From Methanobacteriota archaeon (lineage in GTDB: Archaea > Thermoplasmatota > Poseidoniia > Poseidoniales > Poseidoniaceae), in contig PAOW01000026.1 in assembly GCA_002710015.1 (NCBI GenBank), forward strand, positions 1 to 46,352: a stretch of DNA of 46,352 nucleotides, read 5' to 3'. Every line of letters starts with the position of its first letter. The stretch's first letter is position 1. This document shows, in pieces, positions 1 to 46,352 of this stretch. The notes under the pieces are model-generated. The model was not told the origin of the DNA, made no database searches, and was given only the letters and a program-made list of their open reading frames with translations. A program made the position numbers and the translations under genes.

Positions 1-721
1 CGCCCACATTGATGTCTTTTACCAATACAGTTCCCGAGGAGGTACCATCAGTTTTCCACAACTCTTTTCCATGTGTACCATCGTCTGCAAGGAAGTAGAC
101 TGTGTTGCCAATATGGGCCCAATTGTGGTTGCCGATATGTTCAGAGATATCTAGGTTTGAGTGAAGGATGACAGTGCCCGAGGCAGTACCGTCTGTTTTG
201 CAGAACTTAGTGGTAGAACTCCCGCTACCATCATCGCACTGGTAGTAGAGAGTGTTTCCATGCACGTAATGTGCTCCTTTGTTCCCACCAACTCCGTGTC
301 CGGAACCATTGTTCAAGTCCACGACCATACTTGTGCCTGCGGTAGTACCATCGGTCTTCCACAGTTCTTGCCCGTGTACTCCATCATTGTACTCGAAGTA
401 TACGTAGTTGCCCATTGGTGAATATGGGTTGATTGCTGTACCACCAGTCGTCAGCGCAGATGATGTATTACTGCCATTATAGCCCCCGGAAACAGTTTGG
501 AAGGTGATATCACCCATGAGATCGCCAACCATTAGATCTGCACCTTCCACGCTTGGAGTCAAAGCAGGTGTAGAGCCACCCGTTTCCTTTGATTCAGTAT
601 CTTGGTCTAGGCCAATTGAGAAATCCATGTTATCGGTATATCCTACTTGAGTCATCAGTATCATGATCAAAGAGAGGAAAACTGCTCTGAATCGTCCGTC
701 TTGGCTTACGCTGGCTGCCAT
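1..721 (-). CDS. ELWxxDGT-repeat secreted/surface protein, N-terminal part (runs off the left edge; not in the ORF track)
   Basis: Manual translation from ATG at 721 is open to the window edge: MAASVSQDGRFRAVFLSLIMILMTQVGY... (signal-like hydrophobic stretch), then YFEYNDGVHGQELWKTDGTTAGTSMVVDL, KFCKTDGTASGTV and YFLADDGTHGKELWKTDGTSSGTVLVKDIN. Confidence 0.9.
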   Translation of the reverse strand, partial: MAASVSQDGRFRAVFLSLIMILMTQVGYTDNMDFSIGLDQDTESKETGGSTPALTPSVEGADLMVGDLMGDITFQTVSGGYNGSNTSSALTTGGTAINPYSPMGNYVYFEYNDGVHGQELWKTDGTTAGTSMVVDLNNGSGHGVGGNKGAHYVHGNTLYYQCDDGSGSSTTKFCKTDGTASGTVILHSNLDISEHIGNHNWAHIGNTVYFLADDGTHGKELWKTDGTSSGTVLVKDINVG

Positions 722-756
722 ATCTCTCGCAATTATTTCATTAACTACTTCCTTTC

Positions 757-777
757 CCCTATGATAACAGGGTTTCC
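757..777. promoter_or_regulatory. Imperfect palindrome in the 56-bp divergent intergenic region; candidate HTH_10 operator
   Basis: CCCTAT-GATA-ACAGGG (arms 5/6 complementary) followed by TTTCC, between the ELWxxDGT gene start (721) and the regulator start (778). Confidence 0.35.
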
Positions 778-1431
778 ATGGAATTAAGACAAATGATAAT
801 GACAATCAGCCAATTACAAAGTTCTGGACTACCTGGTGCTGTAATCTATGATTACTTTGACAAAATCACATTTGTCCTTACAGATAAAAGTCCCGAAAAT
901 GGTGTATTCAGAATGCTTGCAAGGCTTGACTTCATGCCAAATATGGAGCCCACTGAAGTGCCGTCTGAATCAGGGATGAAGATTATCAAATTCTATCACC
1001 GGGAAGAAACATCAGGTCTTGCGACTGTTGATTTCCACGGTCCCATTTTGGGGACTTTGATGGATATAGACGGTTGCTGGTTCCACAATCAATCCTACAT
1101 TAGTAATGAAGTCGGAGCTCATTTTACAATAGTAGGAACAAAAAAAGCATTATCCGCTTACAGGAAAAGGATGCTGGCGCTTTTCCCTGAAGATATTGGC
1201 CTTAAGGTATCAAGTAGCATGAGAGCCGATTTTATGATGACTCCATCATTATCAAAGCGCCAGTCTGAGGTTCTCAGTGTTGCAGTACAGATGGGATACT
1301 ATGGCCAGCCAAAGAAGTGTAATCAATCAGATATCGCGGAAGTAATCGGTATCAGTCAAGGCACTGTTGCAGAGCATCTACAACTTGCAGAATCTAACAT
1401 TATGAGTGGCTGGTTCCGTCAAATTAATTGA
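778..1431 (+). CDS. Bat-like (HTH_10) transcriptional regulator, copy 1
   Basis: C-terminal LSKRQSEVLSVAVQMGYYGQPKKCNQSDIAEVIGISQGTVAEHLQLAE matches the HTH_10 pattern (LTxRQ..L..A...GYY..PR......A..LGIS..T..EHL..AE). Confidence 0.9.
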   Translation: MELRQMIMTISQLQSSGLPGAVIYDYFDKITFVLTDKSPENGVFRMLARLDFMPNMEPTEVPSESGMKIIKFYHREETSGLATVDFHGPILGTLMDIDGCWFHNQSYISNEVGAHFTIVGTKKALSAYRKRMLALFPEDIGLKVSSSMRADFMMTPSLSKRQSEVLSVAVQMGYYGQPKKCNQSDIAEVIGISQGTVAEHLQLAESNIMSGWFRQIN

Positions 1432-2733
1432 TCAGCCTTCACGCTCGAAAGTATTCAACTCGCTTTCAAGTGCCTGTGCCTCGAATTCCAAATCTGATAT
1501 TTTTTCACCGGGAATTCCTGGTTTACTCATTTCTTTCTCGAGTTCTTTCAAACGTTTACGAGCATTTTCCCTTTCCGACTGGAGTCTCTGTTCCTCAATC
1601 AACATTTTCTTTCTTGCTTCCTCTTGCCTTTTGGACTTGTCAGCATTTGTAATATCATCTTCTTCAGATTTTATCTCAACTTCAGTTGGGTATGATATTG
1701 TAATTCCTTCAGATATGAAGTTCTCATCAATTGTTTTCAACAACCAATCCCTTGCGATAAATTCCTCATTATAGTCTTCTACCCAAGAGAAAAGCCTGAA
1801 ATTTTTCGTAAAATCGTCAAGCTCTCTAACCAAAACTCTTGGTTCTGGTGATTTTAGACAGTGTGGTGACGAGCGTGCAATCTCTAACAGGGAGAACTTG
1901 ACGTGGTCAATATCCTCATCATAACTCACACATACGTCAATAACAAGAGACTTCCTTTTTGCGTTCCCGTCACCCCCACCCCTAGCATGATTGATTATGT
2001 CTGAATAGACAATTGTGTTATTTGGAATAATTATCAGTCTCTCGTCCCTATCAAGAATCTTTGTTGACAAGATACCAATAGATACAACAGTGCCTAAATT
2101 GTTCTCGATTTCAACTCGGTCACCTACCTCAAATGGCCTATCTACGGCTAATAGGAATGAGTTAGCAATGTTGCTAACAGTTTCTTTCATTGCGATTCCA
2201 AGAATAAGGGATACTAGTGCAAGTGATGCTAGTATTCCAAACAGGTCGATGTCTAACTCTAACAAAGCGAAGTAAGATCCCAAGAAATAGACAGCTGCCC
2301 TAGTACAGAATACGAGAAATGGATTTCCTCCTGATACGGTTACTGCATCTTTATTTTCGAAGAATTCCAGTATGACTGGCATGAGATATTTGACGGATAC
2401 ACTGGTGATTGAAGTTGCAATCAATATGTATGATGCTCCAAAGTATGGTTGCAATTTATTGTAATCCACGTCATTTTCAATCAACCACATAGAAGAGAGG
2501 TGAGCTCCAGCAGCAATAATGAATATGTTCAATCTAATCGAAAGTGGTCCAAGAAGTAAATCATCCCATCCAGCAGAACTACCTTTGACAAAATCTTTCC
2601 ATGGATTAATCAATGCAATCCTTGCACCAAATAGAACCATTGCAATACCGATTACACATAGAGCAAACCTAACCAGAAAGGGAAGATTATCAAGATAATC
2701 GACTAGGTCAGATATCAATTCCATAGGTTTCAC
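1432..2733 (-). CDS. mscS: Small-conductance mechanosensitive channel (MscS family) with C-terminal coiled-coil extension, copy 1
   Basis: About 5 TM helices; DRPFEVGDRVEI...GTVVSIGILSTKI...IIIPN; VSYDEDID; EPRVLV; about 75-aa charged helical tail. The GTG start overlaps the TGA of the giant gene (GTGA at 2730-2733). Confidence 0.92.
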   Translation of the reverse strand: MKPMELISDLVDYLDNLPFLVRFALCVIGIAMVLFGARIALINPWKDFVKGSSAGWDDLLLGPLSIRLNIFIIAAGAHLSSMWLIENDVDYNKLQPYFGASYILIATSITSVSVKYLMPVILEFFENKDAVTVSGGNPFLVFCTRAAVYFLGSYFALLELDIDLFGILASLALVSLILGIAMKETVSNIANSFLLAVDRPFEVGDRVEIENNLGTVVSIGILSTKILDRDERLIIIPNNTIVYSDIINHARGGGDGNAKRKSLVIDVCVSYDEDIDHVKFSLLEIARSSPHCLKSPEPRVLVRELDDFTKNFRLFSWVEDYNEEFIARDWLLKTIDENFISEGITISYPTEVEIKSEEDDITNADKSKRQEEARKKMLIEEQRLQSERENARKRLKELEKEMSKPGIPGEKISDLEFEAQALESELNTFEREG

Positions 2734-5700
2734 TTTTGCTTGGCGAACTTACGTGCCTGGTTTGCCCACTTGTCACGCTTGATTCTTCCTGGGAAGAATT
2801 CGATTGCGATATTGACTTGCTCTTCAATTTCAGCAGTCATATTTCCAACCTGTTCGAAAGTGTATATTCCCAAAGCATTCAATTTGTCTTCTATGAATGG
2901 TCCAACACCCTTGATTCTTTGCAAGTCATCACTAGCAGTGACAGTTGCAGCTGCTGCAAATCCTCGCTTTAGTCCCTTGACACCAGTCAATGCTGTTGCG
3001 GTCTTTCCAGTCCATGAGATGTTCATTCCACCTTCATCATCCTGAACCCAAGCGGTACCAGTCTCTTCGAAATCAGAAGTGTCACCGATGGAAACTTCAG
3101 TTGCACCTTTCTCTACCGGCTTAGATGCAACACTCCTTGCCGCTACACCCAGAGTAGTGAAATCGATGCTCTTTGCCTTTTCAGAAATTCGTAGGAGTTC
3201 TTCCTCTTTCTTTCTGGCAGCTTCATCCATTTGTTCGAGTTTCTTGCGACGCTCTTCCATCTCCTTTTCCATCTGTTCGAGTCTTTCTTGAGCAGCCTTT
3301 TCTGCAGCAACTCTAGCAGCATCCTCAGCTTCTTCTTTGGCTTTCTTTTCAGCAGCAGCTTTCTCTTCAGCAGCCTTTGCTTTAGCTTCGGCAGCAGCAG
3401 CCTTTTCTTCAGCCAATCTAAGTTTTTCAGCAGCTTCTTCTTCGGCCTTAGCCATCGCTTCAGCAGCTTCTTTCTCGGCCTTTGCTTTAGCCTCCGCAGC
3501 TTCTTCTTCGGCCTTAGCCATCGCTTCAGCAGCTTCTTTCTCGGCCTTTGCTTTCGCTTCAGCCTCTTCTTTAGCCTTCTTTTCAGCAGCCTCTTTCTCG
3601 GCCTTTGCTTTCGCTTCAGCTTCTTCCTTAGCTCTCTTTTCAGCAGCTTCTTTTTCTGCCCTTTCTTTGGCTTCAGCTTCTTCGATTGCCTTTAGTTCAG
3701 CCTTCTCCTCATCTCTTAATTGGGCAGCTCGCATATCCGCAGCAGCTAACTCATCAGCAGCTGGGTCGCCAACTGTAACTTCCCATAGGATGTATACAGA
3801 TGAACTTCCCACTCTGATTTGTCCAGTGTAGACTCCGCTGACATCTTCCTCAGTTACGTTATCATCAAACTCAAGTTGGAATACAATCGATCCTGAACCT
3901 TTCTCGTCAGGGTTGCCTTCGACTATGATTGAATCCATATTGAATCGTCCACGGTTAGTAGCAGCTGCTAGGTCTGTAATTAGCACCAGAGAATCTGGAT
4001 CAAGTTTTGAAATCGTTATGGTTTCCTTGCTTACTGCACTGTCACCAAAGTTTTCAACGCTGACGGATTTGAGAACGAATGGGTCGTTCTTTGTTCCGCT
4101 TCCAGATACAAAGTTAGGTCTGGCTGTGGTGTTTTCAGGCTCAGGCCCATTTTTGTATCCAACCATTACAAGAAGTGAGTCTCCTCTTTCTCTTGCAAGA
4201 TACATTAGTGGCACTAGCAACAGCAATAGAAGCAGAGGTAAGCAAACACAAATCCACCACATAGTGCTAGAGCTGCTGTCACTATCTTTCTTTGAATCAG
4301 ACTTTGCTGACACACATGTTACTCCATCATCCTTGATGTCATCAGGAATACTATCTGCATCCCTTGCGTCAGATCCACACCTATCCTCATCTGCATCAGA
4401 CCATCCATCACCGTCTGTGTCTACTTCTAGAGCGTCACAAGATTCCGAATCGGTAGGGAAGTCAGAATCATCAAGTGGGTCTGTTCCACACTCAACTTCA
4501 TCAGCATCGTGGACACCATCGTTATCATCGTCAAAGTCTTCTTTCAGTCCAGTTGTTGAGCTTCCCGACAATGAGTCTGGGTCACCGTCGCCATCTGTGT
4601 CTCTTGATGCAGAGCGGTCATCAGGGAAATCATCCACGTTGTTTCCTACGCCATCTCCATCGCGGTCATCGTCTTGTGAGTCACAAATCATGTCACCGTC
4701 AGAATCTGTTGGAACGCTTGATGCATCATCTGGGTCAGAACCACATGATTCTTCAGGCCCATCAGCCCAGCCATCAAAGTCTCTGTCAGATTGCAAGGCA
4801 TCACAGACACCGTCATTATCGTCATCTATTGGTATGGACTCAGAATCCAGTGTGTTGGAGTTACACATAATTTCTTCAGTATCAATGTATGAATCATTAT
4901 CGTCATCGTCGTCTATGTAGTTACACAAACTGTCTCCATCAGTATCGATTGGGGTACTAGATGCATCCTGCGGGTCTTCGCCACAGAGGTTTTCCATTTC
5001 ATTGGACCAACCGTCTCCGTCCATGTCGTCATCATATACATCAGGGGTTCCGTCTCCGTCAGTATCTTCTAATACACCTAGAGTTAATTGGAAAGTTCCA
5101 CTCTGTCCAGAGTTTGAGTTGTTCGCCCAAATAGTGTAGAGTGTAGCAGAGCTCAATTCAGTTGGAGTTCCGCTGATAGTTCCAGTCTCACTAGTAGAGC
5201 GACCAGGCATTATTCCATCGAATTCTAGACCAAGTGGTAATGCGGGATAGATTGCCCAACTGGTTATGTCTCCACCCGCTGTTATTGGAACCAGAGGGTC
5301 CATAGCAGAGTTTAGTGACAACTCGACGCTATCCTTTAGATAAATCACAATAATGGCTCTATCGTCACTGTTATCCAATAAATCACAAACCCTGTCTTGA
5401 TCTATGTCGCTTGGGTAATCATTTTCATCCATCTCATCAGTTTGACAGTTTGTCTCATCAGCGTTGGACCAGCCATCACCGTCTTTATCATCGTCATTAA
5501 CATCAGGAATGCCATCTAGATCTGTATCTGTTAGAACAGAAATGGTAACAGTTGCTGTGCCGTAATCTTCGACTCCTGTGGCATTGATTGTATACACAGC
5601 ACTCTGTGATAGAGTGCTTGGTGTTCCCCAGATTGTACCATTGTTGGTTCCAAAGAAGATACCGCTCGGCAATGTAGGTTCAATACTCCACGAAACGATT

Positions 5701-8700
5701 GCAGCTCCAGATGTTGAAGGATATAATGCCATCATCGGTGAATACTGTGCTAGTTCAGCAGTATTGTATGGATAGTTGATGAAAATACCAGTTCCGTTAA
5801 TTGTAATCTCTAGAACTGTGGTTCCTGAACCACCGGTGTTGTTAGCCCAAATTGTGTAATTTGTTGCAGGTGAGTCCACGAATGGAATACCGACAATTGC
5901 TCCGTCTCCTCTCAAACTTAGACCAGTTGGTAGTGCTGGTGAGATATCCCAAGATGATGGTACACCGCCAGTGCTGGTTGGCACTACTGGAGTGATTGGT
6001 ACATCCTTGAAGAATTCATATTCTGACTCTGCGTAGGAAATTACCGGTGCAGGTTCGTTAACAGTGATTGTAAACGGAACACCTGCGCTACATACATTCC
6101 AACTATTACATGACTTAACCTTGAAGATTGCAGTACTCTGGTTTGCAGTTGGCGTACCAGTAATGTGTCCTGTACTGTTCACCGATAATCCAGCCGGTAG
6201 AGGTGGATATGTGGTAAAGTGGTGCAGGTTTGCACTGTTCGTAATTCCAGTTGGGGCAATTGGCGTAATTGCAACACCTCTAGTGTAACTCTGTGTAGTA
6301 TCTGCAGGGTTGTATGAAACAACAGGTAAAGCAGGGCTTATTCCGAATGTAACCTCAAGTGATTGGCTTCTGTCCCAAGCATATGATGTGGAACCGTGAT
6401 TTACAGTAATTGTATAGGTCTCATTTGCCGTATCTGTACATCCGTTTTGAGGGGTACCTGAGATATAGCCAGTTCCTGTGTTGAAACTTAATCCACACGG
6501 TAAGGCAGCACTGTTGGTTACTCCTAAACTATTGTTTAGTGAATAGGTCGCTATTGAACCGCCATATTTACCTATCATTTTGAAGGTGGTAGATGTTCCT
6601 TCTGACGGACTGTTATAGTTTATTTCGTGGTCGAAATCTCCCCAGAATCTGTAGAGTTGATGTTGATAACCAGTCTGCCCGCTTGTTTGACCTGGTGCCC
6701 AAGAATCAACTCCCACACAATTAATATTTCCACTGCCACATTTACTCAGCAATGATGCTGTCATGTGCATGAATTTAGAACCATGATAACCTGTGAAGTA
6801 AATGGAATCCGAATTGTCGAGACCAAAGTCGGTAGTGTAGTGGCTGGTAGACCAATAAGTGGAAATAACATCATATGCTAGGTTTAGGTCTTTGTCAAAT
6901 GCAATAGTTCTCAAGTCATGACCATATATGCTATGCGTGTCGATTAAAACATGTGCAATATCGTTGGAATCAACTGCTGAATAGATCGAATCACTCTTGT
7001 AGGACTCTGTATTGGCATCCCAGCCAATTCGAGTTTCAAGTGAAATTACATCACTGGAGGTATGGTTCATAGTTGCTATGTGTAAGCAATATCTGTTAGA
7101 GCTAGTTGGCGCAGAACTAGAAGAACTTCCAGCGAATTCAAGGTCCGTGCAATATTCACGGTCGTTGACATATGCGAAGAATAGAGTATCATCGCTAAAC
7201 TTGTCCATTGTGAAGTAATGTTCGTAACTTTGTCCAATATTGGAACGCTCTGTTGTCACATTTTCTGCCCACAACCAATTTCCTGAGGAATCTGCATGTG
7301 CAATCCAAGATGAAGCGCGCCCAGCATAGTTTCCGCCTGAGTAGGTGGCAGAAGAAGACCCAAAGTCATAATCCCATTGGCTAGTGCTTGCAGAAACATG
7401 TCCTGCTGCTGTTACAGAACCATCGTGATGTAAGACAACTTGATGCTCATAAGTAGCCCTGCAGTTAGTTGGGTTGGATTTACCTACTGATGTCCATTGG
7501 ACTTGTCCATTTGTGTTAACTTTCGCAACCCAAGGCTGGAGAGTAGTTAGACAGGTTCCAAACGGTCCAACTTGCATTCCTCCGAACCTCAAATCATCAT
7601 TGGCAGTCTTTCCTTTAGCGATTATTACAACATCGCCAGTTGACTTATCTAAGTCCATTTCTGAAGATTCATCGTTAGCTTCTCTCGATATTGATGCTGA
7701 ATCGGTGGATGAGGTACCAGAAGATTCAGTATTGATTGCCCACTGTAAATTTCCATAATAATCCCATTTTGCAAGAATAACAGTCTCTTTGCCGTTATTG
7801 TCAATCGTCACTCCATCGAAATTGAATTCAACAGGGTCACTACTTGTAGCAGTTGCTTGGAATAATGCGTAAATGTTACCATTATCGTCAACATCAACAT
7901 CTTCAATGTAGAATCCATTACCCCTGATGCTCTTGGCCCAAAGGTAATCGTTTCCAGCAGGCTCTCTCATACTCAAAACAATATCATTAGAGTCATGATT
8001 TCCACCTGCAGCAATGCCATCTACCTGTATGCTACTGGTTGAAGAATACCTTTCCAAAGTAACGATTTCTCCATTACTTGCGAAGGCTGTTTTAGCAGAT
8101 GTTTGGTCGCTATAACTGCCAGTGAACAGACTCTGATAACCGGTGTACAATGGATTTTCCATAGTAGATTTGATTGTCAAATTCTTACTCCATGCCTCTA
8201 CACCAGAAGTGGTTGTAATAGTGTAAATTGAGCCAGAGAAATCTGTGCTTGTTACACGGCCACTAATTTCTCCAGTTGTCGCATCAAGGGTCAAACCGGC
8301 TGGTAGTGAAGGGCTTATTGCAACACCAGTAGGCATCATTGCAGGATATTCAGGCATGTATGAAATATCCATTTCCATCTCAAAGATGATATCATTAGTT
8401 CCATAATCCAAGGTCGCAGTCTCAAGCATATCACAAGTTCCATCGCCATCATAATCGCTAGGATAAACCGTACTGTCTCTGGAATAATCGATTGCTGAGC
8501 CATAGTACGCTAGACGATTGTATTGATTGTAACTAGCTGAATATGGGGACCAAGAGATCCATGGATCATCACCTGCTGCGATAGTTATATCCAGACTAGA
8601 ATGGTATTGGTTGAAACCATTCCCATTGCTATGAGAAATCACTTGAGTTGTAGTTTGTGCGTTTGACGAAGAGGACAATTTCGTGTGATATGCCGACTTA

Positions 8701-11700
8701 TTGGTGTAGTCTATCCAAGCAATGTGGACATTGTCACTAGAGTCTAATTCAAGGCTCACTCCTTCATTACCGCTTGGTGTTTGATCTGTGAATCTATTTA
8801 TCCAGTTTGACCCAGAGTTGTCATAGTACTGGTATGTCACAAAGGAATTAGCGTCATTGGGACCGGAGCCCTTCATTAGTGCCATGTGTGGTTGGTTACT
8901 CGAATCAACTGTGAATGATGAGCGCCCTGGCCCAACATCACTTACAGTACCTGATCCAGCGTCTATGCCAGAATTCCAGGTCCCTGAACTGGTATCGTAT
9001 ATCCATGTGTAGATGCGAGTGGCACTCTCGTGGTATGCTAGTAAGTGTATGTCGAGGTTTGAGTCGACTGCAATTTGTTTGTATTCTGCATTCAAGGTAG
9101 ATGTGCTAACTCCGGTTGGATACGCAATTTCACTAGTAATTCCGCCAGGCGATATACGTACAATTTCGTCATGAGTAGTCATGTAAACAGTTCCATCAGT
9201 TGCAACCGAGAGGTCATGATGTTGACCCTCATGATTTGTATCAAAGGTGTAAACTAAAGTCGGATTACTGTATAATGTGGTGTGAGGGGAACCAAATTCT
9301 AGGAATCGTAACTTTTCATCATCTACAACATAAGCGCCTTGTCCATAGGCTTCGTAATCGAATCCTGCCTGATAGTTATTTGCACCCGATATAGTACCTA
9401 TCATGTTACTACCTGTCGTGGAGCCAGATTCTATGTTGGTATCAGTGAAACCAAACACACGCATGTGTTTTTGACTGTTAGACAATCCTGTAACTTCATA
9501 CTCGTATCCATGAGAGTTTGGCGCAAATATGATTCCTGTTGGATAATCAGGGGATAGACCGTAATCGCCCCAAGTGTAGGAAGACGTTAGAATTCTTGTA
9601 TTCCATTCCTTGCGCTCACAAGCCTGCTCATCAGCATCGCTCCAGCCGTCACCGTCGTCATCAGTGTCGGTGTAGTCACAGGTGCCGTCTCCATCTAGGT
9701 CAAGAGGAATGCTTGTAGAATCTTTTGAGTTTGAGACACATGCTTCTTCATCAGTGTCGTTCCAATTGTCATTATCGTCGTCTAAATCTTCAATCAAACT
9801 GGTTGTACAAGCAGCATAAATCGAATCAGGCATTCCATCATCATCAGTGTCTAGTACTGCACATGGGTCTAATCTGAAATCATCATCAACATCTAGTGTT
9901 CCATCATTATCATCATCGGTATCCCATGGGTCAATCACTCCATCTAAATCAAAGTCAGTGGGGCGCATGTGCAAATCGGTTGGAGCTAAATTTACTCCCA
10001 TCTCGTTATTTTGGTCACCTGTATCGTCCGTATTTTCATGTCCTGTTCGTCCATATCCTCCCGAACCCCAACAGTAAACCTCGTTGTCTGTCATTACAGC
10101 ACAAGTAGATGTGTCAGTCAAGGCAATTAATTTGGCACTGCCCTCTAAATCGACAGCTGTTTGGAATGGTAACTCGTTTGAGTTGTCGCCCAAACTGTTG
10201 GTATTTCCGTATCCAAGGCGACCATTAATTCCATATCCCCAGCAGTATACATCTCCTGAACTAGAGATTGAGCAAGAGTGGTCTTGACTTGCTTCAACAT
10301 CAGTCATTAATGTTCCATTAAAGTTAATCGATGTTGCTGTTTGAATGTCATTATTTGTTCCGTAACTAGATGATGAACCTTGACCTGTTTGGCCATAAGA
10401 CCCCGAACCCCAGCAGACTATGTCTCCCGCACCAATTGATCTCGTGGTTTCATCATGTAGTTCTGTTACAGCACTTACAACCAAACAAGCATGGTCGGCT
10501 CCAAAGGAGAAATCAGAAGTTAAAATTCCGTTGAAATCATAAAAGACATATTGACTACCACTCGTTTGGCTGATAAGATAACCATCACCCCAACACTTGA
10601 TTGCTCCAGTTGCTGAAGTTGCACATATCGCACCAGAATTGGATGAAGATGCGTATAAATCGACGTACTTTCCTGAAGTTGAGTAATCTAGAGAAGTTGC
10701 AACGTCATACCCATAGTTGTAAGCCCAGCTTTGACCGATTGCCCGATCATTGTTTGAACCCATACAGTATATCTCACCGCTCAATTTCAATGCACAAGTA
10801 ACGTCTGAGGCAGCGGCAATCTTGATTACATCATTACTAAATTGACTTATGATTTTTGGCGTTAATTCATAATTATTAGATGATGAGATGTTAGATTGTC
10901 TTTGTTGGTTTTGACCCCAGCACATCACCTTTCCATTTATGCTGCTGTCCACAGAAGATTGGACAACCGCACAGTTGTGATACTTACCTACACTAATTTG
11001 GCTTGCAGTTACATTTGCTCCTAAATCGATGTAAGGTAAGTTAACACCCATCTCATCGGCATCATCCCCGAGATTTGTTGAAGTTGAAGGCATGCTAAGT
11101 TGGCCTACACCATTCCATCCCCAGCATTTAATCAATCCCTGGCGAGACAATGCACAAGTGTGACCCTGTCCTGACTGGATATCGATAATGTCATATGGCG
11201 TCTGTGCAGTTTCTGACAAACTGATACCATCCCCATCTCCATCTTCAACTGGTGAATCCGCTAAAGTAGTAACCGAGCTCGAAGAAGAATACCCTACTGC
11301 GGTTTCGTCACCCCAGCAAATTACTGATGATGCACCAGCGCTGTCTTCGAATACACCACATGTTGAATCGGTCGAATGCTCGATTACAATCTGCTTTGCA
11401 GTCAATCCTGAAGGTACAGAAATTGTCTGTGGCGTACTGTATGCTGCAGTCGTGCTAGAGCCTTGTCCAAACGAACCAGATTCTTCTACACCCCAACACT
11501 CAACTGAATTTTCAACAACAGCACATGCATGATATTCACCCATCGAGATTGAATAAATTCGGTCACCTGCACTACCCAAGTCCACTTCAGTTCCGCTATT
11601 GGATGGGCTGGATGAGCCTAGAAGTAATTCACCAGATCGAGTGTTTCCTGCTGTGTCCATCCAGTCGCTTCTTTGTCCCCAACATACTGCTTGAGTGCTG

Positions 11701-14700
11701 TTATCTAAAATAGCACACGAAGTGTCATATCCTGCTGTAACAGTTCTTACAGAGTCGGTGCCGAAACCAATGTCGACCTTCACTAGTGAGGAAGAATTTG
11801 TGCCAGTTGTGCTGGAATTTCCTAATACCATTTTGCTGCTTCCTCCATTGTAACCCATACACCAGATTTCGCCTAAGTGATTGGTTACACATGTGTGTCT
11901 TTCTCCAGCAGCGATTTCCTCAGGCAGTCCTCCCAGATTCAGATTCATTACTTCTGGCGAATCTACAACTCCACCGCTCTCGATTCTAAATCCAGTTCGA
12001 ATTTGGATGTCGTCAACTGCGACATAATCTCCCATAGCATCATTTGCGGATGATCCATCCTTGATGAACGACCATCGCAAAGTATGAATTCCCGAGCTGA
12101 CGTTTACGGTAGTTGTAGACCAGTTTGTCATCTGCCCTTTGGAAGAGTTTACCTCTACTCCATCAATTGAGAATGATAGCCTGTCATTACAGTTGCTCAG
12201 GGTTGGACATGTGTCGGTCTTGTAATCAAAGGATACGGTTCCATCAGTGAACATTCTGGTTATTGAGAATCCAATATCAGACGATGAGGAATGTCCGCTT
12301 GATTTGAATGAATTGCTACCAGATGAAGCGTCTGTGGTATCAATTGCCCACTGAGATCCAAATTGACCCACAGTACCTTCTAGAGTCCAATCAGAACTGA
12401 TCGTTGATGCTTCAAAGTCGTCATCATAACCGGCTGTTGTATCTTGAACATAATATTCTCCAGTTTGAGAATCTTCACCATCTCCCCAACAATAGATTTG
12501 GCTAGTTGTTGTCGTTACACAGTTGTGATTTGCACCGACTGCTAAGTCAGCTGCAATGTGATTATTAGGTAGAGTTAGAAGGGTTGGATTTTCAGAAGAA
12601 GAAGTCGAACCAATGCCTATTTGCCCTTTGTTGTTTCTCCCCCAACACAATATCTCGCCTGCAGCAGATAGAGCACAAGCGTGGTTCTCCCCAGCGTCTA
12701 TGTCTACAGCTTCAAAGCCAGTAGGCCAAGATATTCCACTGTTTGAACCACCCAATTTGTCGTAGTTGTTATCTCCCCAGCAGTAAATATCTCCGCCATC
12801 TTGAATTGCACATGCGAAATCCATTCCTTGAGTCAGAACACTTGAATCTCCGACAGAAGCTATGTTGTTGATAGTGTCCATGGAATCACAGCGACCATCC
12901 TCATCGAAATCACTCGGGATAGATGAAGAAGACATACGGTCTGTTCCACAAGACAACTCTTGCATTCCAGTCCAACCATCTCCATCAGCATCTACATACA
13001 AACCAGCACCTGCAATTGCAGGATTGTTTACTGCCCATAGTTCACCAGCGCTGACAAGGTGAAGAGAGGTGTAAATGTATCCAGCAGAGTTAATCATCAT
13101 GCCAAACGAATCAGCAGCACCAGGCCATGCTGATATCGCATCACCATCCCATTGACCATTATCTCGAGACATTAAGGTCGATCCGTTTGTGTTGTGAGTA
13201 AACAGAATCCAAGGTGTTCCATCAGCATCAACCTGAATTAAGGCTTGGCTAGTTGTGTTGTTCGAAACCAATTCAGTGCTCCATGAAGAAGAAGCATCAC
13301 AGTTAATTGAACACGATGAATAGTATACCGAAGAAGTTGCGTGGTTGATTGAACTGACATGCAGTGAGCCATCTGGGGCTGCATCAATGCTTACTCGCAT
13401 ATTGACTGCGGATGATGTTTGAGATGTATGAACAGAAATCTGTGCTATGTTATTGCTCTCATCGAAGTAGTATGTTCCCGACTGGTTTACATAAACTCCG
13501 TGAACATTATCTTGCATGTCCATGGTAGAATCCATATCTTTGAGCGATTGTTCAATTGGTGTAGAGCTTACCTCTGACCATGAACTGACTGTAATACAGT
13601 TACCTGAACATTGATAATTTCGCAGGTTGAGTTTGCCAGAATACAAATGAAGGACATCATTTGAATCGATCGTCAAAGAGAAATCTTCCAGGGCATACAG
13701 TCCAGTCAGAATTTGTTCACTCCAAATACCATTTACCTTTGTTGTGTATGTAATTCGATTAGCACCGTTATCCCTCATGTGAACAATGTGTGGGTTGCCC
13801 TCAGAATCTAATACAACATCAACGTCGACAAGGTTGGAATCACTGCCTAGAGTTTCAACTGACCACATTCCGTTGTCATACGCTGCAAATTTCAAGTTTC
13901 CATTTCCTGAATCAAAGTATGCGATGGCAGGGCATCCAGTGGTTGGGATTTCGCCCATTGAAATCAAATCACCAGTGTCGCTAGAATCGGAGTCGAGTCT
14001 CCTGTCAAGTTCATTCCTTTGCTCAGGAACTGCTAGCACATCGCATGAATTATCCTTGACTTCTTCATCAAGTTCTAGAGATAATTCGGTTGTAAAAGGT
14101 AAATCAGTCTGACCATCTCCACGGTCTTCAGTATCTCCATATCCGAGTTGACCGATTCCATTATCACCCCAACAAACAATATCATTGTAACCATTACTCA
14201 TTATCACACAAGTTGTCCCAGCGCCAACCTCTATGTCGTTTACATTGTATGCGAAGTGGTTACTCGAGGAGGTCAATCGAACATGAGGTAGGTTGTTGCC
14301 CATTCCGTTAGTAGATCCCGGACCGGTTCCGCGATTATCTTGACTTCCGTATCCAAGTCTTCCATCCGCACCGTTACCCCAACATTGAACCGTTTTGTAG
14401 TATGAGCTGTATCGGACGATAGCACAAACATGATCTTCTCCAGCATCGATTGATATCACCTCGTAGTTCAGATCAGCATAACTAATCGAAGACATAGAGC
14501 CTCCAGAACCGTCTCCCACATTTATTGTGGATTCAATACCCAATTGTCCGAAATCATTCAATCCCCAACAGAATGCTCTGTCAGTCCCGCTGTCGTCAAC
14601 GACAGCACAAGTGAACCCATCACCTGCTGTGATTGCGCTAGAAGTTCCAGGTAGGTCTAGGAAGTCCAAGTTGTCTCCCATCTCTCCTGCACTGTCTCCG

Positions 14701-15527
14701 ATGTCTGTTGTTGAATCCAATCCAAGTTGCCCGTTATCGTTGCCACCCCAGCAGGATACACTGTTGTTGTCCCAAACAACACAGGTGTGGTCCCAGCCCA
14801 GAGCCATGCTATCGATAGTGCGGCCGGTAGGCACGCTCGTGACTGCGAAGTTGCTTCCAATTTCGCTTGGTGCGTCTCCTCTATGAGCAGTGTCGCCAAG
14901 ACCAAGTTGTCCCTTGGAGTTGTCTCCCCAGCAGATTAGGTCATTGTTGTCCATGACTGCACATGTGTGACTCTTTCCAGCTTCAATCATTGTAGCATGT
15001 CGGCCAGTAGGGAATTGCAAGAACGGCAACGTGTCGCCAGTCTCCAAGTATCCATCACCAAAGCCGCCATCATTTGTTGAGTATCCCAGTCCCAATACTG
15101 ATGATTCTCCCCAGCACTTGACTGAGCCGTTGGTGAATAGTGCACAAGAATGCTTGTCGCCCATGACAATCTTGTCTACCGATGCATTGGTTCCTAGGTT
15201 AACAAACGGCAAGTCAGTACCAGTTTCATCACTACTGTCTCCGATGTTTTGTGTGTTACCAAGGCCCAGTTGACCATCACTTCCATCACCCCAGCACTTG
15301 ATGTTGCCTGATGCTCCGATTGCACAGGCCGAATCCAATCCAAGAGCGAGGGAGTCTGCATTACCAGTTTGCCCCGCACCCATCGCTACATTTTCGTTAA
15401 GTTCTTCTTCAATAGGTGGCGAGGAATCGCTTGATTTGAAGTTCTGATCAGCAAACGGAGTCATGGGCATTAGAACCATGATCAGCGTCAGCATAAAGGC
15501 CGATGTGCGTAGTGAAACTGGGCGCAT
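2730..15527 (-). CDS. Giant (4265 aa) single-pass surface protein: RCC1-like repeats, beta-propeller-like domains, Ca-binding TSP3-like repeats, putative Ig (He_PIG-like) domains, TM anchor, cytoplasmic Ala/Glu/Lys coiled coil and C-terminal helix-hairpin-helix
   Basis: N-terminal signal peptide; many G..H(T/S)CA...CWG.N..GQLG units; DxDGDGW..xExxC...DxDxDxxCD units; SPALPxGLS...G.I.GTP Ig units; TM WWICVCLPLLLLLLLVPLMYLA near 4195-4260; terminal DDLQRIKGVGPFIEDKLNALGIYTF. Confidence 0.9.
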   Translation of the reverse strand: MRPVSLRTSAFMLTLIMVLMPMTPFADQNFKSSDSSPPIEEELNENVAMGAGQTGNADSLALGLDSACAIGASGNIKCWGDGSDGQLGLGNTQNIGDSSDETGTDLPFVNLGTNASVDKIVMGDKHSCALFTNGSVKCWGESSVLGLGYSTNDGGFGDGYLETGDTLPFLQFPTGRHATMIEAGKSHTCAVMDNNDLICWGDNSKGQLGLGDTAHRGDAPSEIGSNFAVTSVPTGRTIDSMALGWDHTCVVWDNNSVSCWGGNDNGQLGLDSTTDIGDSAGEMGDNLDFLDLPGTSSAITAGDGFTCAVVDDSGTDRAFCWGLNDFGQLGIESTINVGDGSGGSMSSISYADLNYEVISIDAGEDHVCAIVRYSSYYKTVQCWGNGADGRLGYGSQDNRGTGPGSTNGMGNNLPHVRLTSSSNHFAYNVNDIEVGAGTTCVIMSNGYNDIVCWGDNGIGQLGYGDTEDRGDGQTDLPFTTELSLELDEEVKDNSCDVLAVPEQRNELDRRLDSDSSDTGDLISMGEIPTTGCPAIAYFDSGNGNLKFAAYDNGMWSVETLGSDSNLVDVDVVLDSEGNPHIVHMRDNGANRITYTTKVNGIWSEQILTGLYALEDFSLTIDSNDVLHLYSGKLNLRNYQCSGNCITVSSWSEVSSTPIEQSLKDMDSTMDMQDNVHGVYVNQSGTYYFDESNNIAQISVHTSQTSSAVNMRVSIDAAPDGSLHVSSINHATSSVYYSSCSINCDASSSWSTELVSNNTTSQALIQVDADGTPWILFTHNTNGSTLMSRDNGQWDGDAISAWPGAADSFGMMINSAGYIYTSLHLVSAGELWAVNNPAIAGAGLYVDADGDGWTGMQELSCGTDRMSSSSIPSDFDEDGRCDSMDTINNIASVGDSSVLTQGMDFACAIQDGGDIYCWGDNNYDKLGGSNSGISWPTGFEAVDIDAGENHACALSAAGEILCWGRNNKGQIGIGSTSSSENPTLLTLPNNHIAADLAVGANHNCVTTTTSQIYCWGDGEDSQTGEYYVQDTTAGYDDDFEASTISSDWTLEGTVGQFGSQWAIDTTDASSGSNSFKSSGHSSSSDIGFSITRMFTDGTVSFDYKTDTCPTLSNCNDRLSFSIDGVEVNSSKGQMTNWSTTTVNVSSGIHTLRWSFIKDGSSANDAMGDYVAVDDIQIRTGFRIESGGVVDSPEVMNLNLGGLPEEIAAGERHTCVTNHLGEIWCMGYNGGSSKMVLGNSSTTGTNSSSLVKVDIGFGTDSVRTVTAGYDTSCAILDNSTQAVCWGQRSDWMDTAGNTRSGELLLGSSSPSNSGTEVDLGSAGDRIYSISMGEYHACAVVENSVECWGVEESGSFGQGSSTTAAYSTPQTISVPSGLTAKQIVIEHSTDSTCGVFEDSAGASSVICWGDETAVGYSSSSSVTTLADSPVEDGDGDGISLSETAQTPYDIIDIQSGQGHTCALSRQGLIKCWGWNGVGQLSMPSTSTNLGDDADEMGVNLPYIDLGANVTASQISVGKYHNCAVVQSSVDSSINGKVMCWGQNQQRQSNISSSNNYELTPKIISQFSNDVIKIAAASDVTCALKLSGEIYCMGSNNDRAIGQSWAYNYGYDVATSLDYSTSGKYVDLYASSSNSGAICATSATGAIKCWGDGYLISQTSGSQYVFYDFNGILTSDFSFGADHACLVVSAVTELHDETTRSIGAGDIVCWGSGSYGQTGQGSSSSYGTNNDIQTATSINFNGTLMTDVEASQDHSCSISSSGDVYCWGYGINGRLGYGNTNSLGDNSNELPFQTAVDLEGSAKLIALTDTSTCAVMTDNEVYCWGSGGYGRTGHENTDDTGDQNNEMGVNLAPTDLHMRPTDFDLDGVIDPWDTDDDNDGTLDVDDDFRLDPCAVLDTDDDGMPDSIYAACTTSLIEDLDDDNDNWNDTDEEACVSNSKDSTSIPLDLDGDGTCDYTDTDDDGDGWSDADEQACERKEWNTRILTSSYTWGDYGLSPDYPTGIIFAPNSHGYEYEVTGLSNSQKHMRVFGFTDTNIESGSTTGSNMIGTISGANNYQAGFDYEAYGQGAYVVDDEKLRFLEFGSPHTTLYSNPTLVYTFDTNHEGQHHDLSVATDGTVYMTTHDEIVRISPGGITSEIAYPTGVSTSTLNAEYKQIAVDSNLDIHLLAYHESATRIYTWIYDTSSGTWNSGIDAGSGTVSDVGPGRSSFTVDSSNQPHMALMKGSGPNDANSFVTYQYYDNSGSNWINRFTDQTPSGNEGVSLELDSSDNVHIAWIDYTNKSAYHTKLSSSSNAQTTTQVISHSNGNGFNQYHSSLDITIAAGDDPWISWSPYSASYNQYNRLAYYGSAIDYSRDSTVYPSDYDGDGTCDMLETATLDYGTNDIIFEMEMDISYMPEYPAMMPTGVAISPSLPAGLTLDATTGEISGRVTSTDFSGSIYTITTTSGVEAWSKNLTIKSTMENPLYTGYQSLFTGSYSDQTSAKTAFASNGEIVTLERYSSTSSIQVDGIAAGGNHDSNDIVLSMREPAGNDYLWAKSIRGNGFYIEDVDVDDNGNIYALFQATATSSDPVEFNFDGVTIDNNGKETVILAKWDYYGNLQWAINTESSGTSSTDSASISREANDESSEMDLDKSTGDVVIIAKGKTANDDLRFGGMQVGPFGTCLTTLQPWVAKVNTNGQVQWTSVGKSNPTNCRATYEHQVVLHHDGSVTAAGHVSASTSQWDYDFGSSSATYSGGNYAGRASSWIAHADSSGNWLWAENVTTERSNIGQSYEHYFTMDKFSDDTLFFAYVNDREYCTDLEFAGSSSSSAPTSSNRYCLHIATMNHTSSDVISLETRIGWDANTESYKSDSIYSAVDSNDIAHVLIDTHSIYGHDLRTIAFDKDLNLAYDVISTYWSTSHYTTDFGLDNSDSIYFTGYHGSKFMHMTASLLSKCGSGNINCVGVDSWAPGQTSGQTGYQHQLYRFWGDFDHEINYNSPSEGTSTTFKMIGKYGGSIATYSLNNSLGVTNSAALPCGLSFNTGTGYISGTPQNGCTDTANETYTITVNHGSTSYAWDRSQSLEVTFGISPALPVVSYNPADTTQSYTRGVAITPIAPTGITNSANLHHFTTYPPLPAGLSVNSTGHITGTPTANQSTAIFKVKSCNSWNVCSAGVPFTITVNEPAPVISYAESEYEFFKDVPITPVVPTSTGGVPSSWDISPALPTGLSLRGDGAIVGIPFVDSPATNYTIWANNTGGSGTTVLEITINGTGIFINYPYNTAELAQYSPMMALYPSTSGAAIVSWSIEPTLPSGIFFGTNNGTIWGTPSTLSQSAVYTINATGVEDYGTATVTISVLTDTDLDGIPDVNDDDKDGDGWSNADETNCQTDEMDENDYPSDIDQDRVCDLLDNSDDRAIIVIYLKDSVELSLNSAMDPLVPITAGGDITSWAIYPALPLGLEFDGIMPGRSTSETGTISGTPTELSSATLYTIWANNSNSGQSGTFQLTLGVLEDTDGDGTPDVYDDDMDGDGWSNEMENLCGEDPQDASSTPIDTDGDSLCNYIDDDDDNDSYIDTEEIMCNSNTLDSESIPIDDDNDGVCDALQSDRDFDGWADGPEESCGSDPDDASSVPTDSDGDMICDSQDDDRDGDGVGNNVDDFPDDRSASRDTDGDGDPDSLSGSSTTGLKEDFDDDNDGVHDADEVECGTDPLDDSDFPTDSESCDALEVDTDGDGWSDADEDRCGSDARDADSIPDDIKDDGVTCVSAKSDSKKDSDSSSSTMWWICVCLPLLLLLLLVPLMYLARERGDSLLVMVGYKNGPEPENTTARPNFVSGSGTKNDPFVLKSVSVENFGDSAVSKETITISKLDPDSLVLITDLAAATNRGRFNMDSIIVEGNPDEKGSGSIVFQLEFDDNVTEEDVSGVYTGQIRVGSSSVYILWEVTVGDPAADELAAADMRAAQLRDEEKAELKAIEEAEAKERAEKEAAEKRAKEEAEAKAKAEKEAAEKKAKEEAEAKAKAEKEAAEAMAKAEEEAAEAKAKAEKEAAEAMAKAEEEAAEKLRLAEEKAAAAEAKAKAAEEKAAAEKKAKEEAEDAARVAAEKAAQERLEQMEKEMEERRKKLEQMDEAARKKEEELLRISEKAKSIDFTTLGVAARSVASKPVEKGATEVSIGDTSDFEETGTAWVQDDEGGMNISWTGKTATALTGVKGLKRGFAAAATVTASDDLQRIKGVGPFIEDKLNALGIYTFEQVGNMTAEIEEQVNIAIEFFPGRIKRDKWANQARKFAKQK
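3430..3620. repeat. Intragenic tandem repeats (66-bp and 57-bp periods) encoding the AEAKAKAEKEAAE coiled coil
   Basis: 59 bp identical at 3430-3488 and 3496-3554 (period 66). The 29-mer tctttctcggcctttgctttcgcttcagc occurs at 3535 and 3592 (period 57). Confidence 0.85.
4330..5060 (-). repeat. Membrane-proximal array of Asp-rich, Cys-containing thrombospondin type 3-like calcium-binding repeats (protein-level)
   Basis: Repeated units such as DGDGWSNEMENLCGEDPQDASSTPIDTDGDSLCN and DGWADGPEESCGSDPDDASSVPTDSDGDMICD. Confidence 0.8.
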
Positions 15528-15558
15528 GTCTCACGCGTGGGCGAGTGCGCTCATTAGG

Positions 15559-15586
15559 TTTAAGCCCAATCATGATAGGTTTTTCC
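15559..15586 (-). promoter_or_regulatory. Candidate promoter (TTAAA box) with an adjacent upstream palindrome (possible HTH_10 operator) for the giant protein gene
   Basis: Minus strand reads GGAAAAACCTATCATGATTGGGCTTAAACC...ATG(15527). CCTATCATGATTGG is a 12/14 palindrome directly upstream of a TATA-like CTTAAA about 32-37 nt before the start. Confidence 0.4.
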
Positions 15587-15588
15587 TA

Positions 15589-16278
15589 TTATTTTCCAAT
15601 TGAATTGATTATCTTTGATTCGGCCGATTGCAGGTGCTCACTAACCGTTGCTTGCTTGATATTCAAAGCAGCCGCAATCTCTCGCTGAGTGCATCCTCTG
15701 GGAAGACTGTAATATCCCATTTCTATCGCTTTGTCAAGAACGATTCTTTGTTTGTGTGGCAGGTAATCATTGAACTCAGGATTGTGCATAGATTCAGCTC
15801 CAAGTTTAACAAAAAATCCATTCCCAACAAGGTCAGAAAATCGTTCACGAACTCTAGTCAATCCTGCCTTAGTTCCTCTGATAGTTAGTGTAAAACCATT
15901 CTGGCCAAGCATAGTTGGATTAACCCACCATGCTTCATTATCCTCACAGAACATCATAGCAATCGGGCCACTAAGATGCACTTTAGCCAATGCAGAGTTT
16001 TTAGTGATTGATTTTATTTCCAAAATTTCCATTGCTTCGTGCTTTTTATTCAGAACCTTTCGGTCATTAAATTCCAGTTTGACGTAACACAATAGACCAT
16101 CAGGCCTTTTTTCGATGAGGGTTATGAATTCACTTAGCAAAAACGAGTTCGCTAGTTTAGAACCAGAAAGGGAAGAACCAGCTTGTAAACTCATTTCGAC
16201 TTGCATGTATCGTAGATCGAGATTGCTTTCAACTGCAAGTCTGTCACTCACGTGATCACTGCCTTCAGTCGTCGCCAC
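15589..16278 (-). CDS. Bat-like (HTH_10) transcriptional regulator, copy 2
   Basis: LPHKQRIVLDKAIEMGYYSLPRGCTQREIAAALNIKQATVSEHLQSAESKII. The N-terminal LDLRYMQVEM and GPI motifs parallel MELRQMIMTI and GPI of copy 1. The true start may be the GTG at 16251. Confidence 0.88.
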   Translation of the reverse strand: MATTEGSDHVSDRLAVESNLDLRYMQVEMSLQAGSSLSGSKLANSFLLSEFITLIEKRPDGLLCYVKLEFNDRKVLNKKHEAMEILEIKSITKNSALAKVHLSGPIAMMFCEDNEAWWVNPTMLGQNGFTLTIRGTKAGLTRVRERFSDLVGNGFFVKLGAESMHNPEFNDYLPHKQRIVLDKAIEMGYYSLPRGCTQREIAAALNIKQATVSEHLQSAESKIINSIGK

Positions 16279-17569
16279 CGGCTTCGAACATACTCAACAA
16301 ACTGTTGAGTTCTCTCAGGTCTTCCTCAAGTAGATTACGTGTCTTCTTGTCTAAGTCTGGGTCTGCAAGTTTTTCATTTATGATTTCGATTTCTTCCTTA
16401 GCCGCAGCCCGTTCTTTGTTGAGTTGCTTGTCTTCCTTGACCATTTGCATTCGGGCCTTTCTAATGCTTACATTCTTCCTAGTTTTGTTGAATGCCGCAC
16501 TAGCCTTACCTGAAATTTCAACAGAGGTTGGGAATGGAATTTCGATACCTTCGGATTTGAACCTTTCATCTATGTTTTTCAATAACCAATCACGCGCTAC
16601 ATACTCGTCAGAGTAATCTTCGACCCAGCCATACATCCTGAAGATTTTAGCAAAGTCTCCTAACTCGATTAACAAGACTCTTGGTTCTGGCTTCTTTATG
16701 ACATATGGACAATCCCTCATTAGTTGAAGAGTAGTATACTTCACATGTGAAATATCCTCATCATAAGACACACCAATGTCCTGGACTAGAGAGATTCTCC
16801 TTCCAACTCCGTCTCCTCCACCACGTGCGTGGTTTATGACGGTGGAATTAACTAAGCTGTTGTTAGGAATCACGACTAAGTTTTCTTCATGTGTTAGTAT
16901 CTTTGTGGAAAGTATTCCCACCGAGACTACTGATCCCATTTTACCCTCAACTTCTATCCTATCTCCAACCTCGAATGGTTGGTCTAGTGCTAGCATGAAT
17001 GAATTCACAATGTTTCCTAAAGTCTGTTGCATTGCTAAACCTATGATAAGGGAAAATACCGCTAAGGATGCTAGAACACCGAATAACTCGATTCCAAGCT
17101 CGGACAATGCGAGGTATAGGCCACCAAACCAAACCGCTGCACGGAATATGAAAATTATGAGCGAGTTACTACCCGAGACGGTGACACTTGAGGGGTCTGA
17201 GAATTTGTCCATAATTACTGGAACCATTATCATTAACGATACGCTCAAAATTGAAGACGAGATGATTATGTATGTAGCATCGAAGAAAGGTGTCATCGAT
17301 TTTGCAAAACTGTCATCTGATCCTAGGACCCAATTCATTGTGAATTGAATACCTAGTAGGAATGTGAATATGTATGTCCTTTTTGAGACGGGAGTATACA
17401 ATTTATCGTCCCAACTAGCTTCTGTTTTACGAACGAAGTCGAGAACGACTTTTTTCATGAATAGCCTAACGATTCCCAGTACAATTAGAGTGGAGACAAT
17501 ACCTACAATCCATTGTGCCCAAGCATCCAAATCATTCAGCCAGTCGATGGCGTTCCCAACCTGAGACAT
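16265..17569 (-). CDS. mscS: Small-conductance mechanosensitive channel (MscS family) with C-terminal coiled-coil extension, copy 2
   Basis: DQPFEVGDRIEVEG..GSVVSVGILSTKI..VVIPN; NHARGGGDG; VSYDEDI; EGIEIPFP. Clear paralog of 1432..2733. Confidence 0.92.
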   Translation of the reverse strand: MSQVGNAIDWLNDLDAWAQWIVGIVSTLIVLGIVRLFMKKVVLDFVRKTEASWDDKLYTPVSKRTYIFTFLLGIQFTMNWVLGSDDSFAKSMTPFFDATYIIISSSILSVSLMIMVPVIMDKFSDPSSVTVSGSNSLIIFIFRAAVWFGGLYLALSELGIELFGVLASLAVFSLIIGLAMQQTLGNIVNSFMLALDQPFEVGDRIEVEGKMGSVVSVGILSTKILTHEENLVVIPNNSLVNSTVINHARGGGDGVGRRISLVQDIGVSYDEDISHVKYTTLQLMRDCPYVIKKPEPRVLLIELGDFAKIFRMYGWVEDYSDEYVARDWLLKNIDERFKSEGIEIPFPTSVEISGKASAAFNKTRKNVSIRKARMQMVKEDKQLNKERAAAKEEIEIINEKLADPDLDKKTRNLLEEDLRELNSLLSMFEAGGDD

Positions 17570-17714
17570 GGACGGGCGGGCACATAACTCTAATGAAAGG
17601 TTTCCCTATCAAAGTTAATCCGTACTAAGTGTTGAATTAATGAGTCGGGTTATGATAATACACGCATTTAGATTAGGAAAATAATCCTTGATAAATAGTT
17701 GAACTTTAGGTTAT

Positions 17715-18104
17715 ATCGCGGGCCGTAACTTTAGTGGCGGAGTAATTGCTGTCGCGATAGCCTTGCTTATGCTGGCAGCAATTCCCAACAATTATGTCAC
17801 CAACATGGAGATTTCTGCTGGTAACTCTCAAAAAGAATCCAGTATAATTTCTAACCCAACAGTTTCACCAAGCTCAACAACCATCCGTCTAGCAAATAAT
17901 TCTTTGATGAGCAATGTTACGTTTTCATATTCCACATCTTCAAGCGGACAAATTATTCCTTCAGATAATATCTCCCTAGTCCATGATATTAGGAGTGGAG
18001 GAGGTTCTAGTTTACCCGATGCCTTCGTTAGTCTAGGAAACGAGTTGCTGTTTGCCGCTAATGACGGGATAGTTGGCGAAGAATTGTGGAAATCGGACGA
18101 TTAG
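17715..18104 (+). pseudogene. Truncated ELWxxDGT-repeat surface protein remnant
   Basis: The frame reads (I)AGRNFSGGVIAVAIALLMLAAIP...NPTVSPS...LMSNVTF...LVHDIRSGGGSSLP...LGNELLFAANDGIVGEELWKSDD*. It stops inside the first ELWKSDG motif. The signal-like segment starts at ATC 17715 and has no ATG ahead of it. Confidence 0.7.
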
Positions 18105-18141
18105 TTCAAACAGTGTTGTTTGGAGTATTGAAGAACTTCAA
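18105..18141. terminator. Two adjacent inverted repeats between convergent stops (possible terminator or recombination scar)
   Basis: ttcaaaca-gtgt-tgtttgga (18105-18124) and ttgaag-aa-cttcaa (18128-18141). Confidence 0.3.
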
Positions 18142-18142
18142 G

Positions 18143-18664
18143 TTATACTTCAACAACGTGGAAGATGTCGTGCTTCTGGTCACCACCGCTCTCGATTTTC
18201 TCGTAGTAGCCTTCTATGATTAATTCCTCAAAGACTTCCAGGTAGGCATCTTCCTCTTCGATATCTCCAGCTTCGAAATCGACTTTTTGAATGCTCCAAA
18301 TGTCTTTTCTCTTCAGCCTTCGGTTCTGTGGATATTCCTGTTCGAACTTCATTGACTTGTATCTCAAGAATAACTCGACATGGCATTGAAGTTGGTCCTT
18401 TAGTTCTGCTTTCTTTTCTTTCTGTTGTTCTTCTTCCACAGATAGTTCTGCCAGTTCAACGTGTGCTTGTCCTACTATGTCTGCAATTTTGTCTAGGTTT
18501 ATCTCCATCTCAGGGTCCCAGAGTGGAAATTGATCATAATTTTCTCTATACATCAAATCGATTTCTAACCTAAAATCATCGTACTCTACATCTAACTCAT
18601 GCTGGGTGATGTAATGGTCAAAGTTAACTTCCAAAATAGCGTCATATAAATCCTGAGTGTTCAT
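18143..18664 (-). CDS. Acidic hypothetical protein (about 173 aa)
   Basis: The ORF track gives 18143..18766. ATG at 18664 (MNTQDLYDAILEV) follows a GGCAGGAGAG RBS-like sequence and is the more likely start. Strongly D/E-rich and helical. Confidence 0.7.
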   Translation of the reverse strand: MNTQDLYDAILEVNFDHYITQHELDVEYDDFRLEIDLMYRENYDQFPLWDPEMEINLDKIADIVGQAHVELAELSVEEEQQKEKKAELKDQLQCHVELFLRYKSMKFEQEYPQNRRLKRKDIWSIQKVDFEAGDIEEEDAYLEVFEELIIEGYYEKIESGGDQKHDIFHVVEV

Positions 18665-18818
18665 ACAATTTCTCTCCTGCCCAACGGCTTTTCTTTGCCG
18701 TCCGAAGCGGTCTAAGAATATTTCTGAAATACTGCAACGAGGGGTTATAAATCTACGTAAAAACATGTGTCAAATGTTGTCGCCACAAGGGCGGAATTTA
18801 ACCACTGGTTTTCTCAAA

Positions 18819-20720
18819 TCAAAGAGAGTTAATCGCTTCTTCATGATGGCTCAAAAGGTTACGTAATTTGACCTTCATGGAAGGTGTCATCATGTCGTTG
18901 TCTACACTCCACTCTACTGGGTCAAGGATGATGTTTCTTGCAACTTCATATCCTTTCCATTTAGGAGCAATCATATTGTTTTCCTTGAGGTTCGATAGCA
19001 ACCATGTCTTAACTCCCTCATCTGCGCACATTGCGACATTGTCAGCAGGGACGGAAACTCCAGCAGCTCCAGCAGCGGCTCTTAGAGCATCCAAAGCAGG
19101 ATGAACAATCAGGTAGGTGTTCTTCATGTTACGACCATCTAATACAGCCTGCTCAACAAGTGGGCTGAGTTTGAGGTTTTCTTCTAGTGGTGCAGGAGAT
19201 ACATACTTTCCATTCTCCAACTTGAATTGGCTCTTTACACGACCAGTAATAGATAGGTATCCATCTACCATCTTTCCAAGGTCACCTGTTCTGAATCCTC
19301 CATCCTCTGTCATAACCTCAGCAGTAGCTTCAGGTAGGTTCCAATAGCCCTGCATTACGTTTGGACCGTATACTATGACCTCACCTTCATCCGGTCTGTC
19401 AGGATCGTCCCAAGCACTCTTATCGATTTCAACACGAATTCCGTTGGCAGGCATACCAACTGTATTCAATCTCGACATTCCTTTGCCCATCCAACCGTTA
19501 GCAGCAACTAGGGGGCTGGTCTCCGTGAGTCCATATCCTTCATAGCAGTTGAAACCGACTTTCTGGATAAATGCTGCAACATCTGGTGATAGCGCAGCTG
19601 CTCCGGAGAGACAGAATCTGATGTTACCACCAAATCGTGCGCGAACCTTCGACCAAACGAGTTTGTCCCATTTCTTATCCCAGAACTTTGTAGGTGTTAC
19701 TGCATCACATTGGACACCTGCCTTTGCAATTCTTTCTTCTGCGGCTTTCTGTGCCTTGCCAACAAATAATTTTTTGAGTCCTTTTGCTTCTGAGAATTGG
19801 GTATTCACCTTGTCGTAGAATTTATTCCAAACTCGAGGAACTGCAAGGAGAGCAGCAGGCTTGATTTCCATACACTCATCTGCGATCTTGGTCAAATCAG
19901 AAATCAGGTTGATGTGAACTCCCATTCTAATCATCCAATGCAGGTCAAAGGTTGAACCAAATGAGTGAGCCCAAGGCAGGAAAGCTGCGTTTTTGTCACC
20001 AGGATATAATTCGAAAACACCTTGAACACAAAGGACATTTGACAATGTGTTCCAATTGGATAGCATGACTCCCTTGGGGTTGCCAGTGGTTCCAGATGTG
20101 TAAATCAGAGTAGAAAGTGCTGTGGGGTCATCTGCTATTTCTTTCAGATCTTCCCCACTCCTACCAGCGCTAACTAGATCGCTCCATGAGCGGACTTCAA
20201 TACCTTCAGGAGGTATTTCATTAGGTGGTTCATCTCCAATAAGAATGACGCCAGATGATGGCCATGAATCAGCATCCAATGCTCCACACAATTTGTCAAG
20301 AACTTCAGTGTTTGCAACTGCTACAACCTTTGGTGTTGCATCTTTGAGTATGTATGCCCAATCATCTCCGTGTTGGTGTGTATACATTGCAGTGTAAGCA
20401 GCTCCCAAGGCATTAGCTCCGTATGACAGAGCAGCCCATTCAACCGAGTTATCAAGGATGATTGCGACTCTATCTCCTTTTTCAACGCCGATGTCTCTTA
20501 GTCCCTTTGCAACAGAGGTAGATAATTCACCAAACTCATTGTAGGTAAGGTGCATCCTTTCTCCGCCGTATCTTGGTATGTAACCAAAACACAGATCTTC
20601 TCCGAATCTGTCTTGGCTAACTTTTAGCATTTGGTAGAGTGTTCTAGGATCATCGCCTTCAGGCTTTATCCACTGTCTGTCGTCAGGCTGTCTCGGCCAA
20701 GCCATTTCTTTCTGTGCCAT
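18819..20720 (-). CDS. fadD: Long-chain fatty acid--CoA ligase
   Basis: AMP-binding motifs IYTSGTTGNPKGVML, EGYGLTETSP, FRTGDLG, ITGRVK..FKLENGKYVSP, MTPSMKVK. Confidence 0.92.
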   Translation of the reverse strand: MAQKEMAWPRQPDDRQWIKPEGDDPRTLYQMLKVSQDRFGEDLCFGYIPRYGGERMHLTYNEFGELSTSVAKGLRDIGVEKGDRVAIILDNSVEWAALSYGANALGAAYTAMYTHQHGDDWAYILKDATPKVVAVANTEVLDKLCGALDADSWPSSGVILIGDEPPNEIPPEGIEVRSWSDLVSAGRSGEDLKEIADDPTALSTLIYTSGTTGNPKGVMLSNWNTLSNVLCVQGVFELYPGDKNAAFLPWAHSFGSTFDLHWMIRMGVHINLISDLTKIADECMEIKPAALLAVPRVWNKFYDKVNTQFSEAKGLKKLFVGKAQKAAEERIAKAGVQCDAVTPTKFWDKKWDKLVWSKVRARFGGNIRFCLSGAAALSPDVAAFIQKVGFNCYEGYGLTETSPLVAANGWMGKGMSRLNTVGMPANGIRVEIDKSAWDDPDRPDEGEVIVYGPNVMQGYWNLPEATAEVMTEDGGFRTGDLGKMVDGYLSITGRVKSQFKLENGKYVSPAPLEENLKLSPLVEQAVLDGRNMKNTYLIVHPALDALRAAAGAAGVSVPADNVAMCADEGVKTWLLSNLKENNMIAPKWKGYEVARNIILDPVEWSVDNDMMTPSMKVKLRNLLSHHEEAINSL

Positions 20721-20743
20721 GACTAAGACGTGTCATGTTTATG

Positions 20744-21472
20744 TTATGAATCCTCTGCCAGCAGAATTTTTGAAACATTATCACGCCAATCCTTACCATC
20801 GTTTCTATTTGCCAATGGCGATGCAGGTGAGGGATGCCAGCATGTTGTAATTTCAATATCCAAGTCGCTGAGAGCCAAATTTGCTCTTCTTTCAGCATAT
20901 TTACCCACTCCAATCACTCTCTCTATTTCCAAATAATCTACAACGCTTCTAAGGTGGTCATCACAAGATTTCAAGAGAGACTTTACAGATTTCCCGCTTA
21001 TATTATCGGGTGTAATATTTCTACCAGTATCGCCCAAAAGTAGAAGAGGGCAGTGATTTACTAAGAACACATTTTTGTGAATGTTATTGGGTGTAGACCA
21101 TATGTCCTTTAGCAGATTCCATAGCCTTGTTCCACTGACCTCTTGTCTTTCAAATTCCAAACCTTGAACGGGCCTTTTCGGGTGTCTGTTTGGAGGATCT
21201 GTGAATCCTCCTTTGATATTTAGGAAATTTTTCGCAATTTCTGTTGCGCCGAACGGAACACCACACTGGGCCATCCCATACGGGCCAGGGTTCATTCCCA
21301 ATAGAAGTGTTTTAGCGCCTAGATTGCTGTATTGGGAAAGGTAAGACTCATGATACTCCCATGCATAATTCAGCGGGTTGGTAACATAGGAAACATTCGT
21401 CTCTTTTATGATAGATTTTGCAAGTAAATCACATTTTTTGGAGAGTTTTCTTGCATAATCAATGACACTCAT
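20744..21472 (-). CDS. smug1: SMUG1-type (family 3) uracil-DNA glycosylase
   Basis: NPLNYAW; GMNPGPYGMAQCGVPFG; EVSGTRLW; NHCPL; NITPD; HPSPASP.AN. Confidence 0.9.
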   Translation of the reverse strand: MSVIDYARKLSKKCDLLAKSIIKETNVSYVTNPLNYAWEYHESYLSQYSNLGAKTLLLGMNPGPYGMAQCGVPFGATEIAKNFLNIKGGFTDPPNRHPKRPVQGLEFERQEVSGTRLWNLLKDIWSTPNNIHKNVFLVNHCPLLLLGDTGRNITPDNISGKSVKSLLKSCDDHLRSVVDYLEIERVIGVGKYAERRANLALSDLDIEITTCWHPSPASPLANRNDGKDWRDNVSKILLAEDS

Positions 21473-21565
21473 ATTCTGTACTCATCAAGCGACTCGTCAA
21501 AAACTCCTCGCTGAAACAAGTGTGGCTAGCAACACCGCTCATAGAATGTTAAAGAATACATACGC

Positions 21566-21574
21566 ATAAATATA
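21566..21574 (+). promoter_or_regulatory. TATA-like box upstream of HMG-CoA synthase
   Basis: ATAAATATA about 22-30 nt before GTG/ATG at 21593/21596, the spacing expected for a leaderless archaeal transcript. Confidence 0.3.
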
Positions 21575-21592
21575 CAACGGGCCGCACTTGAA

Positions 21593-23146
21593 GTGATGAG
21601 AACCAAAGTCGGTATCGATGATATGGCTCTTCATTTCCCTAGATTATACATGGACATGGAGGACTTCGCAGAGATGCGAGGGGCAGATTATGGAAAGCTG
21701 AACAAAGGGTTAGGATTAGCTGCAATGGCTATTCCTGATGTCCATGAAGATACAGCAACAATGGGTGCTAACGCTGTCTGCCGATTGATTGACAGAAATG
21801 GATTGAATCCAAGACAGATAGGAAGGATATACCTAGGAACAGAGTCTGCACTTGATGGAGCAAAACCAACTGCTACCTACATTGTAGATATGCTAACTCA
21901 CAGATACGGTGAAAGATTTGGTGAGGATTGCTTTAGAGGCTGCGATGTAGTCGATATGACATTTGCATGTATTGGAGCAGTTGATGCGCTTCACAATACC
22001 CTTGATTGGGTTGCTCGTGGCGGCGAATCAGAAGACAGAATGGGAATCGTAGTGTTTTCAGACAACGCAAAATACGATCTCGAATCCTCCGGAGAATACA
22101 CTCAGGGCGCAGGAGGAGGAGCGCTTTTGGTTAGGCACAATCCTCGATTAATCGTAATCCCTGACCGCTGGGGGGTTTCAACCACACCAGTGCATGACTT
22201 TTTCAAACCTAGAAGAGAAGTGTCAATTCAGAGTGTCATAGACCACGTATTGCAACTTGCTGCTGAGGCAGGTGCAACGATTAGAGATGGAATGGCTGAA
22301 GCCATGATTAAGCACTTGCCTGAATCAACTGTCCGACGTCTAGGTATATTTGCTCACGGTGAAGAAAACGTAAAGGTTCACAGGGATGAACCGGTTTTCG
22401 ATGGTCAGTTTTCAAACAGATGTTACCGAGAAGCAGTGAAGCAAGCTTTCACGCACTTTTGTGAGAAATCAATCGCTCAAGGAAGATTTGATCCTGAGTT
22501 AGACATCATCCTCACTGAGCAGTGGGCTCGAATAATAATGCACTTGCCTTATGCTTTCCAAGCAAAGAGAATGTTCCCCGATGTCTTTAGACACGATAGG
22601 CAACACCTAGATTCCTGGAAAGACATTGAAGCTGAAATTGGTAATGTTCCGTTGGAAAGTGACTTTGATACCGAGGCTGAATTTGAAAGCGCAATGGACA
22701 AGTATCGCCGTTCAATATCAAAAACTGAAGCATTCAAACAATTCGTTGAAGACAGAATTGAGAAAGGTCAGAGAGCATCATCGCTCATCGGTAATCAATA
22801 TACAGGTTCAATATTCCTAGCTCTAATGTCTACATTTGAAGCGGATTATGAAGAAAATGCGAACCTAGACAACGTTACTCTTGGATTGTGTGGTTATGGA
22901 TCTGGTGCTAAAGCTAAGGTTTTCGAAGCTGAGGTTCAGCCTACATGGAGAGAAATCGCAAGCCGATGGAATTTATTCGAGAGACTCGAAGGCAGAATTG
23001 CTATCGACAAAATTCAGTATGAAGCCCTACACAAGGGACTTGCGAAGGAATCAATCATCACACCTCAAGGCGAATTTGCACTTGTTGAGGTTGGTGACGA
23101 AGGTGTTGAAGAAGGCATGCGAACGTATGCCTGGGTCGATGAGTGA
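21593..23146 (+). CDS. mvaS: Hydroxymethylglutaryl-CoA synthase (bacterial-type)
   Basis: VGIDD; GTESALDGAKP (catalytic Glu); FACIGA (catalytic Cys); GEYTQGAGG; MHLPY (His); GNQYTGS; YGSG. Confidence 0.9.
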   Translation: MMRTKVGIDDMALHFPRLYMDMEDFAEMRGADYGKLNKGLGLAAMAIPDVHEDTATMGANAVCRLIDRNGLNPRQIGRIYLGTESALDGAKPTATYIVDMLTHRYGERFGEDCFRGCDVVDMTFACIGAVDALHNTLDWVARGGESEDRMGIVVFSDNAKYDLESSGEYTQGAGGGALLVRHNPRLIVIPDRWGVSTTPVHDFFKPRREVSIQSVIDHVLQLAAEAGATIRDGMAEAMIKHLPESTVRRLGIFAHGEENVKVHRDEPVFDGQFSNRCYREAVKQAFTHFCEKSIAQGRFDPELDIILTEQWARIIMHLPYAFQAKRMFPDVFRHDRQHLDSWKDIEAEIGNVPLESDFDTEAEFESAMDKYRRSISKTEAFKQFVEDRIEKGQRASSLIGNQYTGSIFLALMSTFEADYEENANLDNVTLGLCGYGSGAKAKVFEAEVQPTWREIASRWNLFERLEGRIAIDKIQYEALHKGLAKESIITPQGEFALVEVGDEGVEEGMRTYAWVDE

Positions 23147-23147
23147 G

Positions 23148-24887
23148 TCAAATTAAAACTCTGTTGACATCTACCAAGTCAGGGATTTGGACCTTTGCGG
23201 ATTTGAACCAATCCTCGAGGTTTTCGAATGGTTTTCCTTTTGACAGAGACTTCGCTCTGGAACCTATTAGATTCCAAGCACCCTTAGATGATATTCCTGG
23301 TATTGCTGCTAATTGCTTTTCAGTGGCAGTTCTCCAATCTATTCCCGTTTGTATCCCAGTGATTGAGCGAGCACCGTGTCCAGTGACCATTATTTGCGAA
23401 TATGATTCTAAGGGAGCCAGATAGTTCATTCCAACAAGAATTGGATATGCTCCGATTTGTCTGCCGAATGTGATACCCGCTTTACCGGTTATTGAGGCAT
23501 CCCGTGCCTCGTCATTCAGATGCCTCGGTAGACGAGTTCTTCCGTCATGGGACTCCCACCAAACATCATCAATTACAGACCCAAGAGGGAGTATCTCTTT
23601 GAGAATTGGTCCGTCAAATTCTTGCCTAACAGTTTCCTTGAAAGATCTGAAATCATTGCTATCGACCTCTTGGAAACCCTTACCCTCAACCTGGCGGATA
23701 TTCACTCTTCTAATCATGTGGCCTTCTGATTTTAGCTCTCTCAACAAGGATAGGTTGTAATCGTACGACTGCTTTGTTTCTCCCTTCAGTCCTGCAATAA
23801 AGTTGAGTCCAGGAAGAAGTTTTGGCAATCCTCTCTCTCCTTTTTCACTACCATGTTTGTTAATCAGGGCAATAGCGGATTTCAATTGGCCAGAATCACA
23901 ATTCAACCAGTTTGCTTTGTGAACTTCAGGGTCGGCCGATTCCAATCCAAATGACAACACTGCTCCATCGGAAAGCGTTTCAACCAGAGATTTTGTTATC
24001 TCCTCTGATTCCTCTAGATGTTCTGCAATTATAGACGGATTTCCATTATCGGTATGGAGAATTTCTAATCTCTCATCCTCTCTCAATCCATACAGAAGTT
24101 TTGCAATCGGTTCAGGGTCGGGTCTTGGATACTCCATTTCAACAACCCCCTCTGCTTTGTAGGTGTATGTGTCAGTCATACCACCTAAACGGACATGTCT
24201 TACACCCATATCATGAGCGATTGAAACCTCTTTGATTATGTCTTCAGGATCTCTCCAAATTGGGATACCTTTCTTAGGTTCAATGCAGAATTTACATCCC
24301 CGTTTGAATCGAACACACCCTTGATACACCTCTACCTCATATGTCAAGGGTCCAGATAGGTCTGGATTGTCTGTAACGGCTTTCGATTTAGCGCCTGCTT
24401 GAGCCCAAGCAGTCCACTGCTCTGCTGTTCTACGATTATGCCTCCATTCTCCAGTTTCAAGGTAGTTTGAAAGAGTTGCATCTGTATCTTTTAACGCCAA
24501 AAACAGATTGTGCCTTAGAGGACTCCAACCTTGGTTTTTCCAACCTCTTATCGCCCATCCTCCACATAGAATAGGAGTTTCATTTGGCGTGTTAGAAATT
24601 ATTTCTCTAGTTTCCTTCAATGATATTGGAGTGCCACGTAGATACTTACCGGGAACTACCGCTCCTGCAAGAATTATCACTCCAAGCCTATTTTCTAGGT
24701 TTGGAGGATTTATTCTAAACGAGTCAATTGGACAATACTCGTACTCCAAATTTTTACTTTCTAAAACACCGCAAATATATCTGATATGGAATCCAACATA
24801 TGGTGGAACACCAAAAGCAGCTGGCTCGTCTTCGTAACCGTCAATTACGAGCCAGGAGGACTCCTCCGACTCGGTCATTTGACTCAC
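23148..24887 (-). CDS. Archaeal radical SAM protein with C-terminal HhH (COG1031-like)
   Basis: IDGYEDEPAAFGVPPY; GCVRFKRGCKFCIEP; FGLESAD; PGLNFIAGL; TFGRQIGAYPILVG; RSITG; QLAAIPGIS. Confidence 0.85.
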   Translation of the reverse strand: MSQMTESEESSWLVIDGYEDEPAAFGVPPYVGFHIRYICGVLESKNLEYEYCPIDSFRINPPNLENRLGVIILAGAVVPGKYLRGTPISLKETREIISNTPNETPILCGGWAIRGWKNQGWSPLRHNLFLALKDTDATLSNYLETGEWRHNRRTAEQWTAWAQAGAKSKAVTDNPDLSGPLTYEVEVYQGCVRFKRGCKFCIEPKKGIPIWRDPEDIIKEVSIAHDMGVRHVRLGGMTDTYTYKAEGVVEMEYPRPDPEPIAKLLYGLREDERLEILHTDNGNPSIIAEHLEESEEITKSLVETLSDGAVLSFGLESADPEVHKANWLNCDSGQLKSAIALINKHGSEKGERGLPKLLPGLNFIAGLKGETKQSYDYNLSLLRELKSEGHMIRRVNIRQVEGKGFQEVDSNDFRSFKETVRQEFDGPILKEILPLGSVIDDVWWESHDGRTRLPRHLNDEARDASITGKAGITFGRQIGAYPILVGMNYLAPLESYSQIMVTGHGARSITGIQTGIDWRTATEKQLAAIPGISSKGAWNLIGSRAKSLSKGKPFENLEDWFKSAKVQIPDLVDVNRVLI

Positions 24888-24888
24888 C

Positions 24889-26283
24889 TCAATCCCGCTT
24901 AGGGCGGCGTTTCTTTTTCTTAGAATCTTCTTCTTCTTCAGCGATTGCTCTTAGTTCTCTAGCAGATTTGGCGTTTTTGCCACCCTTGTTGCCATCTCTG
25001 TTATCTCGCTTGAAACCACTTGGTTTTGCCATGTCGACCCTAATGCTTCTTCCCATAAGTTCGGAGCCGTTTAGTTTCTTAGCAACTTCTTGCCCACTTC
25101 CTTTGGGTTTTATTGTAACGAATGCGAACGCTTTCTTTCGTCCAGATTTGTCAGTAGCCCATTGAACATGCACACTCTCACAATGTGCTGCAAAGTGATC
25201 TTGCAGGTCCTTTTCACTAGCTTTGAAGGGTAGATTGCCAACATACAACCTATCACCATCCGGTTTTTCCCTGCGTGGTTTTTGCTCTCTTGGTGCATCT
25301 GCATCCCTAACGCCGATTCTGCGGCCATTGATTTTTTCACCATTTAGCGCTTCAGCAGCCTTGTCTGCCATTTCCTTCTTCTCGTAGGTTACAAAACCAA
25401 AGCCTCGTAGGTTTCCATCATCATCTCTCATGAGTGCGAAGTCAGTAATTTTACCGTGATTGTTGAACATTTCACGTATTTTGTCCTCATCAGCATCTCT
25501 AGATAGACCTCCAACGAACAACTTACAGCCAGGTGCTGCATTGCGCCTTTGACCTCTACCTCCTTGTCCGCCTTCACCTTCGAATTTGAAGTAAACTCGC
25601 TCACTTCCGTCTTCTCTGACATCTTCAGCAATGAAGGTCGCACGTCCAGCGCTACCCTTAGCGAATCTGGCTTCAGCTTCACTTCCCCAGCGCTTGCCTG
25701 AGCCGTTTAGGGAAGCCATACCGGTTTTTCCACCGTAATCATCTGCAAGGGCTCTGAATGCTTTATCTCCACAAACTGGACATAGCACATTCCAATCTCC
25801 GTTTGATTGAGCGTCAAAGGTTGCACCACATGATGGACATATAGCGTGTAAAACTCCACACGAATCATCCTCTCTCATGTCAATGCGAACTACGTTTCCA
25901 ACCTCAATCACTTTCGCTCTAACGATATCCCTTCGCCTTAATCCGTCTGCGGTATTGTGAAGAAATCTGTCACAGATTTTTGTCACATGGAACTGAGCGT
26001 ATTCTTGGTCTGCCATTATTGATCTGTTTGATTTTCCCTCAACACTTAGGATTTTGATTTCGCCTGATTTTTCGTTTAGTTTTACAACTTCTCCAATAAC
26101 CAAATCATCTACTTCAACTCTGAGCAAAGCGTTGTGGGTCTCGATACTAATCATTCCATCTGATTCAACAAGGTTGCCTGTTAATAGCGCGATTATGTCA
26201 CCGTCTTTTTCTTCTACTCCGGCACCCATTGTGTTAGTTTCAATGTTGCCAACTACGGTTCCGGGAGTTACTATTGTACTCAT
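24889..26283 (-). CDS. csl4: Exosome cap subunit Csl4 fused to two RRM domains
   Basis: N-terminal IVTPG, S1 domain (DLVIGEV...DIVRAKVI) and Zn ribbon (GVLHAICPSCG...CPVCG..RALADDYG). RRM1 has KLFVGGL/RGFGFVTY, RRM2 has RLYVGNL/KAFAFVTI, followed by a basic tail. Confidence 0.88.
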   Translation of the reverse strand: MSTIVTPGTVVGNIETNTMGAGVEEKDGDIIALLTGNLVESDGMISIETHNALLRVEVDDLVIGEVVKLNEKSGEIKILSVEGKSNRSIMADQEYAQFHVTKICDRFLHNTADGLRRRDIVRAKVIEVGNVVRIDMREDDSCGVLHAICPSCGATFDAQSNGDWNVLCPVCGDKAFRALADDYGGKTGMASLNGSGKRWGSEAEARFAKGSAGRATFIAEDVREDGSERVYFKFEGEGGQGGRGQRRNAAPGCKLFVGGLSRDADEDKIREMFNNHGKITDFALMRDDDGNLRGFGFVTYEKKEMADKAAEALNGEKINGRRIGVRDADAPREQKPRREKPDGDRLYVGNLPFKASEKDLQDHFAAHCESVHVQWATDKSGRKKAFAFVTIKPKGSGQEVAKKLNGSELMGRSIRVDMAKPSGFKRDNRDGNKGGKNAKSARELRAIAEEEEDSKKKKRRPKRD

Positions 26284-26369
26284 GTTATCACGCTCATATT
26301 TTGGAATTCGCCACCGAGGCGAATGGATTGGGATGTTAGACGCTGATGCCTCTTACTTTTGAATCTCTC

Positions 26370-26930
26370 TCATCTTGCGATTCTTATGCATTTAATTTCA
26401 GTCGTGCCCATTTTCTTTGTATGGTGACCATATCTGGCTGGTATTCTGAAATCTCCACTTAAGATAACCTGCCCATCGGGAAGATGATTTGCAGACGAAC
26501 TGTGCATTATGTGGACTATTGGAGCGCAATCCATTGCTGCCTCGATGAAGACTCTGTCAGCACCATGCTTTTGCACACCCCAGGGAGGGTTTGTGATTAC
26601 TATGTCTGCCTTTGGAATATTCACCTCTCCCACAAAACCACAAATTGTATCTCCTAAACTTTCACACAATCTGCTGGCGTCAGGGTCACACTCTACAAAT
26701 GTTACATCAGCTCCAAGAAGTTGCGCACCATGACCTAATATTCCATTTCCAGCGCCAAGGTCTACTACCTTTTTTCCTTCAAATCCATCTATGGTGTCTA
26801 TTTTGTGTAACCACATTGCTGCTAAGTCACCCTCAGTTTGATATTGCTCTAATGAAATATCATTACATGGATGCGGTGGTAGTTTTGATAGGCTTATCGC
26901 CAAGTGGCGAAGTTTCAATTTTATCACCAA
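26370..26930 (-). CDS. METTL5-like N6-adenine RNA methyltransferase
   Basis: LEQYQT; VVDLGAGNGILG; ITNPPWG; GADRVF; YGHH. It is the usual neighbour of csl4 in archaea. Confidence 0.85.
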   Translation of the reverse strand: MVIKLKLRHLAISLSKLPPHPCNDISLEQYQTEGDLAAMWLHKIDTIDGFEGKKVVDLGAGNGILGHGAQLLGADVTFVECDPDASRLCESLGDTICGFVGEVNIPKADIVITNPPWGVQKHGADRVFIEAAMDCAPIVHIMHSSSANHLPDGQVILSGDFRIPARYGHHTKKMGTTEIKCIRIAR

Positions 26931-27130
26931 CGTCGTTGCTGATTTTGCTGTTGATTGTAATTCATGCCCTGCATTCGCTGAGCTTGAATCTGTTGTGTTT
27001 GGAATCGAATTGCTTCGGCTTCCATTCTGAGTCTAGCAATCAGTTGCTCACCAGGTTGCTGACTACCACAAAATCTGCAAAATTTGGTCCCGTCAGCCTG
27101 CATTTGCCCGCAATTAGTGCAGAAAGCCAT
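26924..27130 (-). CDS. Small zinc-ribbon protein with Gln-rich tail
   Basis: MAFCTNCG...KFCRFCG followed by a Q/N-rich helix. ATG at 27130 is preferred over the TTG at 27172. Confidence 0.75.
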   Translation of the reverse strand: MAFCTNCGQMQADGTKFCRFCGSQQPGEQLIARLRMEAEAIRFQTQQIQAQRMQGMNYNQQQNQQRRW

Positions 27131-27168
27131 AGATATCCCATCCTCCCCTAGATTTTTAATCCTCGCAT

Positions 27169-28167
27169 TCAACTTACCATTTGCATGAATACAGGCCAGG
27201 TTTCAAAGTTCTGAGCTAATGCCCTTTCGTTGATATCTTCCATTCTAGCGTCAGTCATCATATCCGATGGATCTAGTCCTGCATCTATCAATTCCTGCAC
27301 AATTGCTCTGAATTCCCTTTCAATTTCGGGCATGTTATCATCTTCGACTTGGACGGCAGGCAATGGAACCACAGATTCAGCTTCAGTATTTTCAACCGGG
27401 GTTTCTAGCGGTGCTTTTGTGACTTCCTCCTCTGCAACTGAAGTTTCTATTTTTTCATCTCCGAATGTAGGTAGTGGAATGTTCACAATTTCTTCAGGAA
27501 TCATTTCTGAGATAAATTGGTCTTCAAGAGTAATCTCATCAACCACTTCAGCGGTTTTTTCTTCATGGACAGGAGCTTCTATGACTTCAGGTTCGGGTTT
27601 AGCGAGCCCTACTCCAAGAATTTCTGCTTGCTGTTTCGCCAATTCGGCTGCTTGCCTTCTTGGTAGAGAAACAAAAGCCTTGCCCACTAAAGCGTGAACA
27701 GGGTATGGAAGGTAGTATTTTTCAAGAGGTGGAAGGCTTGGATGCCTGAAGCAAAGAATAGAGTGCTTTTCGAACGGTCTTTGATTGGGTATATCGACAC
27801 TAAAAGGCACAGGATTAACTTCAACAGTGCTTCTAAGCCACCCTTCTTGCGTGACTAATTGCTGCATCCATGGTCCCATGTCCGCGTTGGCGATGTTAAG
27901 AAATTGGAATGAGGCAGAGCGGGGGTCAAATCCCTGTTCAGAGATCAATTCAGATTCGGCTCTAGGTCGGTGAAAAATACCCATTACAGGTTGACCATGG
28001 TCTATCATGTCCCCATGTAATTCTAGCAGTTTTCTTTCTTTTCTTGGACATAGTAACATCAAGTCTAGTCTAGCTGTATTTTCATCCCAGATTTCATTCC
28101 ATCTAGAATTGGCCTCATCTTTAAGTTGCTGAAATGTCATGTTTGGAATCATTGCTGTGACACCCAT
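27169..28167 (-). CDS. Hypothetical protein (globular N-terminus, acidic linker, helical C-terminus)
   Basis: 332-aa ORF tightly packed in a co-directional run; no motif recognised. Confidence 0.75.
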   Translation of the reverse strand: MGVTAMIPNMTFQQLKDEANSRWNEIWDENTARLDLMLLCPRKERKLLELHGDMIDHGQPVMGIFHRPRAESELISEQGFDPRSASFQFLNIANADMGPWMQQLVTQEGWLRSTVEVNPVPFSVDIPNQRPFEKHSILCFRHPSLPPLEKYYLPYPVHALVGKAFVSLPRRQAAELAKQQAEILGVGLAKPEPEVIEAPVHEEKTAEVVDEITLEDQFISEMIPEEIVNIPLPTFGDEKIETSVAEEEVTKAPLETPVENTEAESVVPLPAVQVEDDNMPEIEREFRAIVQELIDAGLDPSDMMTDARMEDINERALAQNFETWPVFMQMVS

Positions 28168-28196
28168 GCGACCACCAGTTCTCCTAGGGGGGTGTC

Positions 28197-29159
28197 CTAT
28201 TTGGTGATATATGCTTTCTTGACAGCAAATTCTGCCAGAAGTATTACCCCACCAGCAGCACCTCTCACAGTGTTGTGAGATAGGGCATCGAAAGTAATGA
28301 TCTTCCCTTTGACTTGTATATTTCCAACCGTTATCGACATACCATTACCTATCCATAGATGCTCATCTCGATTTGGTTTTTCATCTATGATGTAATTTAC
28401 AACTTCAGGTGATGATGGAAGATTCAATCTATTGATTTTCATTAGTCTTTTCACAGTTTCTAAATCCGTATTTTGTTGAACCTGTAACCTGACAGACACC
28501 ATATGTCCGTCTTTTTGTGATACCCTATTACATGAGGCATTTACTTGAATGTCCAAATCCAGTAAATACTTCAACTCTGCAATCAGCTTTTCTTCTTCTC
28601 CTGGGATAAATGGGTTAACGTTTCCTTCTAGTGCATTCTTATCATTTAGCAGTTGCCAACCAGCACCAGAAAGGGCTTGCCGAGTGTAAATTGAGATGCT
28701 TTTAATTCCAAGATCCTTCAACCCAATTATTGGTGTAACTACGGGAACTACAGTGCAATTTGTAGCACATGCGTGGCCATCATAATTTCGCATATCTTCT
28801 GGATTTACTTCGGGAATTACTAACGGAATTCCAGCAATTCTTCTGAATGCACTTGCATTTGAAAATACGTGAATACCTCTAGCAACCAAGGATGGCTCTA
28901 CAATCTCAGCGACATTGCTTGGCAATGCTGAAAACGCTATGTCAACATCGGGAATATCGCTCATTGAACAGATCAAAATGTCGTAATTTGGACGAGGCGA
29001 ATCTAGCCTCCACTCTATTTCATCATACATTGAACCGACGTTTTGAGGTGACCCTGCAATAGCAACTACGTCAAAAAATGGATGATCGTAAAGTAGCTCT
29101 TGAAGTCGCTGACTTACCAGTCCGCTCGACCCAAGAATTGCAACCTCGAACCGCCTCAT
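28197..29159 (-). CDS. asd: Aspartate-semialdehyde dehydrogenase (archaeal-type)
   Basis: AILGSSGLVSQ; FSALP; SNASAFR; PLVIPEVN; NCT (catalytic Cys); QALSGAG; EEEK; GH; SHNTVRGAAG. Confidence 0.9.
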   Translation of the reverse strand: MRRFEVAILGSSGLVSQRLQELLYDHPFFDVVAIAGSPQNVGSMYDEIEWRLDSPRPNYDILICSMSDIPDVDIAFSALPSNVAEIVEPSLVARGIHVFSNASAFRRIAGIPLVIPEVNPEDMRNYDGHACATNCTVVPVVTPIIGLKDLGIKSISIYTRQALSGAGWQLLNDKNALEGNVNPFIPGEEEKLIAELKYLLDLDIQVNASCNRVSQKDGHMVSVRLQVQQNTDLETVKRLMKINRLNLPSSPEVVNYIIDEKPNRDEHLWIGNGMSITVGNIQVKGKIITFDALSHNTVRGAAGGVILLAEFAVKKAYITK

Positions 29160-29881
29160 TCCCGCTCCTCATGAGGAACGGGGAAGATTCTCCTTATGAT
29201 GAGTTTCCTTGCGATAGATGTTCCATCTTTTACGCTACCCAACTTCGCTTTACCTACTCTCTTGGAGTAACTAATCGGTACGTGAGTTATTGGGATATTA
29301 TTGTAAGCACAAGATGTATACATCTCAGCTTCAATTTCAAATCTCATACTATTGAGTTTCAGGTCTTCGATTGCTTTTCGAGAAAATGCCCAGAAACCAG
29401 AGCATAGATCGCTTATTGCTTTTCCATGCAAAACTACTGCCAACCACGTGAGCAATTGATTTCCTATCCAATTTTTTGACGTCATAGCATCCGAGGCAAG
29501 ATTTCCGTGCAATCTATCTCCTATTGCGATTCCATTCTCAGGTATAGCAAGAATCAGATTCGGTATTTCTTCAGGATGGTAGGTCCCATCAGAATCAAGC
29601 ATTACCAGAACATCATCTTTTTTTTCTAAAAACAACTTGAAAGCCTGTCTAATACCTGCGCCTTTTCCTTCACCCCACTGCTCGATAATTTCACAATCGA
29701 AACCTCTTGCAATTTCCAATGTATCATCATTTGAGCCTCCATCAACTATCACTACTCTGCAATCATAGCCCATTTTGTTTAATTTTGAAAATGGAATTCG
29801 GTTGTAAACATCAGAAAGCGCCTTCTCTTCATCCAAAGTTGGAAGCATGATGAATAGAGATGGCACAAACCCCTCCACCAT
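29156..29881 (-). CDS. GT2 glycosyltransferase (polyprenol-phosphate sugar synthase-like)
   Basis: LPTLDEE; VDGGSNDDT; GKGAG; MLDSDGTY; DLCSGF; FEIEAE; R.G.AKL. Confidence 0.88.
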   Translation of the reverse strand: MVEGFVPSLFIMLPTLDEEKALSDVYNRIPFSKLNKMGYDCRVVIVDGGSNDDTLEIARGFDCEIIEQWGEGKGAGIRQAFKLFLEKKDDVLVMLDSDGTYHPEEIPNLILAIPENGIAIGDRLHGNLASDAMTSKNWIGNQLLTWLAVVLHGKAISDLCSGFWAFSRKAIEDLKLNSMRFEIEAEMYTSCAYNNIPITHVPISYSKRVGKAKLGSVKDGTSIARKLIIRRIFPVPHEERE

Positions 29882-29909
29882 TTGTTGATAGTAGTGTTTT
29901 TCCCTTTTT

Positions 29910-31946
29910 TTAGGCCCGATAACGCACTTCTAGCCAGTGCAATCTAACTCCGGTCTTATCCAGTAATTTGTCACCGCGCCCAGATGCTCCAAGTGGATTA
30001 ATCCAATATTCTGAGTCGCTAAGCACTTCGAGTTGTAGAGTCTTTTCTGTTGGATCTAAACAGAACTCATGCCATCCGGAATGTCTGCGCTCCATTTCAT
30101 TGACTTTGACAGTAACTTCTCCGACTAACTCAGTCATCAAGCATATTTTTTCAGAGCTAGAGTAATTTAATTCTATTTCGAACATCCCCTCTGTTATGTA
30201 TAATCTTTCATCACCCAGTTCAAATGGGTCTCTATCTCTCAAAGAAGACCAAGGATCAATCCTCATATTGTCTCCTTTAATTGGTATAAATTCTGAGACT
30301 TCAGAGTCGTCTTGAAGCTCATACAGTGATGAACCTCCAGTCGTCATTATCCTATTCCAATGAGTGGATTTGTGTATGTATTGCATCATCACGCCTTTTG
30401 TTGAGGCTATTGCGTGAGTAATACCCAATTTCTCTAACTTGGAAATGTTGTCATACACTATTGCACTGGTTGCTTGATTTTGTATAGATTCATCCTGTTT
30501 TAGTATTCCAACAGAGGGAACAGCAGTTACTCCAATGCTATCGAGATTGTAGAAGAAGTGCCCCCAATGTTCATTTTCAACATATAGTAAAGCATCATCT
30601 GGGAAATCCATTGCGTTGATTTGATTGAACAATGCAATATCCCCATTTGAAATAACATGTAACTCATCATGATTTTCCAATTCTGAAAGGCAACTGTGAG
30701 CGACACCGCTAACAACCAATGCGGAAATCATAATGGCTTTGCCCAATGTTGAATTTGAGCCGTAATCTAATCTAGATAATTTCAGTCCTAGAATGGTTGC
30801 AAGTGGTATGTGGAACGCATGCATGCTCATTGAGTATAGTGCGTAGGACAGCATTGAGATAATTGCAAAGCCAGAGAATCCATCAAGGAAGCTGACCAAT
30901 GATAAGGTCCAATTTAGGCCGAACCATGCGACTAGAATTCTTACACTTTTTTCTGTTCTAAGAGACCACGCTGCCCAAATTGCTAGTGGTAACAAAAGAC
31001 CTGAATACACAACCATTGGACTACCGCCTTGCCAACCGTATTCAGAGAAAACGGATTTCGAGCTAAATGTTGGTGCGAGTGATGTGAGAACAAACACCAG
31101 AGATAGGACAACGATAGCAATCGGAAATTTCTCGTTTAAATTTAATTTCTGACCTTTGTCAACAATTACATGGGCGATTAGTAGAGTAACCAAATACACC
31201 AAACCAGTTGGATGAATAAGCGACACACTAACCACTGTAAAACCGACAAATCCCCATCTAATCTTATCTCCAAACATAGCCAAAACAACAACAAGGCCCA
31301 TTTGACTTGCTACGGTTGGATACCCCGAATCCAAATTTTTTGCAAACAATGCTGGTGCTAACATCATACTCATTATGATCCAATGGCTACAACCTAACTT
31401 ATCGCCAAACGCAGCTATACCAAGAATTAGAGAAACAAAACATATTGTCCCTAAGTGGAATATTGCGGTGTAAGTATCTCCTCCTAGCCATGCTGCTAGC
31501 ATTGGAAATGCAGGTGGATATATCCATTCTCCGACAGATGGATAATTTAGTGCAAAACCATCTGTCGAGATAGAGCCTGTCAATACAGAAAAACCAACCC
31601 AATCTACTCCCATGGGGCGTTGGTATGATAGAGGCTGCATTGCTAGAATAACCGCGATTACAGTGAATATCCAAAACCAAGAACCTCTATCTACAATTAT
31701 GATTTGTTCTTGCGGACATAATGATACTCTGATTGAAATGATTGCAATTATATTTGCAATTACAGCAAACATGGTGATGGTTCTGACATCAAACCCGAAT
31801 ACAAAACACGCTCCTGAGATTCCCAACATTACAAGGAGCCCAAATGCAGGTGTGAATAGGAGGTGCCTTATCCAGTCTCCATTTTTGTCTAGTTTTTTTG
31901 CGATGGCTAAACCGGGAAATATTGCTAGCAATAACCCGATAGCCAT
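29910..31946 (-). CDS. Multi-pass membrane protein with external C-terminal domain, possibly a GT-C glycosyltransferase
   Basis: About 13 hydrophobic segments; GVD and YPPAFP in an early loop; IHP; directly upstream of the GT2 gene. Confidence 0.6.
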   Translation of the reverse strand: MAIGLLLAIFPGLAIAKKLDKNGDWIRHLLFTPAFGLLVMLGISGACFVFGFDVRTITMFAVIANIIAIISIRVSLCPQEQIIIVDRGSWFWIFTVIAVILAMQPLSYQRPMGVDWVGFSVLTGSISTDGFALNYPSVGEWIYPPAFPMLAAWLGGDTYTAIFHLGTICFVSLILGIAAFGDKLGCSHWIIMSMMLAPALFAKNLDSGYPTVASQMGLVVVLAMFGDKIRWGFVGFTVVSVSLIHPTGLVYLVTLLIAHVIVDKGQKLNLNEKFPIAIVVLSLVFVLTSLAPTFSSKSVFSEYGWQGGSPMVVYSGLLLPLAIWAAWSLRTEKSVRILVAWFGLNWTLSLVSFLDGFSGFAIISMLSYALYSMSMHAFHIPLATILGLKLSRLDYGSNSTLGKAIMISALVVSGVAHSCLSELENHDELHVISNGDIALFNQINAMDFPDDALLYVENEHWGHFFYNLDSIGVTAVPSVGILKQDESIQNQATSAIVYDNISKLEKLGITHAIASTKGVMMQYIHKSTHWNRIMTTGGSSLYELQDDSEVSEFIPIKGDNMRIDPWSSLRDRDPFELGDERLYITEGMFEIELNYSSSEKICLMTELVGEVTVKVNEMERRHSGWHEFCLDPTEKTLQLEVLSDSEYWINPLGASGRGDKLLDKTGVRLHWLEVRYRA

Positions 31947-32003
31947 ACACAGCCCTAAGGGAATAAGCCTTCAAACCTACTTACGAAGAATCATCAATGT
32001 GTA

Positions 32004-32582
32004 ATGTTTGGAAGTTCTATGGCAGACGTCATAAAGCTCCCAGATGAATACTGGGTGTTTGATTTCACCAGAGGGCCAGACCCTAATTTTGAGTGTCCGC
32101 TAGATTATCAAATTGGTCGTTATGATGAGGTAAGGCCTGGAATGTATACACACGATTTATTCGAAGGAAAGAGGGACTTGCATATCGGAATTGATATTGG
32201 TGCACCTGTTGGTGAGGCGATTCATGCCTTCTCAGACGGAGTCGTTCACTCACTGGGCATCAATCCAGAACCTGGTTCATATGGCCCTACAATCATAATC
32301 AAGCACGAGCTTAAGGGCAAGCCGATCTGGGCATTATATGGCCATCTCTCGATGGAATCTTTAGATATGGTAAGCGAAGGTATGCAGGTTTCAGAGGGCC
32401 AAATCGTTGCAACAGTTGGAGATGAGAGTGTAAATGGGGGCTGGGCTCCTCATCTACATTTTCAGTTATGCTGGGAAGAGCCACAGGTAAACGATATGCC
32501 GGGAGTGGTTGCAAGAGAAGATAGAGAATGGGCTTTGGAAAAATATCCAGACCCAAGGATTGTTTTGGGTCCACTCTACTAA
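32004..32582 (+). CDS. M23 family metallopeptidase
   Basis: HIGIDI (HxxxD); LYGHL; V.EGQ.VA.VG; NGGWAPHLHFQ (HxH). No signal peptide. Confidence 0.88.
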   Translation: MFGSSMADVIKLPDEYWVFDFTRGPDPNFECPLDYQIGRYDEVRPGMYTHDLFEGKRDLHIGIDIGAPVGEAIHAFSDGVVHSLGINPEPGSYGPTIIIKHELKGKPIWALYGHLSMESLDMVSEGMQVSEGQIVATVGDESVNGGWAPHLHFQLCWEEPQVNDMPGVVAREDREWALEKYPDPRIVLGPLY

Positions 32583-33649
32583 TCACTTTGACTTAGAAAA
32601 TCCTTCAATGAGATTATCGGTTTGATAGCTGATGGGTTTTTGCCATGCAGGAGAGCCAGTGCAATCGACAACCAATCCATCATAATACAGATGTGAAGCA
32701 GACATTCCAGAAGAGTCTCCCCCTCACCTTGTAGTTTCCATGCATATTCGCTCGGACTGTTTGAGATAAACCAGTCCATCCTTTTCTCCACCCTTGGATG
32801 CAGACCTTGCCAAGACATCAGAATGATTGCTTGTTCACTAGCATCGGGATCTCCGTCGTCACCAACTCCTCCCCAAGCAACAAGTTCGTTATGATTCATC
32901 TCGGGGAACTCGCCTATTCTTGCGAATCTTGCCGCATTTTCATTCAATTGATTCTTGAATCTAATCATCGCAGGGCCGAGTTCATTCGGGCCTAGTATGG
33001 CTATTTGTCTGCGCATCAGGTTTAGTGCAAGACTGGCAACGTCTCCCTCTGGGTTGGCGATTATATCACAGTCTTCAATAGATTTCTCAAGTCTTGTCAA
33101 GGCGCTGTTTGGAAGATCGTATTTCATTACACCTATCTCGACTAAAAGGGCTAATTGACGTGAAAAAATATGACCAAAAGCAGAGCGAGGAGGTTGTCCA
33201 GAAGGACACGAGATTAGGTGCATACTTGAGGATAGTTCACACATCCCAGCTAGTTCACCACCGCTGGAAACCGCAATTATAGTTGCACCTTTTTCCAGTG
33301 CCTGTCTAGTTGCAAACAGTGTTTCCTCGGTATTTCCTGAATAAGAAGTGGATATCACTAACCAATCCCTTGTCCACCAGTTTGGTAAGTCATAACCCCT
33401 GTGGCTGATTATCGGTATTGCGCCCTCTCGAGTTGATAGGGTAGATAGGAAATCTCCTCCGGCTGCTGATCCACCCATGCCTAGGCACAAAATTCCCGAC
33501 CAACTTCTATTGACATCACTAATCCAAGGTAATAGATTTAGATTCACCGATTTGAATCCAGATCTGAAGTCTTCAACAAAGCGACGTGTAAATCCTATCA
33601 TGTCATCGGTATCAAGCGCTTTTGCCAATCTCACAATGCCTTCTTCCAT
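32579..33649 (-). CDS. Bifunctional phosphoglucose/phosphomannose isomerase (SIS domain)
   Basis: GMGGSAAGG; SYSGNTEET; SSGGEL; QPPRSA; RFKNQLNENA; PEMNHNEL. Confidence 0.9.
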   Translation of the reverse strand: MEEGIVRLAKALDTDDMIGFTRRFVEDFRSGFKSVNLNLLPWISDVNRSWSGILCLGMGGSAAGGDFLSTLSTREGAIPIISHRGYDLPNWWTRDWLVISTSYSGNTEETLFATRQALEKGATIIAVSSGGELAGMCELSSSMHLISCPSGQPPRSAFGHIFSRQLALLVEIGVMKYDLPNSALTRLEKSIEDCDIIANPEGDVASLALNLMRRQIAILGPNELGPAMIRFKNQLNENAARFARIGEFPEMNHNELVAWGGVGDDGDPDASEQAIILMSWQGLHPRVEKRMDWFISNSPSEYAWKLQGEGETLLECLLHICIMMDWLSIALALLHGKNPSAIKPIISLKDFLSQSD

Positions 33650-34705
33650 CTAATCACCATCAATCGCTAATCTAGGCAAACATACCCATTCGCCTTCAAT
33701 TCTTGCCATCAAAAGGTCTCTTCCGTGGACATGCTCGTATGCTAATCGTACCGCCGTCATTTTCCAATTTGTTGGATCTAGAAACTCTGCAACTGTAGAA
33801 TCTTCGCTTACTTGGCTAATTCGCACAAGCTCGCTAAGTCGAGCAATTACGTTAGCATTCTCAAGGTCTCTCCAAGTTGCTCCAGTCCTTTCTCGTCTCT
33901 CCACCTTTTCTAAAATCGCTCCTTCACCAGTCCATGATGTTGGTCTCCATAAGTCGCCGCGCCATCTGATTACATCACCGATTTCATACCCCGGTTTTCT
34001 ATACAATAATGTGAGTCTTGTAAGGTCGACACCGTCTTTGCGGCCAACAACTGAGGTTGTAGTTGTTACCTGGCCGCCGTGTTCGGAAATCAGATGCCTG
34101 CCCCATGCTCTAGCAAGGGCCTTTGAACCTAACACAACATCATAGCCTCCGGTTACAGGGCCTTCTTTTGTTATGAAGAACATAGGGTCATCTGGCATTT
34201 CAAGCAAGACCTTGTCCAAAGTTAAGCGTAAATCCTTGAATTCATCTTCTGTTAGTCTGCGAGCGCTGGATCTTAACTGAACTGTTGCTTCAAAATAATT
34301 TCCAGCTCTCCTAGTGCATGTTAGGCATACTCCATTAGACATCCTAGCTCTAAGAGTGTGCTTTTCAGTGTATAGCAGGTCGTCAATGACCCCTTCCATT
34401 TCGATATGAACCAGGGTATGTCTGCCATCCACCTCCTGTGCGACTAATCCAATTTCCAAGTCTTCAATATCTTGATGAAACTCTACATTTTGATGAACAA
34501 GTTCGTACCACAAGTCTTCATCTTCCACATTAGTCCACTTACCCTGAAAGTCGATCAATCCGCAACGAGCACATTTTGTCCACGGAGCGTTTTTTGGGAC
34601 CTTTGCAAGAGTAACCCTCTTTCTGGAACATGGCTCACACATTCTCCCAGTGAATAGTGGCGGTTCCCCTCCACAAACTAAACAAAACTCACCACCGAGG
34701 TCCAT
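33650..34705 (-). CDS. nmd3: NMD3 family ribosome biogenesis protein
   Basis: Four CxxC pairs (FCLVCG, MCEPC, CARCG, CLTC); YFEATVQLR; GYD...GSK; VVGRKDG. Confidence 0.88.
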   Translation of the reverse strand: MDLGGEFCLVCGGEPPLFTGRMCEPCSRKRVTLAKVPKNAPWTKCARCGLIDFQGKWTNVEDEDLWYELVHQNVEFHQDIEDLEIGLVAQEVDGRHTLVHIEMEGVIDDLLYTEKHTLRARMSNGVCLTCTRRAGNYFEATVQLRSSARRLTEDEFKDLRLTLDKVLLEMPDDPMFFITKEGPVTGGYDVVLGSKALARAWGRHLISEHGGQVTTTTSVVGRKDGVDLTRLTLLYRKPGYEIGDVIRWRGDLWRPTSWTGEGAILEKVERRERTGATWRDLENANVIARLSELVRISQVSEDSTVAEFLDPTNWKMTAVRLAYEHVHGRDLLMARIEGEWVCLPRLAIDGD

Positions 34706-34722
34706 TTAATCACCAATGCAAG

Positions 34723-34935
34723 TCAGTCATTGTCGGCATTATCTCCAACTAAGTGATTTTCAATTTGCTCAACTTCGGTCTTATTTCCCGATGAAGCGTC
34801 AACTTCTAGGATATTCTCAAGTGTTGCAATTTTCTGCTCTAACCTTTTCGACCTCGAAAAAACGGTCCAAGTCCAAATGGCGATCGCTCCGATCATGCCA
34901 AGATAAGCAATTGTAAGGTGGGTCAGACTGCTCAT
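34723..34935 (-). CDS. Small single-TM protein, CcmD-like
   Basis: LTIAYLGMIGAIAIWTWTVF followed by a charged coiled segment. It overlaps the ccmC stop (ATGA), which is the position and shape of CcmD. Confidence 0.55.
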   Translation of the reverse strand: MSSLTHLTIAYLGMIGAIAIWTWTVFSRSKRLEQKIATLENILEVDASSGNKTEVEQIENHLVGDNADND

Positions 34936-35630
34936 TCAACCACCTCGTCATATTTTGCTTGTATCTTCTCTAGACGCATTTCAAGTTGCGCTAATCGCAT
35001 ACCGGATATAATGTAGCCTGTGATTATTGCTAAAAAGGACAAAGCTCCGCAGTAAAGGACAATCCGCATATCCCAATCAATGGACCCTTTTGAGGTCGCC
35101 ATTACAGGACCTGGGTGTCGGATTTGCCACAATCTTGTTGAGATGTAGGTAAATGGGACAAGTATGAAGCCATACATCCCAAATGTGCAAAATGTATCTC
35201 TTGTTTCAACACCATCTGGCTGAGTTCTCCTACCTAAAACAATGAACAAAGATAGCAATGTAAGCATGGCAAATGTGTTCAAGCGAACGTCCGTCCAGTC
35301 CCAAGGGACTCCCCATTCGGCACTCCCCCATATACAACCTGACCAAATCACCATCAAGCCAGTAGCTAATGCTGCTTCACTGCTTGCAACATGTAATCTC
35401 CAAGCCCAATCTCTCCTCTTGAAGAACCAAACAGTAGAACCAACAAATAGCATTGCATTTGCCATCATTGCAGCCCAGGCACTTGGAACGTGCCAGTAGA
35501 AAATTCTCTGTGATTCAGGAGAAGAAAAAGCCACAGTAGAAACAGAAGGAACCCAAAGGAATGCCAGGCATAGAGTAAAGCCGGCACCTGCGAGGCCGAC
35601 TAAAACAACTACCTCTCCTTTGATGTTCAT
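34932..35630 (-). CDS. ccmC: Heme exporter / cytochrome c maturation protein CcmC
   Basis: RIFYWHVPSAW; WWD-type motif GCIWGSAEWGVPWDWTDVRL; WQIRHP. Confidence 0.88.
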   Translation of the reverse strand: MNIKGEVVVLVGLAGAGFTLCLAFLWVPSVSTVAFSSPESQRIFYWHVPSAWAAMMANAMLFVGSTVWFFKRRDWAWRLHVASSEAALATGLMVIWSGCIWGSAEWGVPWDWTDVRLNTFAMLTLLSLFIVLGRRTQPDGVETRDTFCTFGMYGFILVPFTYISTRLWQIRHPGPVMATSKGSIDWDMRIVLYCGALSFLAIITGYIISGMRLAQLEMRLEKIQAKYDEVVE

Positions 35631-35661
35631 GTTAATCCCACCACATATCTCTATTCAATGT

Positions 35662-36837
35662 TCATGTTGCTAGATTATCAACAACAATTGCCCAAGGAAG
35701 TATTAGAATTGGTGTTAATAATTTGATTATAACTGCGTTTGGTCGCGATAGTCGGAGTGTTGCTTGAGTCATTATTGCCATAGTGATTTCGGTAAAAATA
35801 CCGAGAATTCCTCCTACGAGGATTACTGTCATATCAGTGTAATCCGTTGTGATTGAAGAAAGCAGTGTCAAGAGAATATACAGGATTAGTGAGTGAAAGA
35901 TAGAATTTGGTAGAATTCCTGATTTAGTAATCCACCAAGCGTGCGATCTGTTCTCCATTAGTAGCCTGTTTATTGGATTACCACACAAGCCCGCCGCAAG
36001 TGCTGGAGCCATTATGAAACCTAGTTGTGTTCTGCCATCTAGATTTGGAGCGTCGAATAACGCAATCATCGCACCAAGGGTCAACAACCCTGCAATGCCA
36101 TTGTTAGCAAACCCCGATAATGTGCGAAGGTTGAGTCTATGACCAACCATCGGTTTCCTCTGAGAGATGGTTTTTACTTGCTCAAATTTCCCCGCTGGTG
36201 GAGTATTTTTCTCCTCATCAAATGGGAAATATACCACTCTGTCAGCGGAATCGATAATCTTAGGTTCATGACTTGCGATAAGAATAGCGTGACCGCCAGC
36301 CGCTAGGTTTCGTAAACATTGGGATAGATGCTCGATTGAATTGCTGTCAAGACCGCTATCAGGTTCATCCAATAAAACCGCAACAGGTTCTTTTGAAACA
36401 AGGGCAGGAATAATCCCGCTCATCACAGCGACCTTTCTTCTTTGGCCTCCCGACAACACTGCGATTCTATCATGGGTCCTGTGTTTAAGATTCCAATCAT
36501 CGAGGAATGCTGAAACATCGAAATTAAATTCGGCAGCATCCATGATGCGCTCACCAACTAGCTCATCACCCATTACGCAATCATCTTGGAGACAAAGACC
36601 GAACTTAGTCCGCCCTCTTCTGCCCTCGGAATCTCTAATCAGTTGGCCTGATATGCGAGATGTTCCATTCTCAAGCGAAATCAATCCAGCAGCCGCTTCG
36701 ATTACTGTTGATTTACCGCATCCATTTTCTCCAGCTAGGCATACAACTTCGCCTTCGTTGACCGTTAATGAGAAGCCATCCAACACCTTGTTGCTACCCC
36801 GCAGGACAGACAAGTCAGATATCTCTATCATTCCCAT
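35662..36837 (-). CDS. ABC ATPase fused to a C-terminal membrane domain (CcmA/CcmB-like)
   Basis: Walker A GENGCGKS; LSGGQRRK; LLDEPDSGLD; ASH; about 5-6 hydrophobic helices in the last 150 aa. Confidence 0.75.
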   Translation of the reverse strand: MGMIEISDLSVLRGSNKVLDGFSLTVNEGEVVCLAGENGCGKSTVIEAAAGLISLENGTSRISGQLIRDSEGRRGRTKFGLCLQDDCVMGDELVGERIMDAAEFNFDVSAFLDDWNLKHRTHDRIAVLSGGQRRKVAVMSGIIPALVSKEPVAVLLDEPDSGLDSNSIEHLSQCLRNLAAGGHAILIASHEPKIIDSADRVVYFPFDEEKNTPPAGKFEQVKTISQRKPMVGHRLNLRTLSGFANNGIAGLLTLGAMIALFDAPNLDGRTQLGFIMAPALAAGLCGNPINRLLMENRSHAWWITKSGILPNSIFHSLILYILLTLLSSITTDYTDMTVILVGGILGIFTEITMAIMTQATLRLSRPNAVIIKLLTPILILPWAIVVDNLAT

Positions 36838-36891
36838 TGTACCGAGCGAGAGACCGCATTGGCTTCAAACCCCCGTCTCATCGGGTGTAAC

Positions 36892-37791
36892 ATGCAGGAG
36901 TTATTGTTCGCCCTTTGGATTGTGGCGATTATCGCTCCATTAGTATGGGCTTGGTCCCAAAAAGCATCTATTGCTTTAGCGATGACTTTGTCATTATTGT
37001 TTGGTTTCATAGTTCAGATTATTTGGCGTATATTCCTGGATTTTGGAGAACTAAATGAACTTAGAATTAGACTATTTTTAGTTCCTGCATTGGTAACTGA
37101 TGGCCATATCCATACCTTGGTAACTAGTGGGTTTGTTCATTCTAATCCCCTCCATGTCCTTGGTAATATTTTGATTATTGCACTGGTAGGCATCCCTCTT
37201 GAGGACCGTCTTGGAAGATCAAGGTGGCTTATATCATACATGATTGGACTCTTAGGTGGTTCAATTGCTTGGACCATATTGAATCTGGGTTCTATCACAC
37301 CAGCACTGGGAGCCTCAGGGGCAGCTTTCGGTATTTTAGGCGCTTATCTGTGTGGATGGCCGAATGATGAGGTATTTTTCCCTTTGATTCTAATAAGAAA
37401 ATGGCCGGTTCAATTTATCGCTCTGTTTTACTTTGGCTTTGAAATCTACAAAGCATGGCAAGTTTATGGTCTAAATGAAATAAGTAATATCGGGCATATA
37501 GCTCATTTTGGTGGATTTATACTCGCTTATGGAACCTTACCATTGCTCAAAAAAGGAATAGAATGGGAAGGAGATTATGAACTAGAAGAAATACCTCAAG
37601 AGCACCCATTTGACGGTGTTGATGACTTGGTTGAAAGACTTAGGTCTGAAGGAGAATTTATTGAGACAAGACAAGCATGGCTTGAGGAAATTGCCGATAG
37701 AGCGAAATGTCCAATTTGTAGCGGTGCTTTACAAGTTAAGAAGATGAAAGTAAGATGTGTATCCGAATCATCGCATGTTAGATGGCCATGA
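36892..37791 (+). CDS. Rhomboid intramembrane serine protease with C-terminal Zn-ribbon-like tail
   Basis: TSGFVH..PLHVLGN; LEDRLG; GASGAAFG (Ser); AHFGG (His); CPICSG...C. ATG at 36892 is preferred over TTG at 36859. Confidence 0.88.
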   Translation: MQELLFALWIVAIIAPLVWAWSQKASIALAMTLSLLFGFIVQIIWRIFLDFGELNELRIRLFLVPALVTDGHIHTLVTSGFVHSNPLHVLGNILIIALVGIPLEDRLGRSRWLISYMIGLLGGSIAWTILNLGSITPALGASGAAFGILGAYLCGWPNDEVFFPLILIRKWPVQFIALFYFGFEIYKAWQVYGLNEISNIGHIAHFGGFILAYGTLPLLKKGIEWEGDYELEEIPQEHPFDGVDDLVERLRSEGEFIETRQAWLEEIADRAKCPICSGALQVKKMKVRCVSESSHVRWP

Positions 37792-37853
37792 GTCCCTATG
37801 GGGACTCGTTCCCACCCAAGGTTCATGTGTTATACAAACCGCCCGTAGGGCGG
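37790..37853 (+). other. Two GC-rich hairpins in the rhomboid-subtilase intergenic region
   Basis: gagtccc-tatg-gggactc (37790-37807) and ccgccc-gta-gggcgg (37839-37853), with TTATAC between them. Confidence 0.4.
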
Positions 37854-37863
37854 GTGGAAATAC

Positions 37864-40800
37864 TTGAAGGGCTCAAAAGCACTAGTTTTAGTCGGTATTT
37901 TTCTCATGTCTGTTTTCTCTGCAATGGTATCTGCATCCCCTATTGAAGACGATGAAACTCCCGAGAAACTGATGGACAGGATGCCATTTCGAGGAGATAA
38001 ATTCTCCACAGAAGATTATGGTTGGTGGTTCTCATATGGTCCAGACGAGAATTTTGATGGTATGGACGATCGTTTGGAAAAGGTAATTCAAGGTTATGAG
38101 TCGGTTTCTACAACCTCCATCACAGGAGCAGATGGTCGAAAAACGGTTGCAATTATCGTAGATTATGCATGGCATCCTACTGAATACGAAATCAATGAAT
38201 TGGTTGCTATACTAAGAAGCCACGGCTGGAATGCAGATGGTGCATGGTTTCAGGTTATGGACTCAATTGACTCAATTGTTGTAGACCACGTTCCAGTTTC
38301 AGCCTTGTGGGAAATACATGCAATTGAATCAGTAGTTGTTGTTGAGATGCAGAACGTTATGTATCCTACATTGGAGAGTGCAAATCCTGCCACTAGAATC
38401 CAACCATCGGATGTTTATTCTGGAACCGTTTATGACAGAGGATATGATGGAGAAGGAGTAGTAATTGCAGTCCTAGATAGCGGAGTTGACAACGAGCATA
38501 GGTCTCTCAACGATTTTGATGATGAAAACGATGAGCCAGACCTGAACGCTAATTCGTATGATGATCAGAAATGGGTTGCAGGATATGATGCCACTTCACA
38601 AGCATCGAATCCAGACGGGTCTCAAGATCCAGACGATGGACAGGGTCACGGAACTCACGTTGCAGGGATTGCGCTTGGAACGGGGGACTCTTCGAGGGTC
38701 CACATAGGAGCTGCGCCCGGAGCTTTTCTTGTAGATATCAAGGTGCTAACAGATAGCGGAGGAACAAATTCTCAAAATTCACTAAATGGAATTCAGTGGA
38801 TGATAAACAACAAAGACACCGATTGGGGCAATGGTGCAAAAGGAATAGACATAGGTCAGATGTCGTTTGGTTCAATCGGAAATCCAATCAATCAGGATAG
38901 TGGAGATAATGGCACAGGAGCTGAGGCTAGGCTTGTTAACAATGCAACATACGACCATGACATCTCTTGCATAGTCGCTGCTGGAAATGACGGTAGGCAA
39001 AGAATCGCATCACCGGGAAGCGCAGATGGTGCTATTACGATAGGTTCCGCTGACAATGCAGATACCATCAACAGAACTGACGATTTCATGGCGTCTTACT
39101 CCAACACAGGTCCTAGAAATTCTGATAATGATGACGATGACTGGGATGAATTAAAACCCGATGTTACCGCTTATGGTAGTGGTATTTATTCAGCACAAGC
39201 TGCAACGGGGACTTCATTCCCTGGAACTCCCAGACCAACAGCAGATAGTTCGTATGAATCCAAAGATGGGACTTCTATGGCAACACCAATTGTCTCAGGT
39301 GTAGTAGCGTTAATGTTACAGGCCGATTCGAGCCTAAAGCCAACGGAAATCAAGGACATTTTAAGAAATTCAAGCGAACTAAAGGGCAGTCCAAGTTCAG
39401 ATGTATCCGACAGATGGAACGATGAATGGGGCTTTGGTTTGCTCGATGCGTCTTGTGCTGTTGATACAGTATTGGACCGCAGTTGCACGCCTCTGAGTAG
39501 TGGAGGAGGTGCCATAATAGTTCCCCCAACCAACGACACATCTCTAGGTGTTGAGATTGAAAACCCAGAAAATGGAACATGGTTTATTGCTGGCGATATG
39601 GTAAGAATCAGTGGTACTACTGTCGATAATACTGGACCGTGGAATAGCATTGAAGTTCGTCTTACTCAATATTACGAAGACTCAGATGAGGAGGTCTTGA
39701 TGGACTGGACTACCGCTGGCGGTGATTCAGATACTTGGTATCTTGATGTTTTGATTAAAGAGGAGTGGTATGATATCGATTCAACGGTTTTAGTTGTTGA
39801 AGTAAATGCCATTGGTGATGGAGATTTGATATCCAGTGATGCTAGATGGGGATACATTGGAAAGATGATGGTATCATTTGGTTCACCATCATCAGGTTCA
39901 AAACTTACAGACACGGTCACGTTCACTGGAACTGCTCAAGGGATTGAGCCTAGCAAACTATTGTATCGTGTGAACAATGAGGAGTGGGAGGATGCACACG
40001 ACTTTGATGATGAAAGTAATGATGAGCAAGATTGGTCATTTACGTGGGACTCCAATCAAGTCAACGACGGTTCTCACAAGATTTCGGTCAAGTTAGTCAA
40101 TGTCAGTGGGGCAGAATCAGACATCGTTAGGAGAACCTTCACTGTCGACAATCAACCAGCAGCACCAGAACTAAGATTCCAGGGCAGCGTTGAGATTTTT
40201 GACCAAGATCTTCCAGCAAGCAAAGCTGTTGCAGGAACTATACTAGAGATTCACTTTGGCGTTGTTAATACTGGTGATTTAGATGCAACCGACCTTCATT
40301 TGAAACTGGATGCCCCCGGTTCAGAATCTAGCACATATCCAAGCGAAGGAAAGATTCCTAGACTAGACCAAGGCGAGACTATTGACGTTGTTTTGTGGTG
40401 GTGGGCCACTGAAGCGGGAACTCATGACGTTACAATTCAGATAGATCCTAATGGATTGATGAATGATGATCAGAGCGATAATGAATACACATTTGAGTTC
40501 GAAATTGAAGAAAGGCCAATTGAACCAACGCTTAGATTCTTAACAGGCGCTATTACTACATCAGATTCTATACCTTCACCAGGAGGAGAGGATTCAAAGC
40601 CATACATTGTGAATGTCAGAGTTGATAATTTGGGTCAGAATGATGCAACCAACATAGAGGTTGAACTAATGAAATACGAAGAAGGAATGTGGATTTCAGT
40701 TGGTAAGTCAACAATTTCGACAATTCCGGGTTCTACTAGTTCATCGGGAAGCAGTAGAGCACAATTTAGCACTAGCCATGACTCGGTTGGACTGGTAAAA

Positions 40801-42759
40801 CACATGGTCAAATTGCAAGGAAATGGAGTTGAGGCTCAATATTCACAACTTCGCTTTAATGTGGTTATTGATGATTATATTGCTGGTTCTAAAACAAACC
40901 TTCCTACATCTGACGGCGAAGCAGTGTTAGGGTTTGTCGGAATTCCAGGAAAAGGGGATAGAAGTGATGGTGGAGGATTGTTATTCACAACCAAAGATGG
41001 TGAATTGCATGCCAGAACGATCACTCCAAGTCTCAGTATGCCCGGAGATACTTTGATTGAAGCAGATTGGGCGGGTGAGTTTGCATTCGCCGTGCGTGAT
41101 GACAATAGGGTTCAGTTAGCTTGGACAAAGAGATTTGATGATGGCCAAGGTTACACTATGACCGATGTGGGTATGGCCACAATTGGATTATTAGGCGATT
41201 TGAGTTCTACATCATCTCATCTTACTCCACTCAAACAATCTGAAGGAAGCTATTGGGGATTCGACATCTCGATTAGAGGGAATGAAGCAGTTCTAGCTGG
41301 CTATCACAGAGATATAATGACAGGAGGCTCATGGAATGATGTTACCAACATATTCATGATTCATACTAGTGATGTCAAATCATCAACTGGGTGGATTACC
41401 AAAATGAACATAATTTCAGACATCGACATCAGACCTCAAGATGGTGATCCACTAGCGGTTGCAATTGGCGAAGAAGAGATACACTTACTGTATCAAGAAA
41501 TGCGTGATGACTCGACAGGTATTGACAGAGTTGGCTTATTTTATGCGCATGGAGTCATATCCCAAACTCCGTTCAGTTTCCAAGCACCTGCAGGAGATTA
41601 TGCAAGTGCTCCTGAACTTGTAGTGATTCAAAATGAGGGAGAAGACACATTAATCTCCGCATGGATAACTGGAAGCGGTAGGTCAGCAGAAATCATTAGC
41701 GTGGTGCAGGATTCAATATGGTCAAAAGATGTTGATGAGTATACCAATACATCCGCTCCCGGTGCTACAAAGGTGGTCATGATAGAAATGGAAGACGGGG
41801 AATTCAAGATTTATCATGATGAAATAGGCGTTTACGGACCATCAACACGCTATGGCATTTACAATAAAGGAGACTCCGAGCTTGGATTATCTAACTTGAT
41901 TTCCGAGGGCAAAGTTGTCGGAGCCGGCAGCATAGGCCAAGACCAGATTGTAGTAATGACCTCACCGTCGGGGAAGGTCAGCGCAATAAAAGTTGCATAT
42001 CTAGGACCTGATAGAGGCCAGGGTGATGGAGATTCATTTATTGACACTCTTCTCAGTCCTATACCTGGAGATTCTCGTCAAGAAAAGATATACGCCGTTT
42101 CAATTTTAGGCGCTGTTCTATTTGGTCTATTCCTGATGGTTGTAGTTTACCTTAGGAGATCCCACAAGAGAGAGGAAGAAATAGAAGTATCAGAGAGTGT
42201 TAGCGACCTTGAGTTGCTAGTTCAAACTGAAGAAGATATAGGGCCACTGGTAGCAATCAATGCGGATGAGGATGACGACCTGGTCGTCTCCACTATACCT
42301 AACGCTGTTTTAGAAGAAGAAGATGAGCCAATGAATCTCTCTGCCGAATTAGAAGCTAAAGTTGAGGCAGGAACAGCCTCAAAGCGTTTAGAGCGCAGAA
42401 TGAAAAGGAAGAGCGACAGAGAGGCTAAGGAGATATTTGATGAAATGACAAAGAATCTTCCACCGCTTCCTTCCTTAGTAAATAATCAAGTTCAATCAAA
42501 CGAAATAGATGCCGAGATGCCAGCCACGGATAGCAAACAGGTAGATGAGAAATCTGTTCCAATAATACAGGATTTACCTCCCCCTCCTTTACCTGGCCAA
42601 TTACCTCTCCCGCCAGCTCCCGGTGAATTGGGGCTACCACCACCTCCACTACTCGAGAAAACAGTGGAATGTTCTGCTTGTGGCTCCAGTCTAAAGGTTA
42701 AGGATATGACTTTGAGGAGAATGACTTGCCCTATTTGCTCAGAAATAATTGAGATGTGA
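37864..42759 (+). CDS. Membrane-anchored S8 (subtilisin-like) serine protease with Ig/CARDB domains, C-terminal TM, Pro-rich linker and Zn ribbon
   Basis: Signal peptide; catalytic triad VLDSG, HGTHVAG, GTSMATP; VAAGND; CARDB-like VVNTG...IDP...E..DN; TM IYAVSILGAVLFGLFLMVVVYL; CSACG...CPICS. Confidence 0.9.
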   Translation: MKGSKALVLVGIFLMSVFSAMVSASPIEDDETPEKLMDRMPFRGDKFSTEDYGWWFSYGPDENFDGMDDRLEKVIQGYESVSTTSITGADGRKTVAIIVDYAWHPTEYEINELVAILRSHGWNADGAWFQVMDSIDSIVVDHVPVSALWEIHAIESVVVVEMQNVMYPTLESANPATRIQPSDVYSGTVYDRGYDGEGVVIAVLDSGVDNEHRSLNDFDDENDEPDLNANSYDDQKWVAGYDATSQASNPDGSQDPDDGQGHGTHVAGIALGTGDSSRVHIGAAPGAFLVDIKVLTDSGGTNSQNSLNGIQWMINNKDTDWGNGAKGIDIGQMSFGSIGNPINQDSGDNGTGAEARLVNNATYDHDISCIVAAGNDGRQRIASPGSADGAITIGSADNADTINRTDDFMASYSNTGPRNSDNDDDDWDELKPDVTAYGSGIYSAQAATGTSFPGTPRPTADSSYESKDGTSMATPIVSGVVALMLQADSSLKPTEIKDILRNSSELKGSPSSDVSDRWNDEWGFGLLDASCAVDTVLDRSCTPLSSGGGAIIVPPTNDTSLGVEIENPENGTWFIAGDMVRISGTTVDNTGPWNSIEVRLTQYYEDSDEEVLMDWTTAGGDSDTWYLDVLIKEEWYDIDSTVLVVEVNAIGDGDLISSDARWGYIGKMMVSFGSPSSGSKLTDTVTFTGTAQGIEPSKLLYRVNNEEWEDAHDFDDESNDEQDWSFTWDSNQVNDGSHKISVKLVNVSGAESDIVRRTFTVDNQPAAPELRFQGSVEIFDQDLPASKAVAGTILEIHFGVVNTGDLDATDLHLKLDAPGSESSTYPSEGKIPRLDQGETIDVVLWWWATEAGTHDVTIQIDPNGLMNDDQSDNEYTFEFEIEERPIEPTLRFLTGAITTSDSIPSPGGEDSKPYIVNVRVDNLGQNDATNIEVELMKYEEGMWISVGKSTISTIPGSTSSSGSSRAQFSTSHDSVGLVKHMVKLQGNGVEAQYSQLRFNVVIDDYIAGSKTNLPTSDGEAVLGFVGIPGKGDRSDGGGLLFTTKDGELHARTITPSLSMPGDTLIEADWAGEFAFAVRDDNRVQLAWTKRFDDGQGYTMTDVGMATIGLLGDLSSTSSHLTPLKQSEGSYWGFDISIRGNEAVLAGYHRDIMTGGSWNDVTNIFMIHTSDVKSSTGWITKMNIISDIDIRPQDGDPLAVAIGEEEIHLLYQEMRDDSTGIDRVGLFYAHGVISQTPFSFQAPAGDYASAPELVVIQNEGEDTLISAWITGSGRSAEIISVVQDSIWSKDVDEYTNTSAPGATKVVMIEMEDGEFKIYHDEIGVYGPSTRYGIYNKGDSELGLSNLISEGKVVGAGSIGQDQIVVMTSPSGKVSAIKVAYLGPDRGQGDGDSFIDTLLSPIPGDSRQEKIYAVSILGAVLFGLFLMVVVYLRRSHKREEEIEVSESVSDLELLVQTEEDIGPLVAINADEDDDLVVSTIPNAVLEEEDEPMNLSAELEAKVEAGTASKRLERRMKRKSDREAKEIFDEMTKNLPPLPSLVNNQVQSNEIDAEMPATDSKQVDEKSVPIIQDLPPPPLPGQLPLPPAPGELGLPPPPLLEKTVECSACGSSLKVKDMTLRRMTCPICSEIIEM

Positions 42760-42768
42760 GGAAAAAAG

Positions 42769-44589
42769 ATGTGCGGTATTTTCGGTTTCATCGGTAAAAG
42801 AGCGGCTGCTCCTTTGCTTGTTGAAGGACTGCGAAGATTGGAATATCGTGGATACGATTCATCGGGTATTGTCGTCAAAAATGGCGATTTACAAGTCTAC
42901 AAGAAGGTTGGAAAAGTATCAGAATTATCCAGCATTTTACCTAATCATATCGAAGGCTATTCGGGGATTGCTCACACTAGATGGGCAACTCATGGTGAAG
43001 TAAATGACGTCAATGCACACCCCCATCTTAACGATAAAGCAGATATCGCAATTGTTCACAATGGCATAATCGACAATGCTAGAGATATAAGGAAGCGTCT
43101 TGAAAAGAAAGGATATCTTTTGAAATCAGAAACAGACTCTGAAACCCTTGCTCACATGATAACAATTGGCATGGATTCTGGTCAAACCCCAATAGAAGCG
43201 GTTCGACAGACACTCAAAAGACTGACAGGTACATGGGGGCTGTGCGTTCTTTTCAAGGATTACGAACAAATAATTTGTGCGCGTAATGGTTCGCCTTTGT
43301 TAATTGGAAAAGGAGATGGGGAATCATTTGTTTCATCAGATCCTCACGCACTTTCACACCATACTCAGAATATATTTTTCTTGGAAGATGGGGATTTAGC
43401 AATAATTGACAGAGATGGCGTTGAGATAACTCGATTGGAAGGTGGCGTTTCTGATACTAGTATGACCGTTGTTGAAGACGAATGGGAGGAAGCCGACATT
43501 AGCGGTTATCCACACTTCATGTTAAAAGAAATACATGAACAGCCAGAAGCATTACGCAGATGCATAACAGGCCGCTTAGACAAGGCAAACGGGGGAGCAA
43601 AATTAGGAGGTTTAAAGCTAGAACCAGTTCGCCTTAGAACTGCGCCTCACGTGAGACTCATCGGGTGTGGAACAGCCCTAAACGCTTGCAAAATTGGCCA
43701 GTTGGCAATAGAAAGCCTTGCTAGAATCCCAGCGGTTGCTCATGTTGCAAGCGAATTTAGGTATAACGATCCTGTGATAAATCCTAATGCAATACACTTT
43801 GCAGTATCGCAATCAGGCGAAACTGCAGACACGATTTCGGCTGTAAAAGAAATTCATCTAAAGGGTGGAGAAGTCCATGGGATAGTCAACGTAGTTGGCT
43901 CAACAATCGCAAGGTTATGCGGTCAGGGCGTATACATACACAGCGGGCCAGAACAGGCAGTTGCATCTACCAAAGCTTTCACAAATATGGTAGCATCTTT
44001 GCTTCTTTTCTCGATTAGAATAGGGCGAACAAGGTCATTCTCTAGGGAGAGAGGACGATCACTAATCGATAATTTCCAGAATATTCCATCTCAGATGGAG
44101 GAATACCTCTCTAATCCTGGTCCGATAGAAGAAGCGGTAGAATTGGTTAAGCATGCTAAGAGTGTTCTATTTTTGGGTAGAGGATTATCTGCTCCTGTTG
44201 CATCTGAGGGTGCTTTGAAGTTAATGGAAGTAGCATATATCCCATGTCTCGCTTATCCTGCTGGAGAAATGAAACACGGTCCGATTGCTTTACTGGAGAA
44301 AGACAGCCCTGTGATAGTCATAGCTCCAAATGATAAGCATAGAGAGAAGACAGTGTCATCAATGCATGAATGCAAAGCCAGAGGCGCTAAAATCATACTA
44401 ATTCACGAGGATGGTGACCCAATTTCAGAAGAGGCAGATGTTGCTATTAGCATTCCTAAATGCGATCCTCTACTTACGCCACTACTTTCGGTTGTGCCTA
44501 CTCAACTCATCGCTTACCAAACGGCACTTGAGCTTGGATGTGATGTAGATAGGCCTCGTAACCTAGCAAAATCCGTAACAGTAGAATGA
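42769..44589 (+). CDS. glmS: Glutamine--fructose-6-phosphate aminotransferase (isomerizing)
   Basis: MCGIFG; LEYRGYDSSG; HTRWATHG; SQSGETADT; VASTKAF; EGALKLME; DRPRNLAKSVTVE. Confidence 0.97.
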   Translation: MCGIFGFIGKRAAAPLLVEGLRRLEYRGYDSSGIVVKNGDLQVYKKVGKVSELSSILPNHIEGYSGIAHTRWATHGEVNDVNAHPHLNDKADIAIVHNGIIDNARDIRKRLEKKGYLLKSETDSETLAHMITIGMDSGQTPIEAVRQTLKRLTGTWGLCVLFKDYEQIICARNGSPLLIGKGDGESFVSSDPHALSHHTQNIFFLEDGDLAIIDRDGVEITRLEGGVSDTSMTVVEDEWEEADISGYPHFMLKEIHEQPEALRRCITGRLDKANGGAKLGGLKLEPVRLRTAPHVRLIGCGTALNACKIGQLAIESLARIPAVAHVASEFRYNDPVINPNAIHFAVSQSGETADTISAVKEIHLKGGEVHGIVNVVGSTIARLCGQGVYIHSGPEQAVASTKAFTNMVASLLLFSIRIGRTRSFSRERGRSLIDNFQNIPSQMEEYLSNPGPIEEAVELVKHAKSVLFLGRGLSAPVASEGALKLMEVAYIPCLAYPAGEMKHGPIALLEKDSPVIVIAPNDKHREKTVSSMHECKARGAKIILIHEDGDPISEEADVAISIPKCDPLLTPLLSVVPTQLIAYQTALELGCDVDRPRNLAKSVTVE

Positions 44590-45309
44590 CTAGTTTATTG
44601 TGAAACGTTGTTCCTCAGAGTTCCAGTTTATTGGTGAGTAACCGAGTTTGTGATGAGTATGTCTCATCTTAATTACTCCGAGTTTTCTGGTAATATCATC
44701 ATCCTTTCTTTCCATAGTCAGGTGCATTACCCCATCAGATAGGTAGTCTTCAACACCGTATTCGCCGAATTGTTTGTGATCTTCTCCAGTCATTTCGCAT
44801 ATGAAGAAAGATGTCAGCCCAAGTCTTCGACATGCCTCGAATAACCTGAATATTTCATCTCTTGGATTTTCCATCTTGGTCAGTGTGAAGAAGGCCCCTA
44901 ATGAGTCAAAGACGAGAATTTCAAAGCCAATTGACTTTCTGTAAGAAGTAAGTTGTTTGATTAGTTGACCCATCCAATCTATTCTGTTGCTCATTCCTTG
45001 CTCGTCTAACTGAACCCTGAGGTCAGAGAGATCGATAATTGCAATTCTGTTTCGCACTCTAGCATCATCAACGTTCATTCCCATGTTTGACATGTGAGAT
45101 CTCAGTGAATCCTTTCCCTGTTCAAGAGTTACGTAAATTCCACTAGTCTCTCCATACAAAACAGCGTTATACAGTAGAGAAAAAGTAACAGACGATTTCA
45201 TAGCACCTGATTGACCAGCAACGATGCAAATGTGTCCTTCTGGGATACCTCCCTGCATGTTTTCATCCAATCCTGCTATATGCGTAGGAATCCTTCCAAT
45301 CTCACCCAC
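44590..45309 (-). CDS. RAD55/KaiC-like single-domain RecA-superfamily ATPase
   Basis: RIPTHIAGLDENMQGGIP; variant Walker A GQSGAMKS; YVTLEQ; VFDSL; EDYLSDGV; KMRHT.H. Confidence 0.88.
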   Translation of the reverse strand: MGEIGRIPTHIAGLDENMQGGIPEGHICIVAGQSGAMKSSVTFSLLYNAVLYGETSGIYVTLEQGKDSLRSHMSNMGMNVDDARVRNRIAIIDLSDLRVQLDEQGMSNRIDWMGQLIKQLTSYRKSIGFEILVFDSLGAFFTLTKMENPRDEIFRLFEACRRLGLTSFFICEMTGEDHKQFGEYGVEDYLSDGVMHLTMERKDDDITRKLGVIKMRHTHHKLGYSPINWNSEEQRFTIN

Positions 45310-45371
45310 GTTGTCTCACCAGTACGATGTAGGAGCGATGTTCTCTATAAGGTGACCCCTGACGCATATGC

Positions 45372-45938
45372 ATGGCAATATGGCTAGCAAGCGGCTCTCA
45401 GCGCCGTGCTGTAATTCTCAGTAGCCTATTTGCAGATGTGCATTCAGAAGCTCTAGATGGTGTTGATGAAACACCTCCAACCGGTAGCGTTTCCTCCCAA
45501 GTCATGTCAATTTGTAAGAGAAAGGCTGCCGCTGTAACTTCTGATGATGGATTTGACGTGATAGTTGTTGCAGATACAATGGTTTCAGATCCTGATGATG
45601 TGAATGTTGCCATGGGGAAGGCTGCTGATGAGTTGTCAGCGGCCTCTATGCTCAAGCGTTTGTCTGGGTGTCGCCACCGTGTCTGGTCTGCAACAGGAGT
45701 AAGGATCCTTGGAGAGTGGGAATTTTTCGTTGAATCTGCTGTTGTGGAGGTCGATGAGTTGACGATTGATGATATGGAAGATCTGATTAAATCTGGTTCA
45801 TGGAAAGGCAAAGCGGGCTCTTATGACTTAGCTGGTGAAATGGGTAAACATGCTAGGCTAGTTGATGGTGATGCGTTGGCTGTTCTTGGTTTTGCACCTT
45901 CCGCAATTGAAAAAATCAAATCATACTTTCAAGAATAG
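45372..45938 (+). CDS. maf: Maf-family nucleotide pyrophosphatase
   Basis: LASGSQRR; VDET; KA; VADTMV; GKA; MLKRLSG..H.V; GKAGSY; LGF. Confidence 0.9.
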   Translation: MAIWLASGSQRRAVILSSLFADVHSEALDGVDETPPTGSVSSQVMSICKRKAAAVTSDDGFDVIVVADTMVSDPDDVNVAMGKAADELSAASMLKRLSGCRHRVWSATGVRILGEWEFFVESAVVEVDELTIDDMEDLIKSGSWKGKAGSYDLAGEMGKHARLVDGDALAVLGFAPSAIEKIKSYFQE

Positions 45939-46014
45939 ACTTCGCTAATACCTGCGAGATATTTTCATTAAATTCCACACAATAGAACTAGAACTGCCAA
46001 TAAAATCAGTATTC

Positions 46015-46302
46015 CTAAGCATCGAACGCAAGAATTTGCTCTCCGAAAGAAACGTTAGGATGTCCAGCTAGGTATGGTATCATATTACTCATTAATTCAT
46101 CATATTGAGTTTGTGATGCATCTAAGTGTTCCTTACTTTCGTAAGCTGCTACTCCCATCACTTCAGTTTCGCTTATTCGAATTAGTCTGCTACTGACTAG
46201 TCCCTTTATTTGGCTAAAACTATCTCTAATGATTTTCATTGTTGCCATGGCTTCGTCGTACGTGCCTGGTTGTAGCGTTGCATGTGTTATCCTGTAATAC
46301 AT
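46015..46302 (-). CDS. Small protein, probable dimeric alpha+beta barrel (ABM-like)
   Basis: 95 aa with a beta-alpha-beta-beta-alpha-beta pattern (YRIT..LQPG; IKGL; AYESKEHLDAS). Confidence 0.55.
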   Translation of the reverse strand: MYYRITHATLQPGTYDEAMATMKIIRDSFSQIKGLVSSRLIRISETEVMGVAAYESKEHLDASQTQYDELMSNMIPYLAGHPNVSFGEQILAFDA

Positions 46303-46352
46303 GATTATCCCTACATTAGATATCTTATGAATTATTTGTTTGTTATTACTCT

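What the first reader, a model, noticed from the sequence alone, without database searches (positions are those of the whole stretch)
1..18104. Candidate surface-contact/tension sensing system: two MscS, two HTH_10 regulators and giant adhesin-like proteins
Seen: mscS2 > HTH2 > giant protein > mscS1 run on the minus strand with overlaps or a gap of about 60 bp. HTH1 abuts mscS1 stop-to-stop and is divergent from a second (ELWxxDGT) surface-protein gene. A third, decayed ELWxxD gene is divergent from mscS2. Each channel neighbours a regulator and a surface gene, and the giant gene's stop overlaps the mscS1 start (GTGA). Established: MscS proteins respond to membrane tension, HTH_10 proteins are archaeal activators, and MGII archaea are often particle-associated. 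Inference: a module in which adhesin attachment is coupled to channel gating and adhesin expression. I know of no description of this combination.
Basis: partly seen in the sequence, partly recalled or inferred. Interest (0 to 1): 0.85.

Follow-up and report, generated by a model that had tools for sequence, protein, structure and literature searches.

The report
Channel, regulator, giant surface-protein gene module
In abundant marine planktonic archaea, genes for tension-gated membrane channels, small DNA-binding regulators and enormous cell-surface proteins stay side by side and share a DNA control motif, which suggests joint regulation; that surface contact opens the channels remains untested.

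Summary
Window 1-18104 holds ELWxxDGT gene (cut by the contig end) <> HTH1 >< mscS1 < giant (4265 aa) < HTH2 < mscS2 <> ELW remnant, with the stated overlaps.

The linkage is conserved well beyond this genome. In Poseidoniaceae, MscS genes lie directly after a giant gene (4 genera) or ahead of an HTH_10 gene plus a large surface-protein gene (4 genera). In the sister family Thalassarchaeaceae, 23 of the 30 best MscS loci have such a partner within 1.5 kb. Other flanking genes are not shared between genera.

A new result is a 16-bp palindrome, ACCNNTCATGANNGGT. It occurs 28 times in 917 kb of fetched loci, against 0-3 for five control palindromes. By my reading, 27 of the 28 sit just upstream of mscS, HTH or giant starts, including window 15565-15580.

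Best reading: a co-regulated module. An HTH_10 regulator with a tandem ferredoxin-like sensor domain controls the giant surface protein and ordinary-looking MscS channels.

No description was found in the searched literature.

The parts
2..805 (-). 5' part of an ELWxxDGT-repeat surface-protein gene. It is cut by the contig end and is divergent from HTH1. The likely true start is the Met at residue 29 of the listed ORF (about base 721; inferred).
   Evidence: TIGR04534, 125.9 bits against a cut-off of 65.
778..1431 (+). HTH1, a 217-aa HTH_10 regulator. It is a paralog of HTH2 (31% identity).
1432..2733 (-). mscS1, a 433-aa MscS-family channel. Its GTG start overlaps the giant's stop by 4 bp.
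   Evidence: The same 4-bp overlap is seen in G088 and G031.
2730..15527 (-). Giant surface protein of 4265 aa. It has an N-terminal hydrophobic leader and an ectodomain with RCC1-like propellers, He_PIG Ig-like domains and Asp-rich repeats.
   Evidence: Full-length orthologs at 35-39% identity occur in genera g5 and g7.
4194..4262 (-). Single transmembrane anchor of the giant protein, placed at residues 3756-3778.
   Evidence: Hydropathy scan, which flags about residues 3752-3780.
2733..4193 (-). Cytoplasmic tail of the giant protein. In order: a beta-rich post-TM domain, a roughly 170-aa Ala/Glu/Lys-rich stretch that looks like coiled coil (read by eye), a linker, and a C-terminal helix-hairpin-helix-type domain in the last ~75 aa (2733-2960).
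   Evidence: sequence. One search gives only weak HhH Pfam hits. One search matches the C-terminal domain of the NuoE, S2, L21 and PhaH models (E 2.5e-17 to 2.9e-09). One search finds the tail in 83 of 121 family genomes, on several large ORFs per genome.
15565..15580 (.). Palindrome CCCAATCATGATAGGT on the + strand, 1 mismatch to ACCNNTCATGANNGGT. It lies 38 nt upstream of the giant's ATG and is followed by a TTAAAC element at about -30. It is a candidate operator.
15589..16278 (-). HTH2, a 229-aa HTH_10 regulator. Residues 19-163 form a tandem ferredoxin-like N-terminal domain and the C-terminus is a sigma-region-4/LuxR-like HTH.
   Evidence: One search gives a model with pLDDT 86.5. One search gives 5m86_A at Z 10.0 and sigma-4 chains at Z 8-9.
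16265..17569 (-). mscS2, a 434-aa MscS-family channel. It belongs to the clade that is followed by an HTH_10 gene.
17586..17601 (.). Degenerate copy of the palindrome (2 mismatches), 17 nt upstream of the mscS2 ATG. Relatives carry better copies at the same place.
17763..18104 (+). Truncated remnant (113 aa) of an ELWxxDGT surface-protein gene, divergent from mscS2.

Best explanation
This is a conserved, co-regulated gene module of Poseidoniales (Marine Group II archaea). It has three parts: (a) canonical-looking MscS-family channels, (b) small HTH_10 transcription factors, and (c) giant membrane-anchored surface proteins with a conserved cytoplasmic tail.

In the window the genes probably form two transcription units, mscS2-HTH2 and giant-mscS1. 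Each is preceded by a copy of the palindrome ACCNNTCATGANNGGT.

The most likely mechanism is as follows. The HTH2-type protein binds this palindrome as a dimer. Its tandem ferredoxin-like N-terminal domain receives a cytoplasmic signal. It thereby sets transcription of the giant surface protein together with the channels. The channels themselves work as ordinary tension-gated valves gated through the lipid bilayer. Their number is thus matched to the amount of giant anchored surface protein.

Shown here: the gene families, the junctions, order-wide linkage in several gene orders, and the shared motif at the gene starts.

Inferred: co-transcription, the HTH protein as the binder of the palindrome, the ligand-sensing role of its N-terminal domain, the channel activity, and why channels and surface protein are expressed together.
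For: Families and junctions.

Linkage in Poseidoniaceae (121 genomes sampled):
- MscS is found in 104 of 121 genomes.
- Giant followed directly by mscS occurs in genera g1, g3, g5 and g7.
- mscS > HTH > large surface-protein gene (tail-bearing giant or ELW-type) occurs in g1, g9, g11 and g12.
- HTH <> mscS (> giant) occurs in g12.
- mscS > surface protein without an HTH occurs in g2 and g10.
- 60 of 125 MscS places have an HTH or a tail-bearing gene within 3 kb. This is a lower bound, because the lists were truncated and contigs are short.
- 52 of 91 HTH places and 29 of 46 tail-bearing ORFs of 1000 aa or more have a module partner within 3 kb.

Linkage in Thalassarchaeaceae, 30 best loci: 14 giant-tail > mscS, 5 mscS > HTH, 4 mscS > giant, 7 none. 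The full trio occurs in G151.

Control: in 16 neighbourhoods of about 20 kb from different genera, nearly only MscS, HTH_10 and large surface proteins are shared. The few other ORFs shared between loci were not identified.

HTH paralogs also flank tail-bearing giants with no MscS nearby (L063-L067, L071, L072). This fits a role as the giants' regulators.

Motif:
- The 11-mer ACCTWTCATKA occurs 21 times in 917 kb. For 200 letter-shuffled versions the mean is 2.4 and the maximum 19, and none reaches 21.
- The palindrome with at most 1 mismatch occurs 28 times, against 0, 1, 2, 1 and 3 for five control palindromes.
- I placed the sites by hand against the ORF tables and the contexts. 27 of 28 lie within roughly 0-55 nt upstream of an mscS, HTH or giant/surface-gene start. 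They come from 20 genomes in three families.
- No site with at most 1 mismatch occurs in the 5 loci fetched as giant > mscS without an HTH (L044, L046, L057-L059).

HTH2 fold: a sigma-4-like HTH plus a tandem ferredoxin-like domain.
Against: - No expression or binding data exist. The RNA-library contigs only show that parts of the giant gene occur in 4 runs of 1 study.
- The binder of the palindrome is not identified.
- In the window's own genome the palindrome is not enriched genome-wide at 2 or fewer mismatches (79 hits against 33-78 for controls). The 11-mer has 10 hits against 2 for the reversed control, and 8 of the 10 lie outside the module.
- The window's mscS2-upstream copy is degenerate (2 mismatches).
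- Some lineages show no partner within the fetched flank: g4 (several kb in 2 loci, 1.5 kb in the others), g8 in the one locus fetched, and g24 within 1.5 kb.
- The closest relative, G093, has a 562-bp internal deletion of HTH2.
- Each gene order follows the MscS clades. The number of independent events is therefore small, and related genomes inflate the counts.
- The genomes are incomplete MAGs, and I called ORFs crudely by taking the longest ORF.
Confidence: 0.6

Rival explanations
1. Passive synteny. MscS is a housekeeping osmotic safety valve. It happens to border a variable surface-protein island, and the HTH_10 genes regulate only the giants. There is no functional tie between channel and surface protein.
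For: - The channels look canonical: the profile aligns to E. coli MscS residues 14-286 at E 3e-28.
- Most genomes have one main copy.
- Each gene order is clade-specific, so few rearrangement events are needed.
- Lineages g4, g8 and g24 keep MscS without a partner in the fetched flank.
- HTH paralogs flank giants with no MscS nearby.
Against: - Housekeeping flanks are not conserved between genera, while MscS-giant/HTH adjacency is.
- The same families are linked in at least four different gene orders, in two families.
- The palindrome sits upstream of mscS starts as well as giant and HTH starts (11 of the 28 sites by my reading).
- The 4-bp stop/start overlap of giant and mscS1 is kept in G088 and G031.
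Confidence: 0.2
2. Tethered mechanotransduction. Pulling on the giant surface protein is passed through its membrane anchor and cytoplasmic coiled-coil tail to the MscS cytoplasmic domain or C-terminal helix. This gates the channel, and the resulting solute change is read by the HTH_10 sensor domain, which adjusts adhesin expression.
For: - Order-wide adjacency of the giant's tail-encoding 3' end to mscS.
- Both proteins have conserved cytoplasmic extensions. The MscS C-terminal ~75 aa keep invariant residues across clades. The giant's tail is conserved at 50-96% identity.
- The HTH N-terminal domain has a ligand-sensor-like fold.
- A shared operator ties expression together.
Against: - No result bears on a physical contact.
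- In many genomes mscS lies at the giant's 5' end, or next to ELW-type proteins instead.
- The same tail domain is on several giants per genome and on a NuoI-like protein. It is therefore not MscS-specific.
- MscS channels are known to gate through the lipid bilayer alone (established knowledge for E. coli MscS).
Confidence: 0.1
3. MscS as a signalling or ion-supply partner rather than a safety valve. One version: the channel protein acts mainly as a membrane-state sensor that passes information to a cytoplasmic regulator. As I recall, this has been reported for the cyanobacterial MscS homolog PamA, which binds PII. Another version: it handles ions needed by the Asp-rich, probably Ca-binding repeats of the giant.
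For: - The mscS > HTH pair is tight (gaps of -14 to about 180 nt) in four Poseidoniaceae genera plus g17.
- There is an extra N-terminal TM helix and a C-terminal extension relative to E. coli MscS.
Against: - The closest relative carries an internal deletion of HTH2 while keeping mscS2 and the giant.
- The TSP3 repeat match is below its cut-off.
Confidence: 0.07

Closest known systems
E. coli MscS / YnaI-type small-conductance mechanosensitive channels (PF00924 + PF21082; e.g. PDB 2oau, 6rld, 5y4o)
   Same: The profile of the Poseidoniales channels aligns over E. coli MscS residues 14-286 (E 3e-28 to 1e-27). This covers TM1-TM3, the beta domain and the alpha-beta domain.
   Different: There are about 77 extra N-terminal residues with one more hydrophobic helix, and a conserved C-terminal extension of about 75 aa that looks helical. 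The genes are embedded in a module with an HTH_10 regulator and giant surface-protein genes. I know of no such module for bacterial MscS (recalled; searches found none).
HTH_10 (PF04967) regulators of Halobacteria, such as the bacterio-opsin activator Bat
   Same: A C-terminal HTH_10 domain. They lie next to the genes they presumably control.
   Different: No GAF or PAS domain was detected. The N-terminal domain is a tandem ferredoxin-like fold whose best match is Thermoplasma Ta1207 (5m86_A, Z 10.0, 140 aligned residues). The family is largely confined to Poseidoniaceae: 60 of 79 genomes, against 5 of 79 in Thalassarchaeaceae.
Regulated giant adhesin systems of bacteria, e.g. the LapA adhesin with LapD/LapG (recalled from memory; not searched or tested here)
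   Same: A very large repetitive surface protein whose surface display is set by a cytoplasmic signal.
   Different: Unrelated proteins and mechanism. Here the giant has its own C-terminal TM anchor and cytoplasmic tail. Control appears to be transcriptional, through an HTH_10 protein. A channel gene is part of the unit.
ELWxxDGT repeat proteins (TIGR04534)
   Same: The two flanking surface-protein genes (2..805 and the remnant at 17763..18104) carry this repeat.
   Different: The family is defined by a repeat only and has no known function. Linkage to HTH_10 and MscS is not part of its definition.
C-terminal helix-hairpin-helix-type domain of alphaproteobacterial NuoE, S2, L21 and phasin PhaH (NCBIfam PRK12373, PRK12311, PRK12278, NF045508)
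   Same: The last ~75-95 aa of the giant's tail match the C-terminal part of these models at E 2.5e-17 to 2.9e-09.
   Different: Here the domain ends giant membrane-anchored surface proteins, sometimes in tandem copies. In genus g4 it also ends a NuoI-like ferredoxin. Its function is unknown in every setting.

Membership tests
MscS family (small-conductance mechanosensitive channel) | Pore-lining TM3 plus beta domain (PF00924) | tested here: met
   mscS1 65.3 bits and mscS2 67.4 bits against a cut-off of 20.2.
MscS family (small-conductance mechanosensitive channel) | C-terminal alpha-beta domain (PF21082) and colinearity with solved MscS | tested here: met
   54.5 and 39 bits against a cut-off of 21; the profile aligns to E. 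coli MscS chains over residues 14-286.
MscS family (small-conductance mechanosensitive channel) | Heptameric channel opened by membrane tension | not testable with these tools
   This needs patch clamp or a hypo-osmotic shock rescue assay.
HTH_10 transcription regulators (PF04967) | C-terminal HTH_10 DNA-binding domain | tested here: met
   HTH1 56.2 bits and HTH2 59 bits against a cut-off of 23.1; sigma-region-4/LuxR-like fold at Z 8-9.
Bat-type activators (GAF/PAS + HTH_10) | N-terminal GAF or PAS sensor domains | tested here: not met
   One search finds no such Pfam domain. Searches show the N-terminal domain as a tandem ferredoxin-like fold.
ELWxxDGT repeat proteins (TIGR04534) | ELWxxDGT repeats above the model cut-off | tested here: met
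   the 2..805 product scores 125.9 bits against a cut-off of 65. The remnant at 17763..18104 scores only 39 bits (one partial repeat).
RCC1-like repeat / He_PIG surface proteins | RCC1-like beta-propeller repeats and He_PIG Ig-like domains | tested here: met
   WD40_RLD 416.8 bits (cut-off 150), RCC1_2 268.6 bits, He_PIG 93.7 bits.
Thrombospondin type 3-like Ca-binding repeat proteins (TSP3_bac) | TSP3 repeat above the cut-off | tested here: inconclusive
   18.6 bits against a cut-off of 25. Asp-rich DxDxDG-like runs are visible in the sequence.
Adhesin (functional class) | Demonstrated binding to a surface or ligand | not testable with these tools
   This is inferred only from size, the leader, repeat domains and the membrane anchor.
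Operon / regulon under one operator | A shared cis-element at the starts of the member genes, conserved across genomes | tested here: met
   28 palindrome sites against 0-3 for controls, with 27 of 28 at module gene starts by my reading.
Operon / regulon under one operator | Co-transcription, and binding of the regulator to the element | not testable with these tools
   Only assembled RNA contigs were available.

The most novel reading that the evidence does not exclude
The module is a prokaryotic tether-type mechanosensory device. A giant surface protein that grips particles passes force through its membrane anchor and cytoplasmic coiled-coil/HhH tail to a dedicated MscS channel. The channel's solute flux is read by the ferredoxin-like sensor domain of the HTH_10 factor. 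That factor then acts through the ACCNNTCATGANNGGT operator to adjust production of the adhesin and the channel. The result would be a closed attachment-sensing loop in the most abundant planktonic archaea.
Probability: 0.1. Interest if true: 0.9.

Novelty: new variant of a known kind. Interest (0 to 1): 0.62.

Why it matters
Poseidoniales are the most abundant archaea of the surface ocean and have no cultured representative (abstract of PMC6461757, seen). How they attach to particles and build their surface is open. In the passages of that paper returned, adhesion was discussed through flagella, thrombospondin and flotillin genes. The terms MscS, mechanosens- and HTH did not occur in it.

An order-wide module would give three concrete, testable handles:
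- a candidate regulator-operator pair for the giant surface proteins;
- a reason to examine MscS channels in the context of surface architecture;
- marker genes for comparing particle-attached and free-living metatranscriptomes.

If the channels prove to be functionally tied to the giant proteins, that would be a use of MscS-family proteins not described in the literature I could search.

Tried and rejected
1. Complex prediction of the mscS2 cytoplasmic part (residues 185-434, alignment A2) with HTH2 (residues 19-229, alignment A1) gave no verdict: score 0.00 against a mark of 0.32, and the controls were not run. This is no evidence either way.

2. RNA. Four metatranscriptome runs of one study hold 19-24% of the sampled words. 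When laid, their contigs (95-99% identical) cover many parts of the giant gene. They give little or no cover over HTH1, mscS1, HTH2 and mscS2. Because these are assembled contigs, missing cover and depth say nothing about expression or co-transcription. The table of pieces was cut, so I could not see whether any contig bridges 2730-2733 or 15527-15589.

3. A possible fusion of the giant tail with MscS in genus g21 ('open frame' of about 900 aa) is not real. L083 has a stop at 1420-1422 and mscS starts at 1456.

4. Genome-wide regulon. In the window's own genome the palindrome with 2 or fewer mismatches is no more frequent than control palindromes (79 against 33-78). Most such hits lie inside ORFs. 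I could not define further regulon members.

5. No palindrome or inverted repeat was found in the HTH1/ELW divergent spacer at 690-800, and no match to the HTH2-type palindrome there. The HTH1 operator, if any, is unknown.

6. The long 26-nt pattern only re-found the giant-upstream site on both strands.

7. Sequence search of the HTH family against solved structures gave 0 hits. A paper search for Ta1207 gave 0 papers, so nothing on the function of the best fold match could be read. Foldseek's top hit (DapE, TM 0.27) was judged a partial ferredoxin-like match only.

8. Pfam gave nothing above cut-off for the giant's post-TM domain (DUF4352 at E 0.026) or for its C-terminal domain.

Supplementary files of papers were not consulted. 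The supplementary tables of PMC6461757 may list MscS or HTH genes that I could not see.

10. The composition profile shows no atypical GC over the module, so I did not pursue a foreign-island reading.

Full report
**What is in the window.** The window is the first 46,352 bases of contig C26 of a 1.70-Mb, 82%-complete genome.
- an ELWxxDGT-repeat gene at 2..805 (-), cut by the contig end;
- HTH1 at 778..1431 (+);
- mscS1 at 1432..2733 (-);
- a 4265-aa gene at 2730..15527 (-);
- HTH2 at 15589..16278 (-);
- mscS2 at 16265..17569 (-);
- a 113-aa ELW-type ORF at 17763..18104 (+).

Pfam confirms HTH_10 in both regulators and the two MscS domains in both channels. In the giant it confirms RCC1-like and He_PIG domains. 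NCBIfam confirms the ELWxxDGT repeat. The channel paralogs are 46% identical and the regulators 31%.

The junctions are as stated. The giant's stop and the mscS1 start overlap as GTGA. mscS2 and HTH2 overlap by 14 nt. The gap from HTH2 to the giant is 61 bp. HTH1 and mscS1 abut stop to stop.

The 113-aa ORF is a truncated remnant. Relative G109 has an intact 1237-aa ELWxxDGT gene at the same divergent position, and only its residues 44-128 find a counterpart here.

**The parts.** The channel profile aligns with solved E. coli MscS over residues 14-286 (E about 1e-27 to 3e-28). Relative to that channel there is one extra N-terminal hydrophobic helix and a conserved C-terminal extension of about 75 residues.

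HTH2 was modelled from a 19-sequence alignment at mean pLDDT 86.5. Its C-terminus superposes on sigma-factor region 4 and LuxR-type domains (Z about 8-9). Residues 19-163 form a tandem ferredoxin-like domain. The best match over the whole of it is Thermoplasma protein Ta1207 (5m86_A: Z 10.0, rmsd 3.5, 140 aligned residues). Single halves match ACT, NikR and PII-like domains at Z about 8-9. At these Z values this is a fold-level resemblance only.

The giant has a hydrophobic leader, a 3750-residue ectodomain, one strongly hydrophobic stretch (about residues 3752-3780, anchor placed at 3756-3778) and a 487-residue tail. The tail ends in a small helix-hairpin-helix-type domain. That domain matches the C-terminal part of the NCBIfam models for alphaproteobacterial NuoE, S2, L21 and phasin PhaH.

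**Taxon.** Source names of HTH2 homologs are 'Candidatus Poseidoniaceae archaeon' at 75% identity and 'Candidatus Thalassarchaeaceae archaeon' at 57%. The window's family (f1) is therefore Poseidoniaceae, and the sister family (f3) is Thalassarchaeaceae.

**Is the linkage conserved?** In 121 sampled genomes of the family:
- MscS homologs (E <= 1e-30) occur in 104;
- the giant's last 140 residues occur in 83, on several ORFs of 1000-6850 aa per genome;
- HTH2 homologs occur in 103.

I combined the listed coordinates. Of 125 MscS places, 40 have an HTH homolog within 3 kb, 28 have a tail-bearing gene, 8 have both and 60 have either. Of 91 HTH places, 52 have an MscS or a tail-bearing gene within 3 kb. 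Of 46 tail-bearing ORFs of 1000 aa or more, 29 have an MscS or an HTH within 3 kb. My rough chance expectation is 1-3%. These are lower bounds, since the lists were truncated and contigs are short. They also count related genomes that are not independent.

Reading about 20-kb regions shows four recurrent gene orders:
- giant > mscS, with the channel start at or just after the giant's stop, in genera g1 (mscS1 clade), g3, g5 and g7;
- mscS > HTH > large surface-protein gene (a tail-bearing giant or an ELW-type protein) in g1 (mscS2 clade), g9, g11 and g12;
- HTH <> mscS (> giant) in g12;
- mscS > surface protein without an HTH in g2 and g10.

HTH paralogs also sit beside tail-bearing giants that have no MscS nearby (L063-L067, L071, L072).

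In Thalassarchaeaceae, MscS is found in 47 of 81 sampled genomes. Of the 30 best loci, 14 have the giant tail directly upstream, 5 have an HTH downstream, 4 have a giant's 5' end downstream and 7 have none within 1.5 kb. One genome, G151, carries the full mscS > HTH > giant trio.

As a control, I compared 16 neighbourhoods from different genera. Nearly the only genes they share are MscS, HTH_10 and large surface proteins. The few other shared ORFs were not identified.

An MscS tree of 52 sequences shows the mscS > HTH type as one well-supported clade. It is sister to the giant > mscS clade of g7. mscS1 and its orthologs form a separate clade. Gene orders are thus inherited within clades, and the association has survived several rearrangements.

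**A shared cis-element.** Aligning the regions upstream of mscS2 orthologs exposed a conserved block. Its core, ACCTWTCATKA, occurs twice in the window with at most 1 mismatch to a 16-nt version. One copy is upstream of mscS2 and one upstream of the giant. Only 1 of 100 shuffles gave two or more matches.

In 917 kb of fetched loci the 11-mer occurs 21 times. For 200 letter-shuffled versions the mean is 2.4 and the maximum 19, and none reaches 21. The contexts show a 16-bp palindrome, ACCNNTCATGANNGGT. With at most 1 mismatch it occurs 28 times, against 0, 1, 2, 1 and 3 for five control palindromes.

I placed each site by hand against the ORF tables. 27 of 28 lie at module gene starts:
- 11 are upstream of mscS;
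- 7 are at or just before HTH starts;
- 9 are about 35-45 nt upstream of giant or other surface-gene starts, often followed by a TTAAAC-like element.

The sites come from 20 genomes of three families. None occurs in the five fetched giant > mscS loci that lack an HTH.

In the window the sites are 15565-15580 (1 mismatch, 38 nt before the giant's ATG) and 17586-17601 (2 mismatches, 17 nt before the mscS2 ATG).

In the window's own genome the 11-mer has 10 hits against 2 for the reversed control. The loose palindrome is not enriched there. Any regulon therefore seems small.

**Interpretation.** The simplest account is a co-regulated module. An HTH2-type factor binds the palindrome and controls two units, mscS2-HTH2 and giant-mscS1. 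Its ferredoxin-like domain receives a cytoplasmic input. The channels act as ordinary tension valves whose expression is tied to that of a giant anchored surface protein. I put this at about 0.6.

Passive synteny (about 0.2) is weakened by the variable flanks, by the several gene orders, and by the operator copies at mscS starts.

The tail domain is not specific to MscS-linked giants. It also ends a NuoI-like ferredoxin next to a putative NuoH gene in genus g4.

**Points against the module reading.**
- Lineages g4, g8 and g24 show no partner in the fetched flank.
- The closest relative has an internal 562-bp deletion of HTH2.
- There are no expression or binding data.

RNA-library contigs of four runs from one study cover parts of the giant gene at 95-99% identity. 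This shows presence in RNA libraries only.

**Novelty.** Full-text searches returned no paper describing this combination:
- 'Marine Group II' + mechanosensitive: 7 papers, none about this by their titles and abstract starts;
- Poseidoniales + MscS: 1 paper, on ammonia oxidisers;
- HTH_10 + mechanosensitive: 0 papers.

The passages returned from the Poseidoniales comparative paper (PMC6461757) treat adhesion through flagella, thrombospondin and flotillin. The terms MscS, mechanosens- and HTH do not occur in it. Its supplements were not visible to me.

The components belong to known families. The conserved module and its operator appear to be undescribed.

Noticed in passing
L111 2116-3468 (-), genome G015 of genus g4. 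About 452-aa open frames with the same tail match occur in other g4 and g11 genomes.: The giant's C-terminal HhH-type tail domain also ends a 450-aa protein with Pfam 4Fe-4S ferredoxin matches and a second Cys cluster seen by eye. It looks NuoI-like. It lies next to a 502-aa polytopic membrane ORF that resembles NuoH by eye (not scanned). The same small domain therefore decorates a putative respiratory-complex subunit and the giant surface proteins in these archaea, as it does NuoE in alphaproteobacterial models.
   Followed up: partly
L038 (genome G093), matching window 15621-16182: The closest relative has mscS2 at 95% identity. It lacks 562 bp from the middle of HTH2, while mscS2, the giant gene and palindrome-like sequences remain. 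The regulator is therefore dispensable in that lineage, supplied in trans, or misassembled.
   Followed up: partly
L006 (G074:C37): A genome assigned to genus g12 holds a short contig with an HTH1 ortholog at 94% identity and an mscS1 ortholog at 76%. These are far closer to genus g1 than to its own genus. Mis-binning or recent transfer of the module are both possible.
   Followed up: no
window 37864-42759 (+): A second large surface protein of 1631 aa, with subtilase S8, Big_7 and CARDB domains. It has a C-terminal membrane anchor and a Pro-rich tail ending in a CxxC...CxxC zinc-ribbon-like motif. A 763-aa homolog lies directly upstream of MscS in G037 of genus g9.
   Followed up: partly
window 24889-26283 (-): A 464-aa protein that combines an exosome Rrp4/Csl4-type N-terminal region (just below the Pfam cut-off) with two RRM_1 RNA-recognition motifs (118 bits) and a Lys/Arg-rich tail. 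As far as I recall, RRM domains are uncommon in archaea.
   Followed up: no
L073-L076 (genus g26, Thalassarchaeaceae): HTH2-like genes at 56-59% identity are as close to HTH2 as orthologs in other Poseidoniaceae genera are. They lie divergent from an RCC1-type giant, with a perfect palindrome between them in L073. The HTH family is otherwise nearly missing from this family (5 of 79 genomes). Transfer of the regulator-giant pair between the two families is possible.
   Followed up: partly
G000 contigs C1, C9, C11, C13, C15, C28, C29: Eight further exact copies of the 11-mer ACCTWTCATKA occur in the window's own genome. Several lie inside or next to ORFs of 900-2000 aa. One (C15:30768) lies 2.4 kb from the third, distant MscS homolog (C15:28036-28347). 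The neighbouring genes were not annotated.
   Followed up: no
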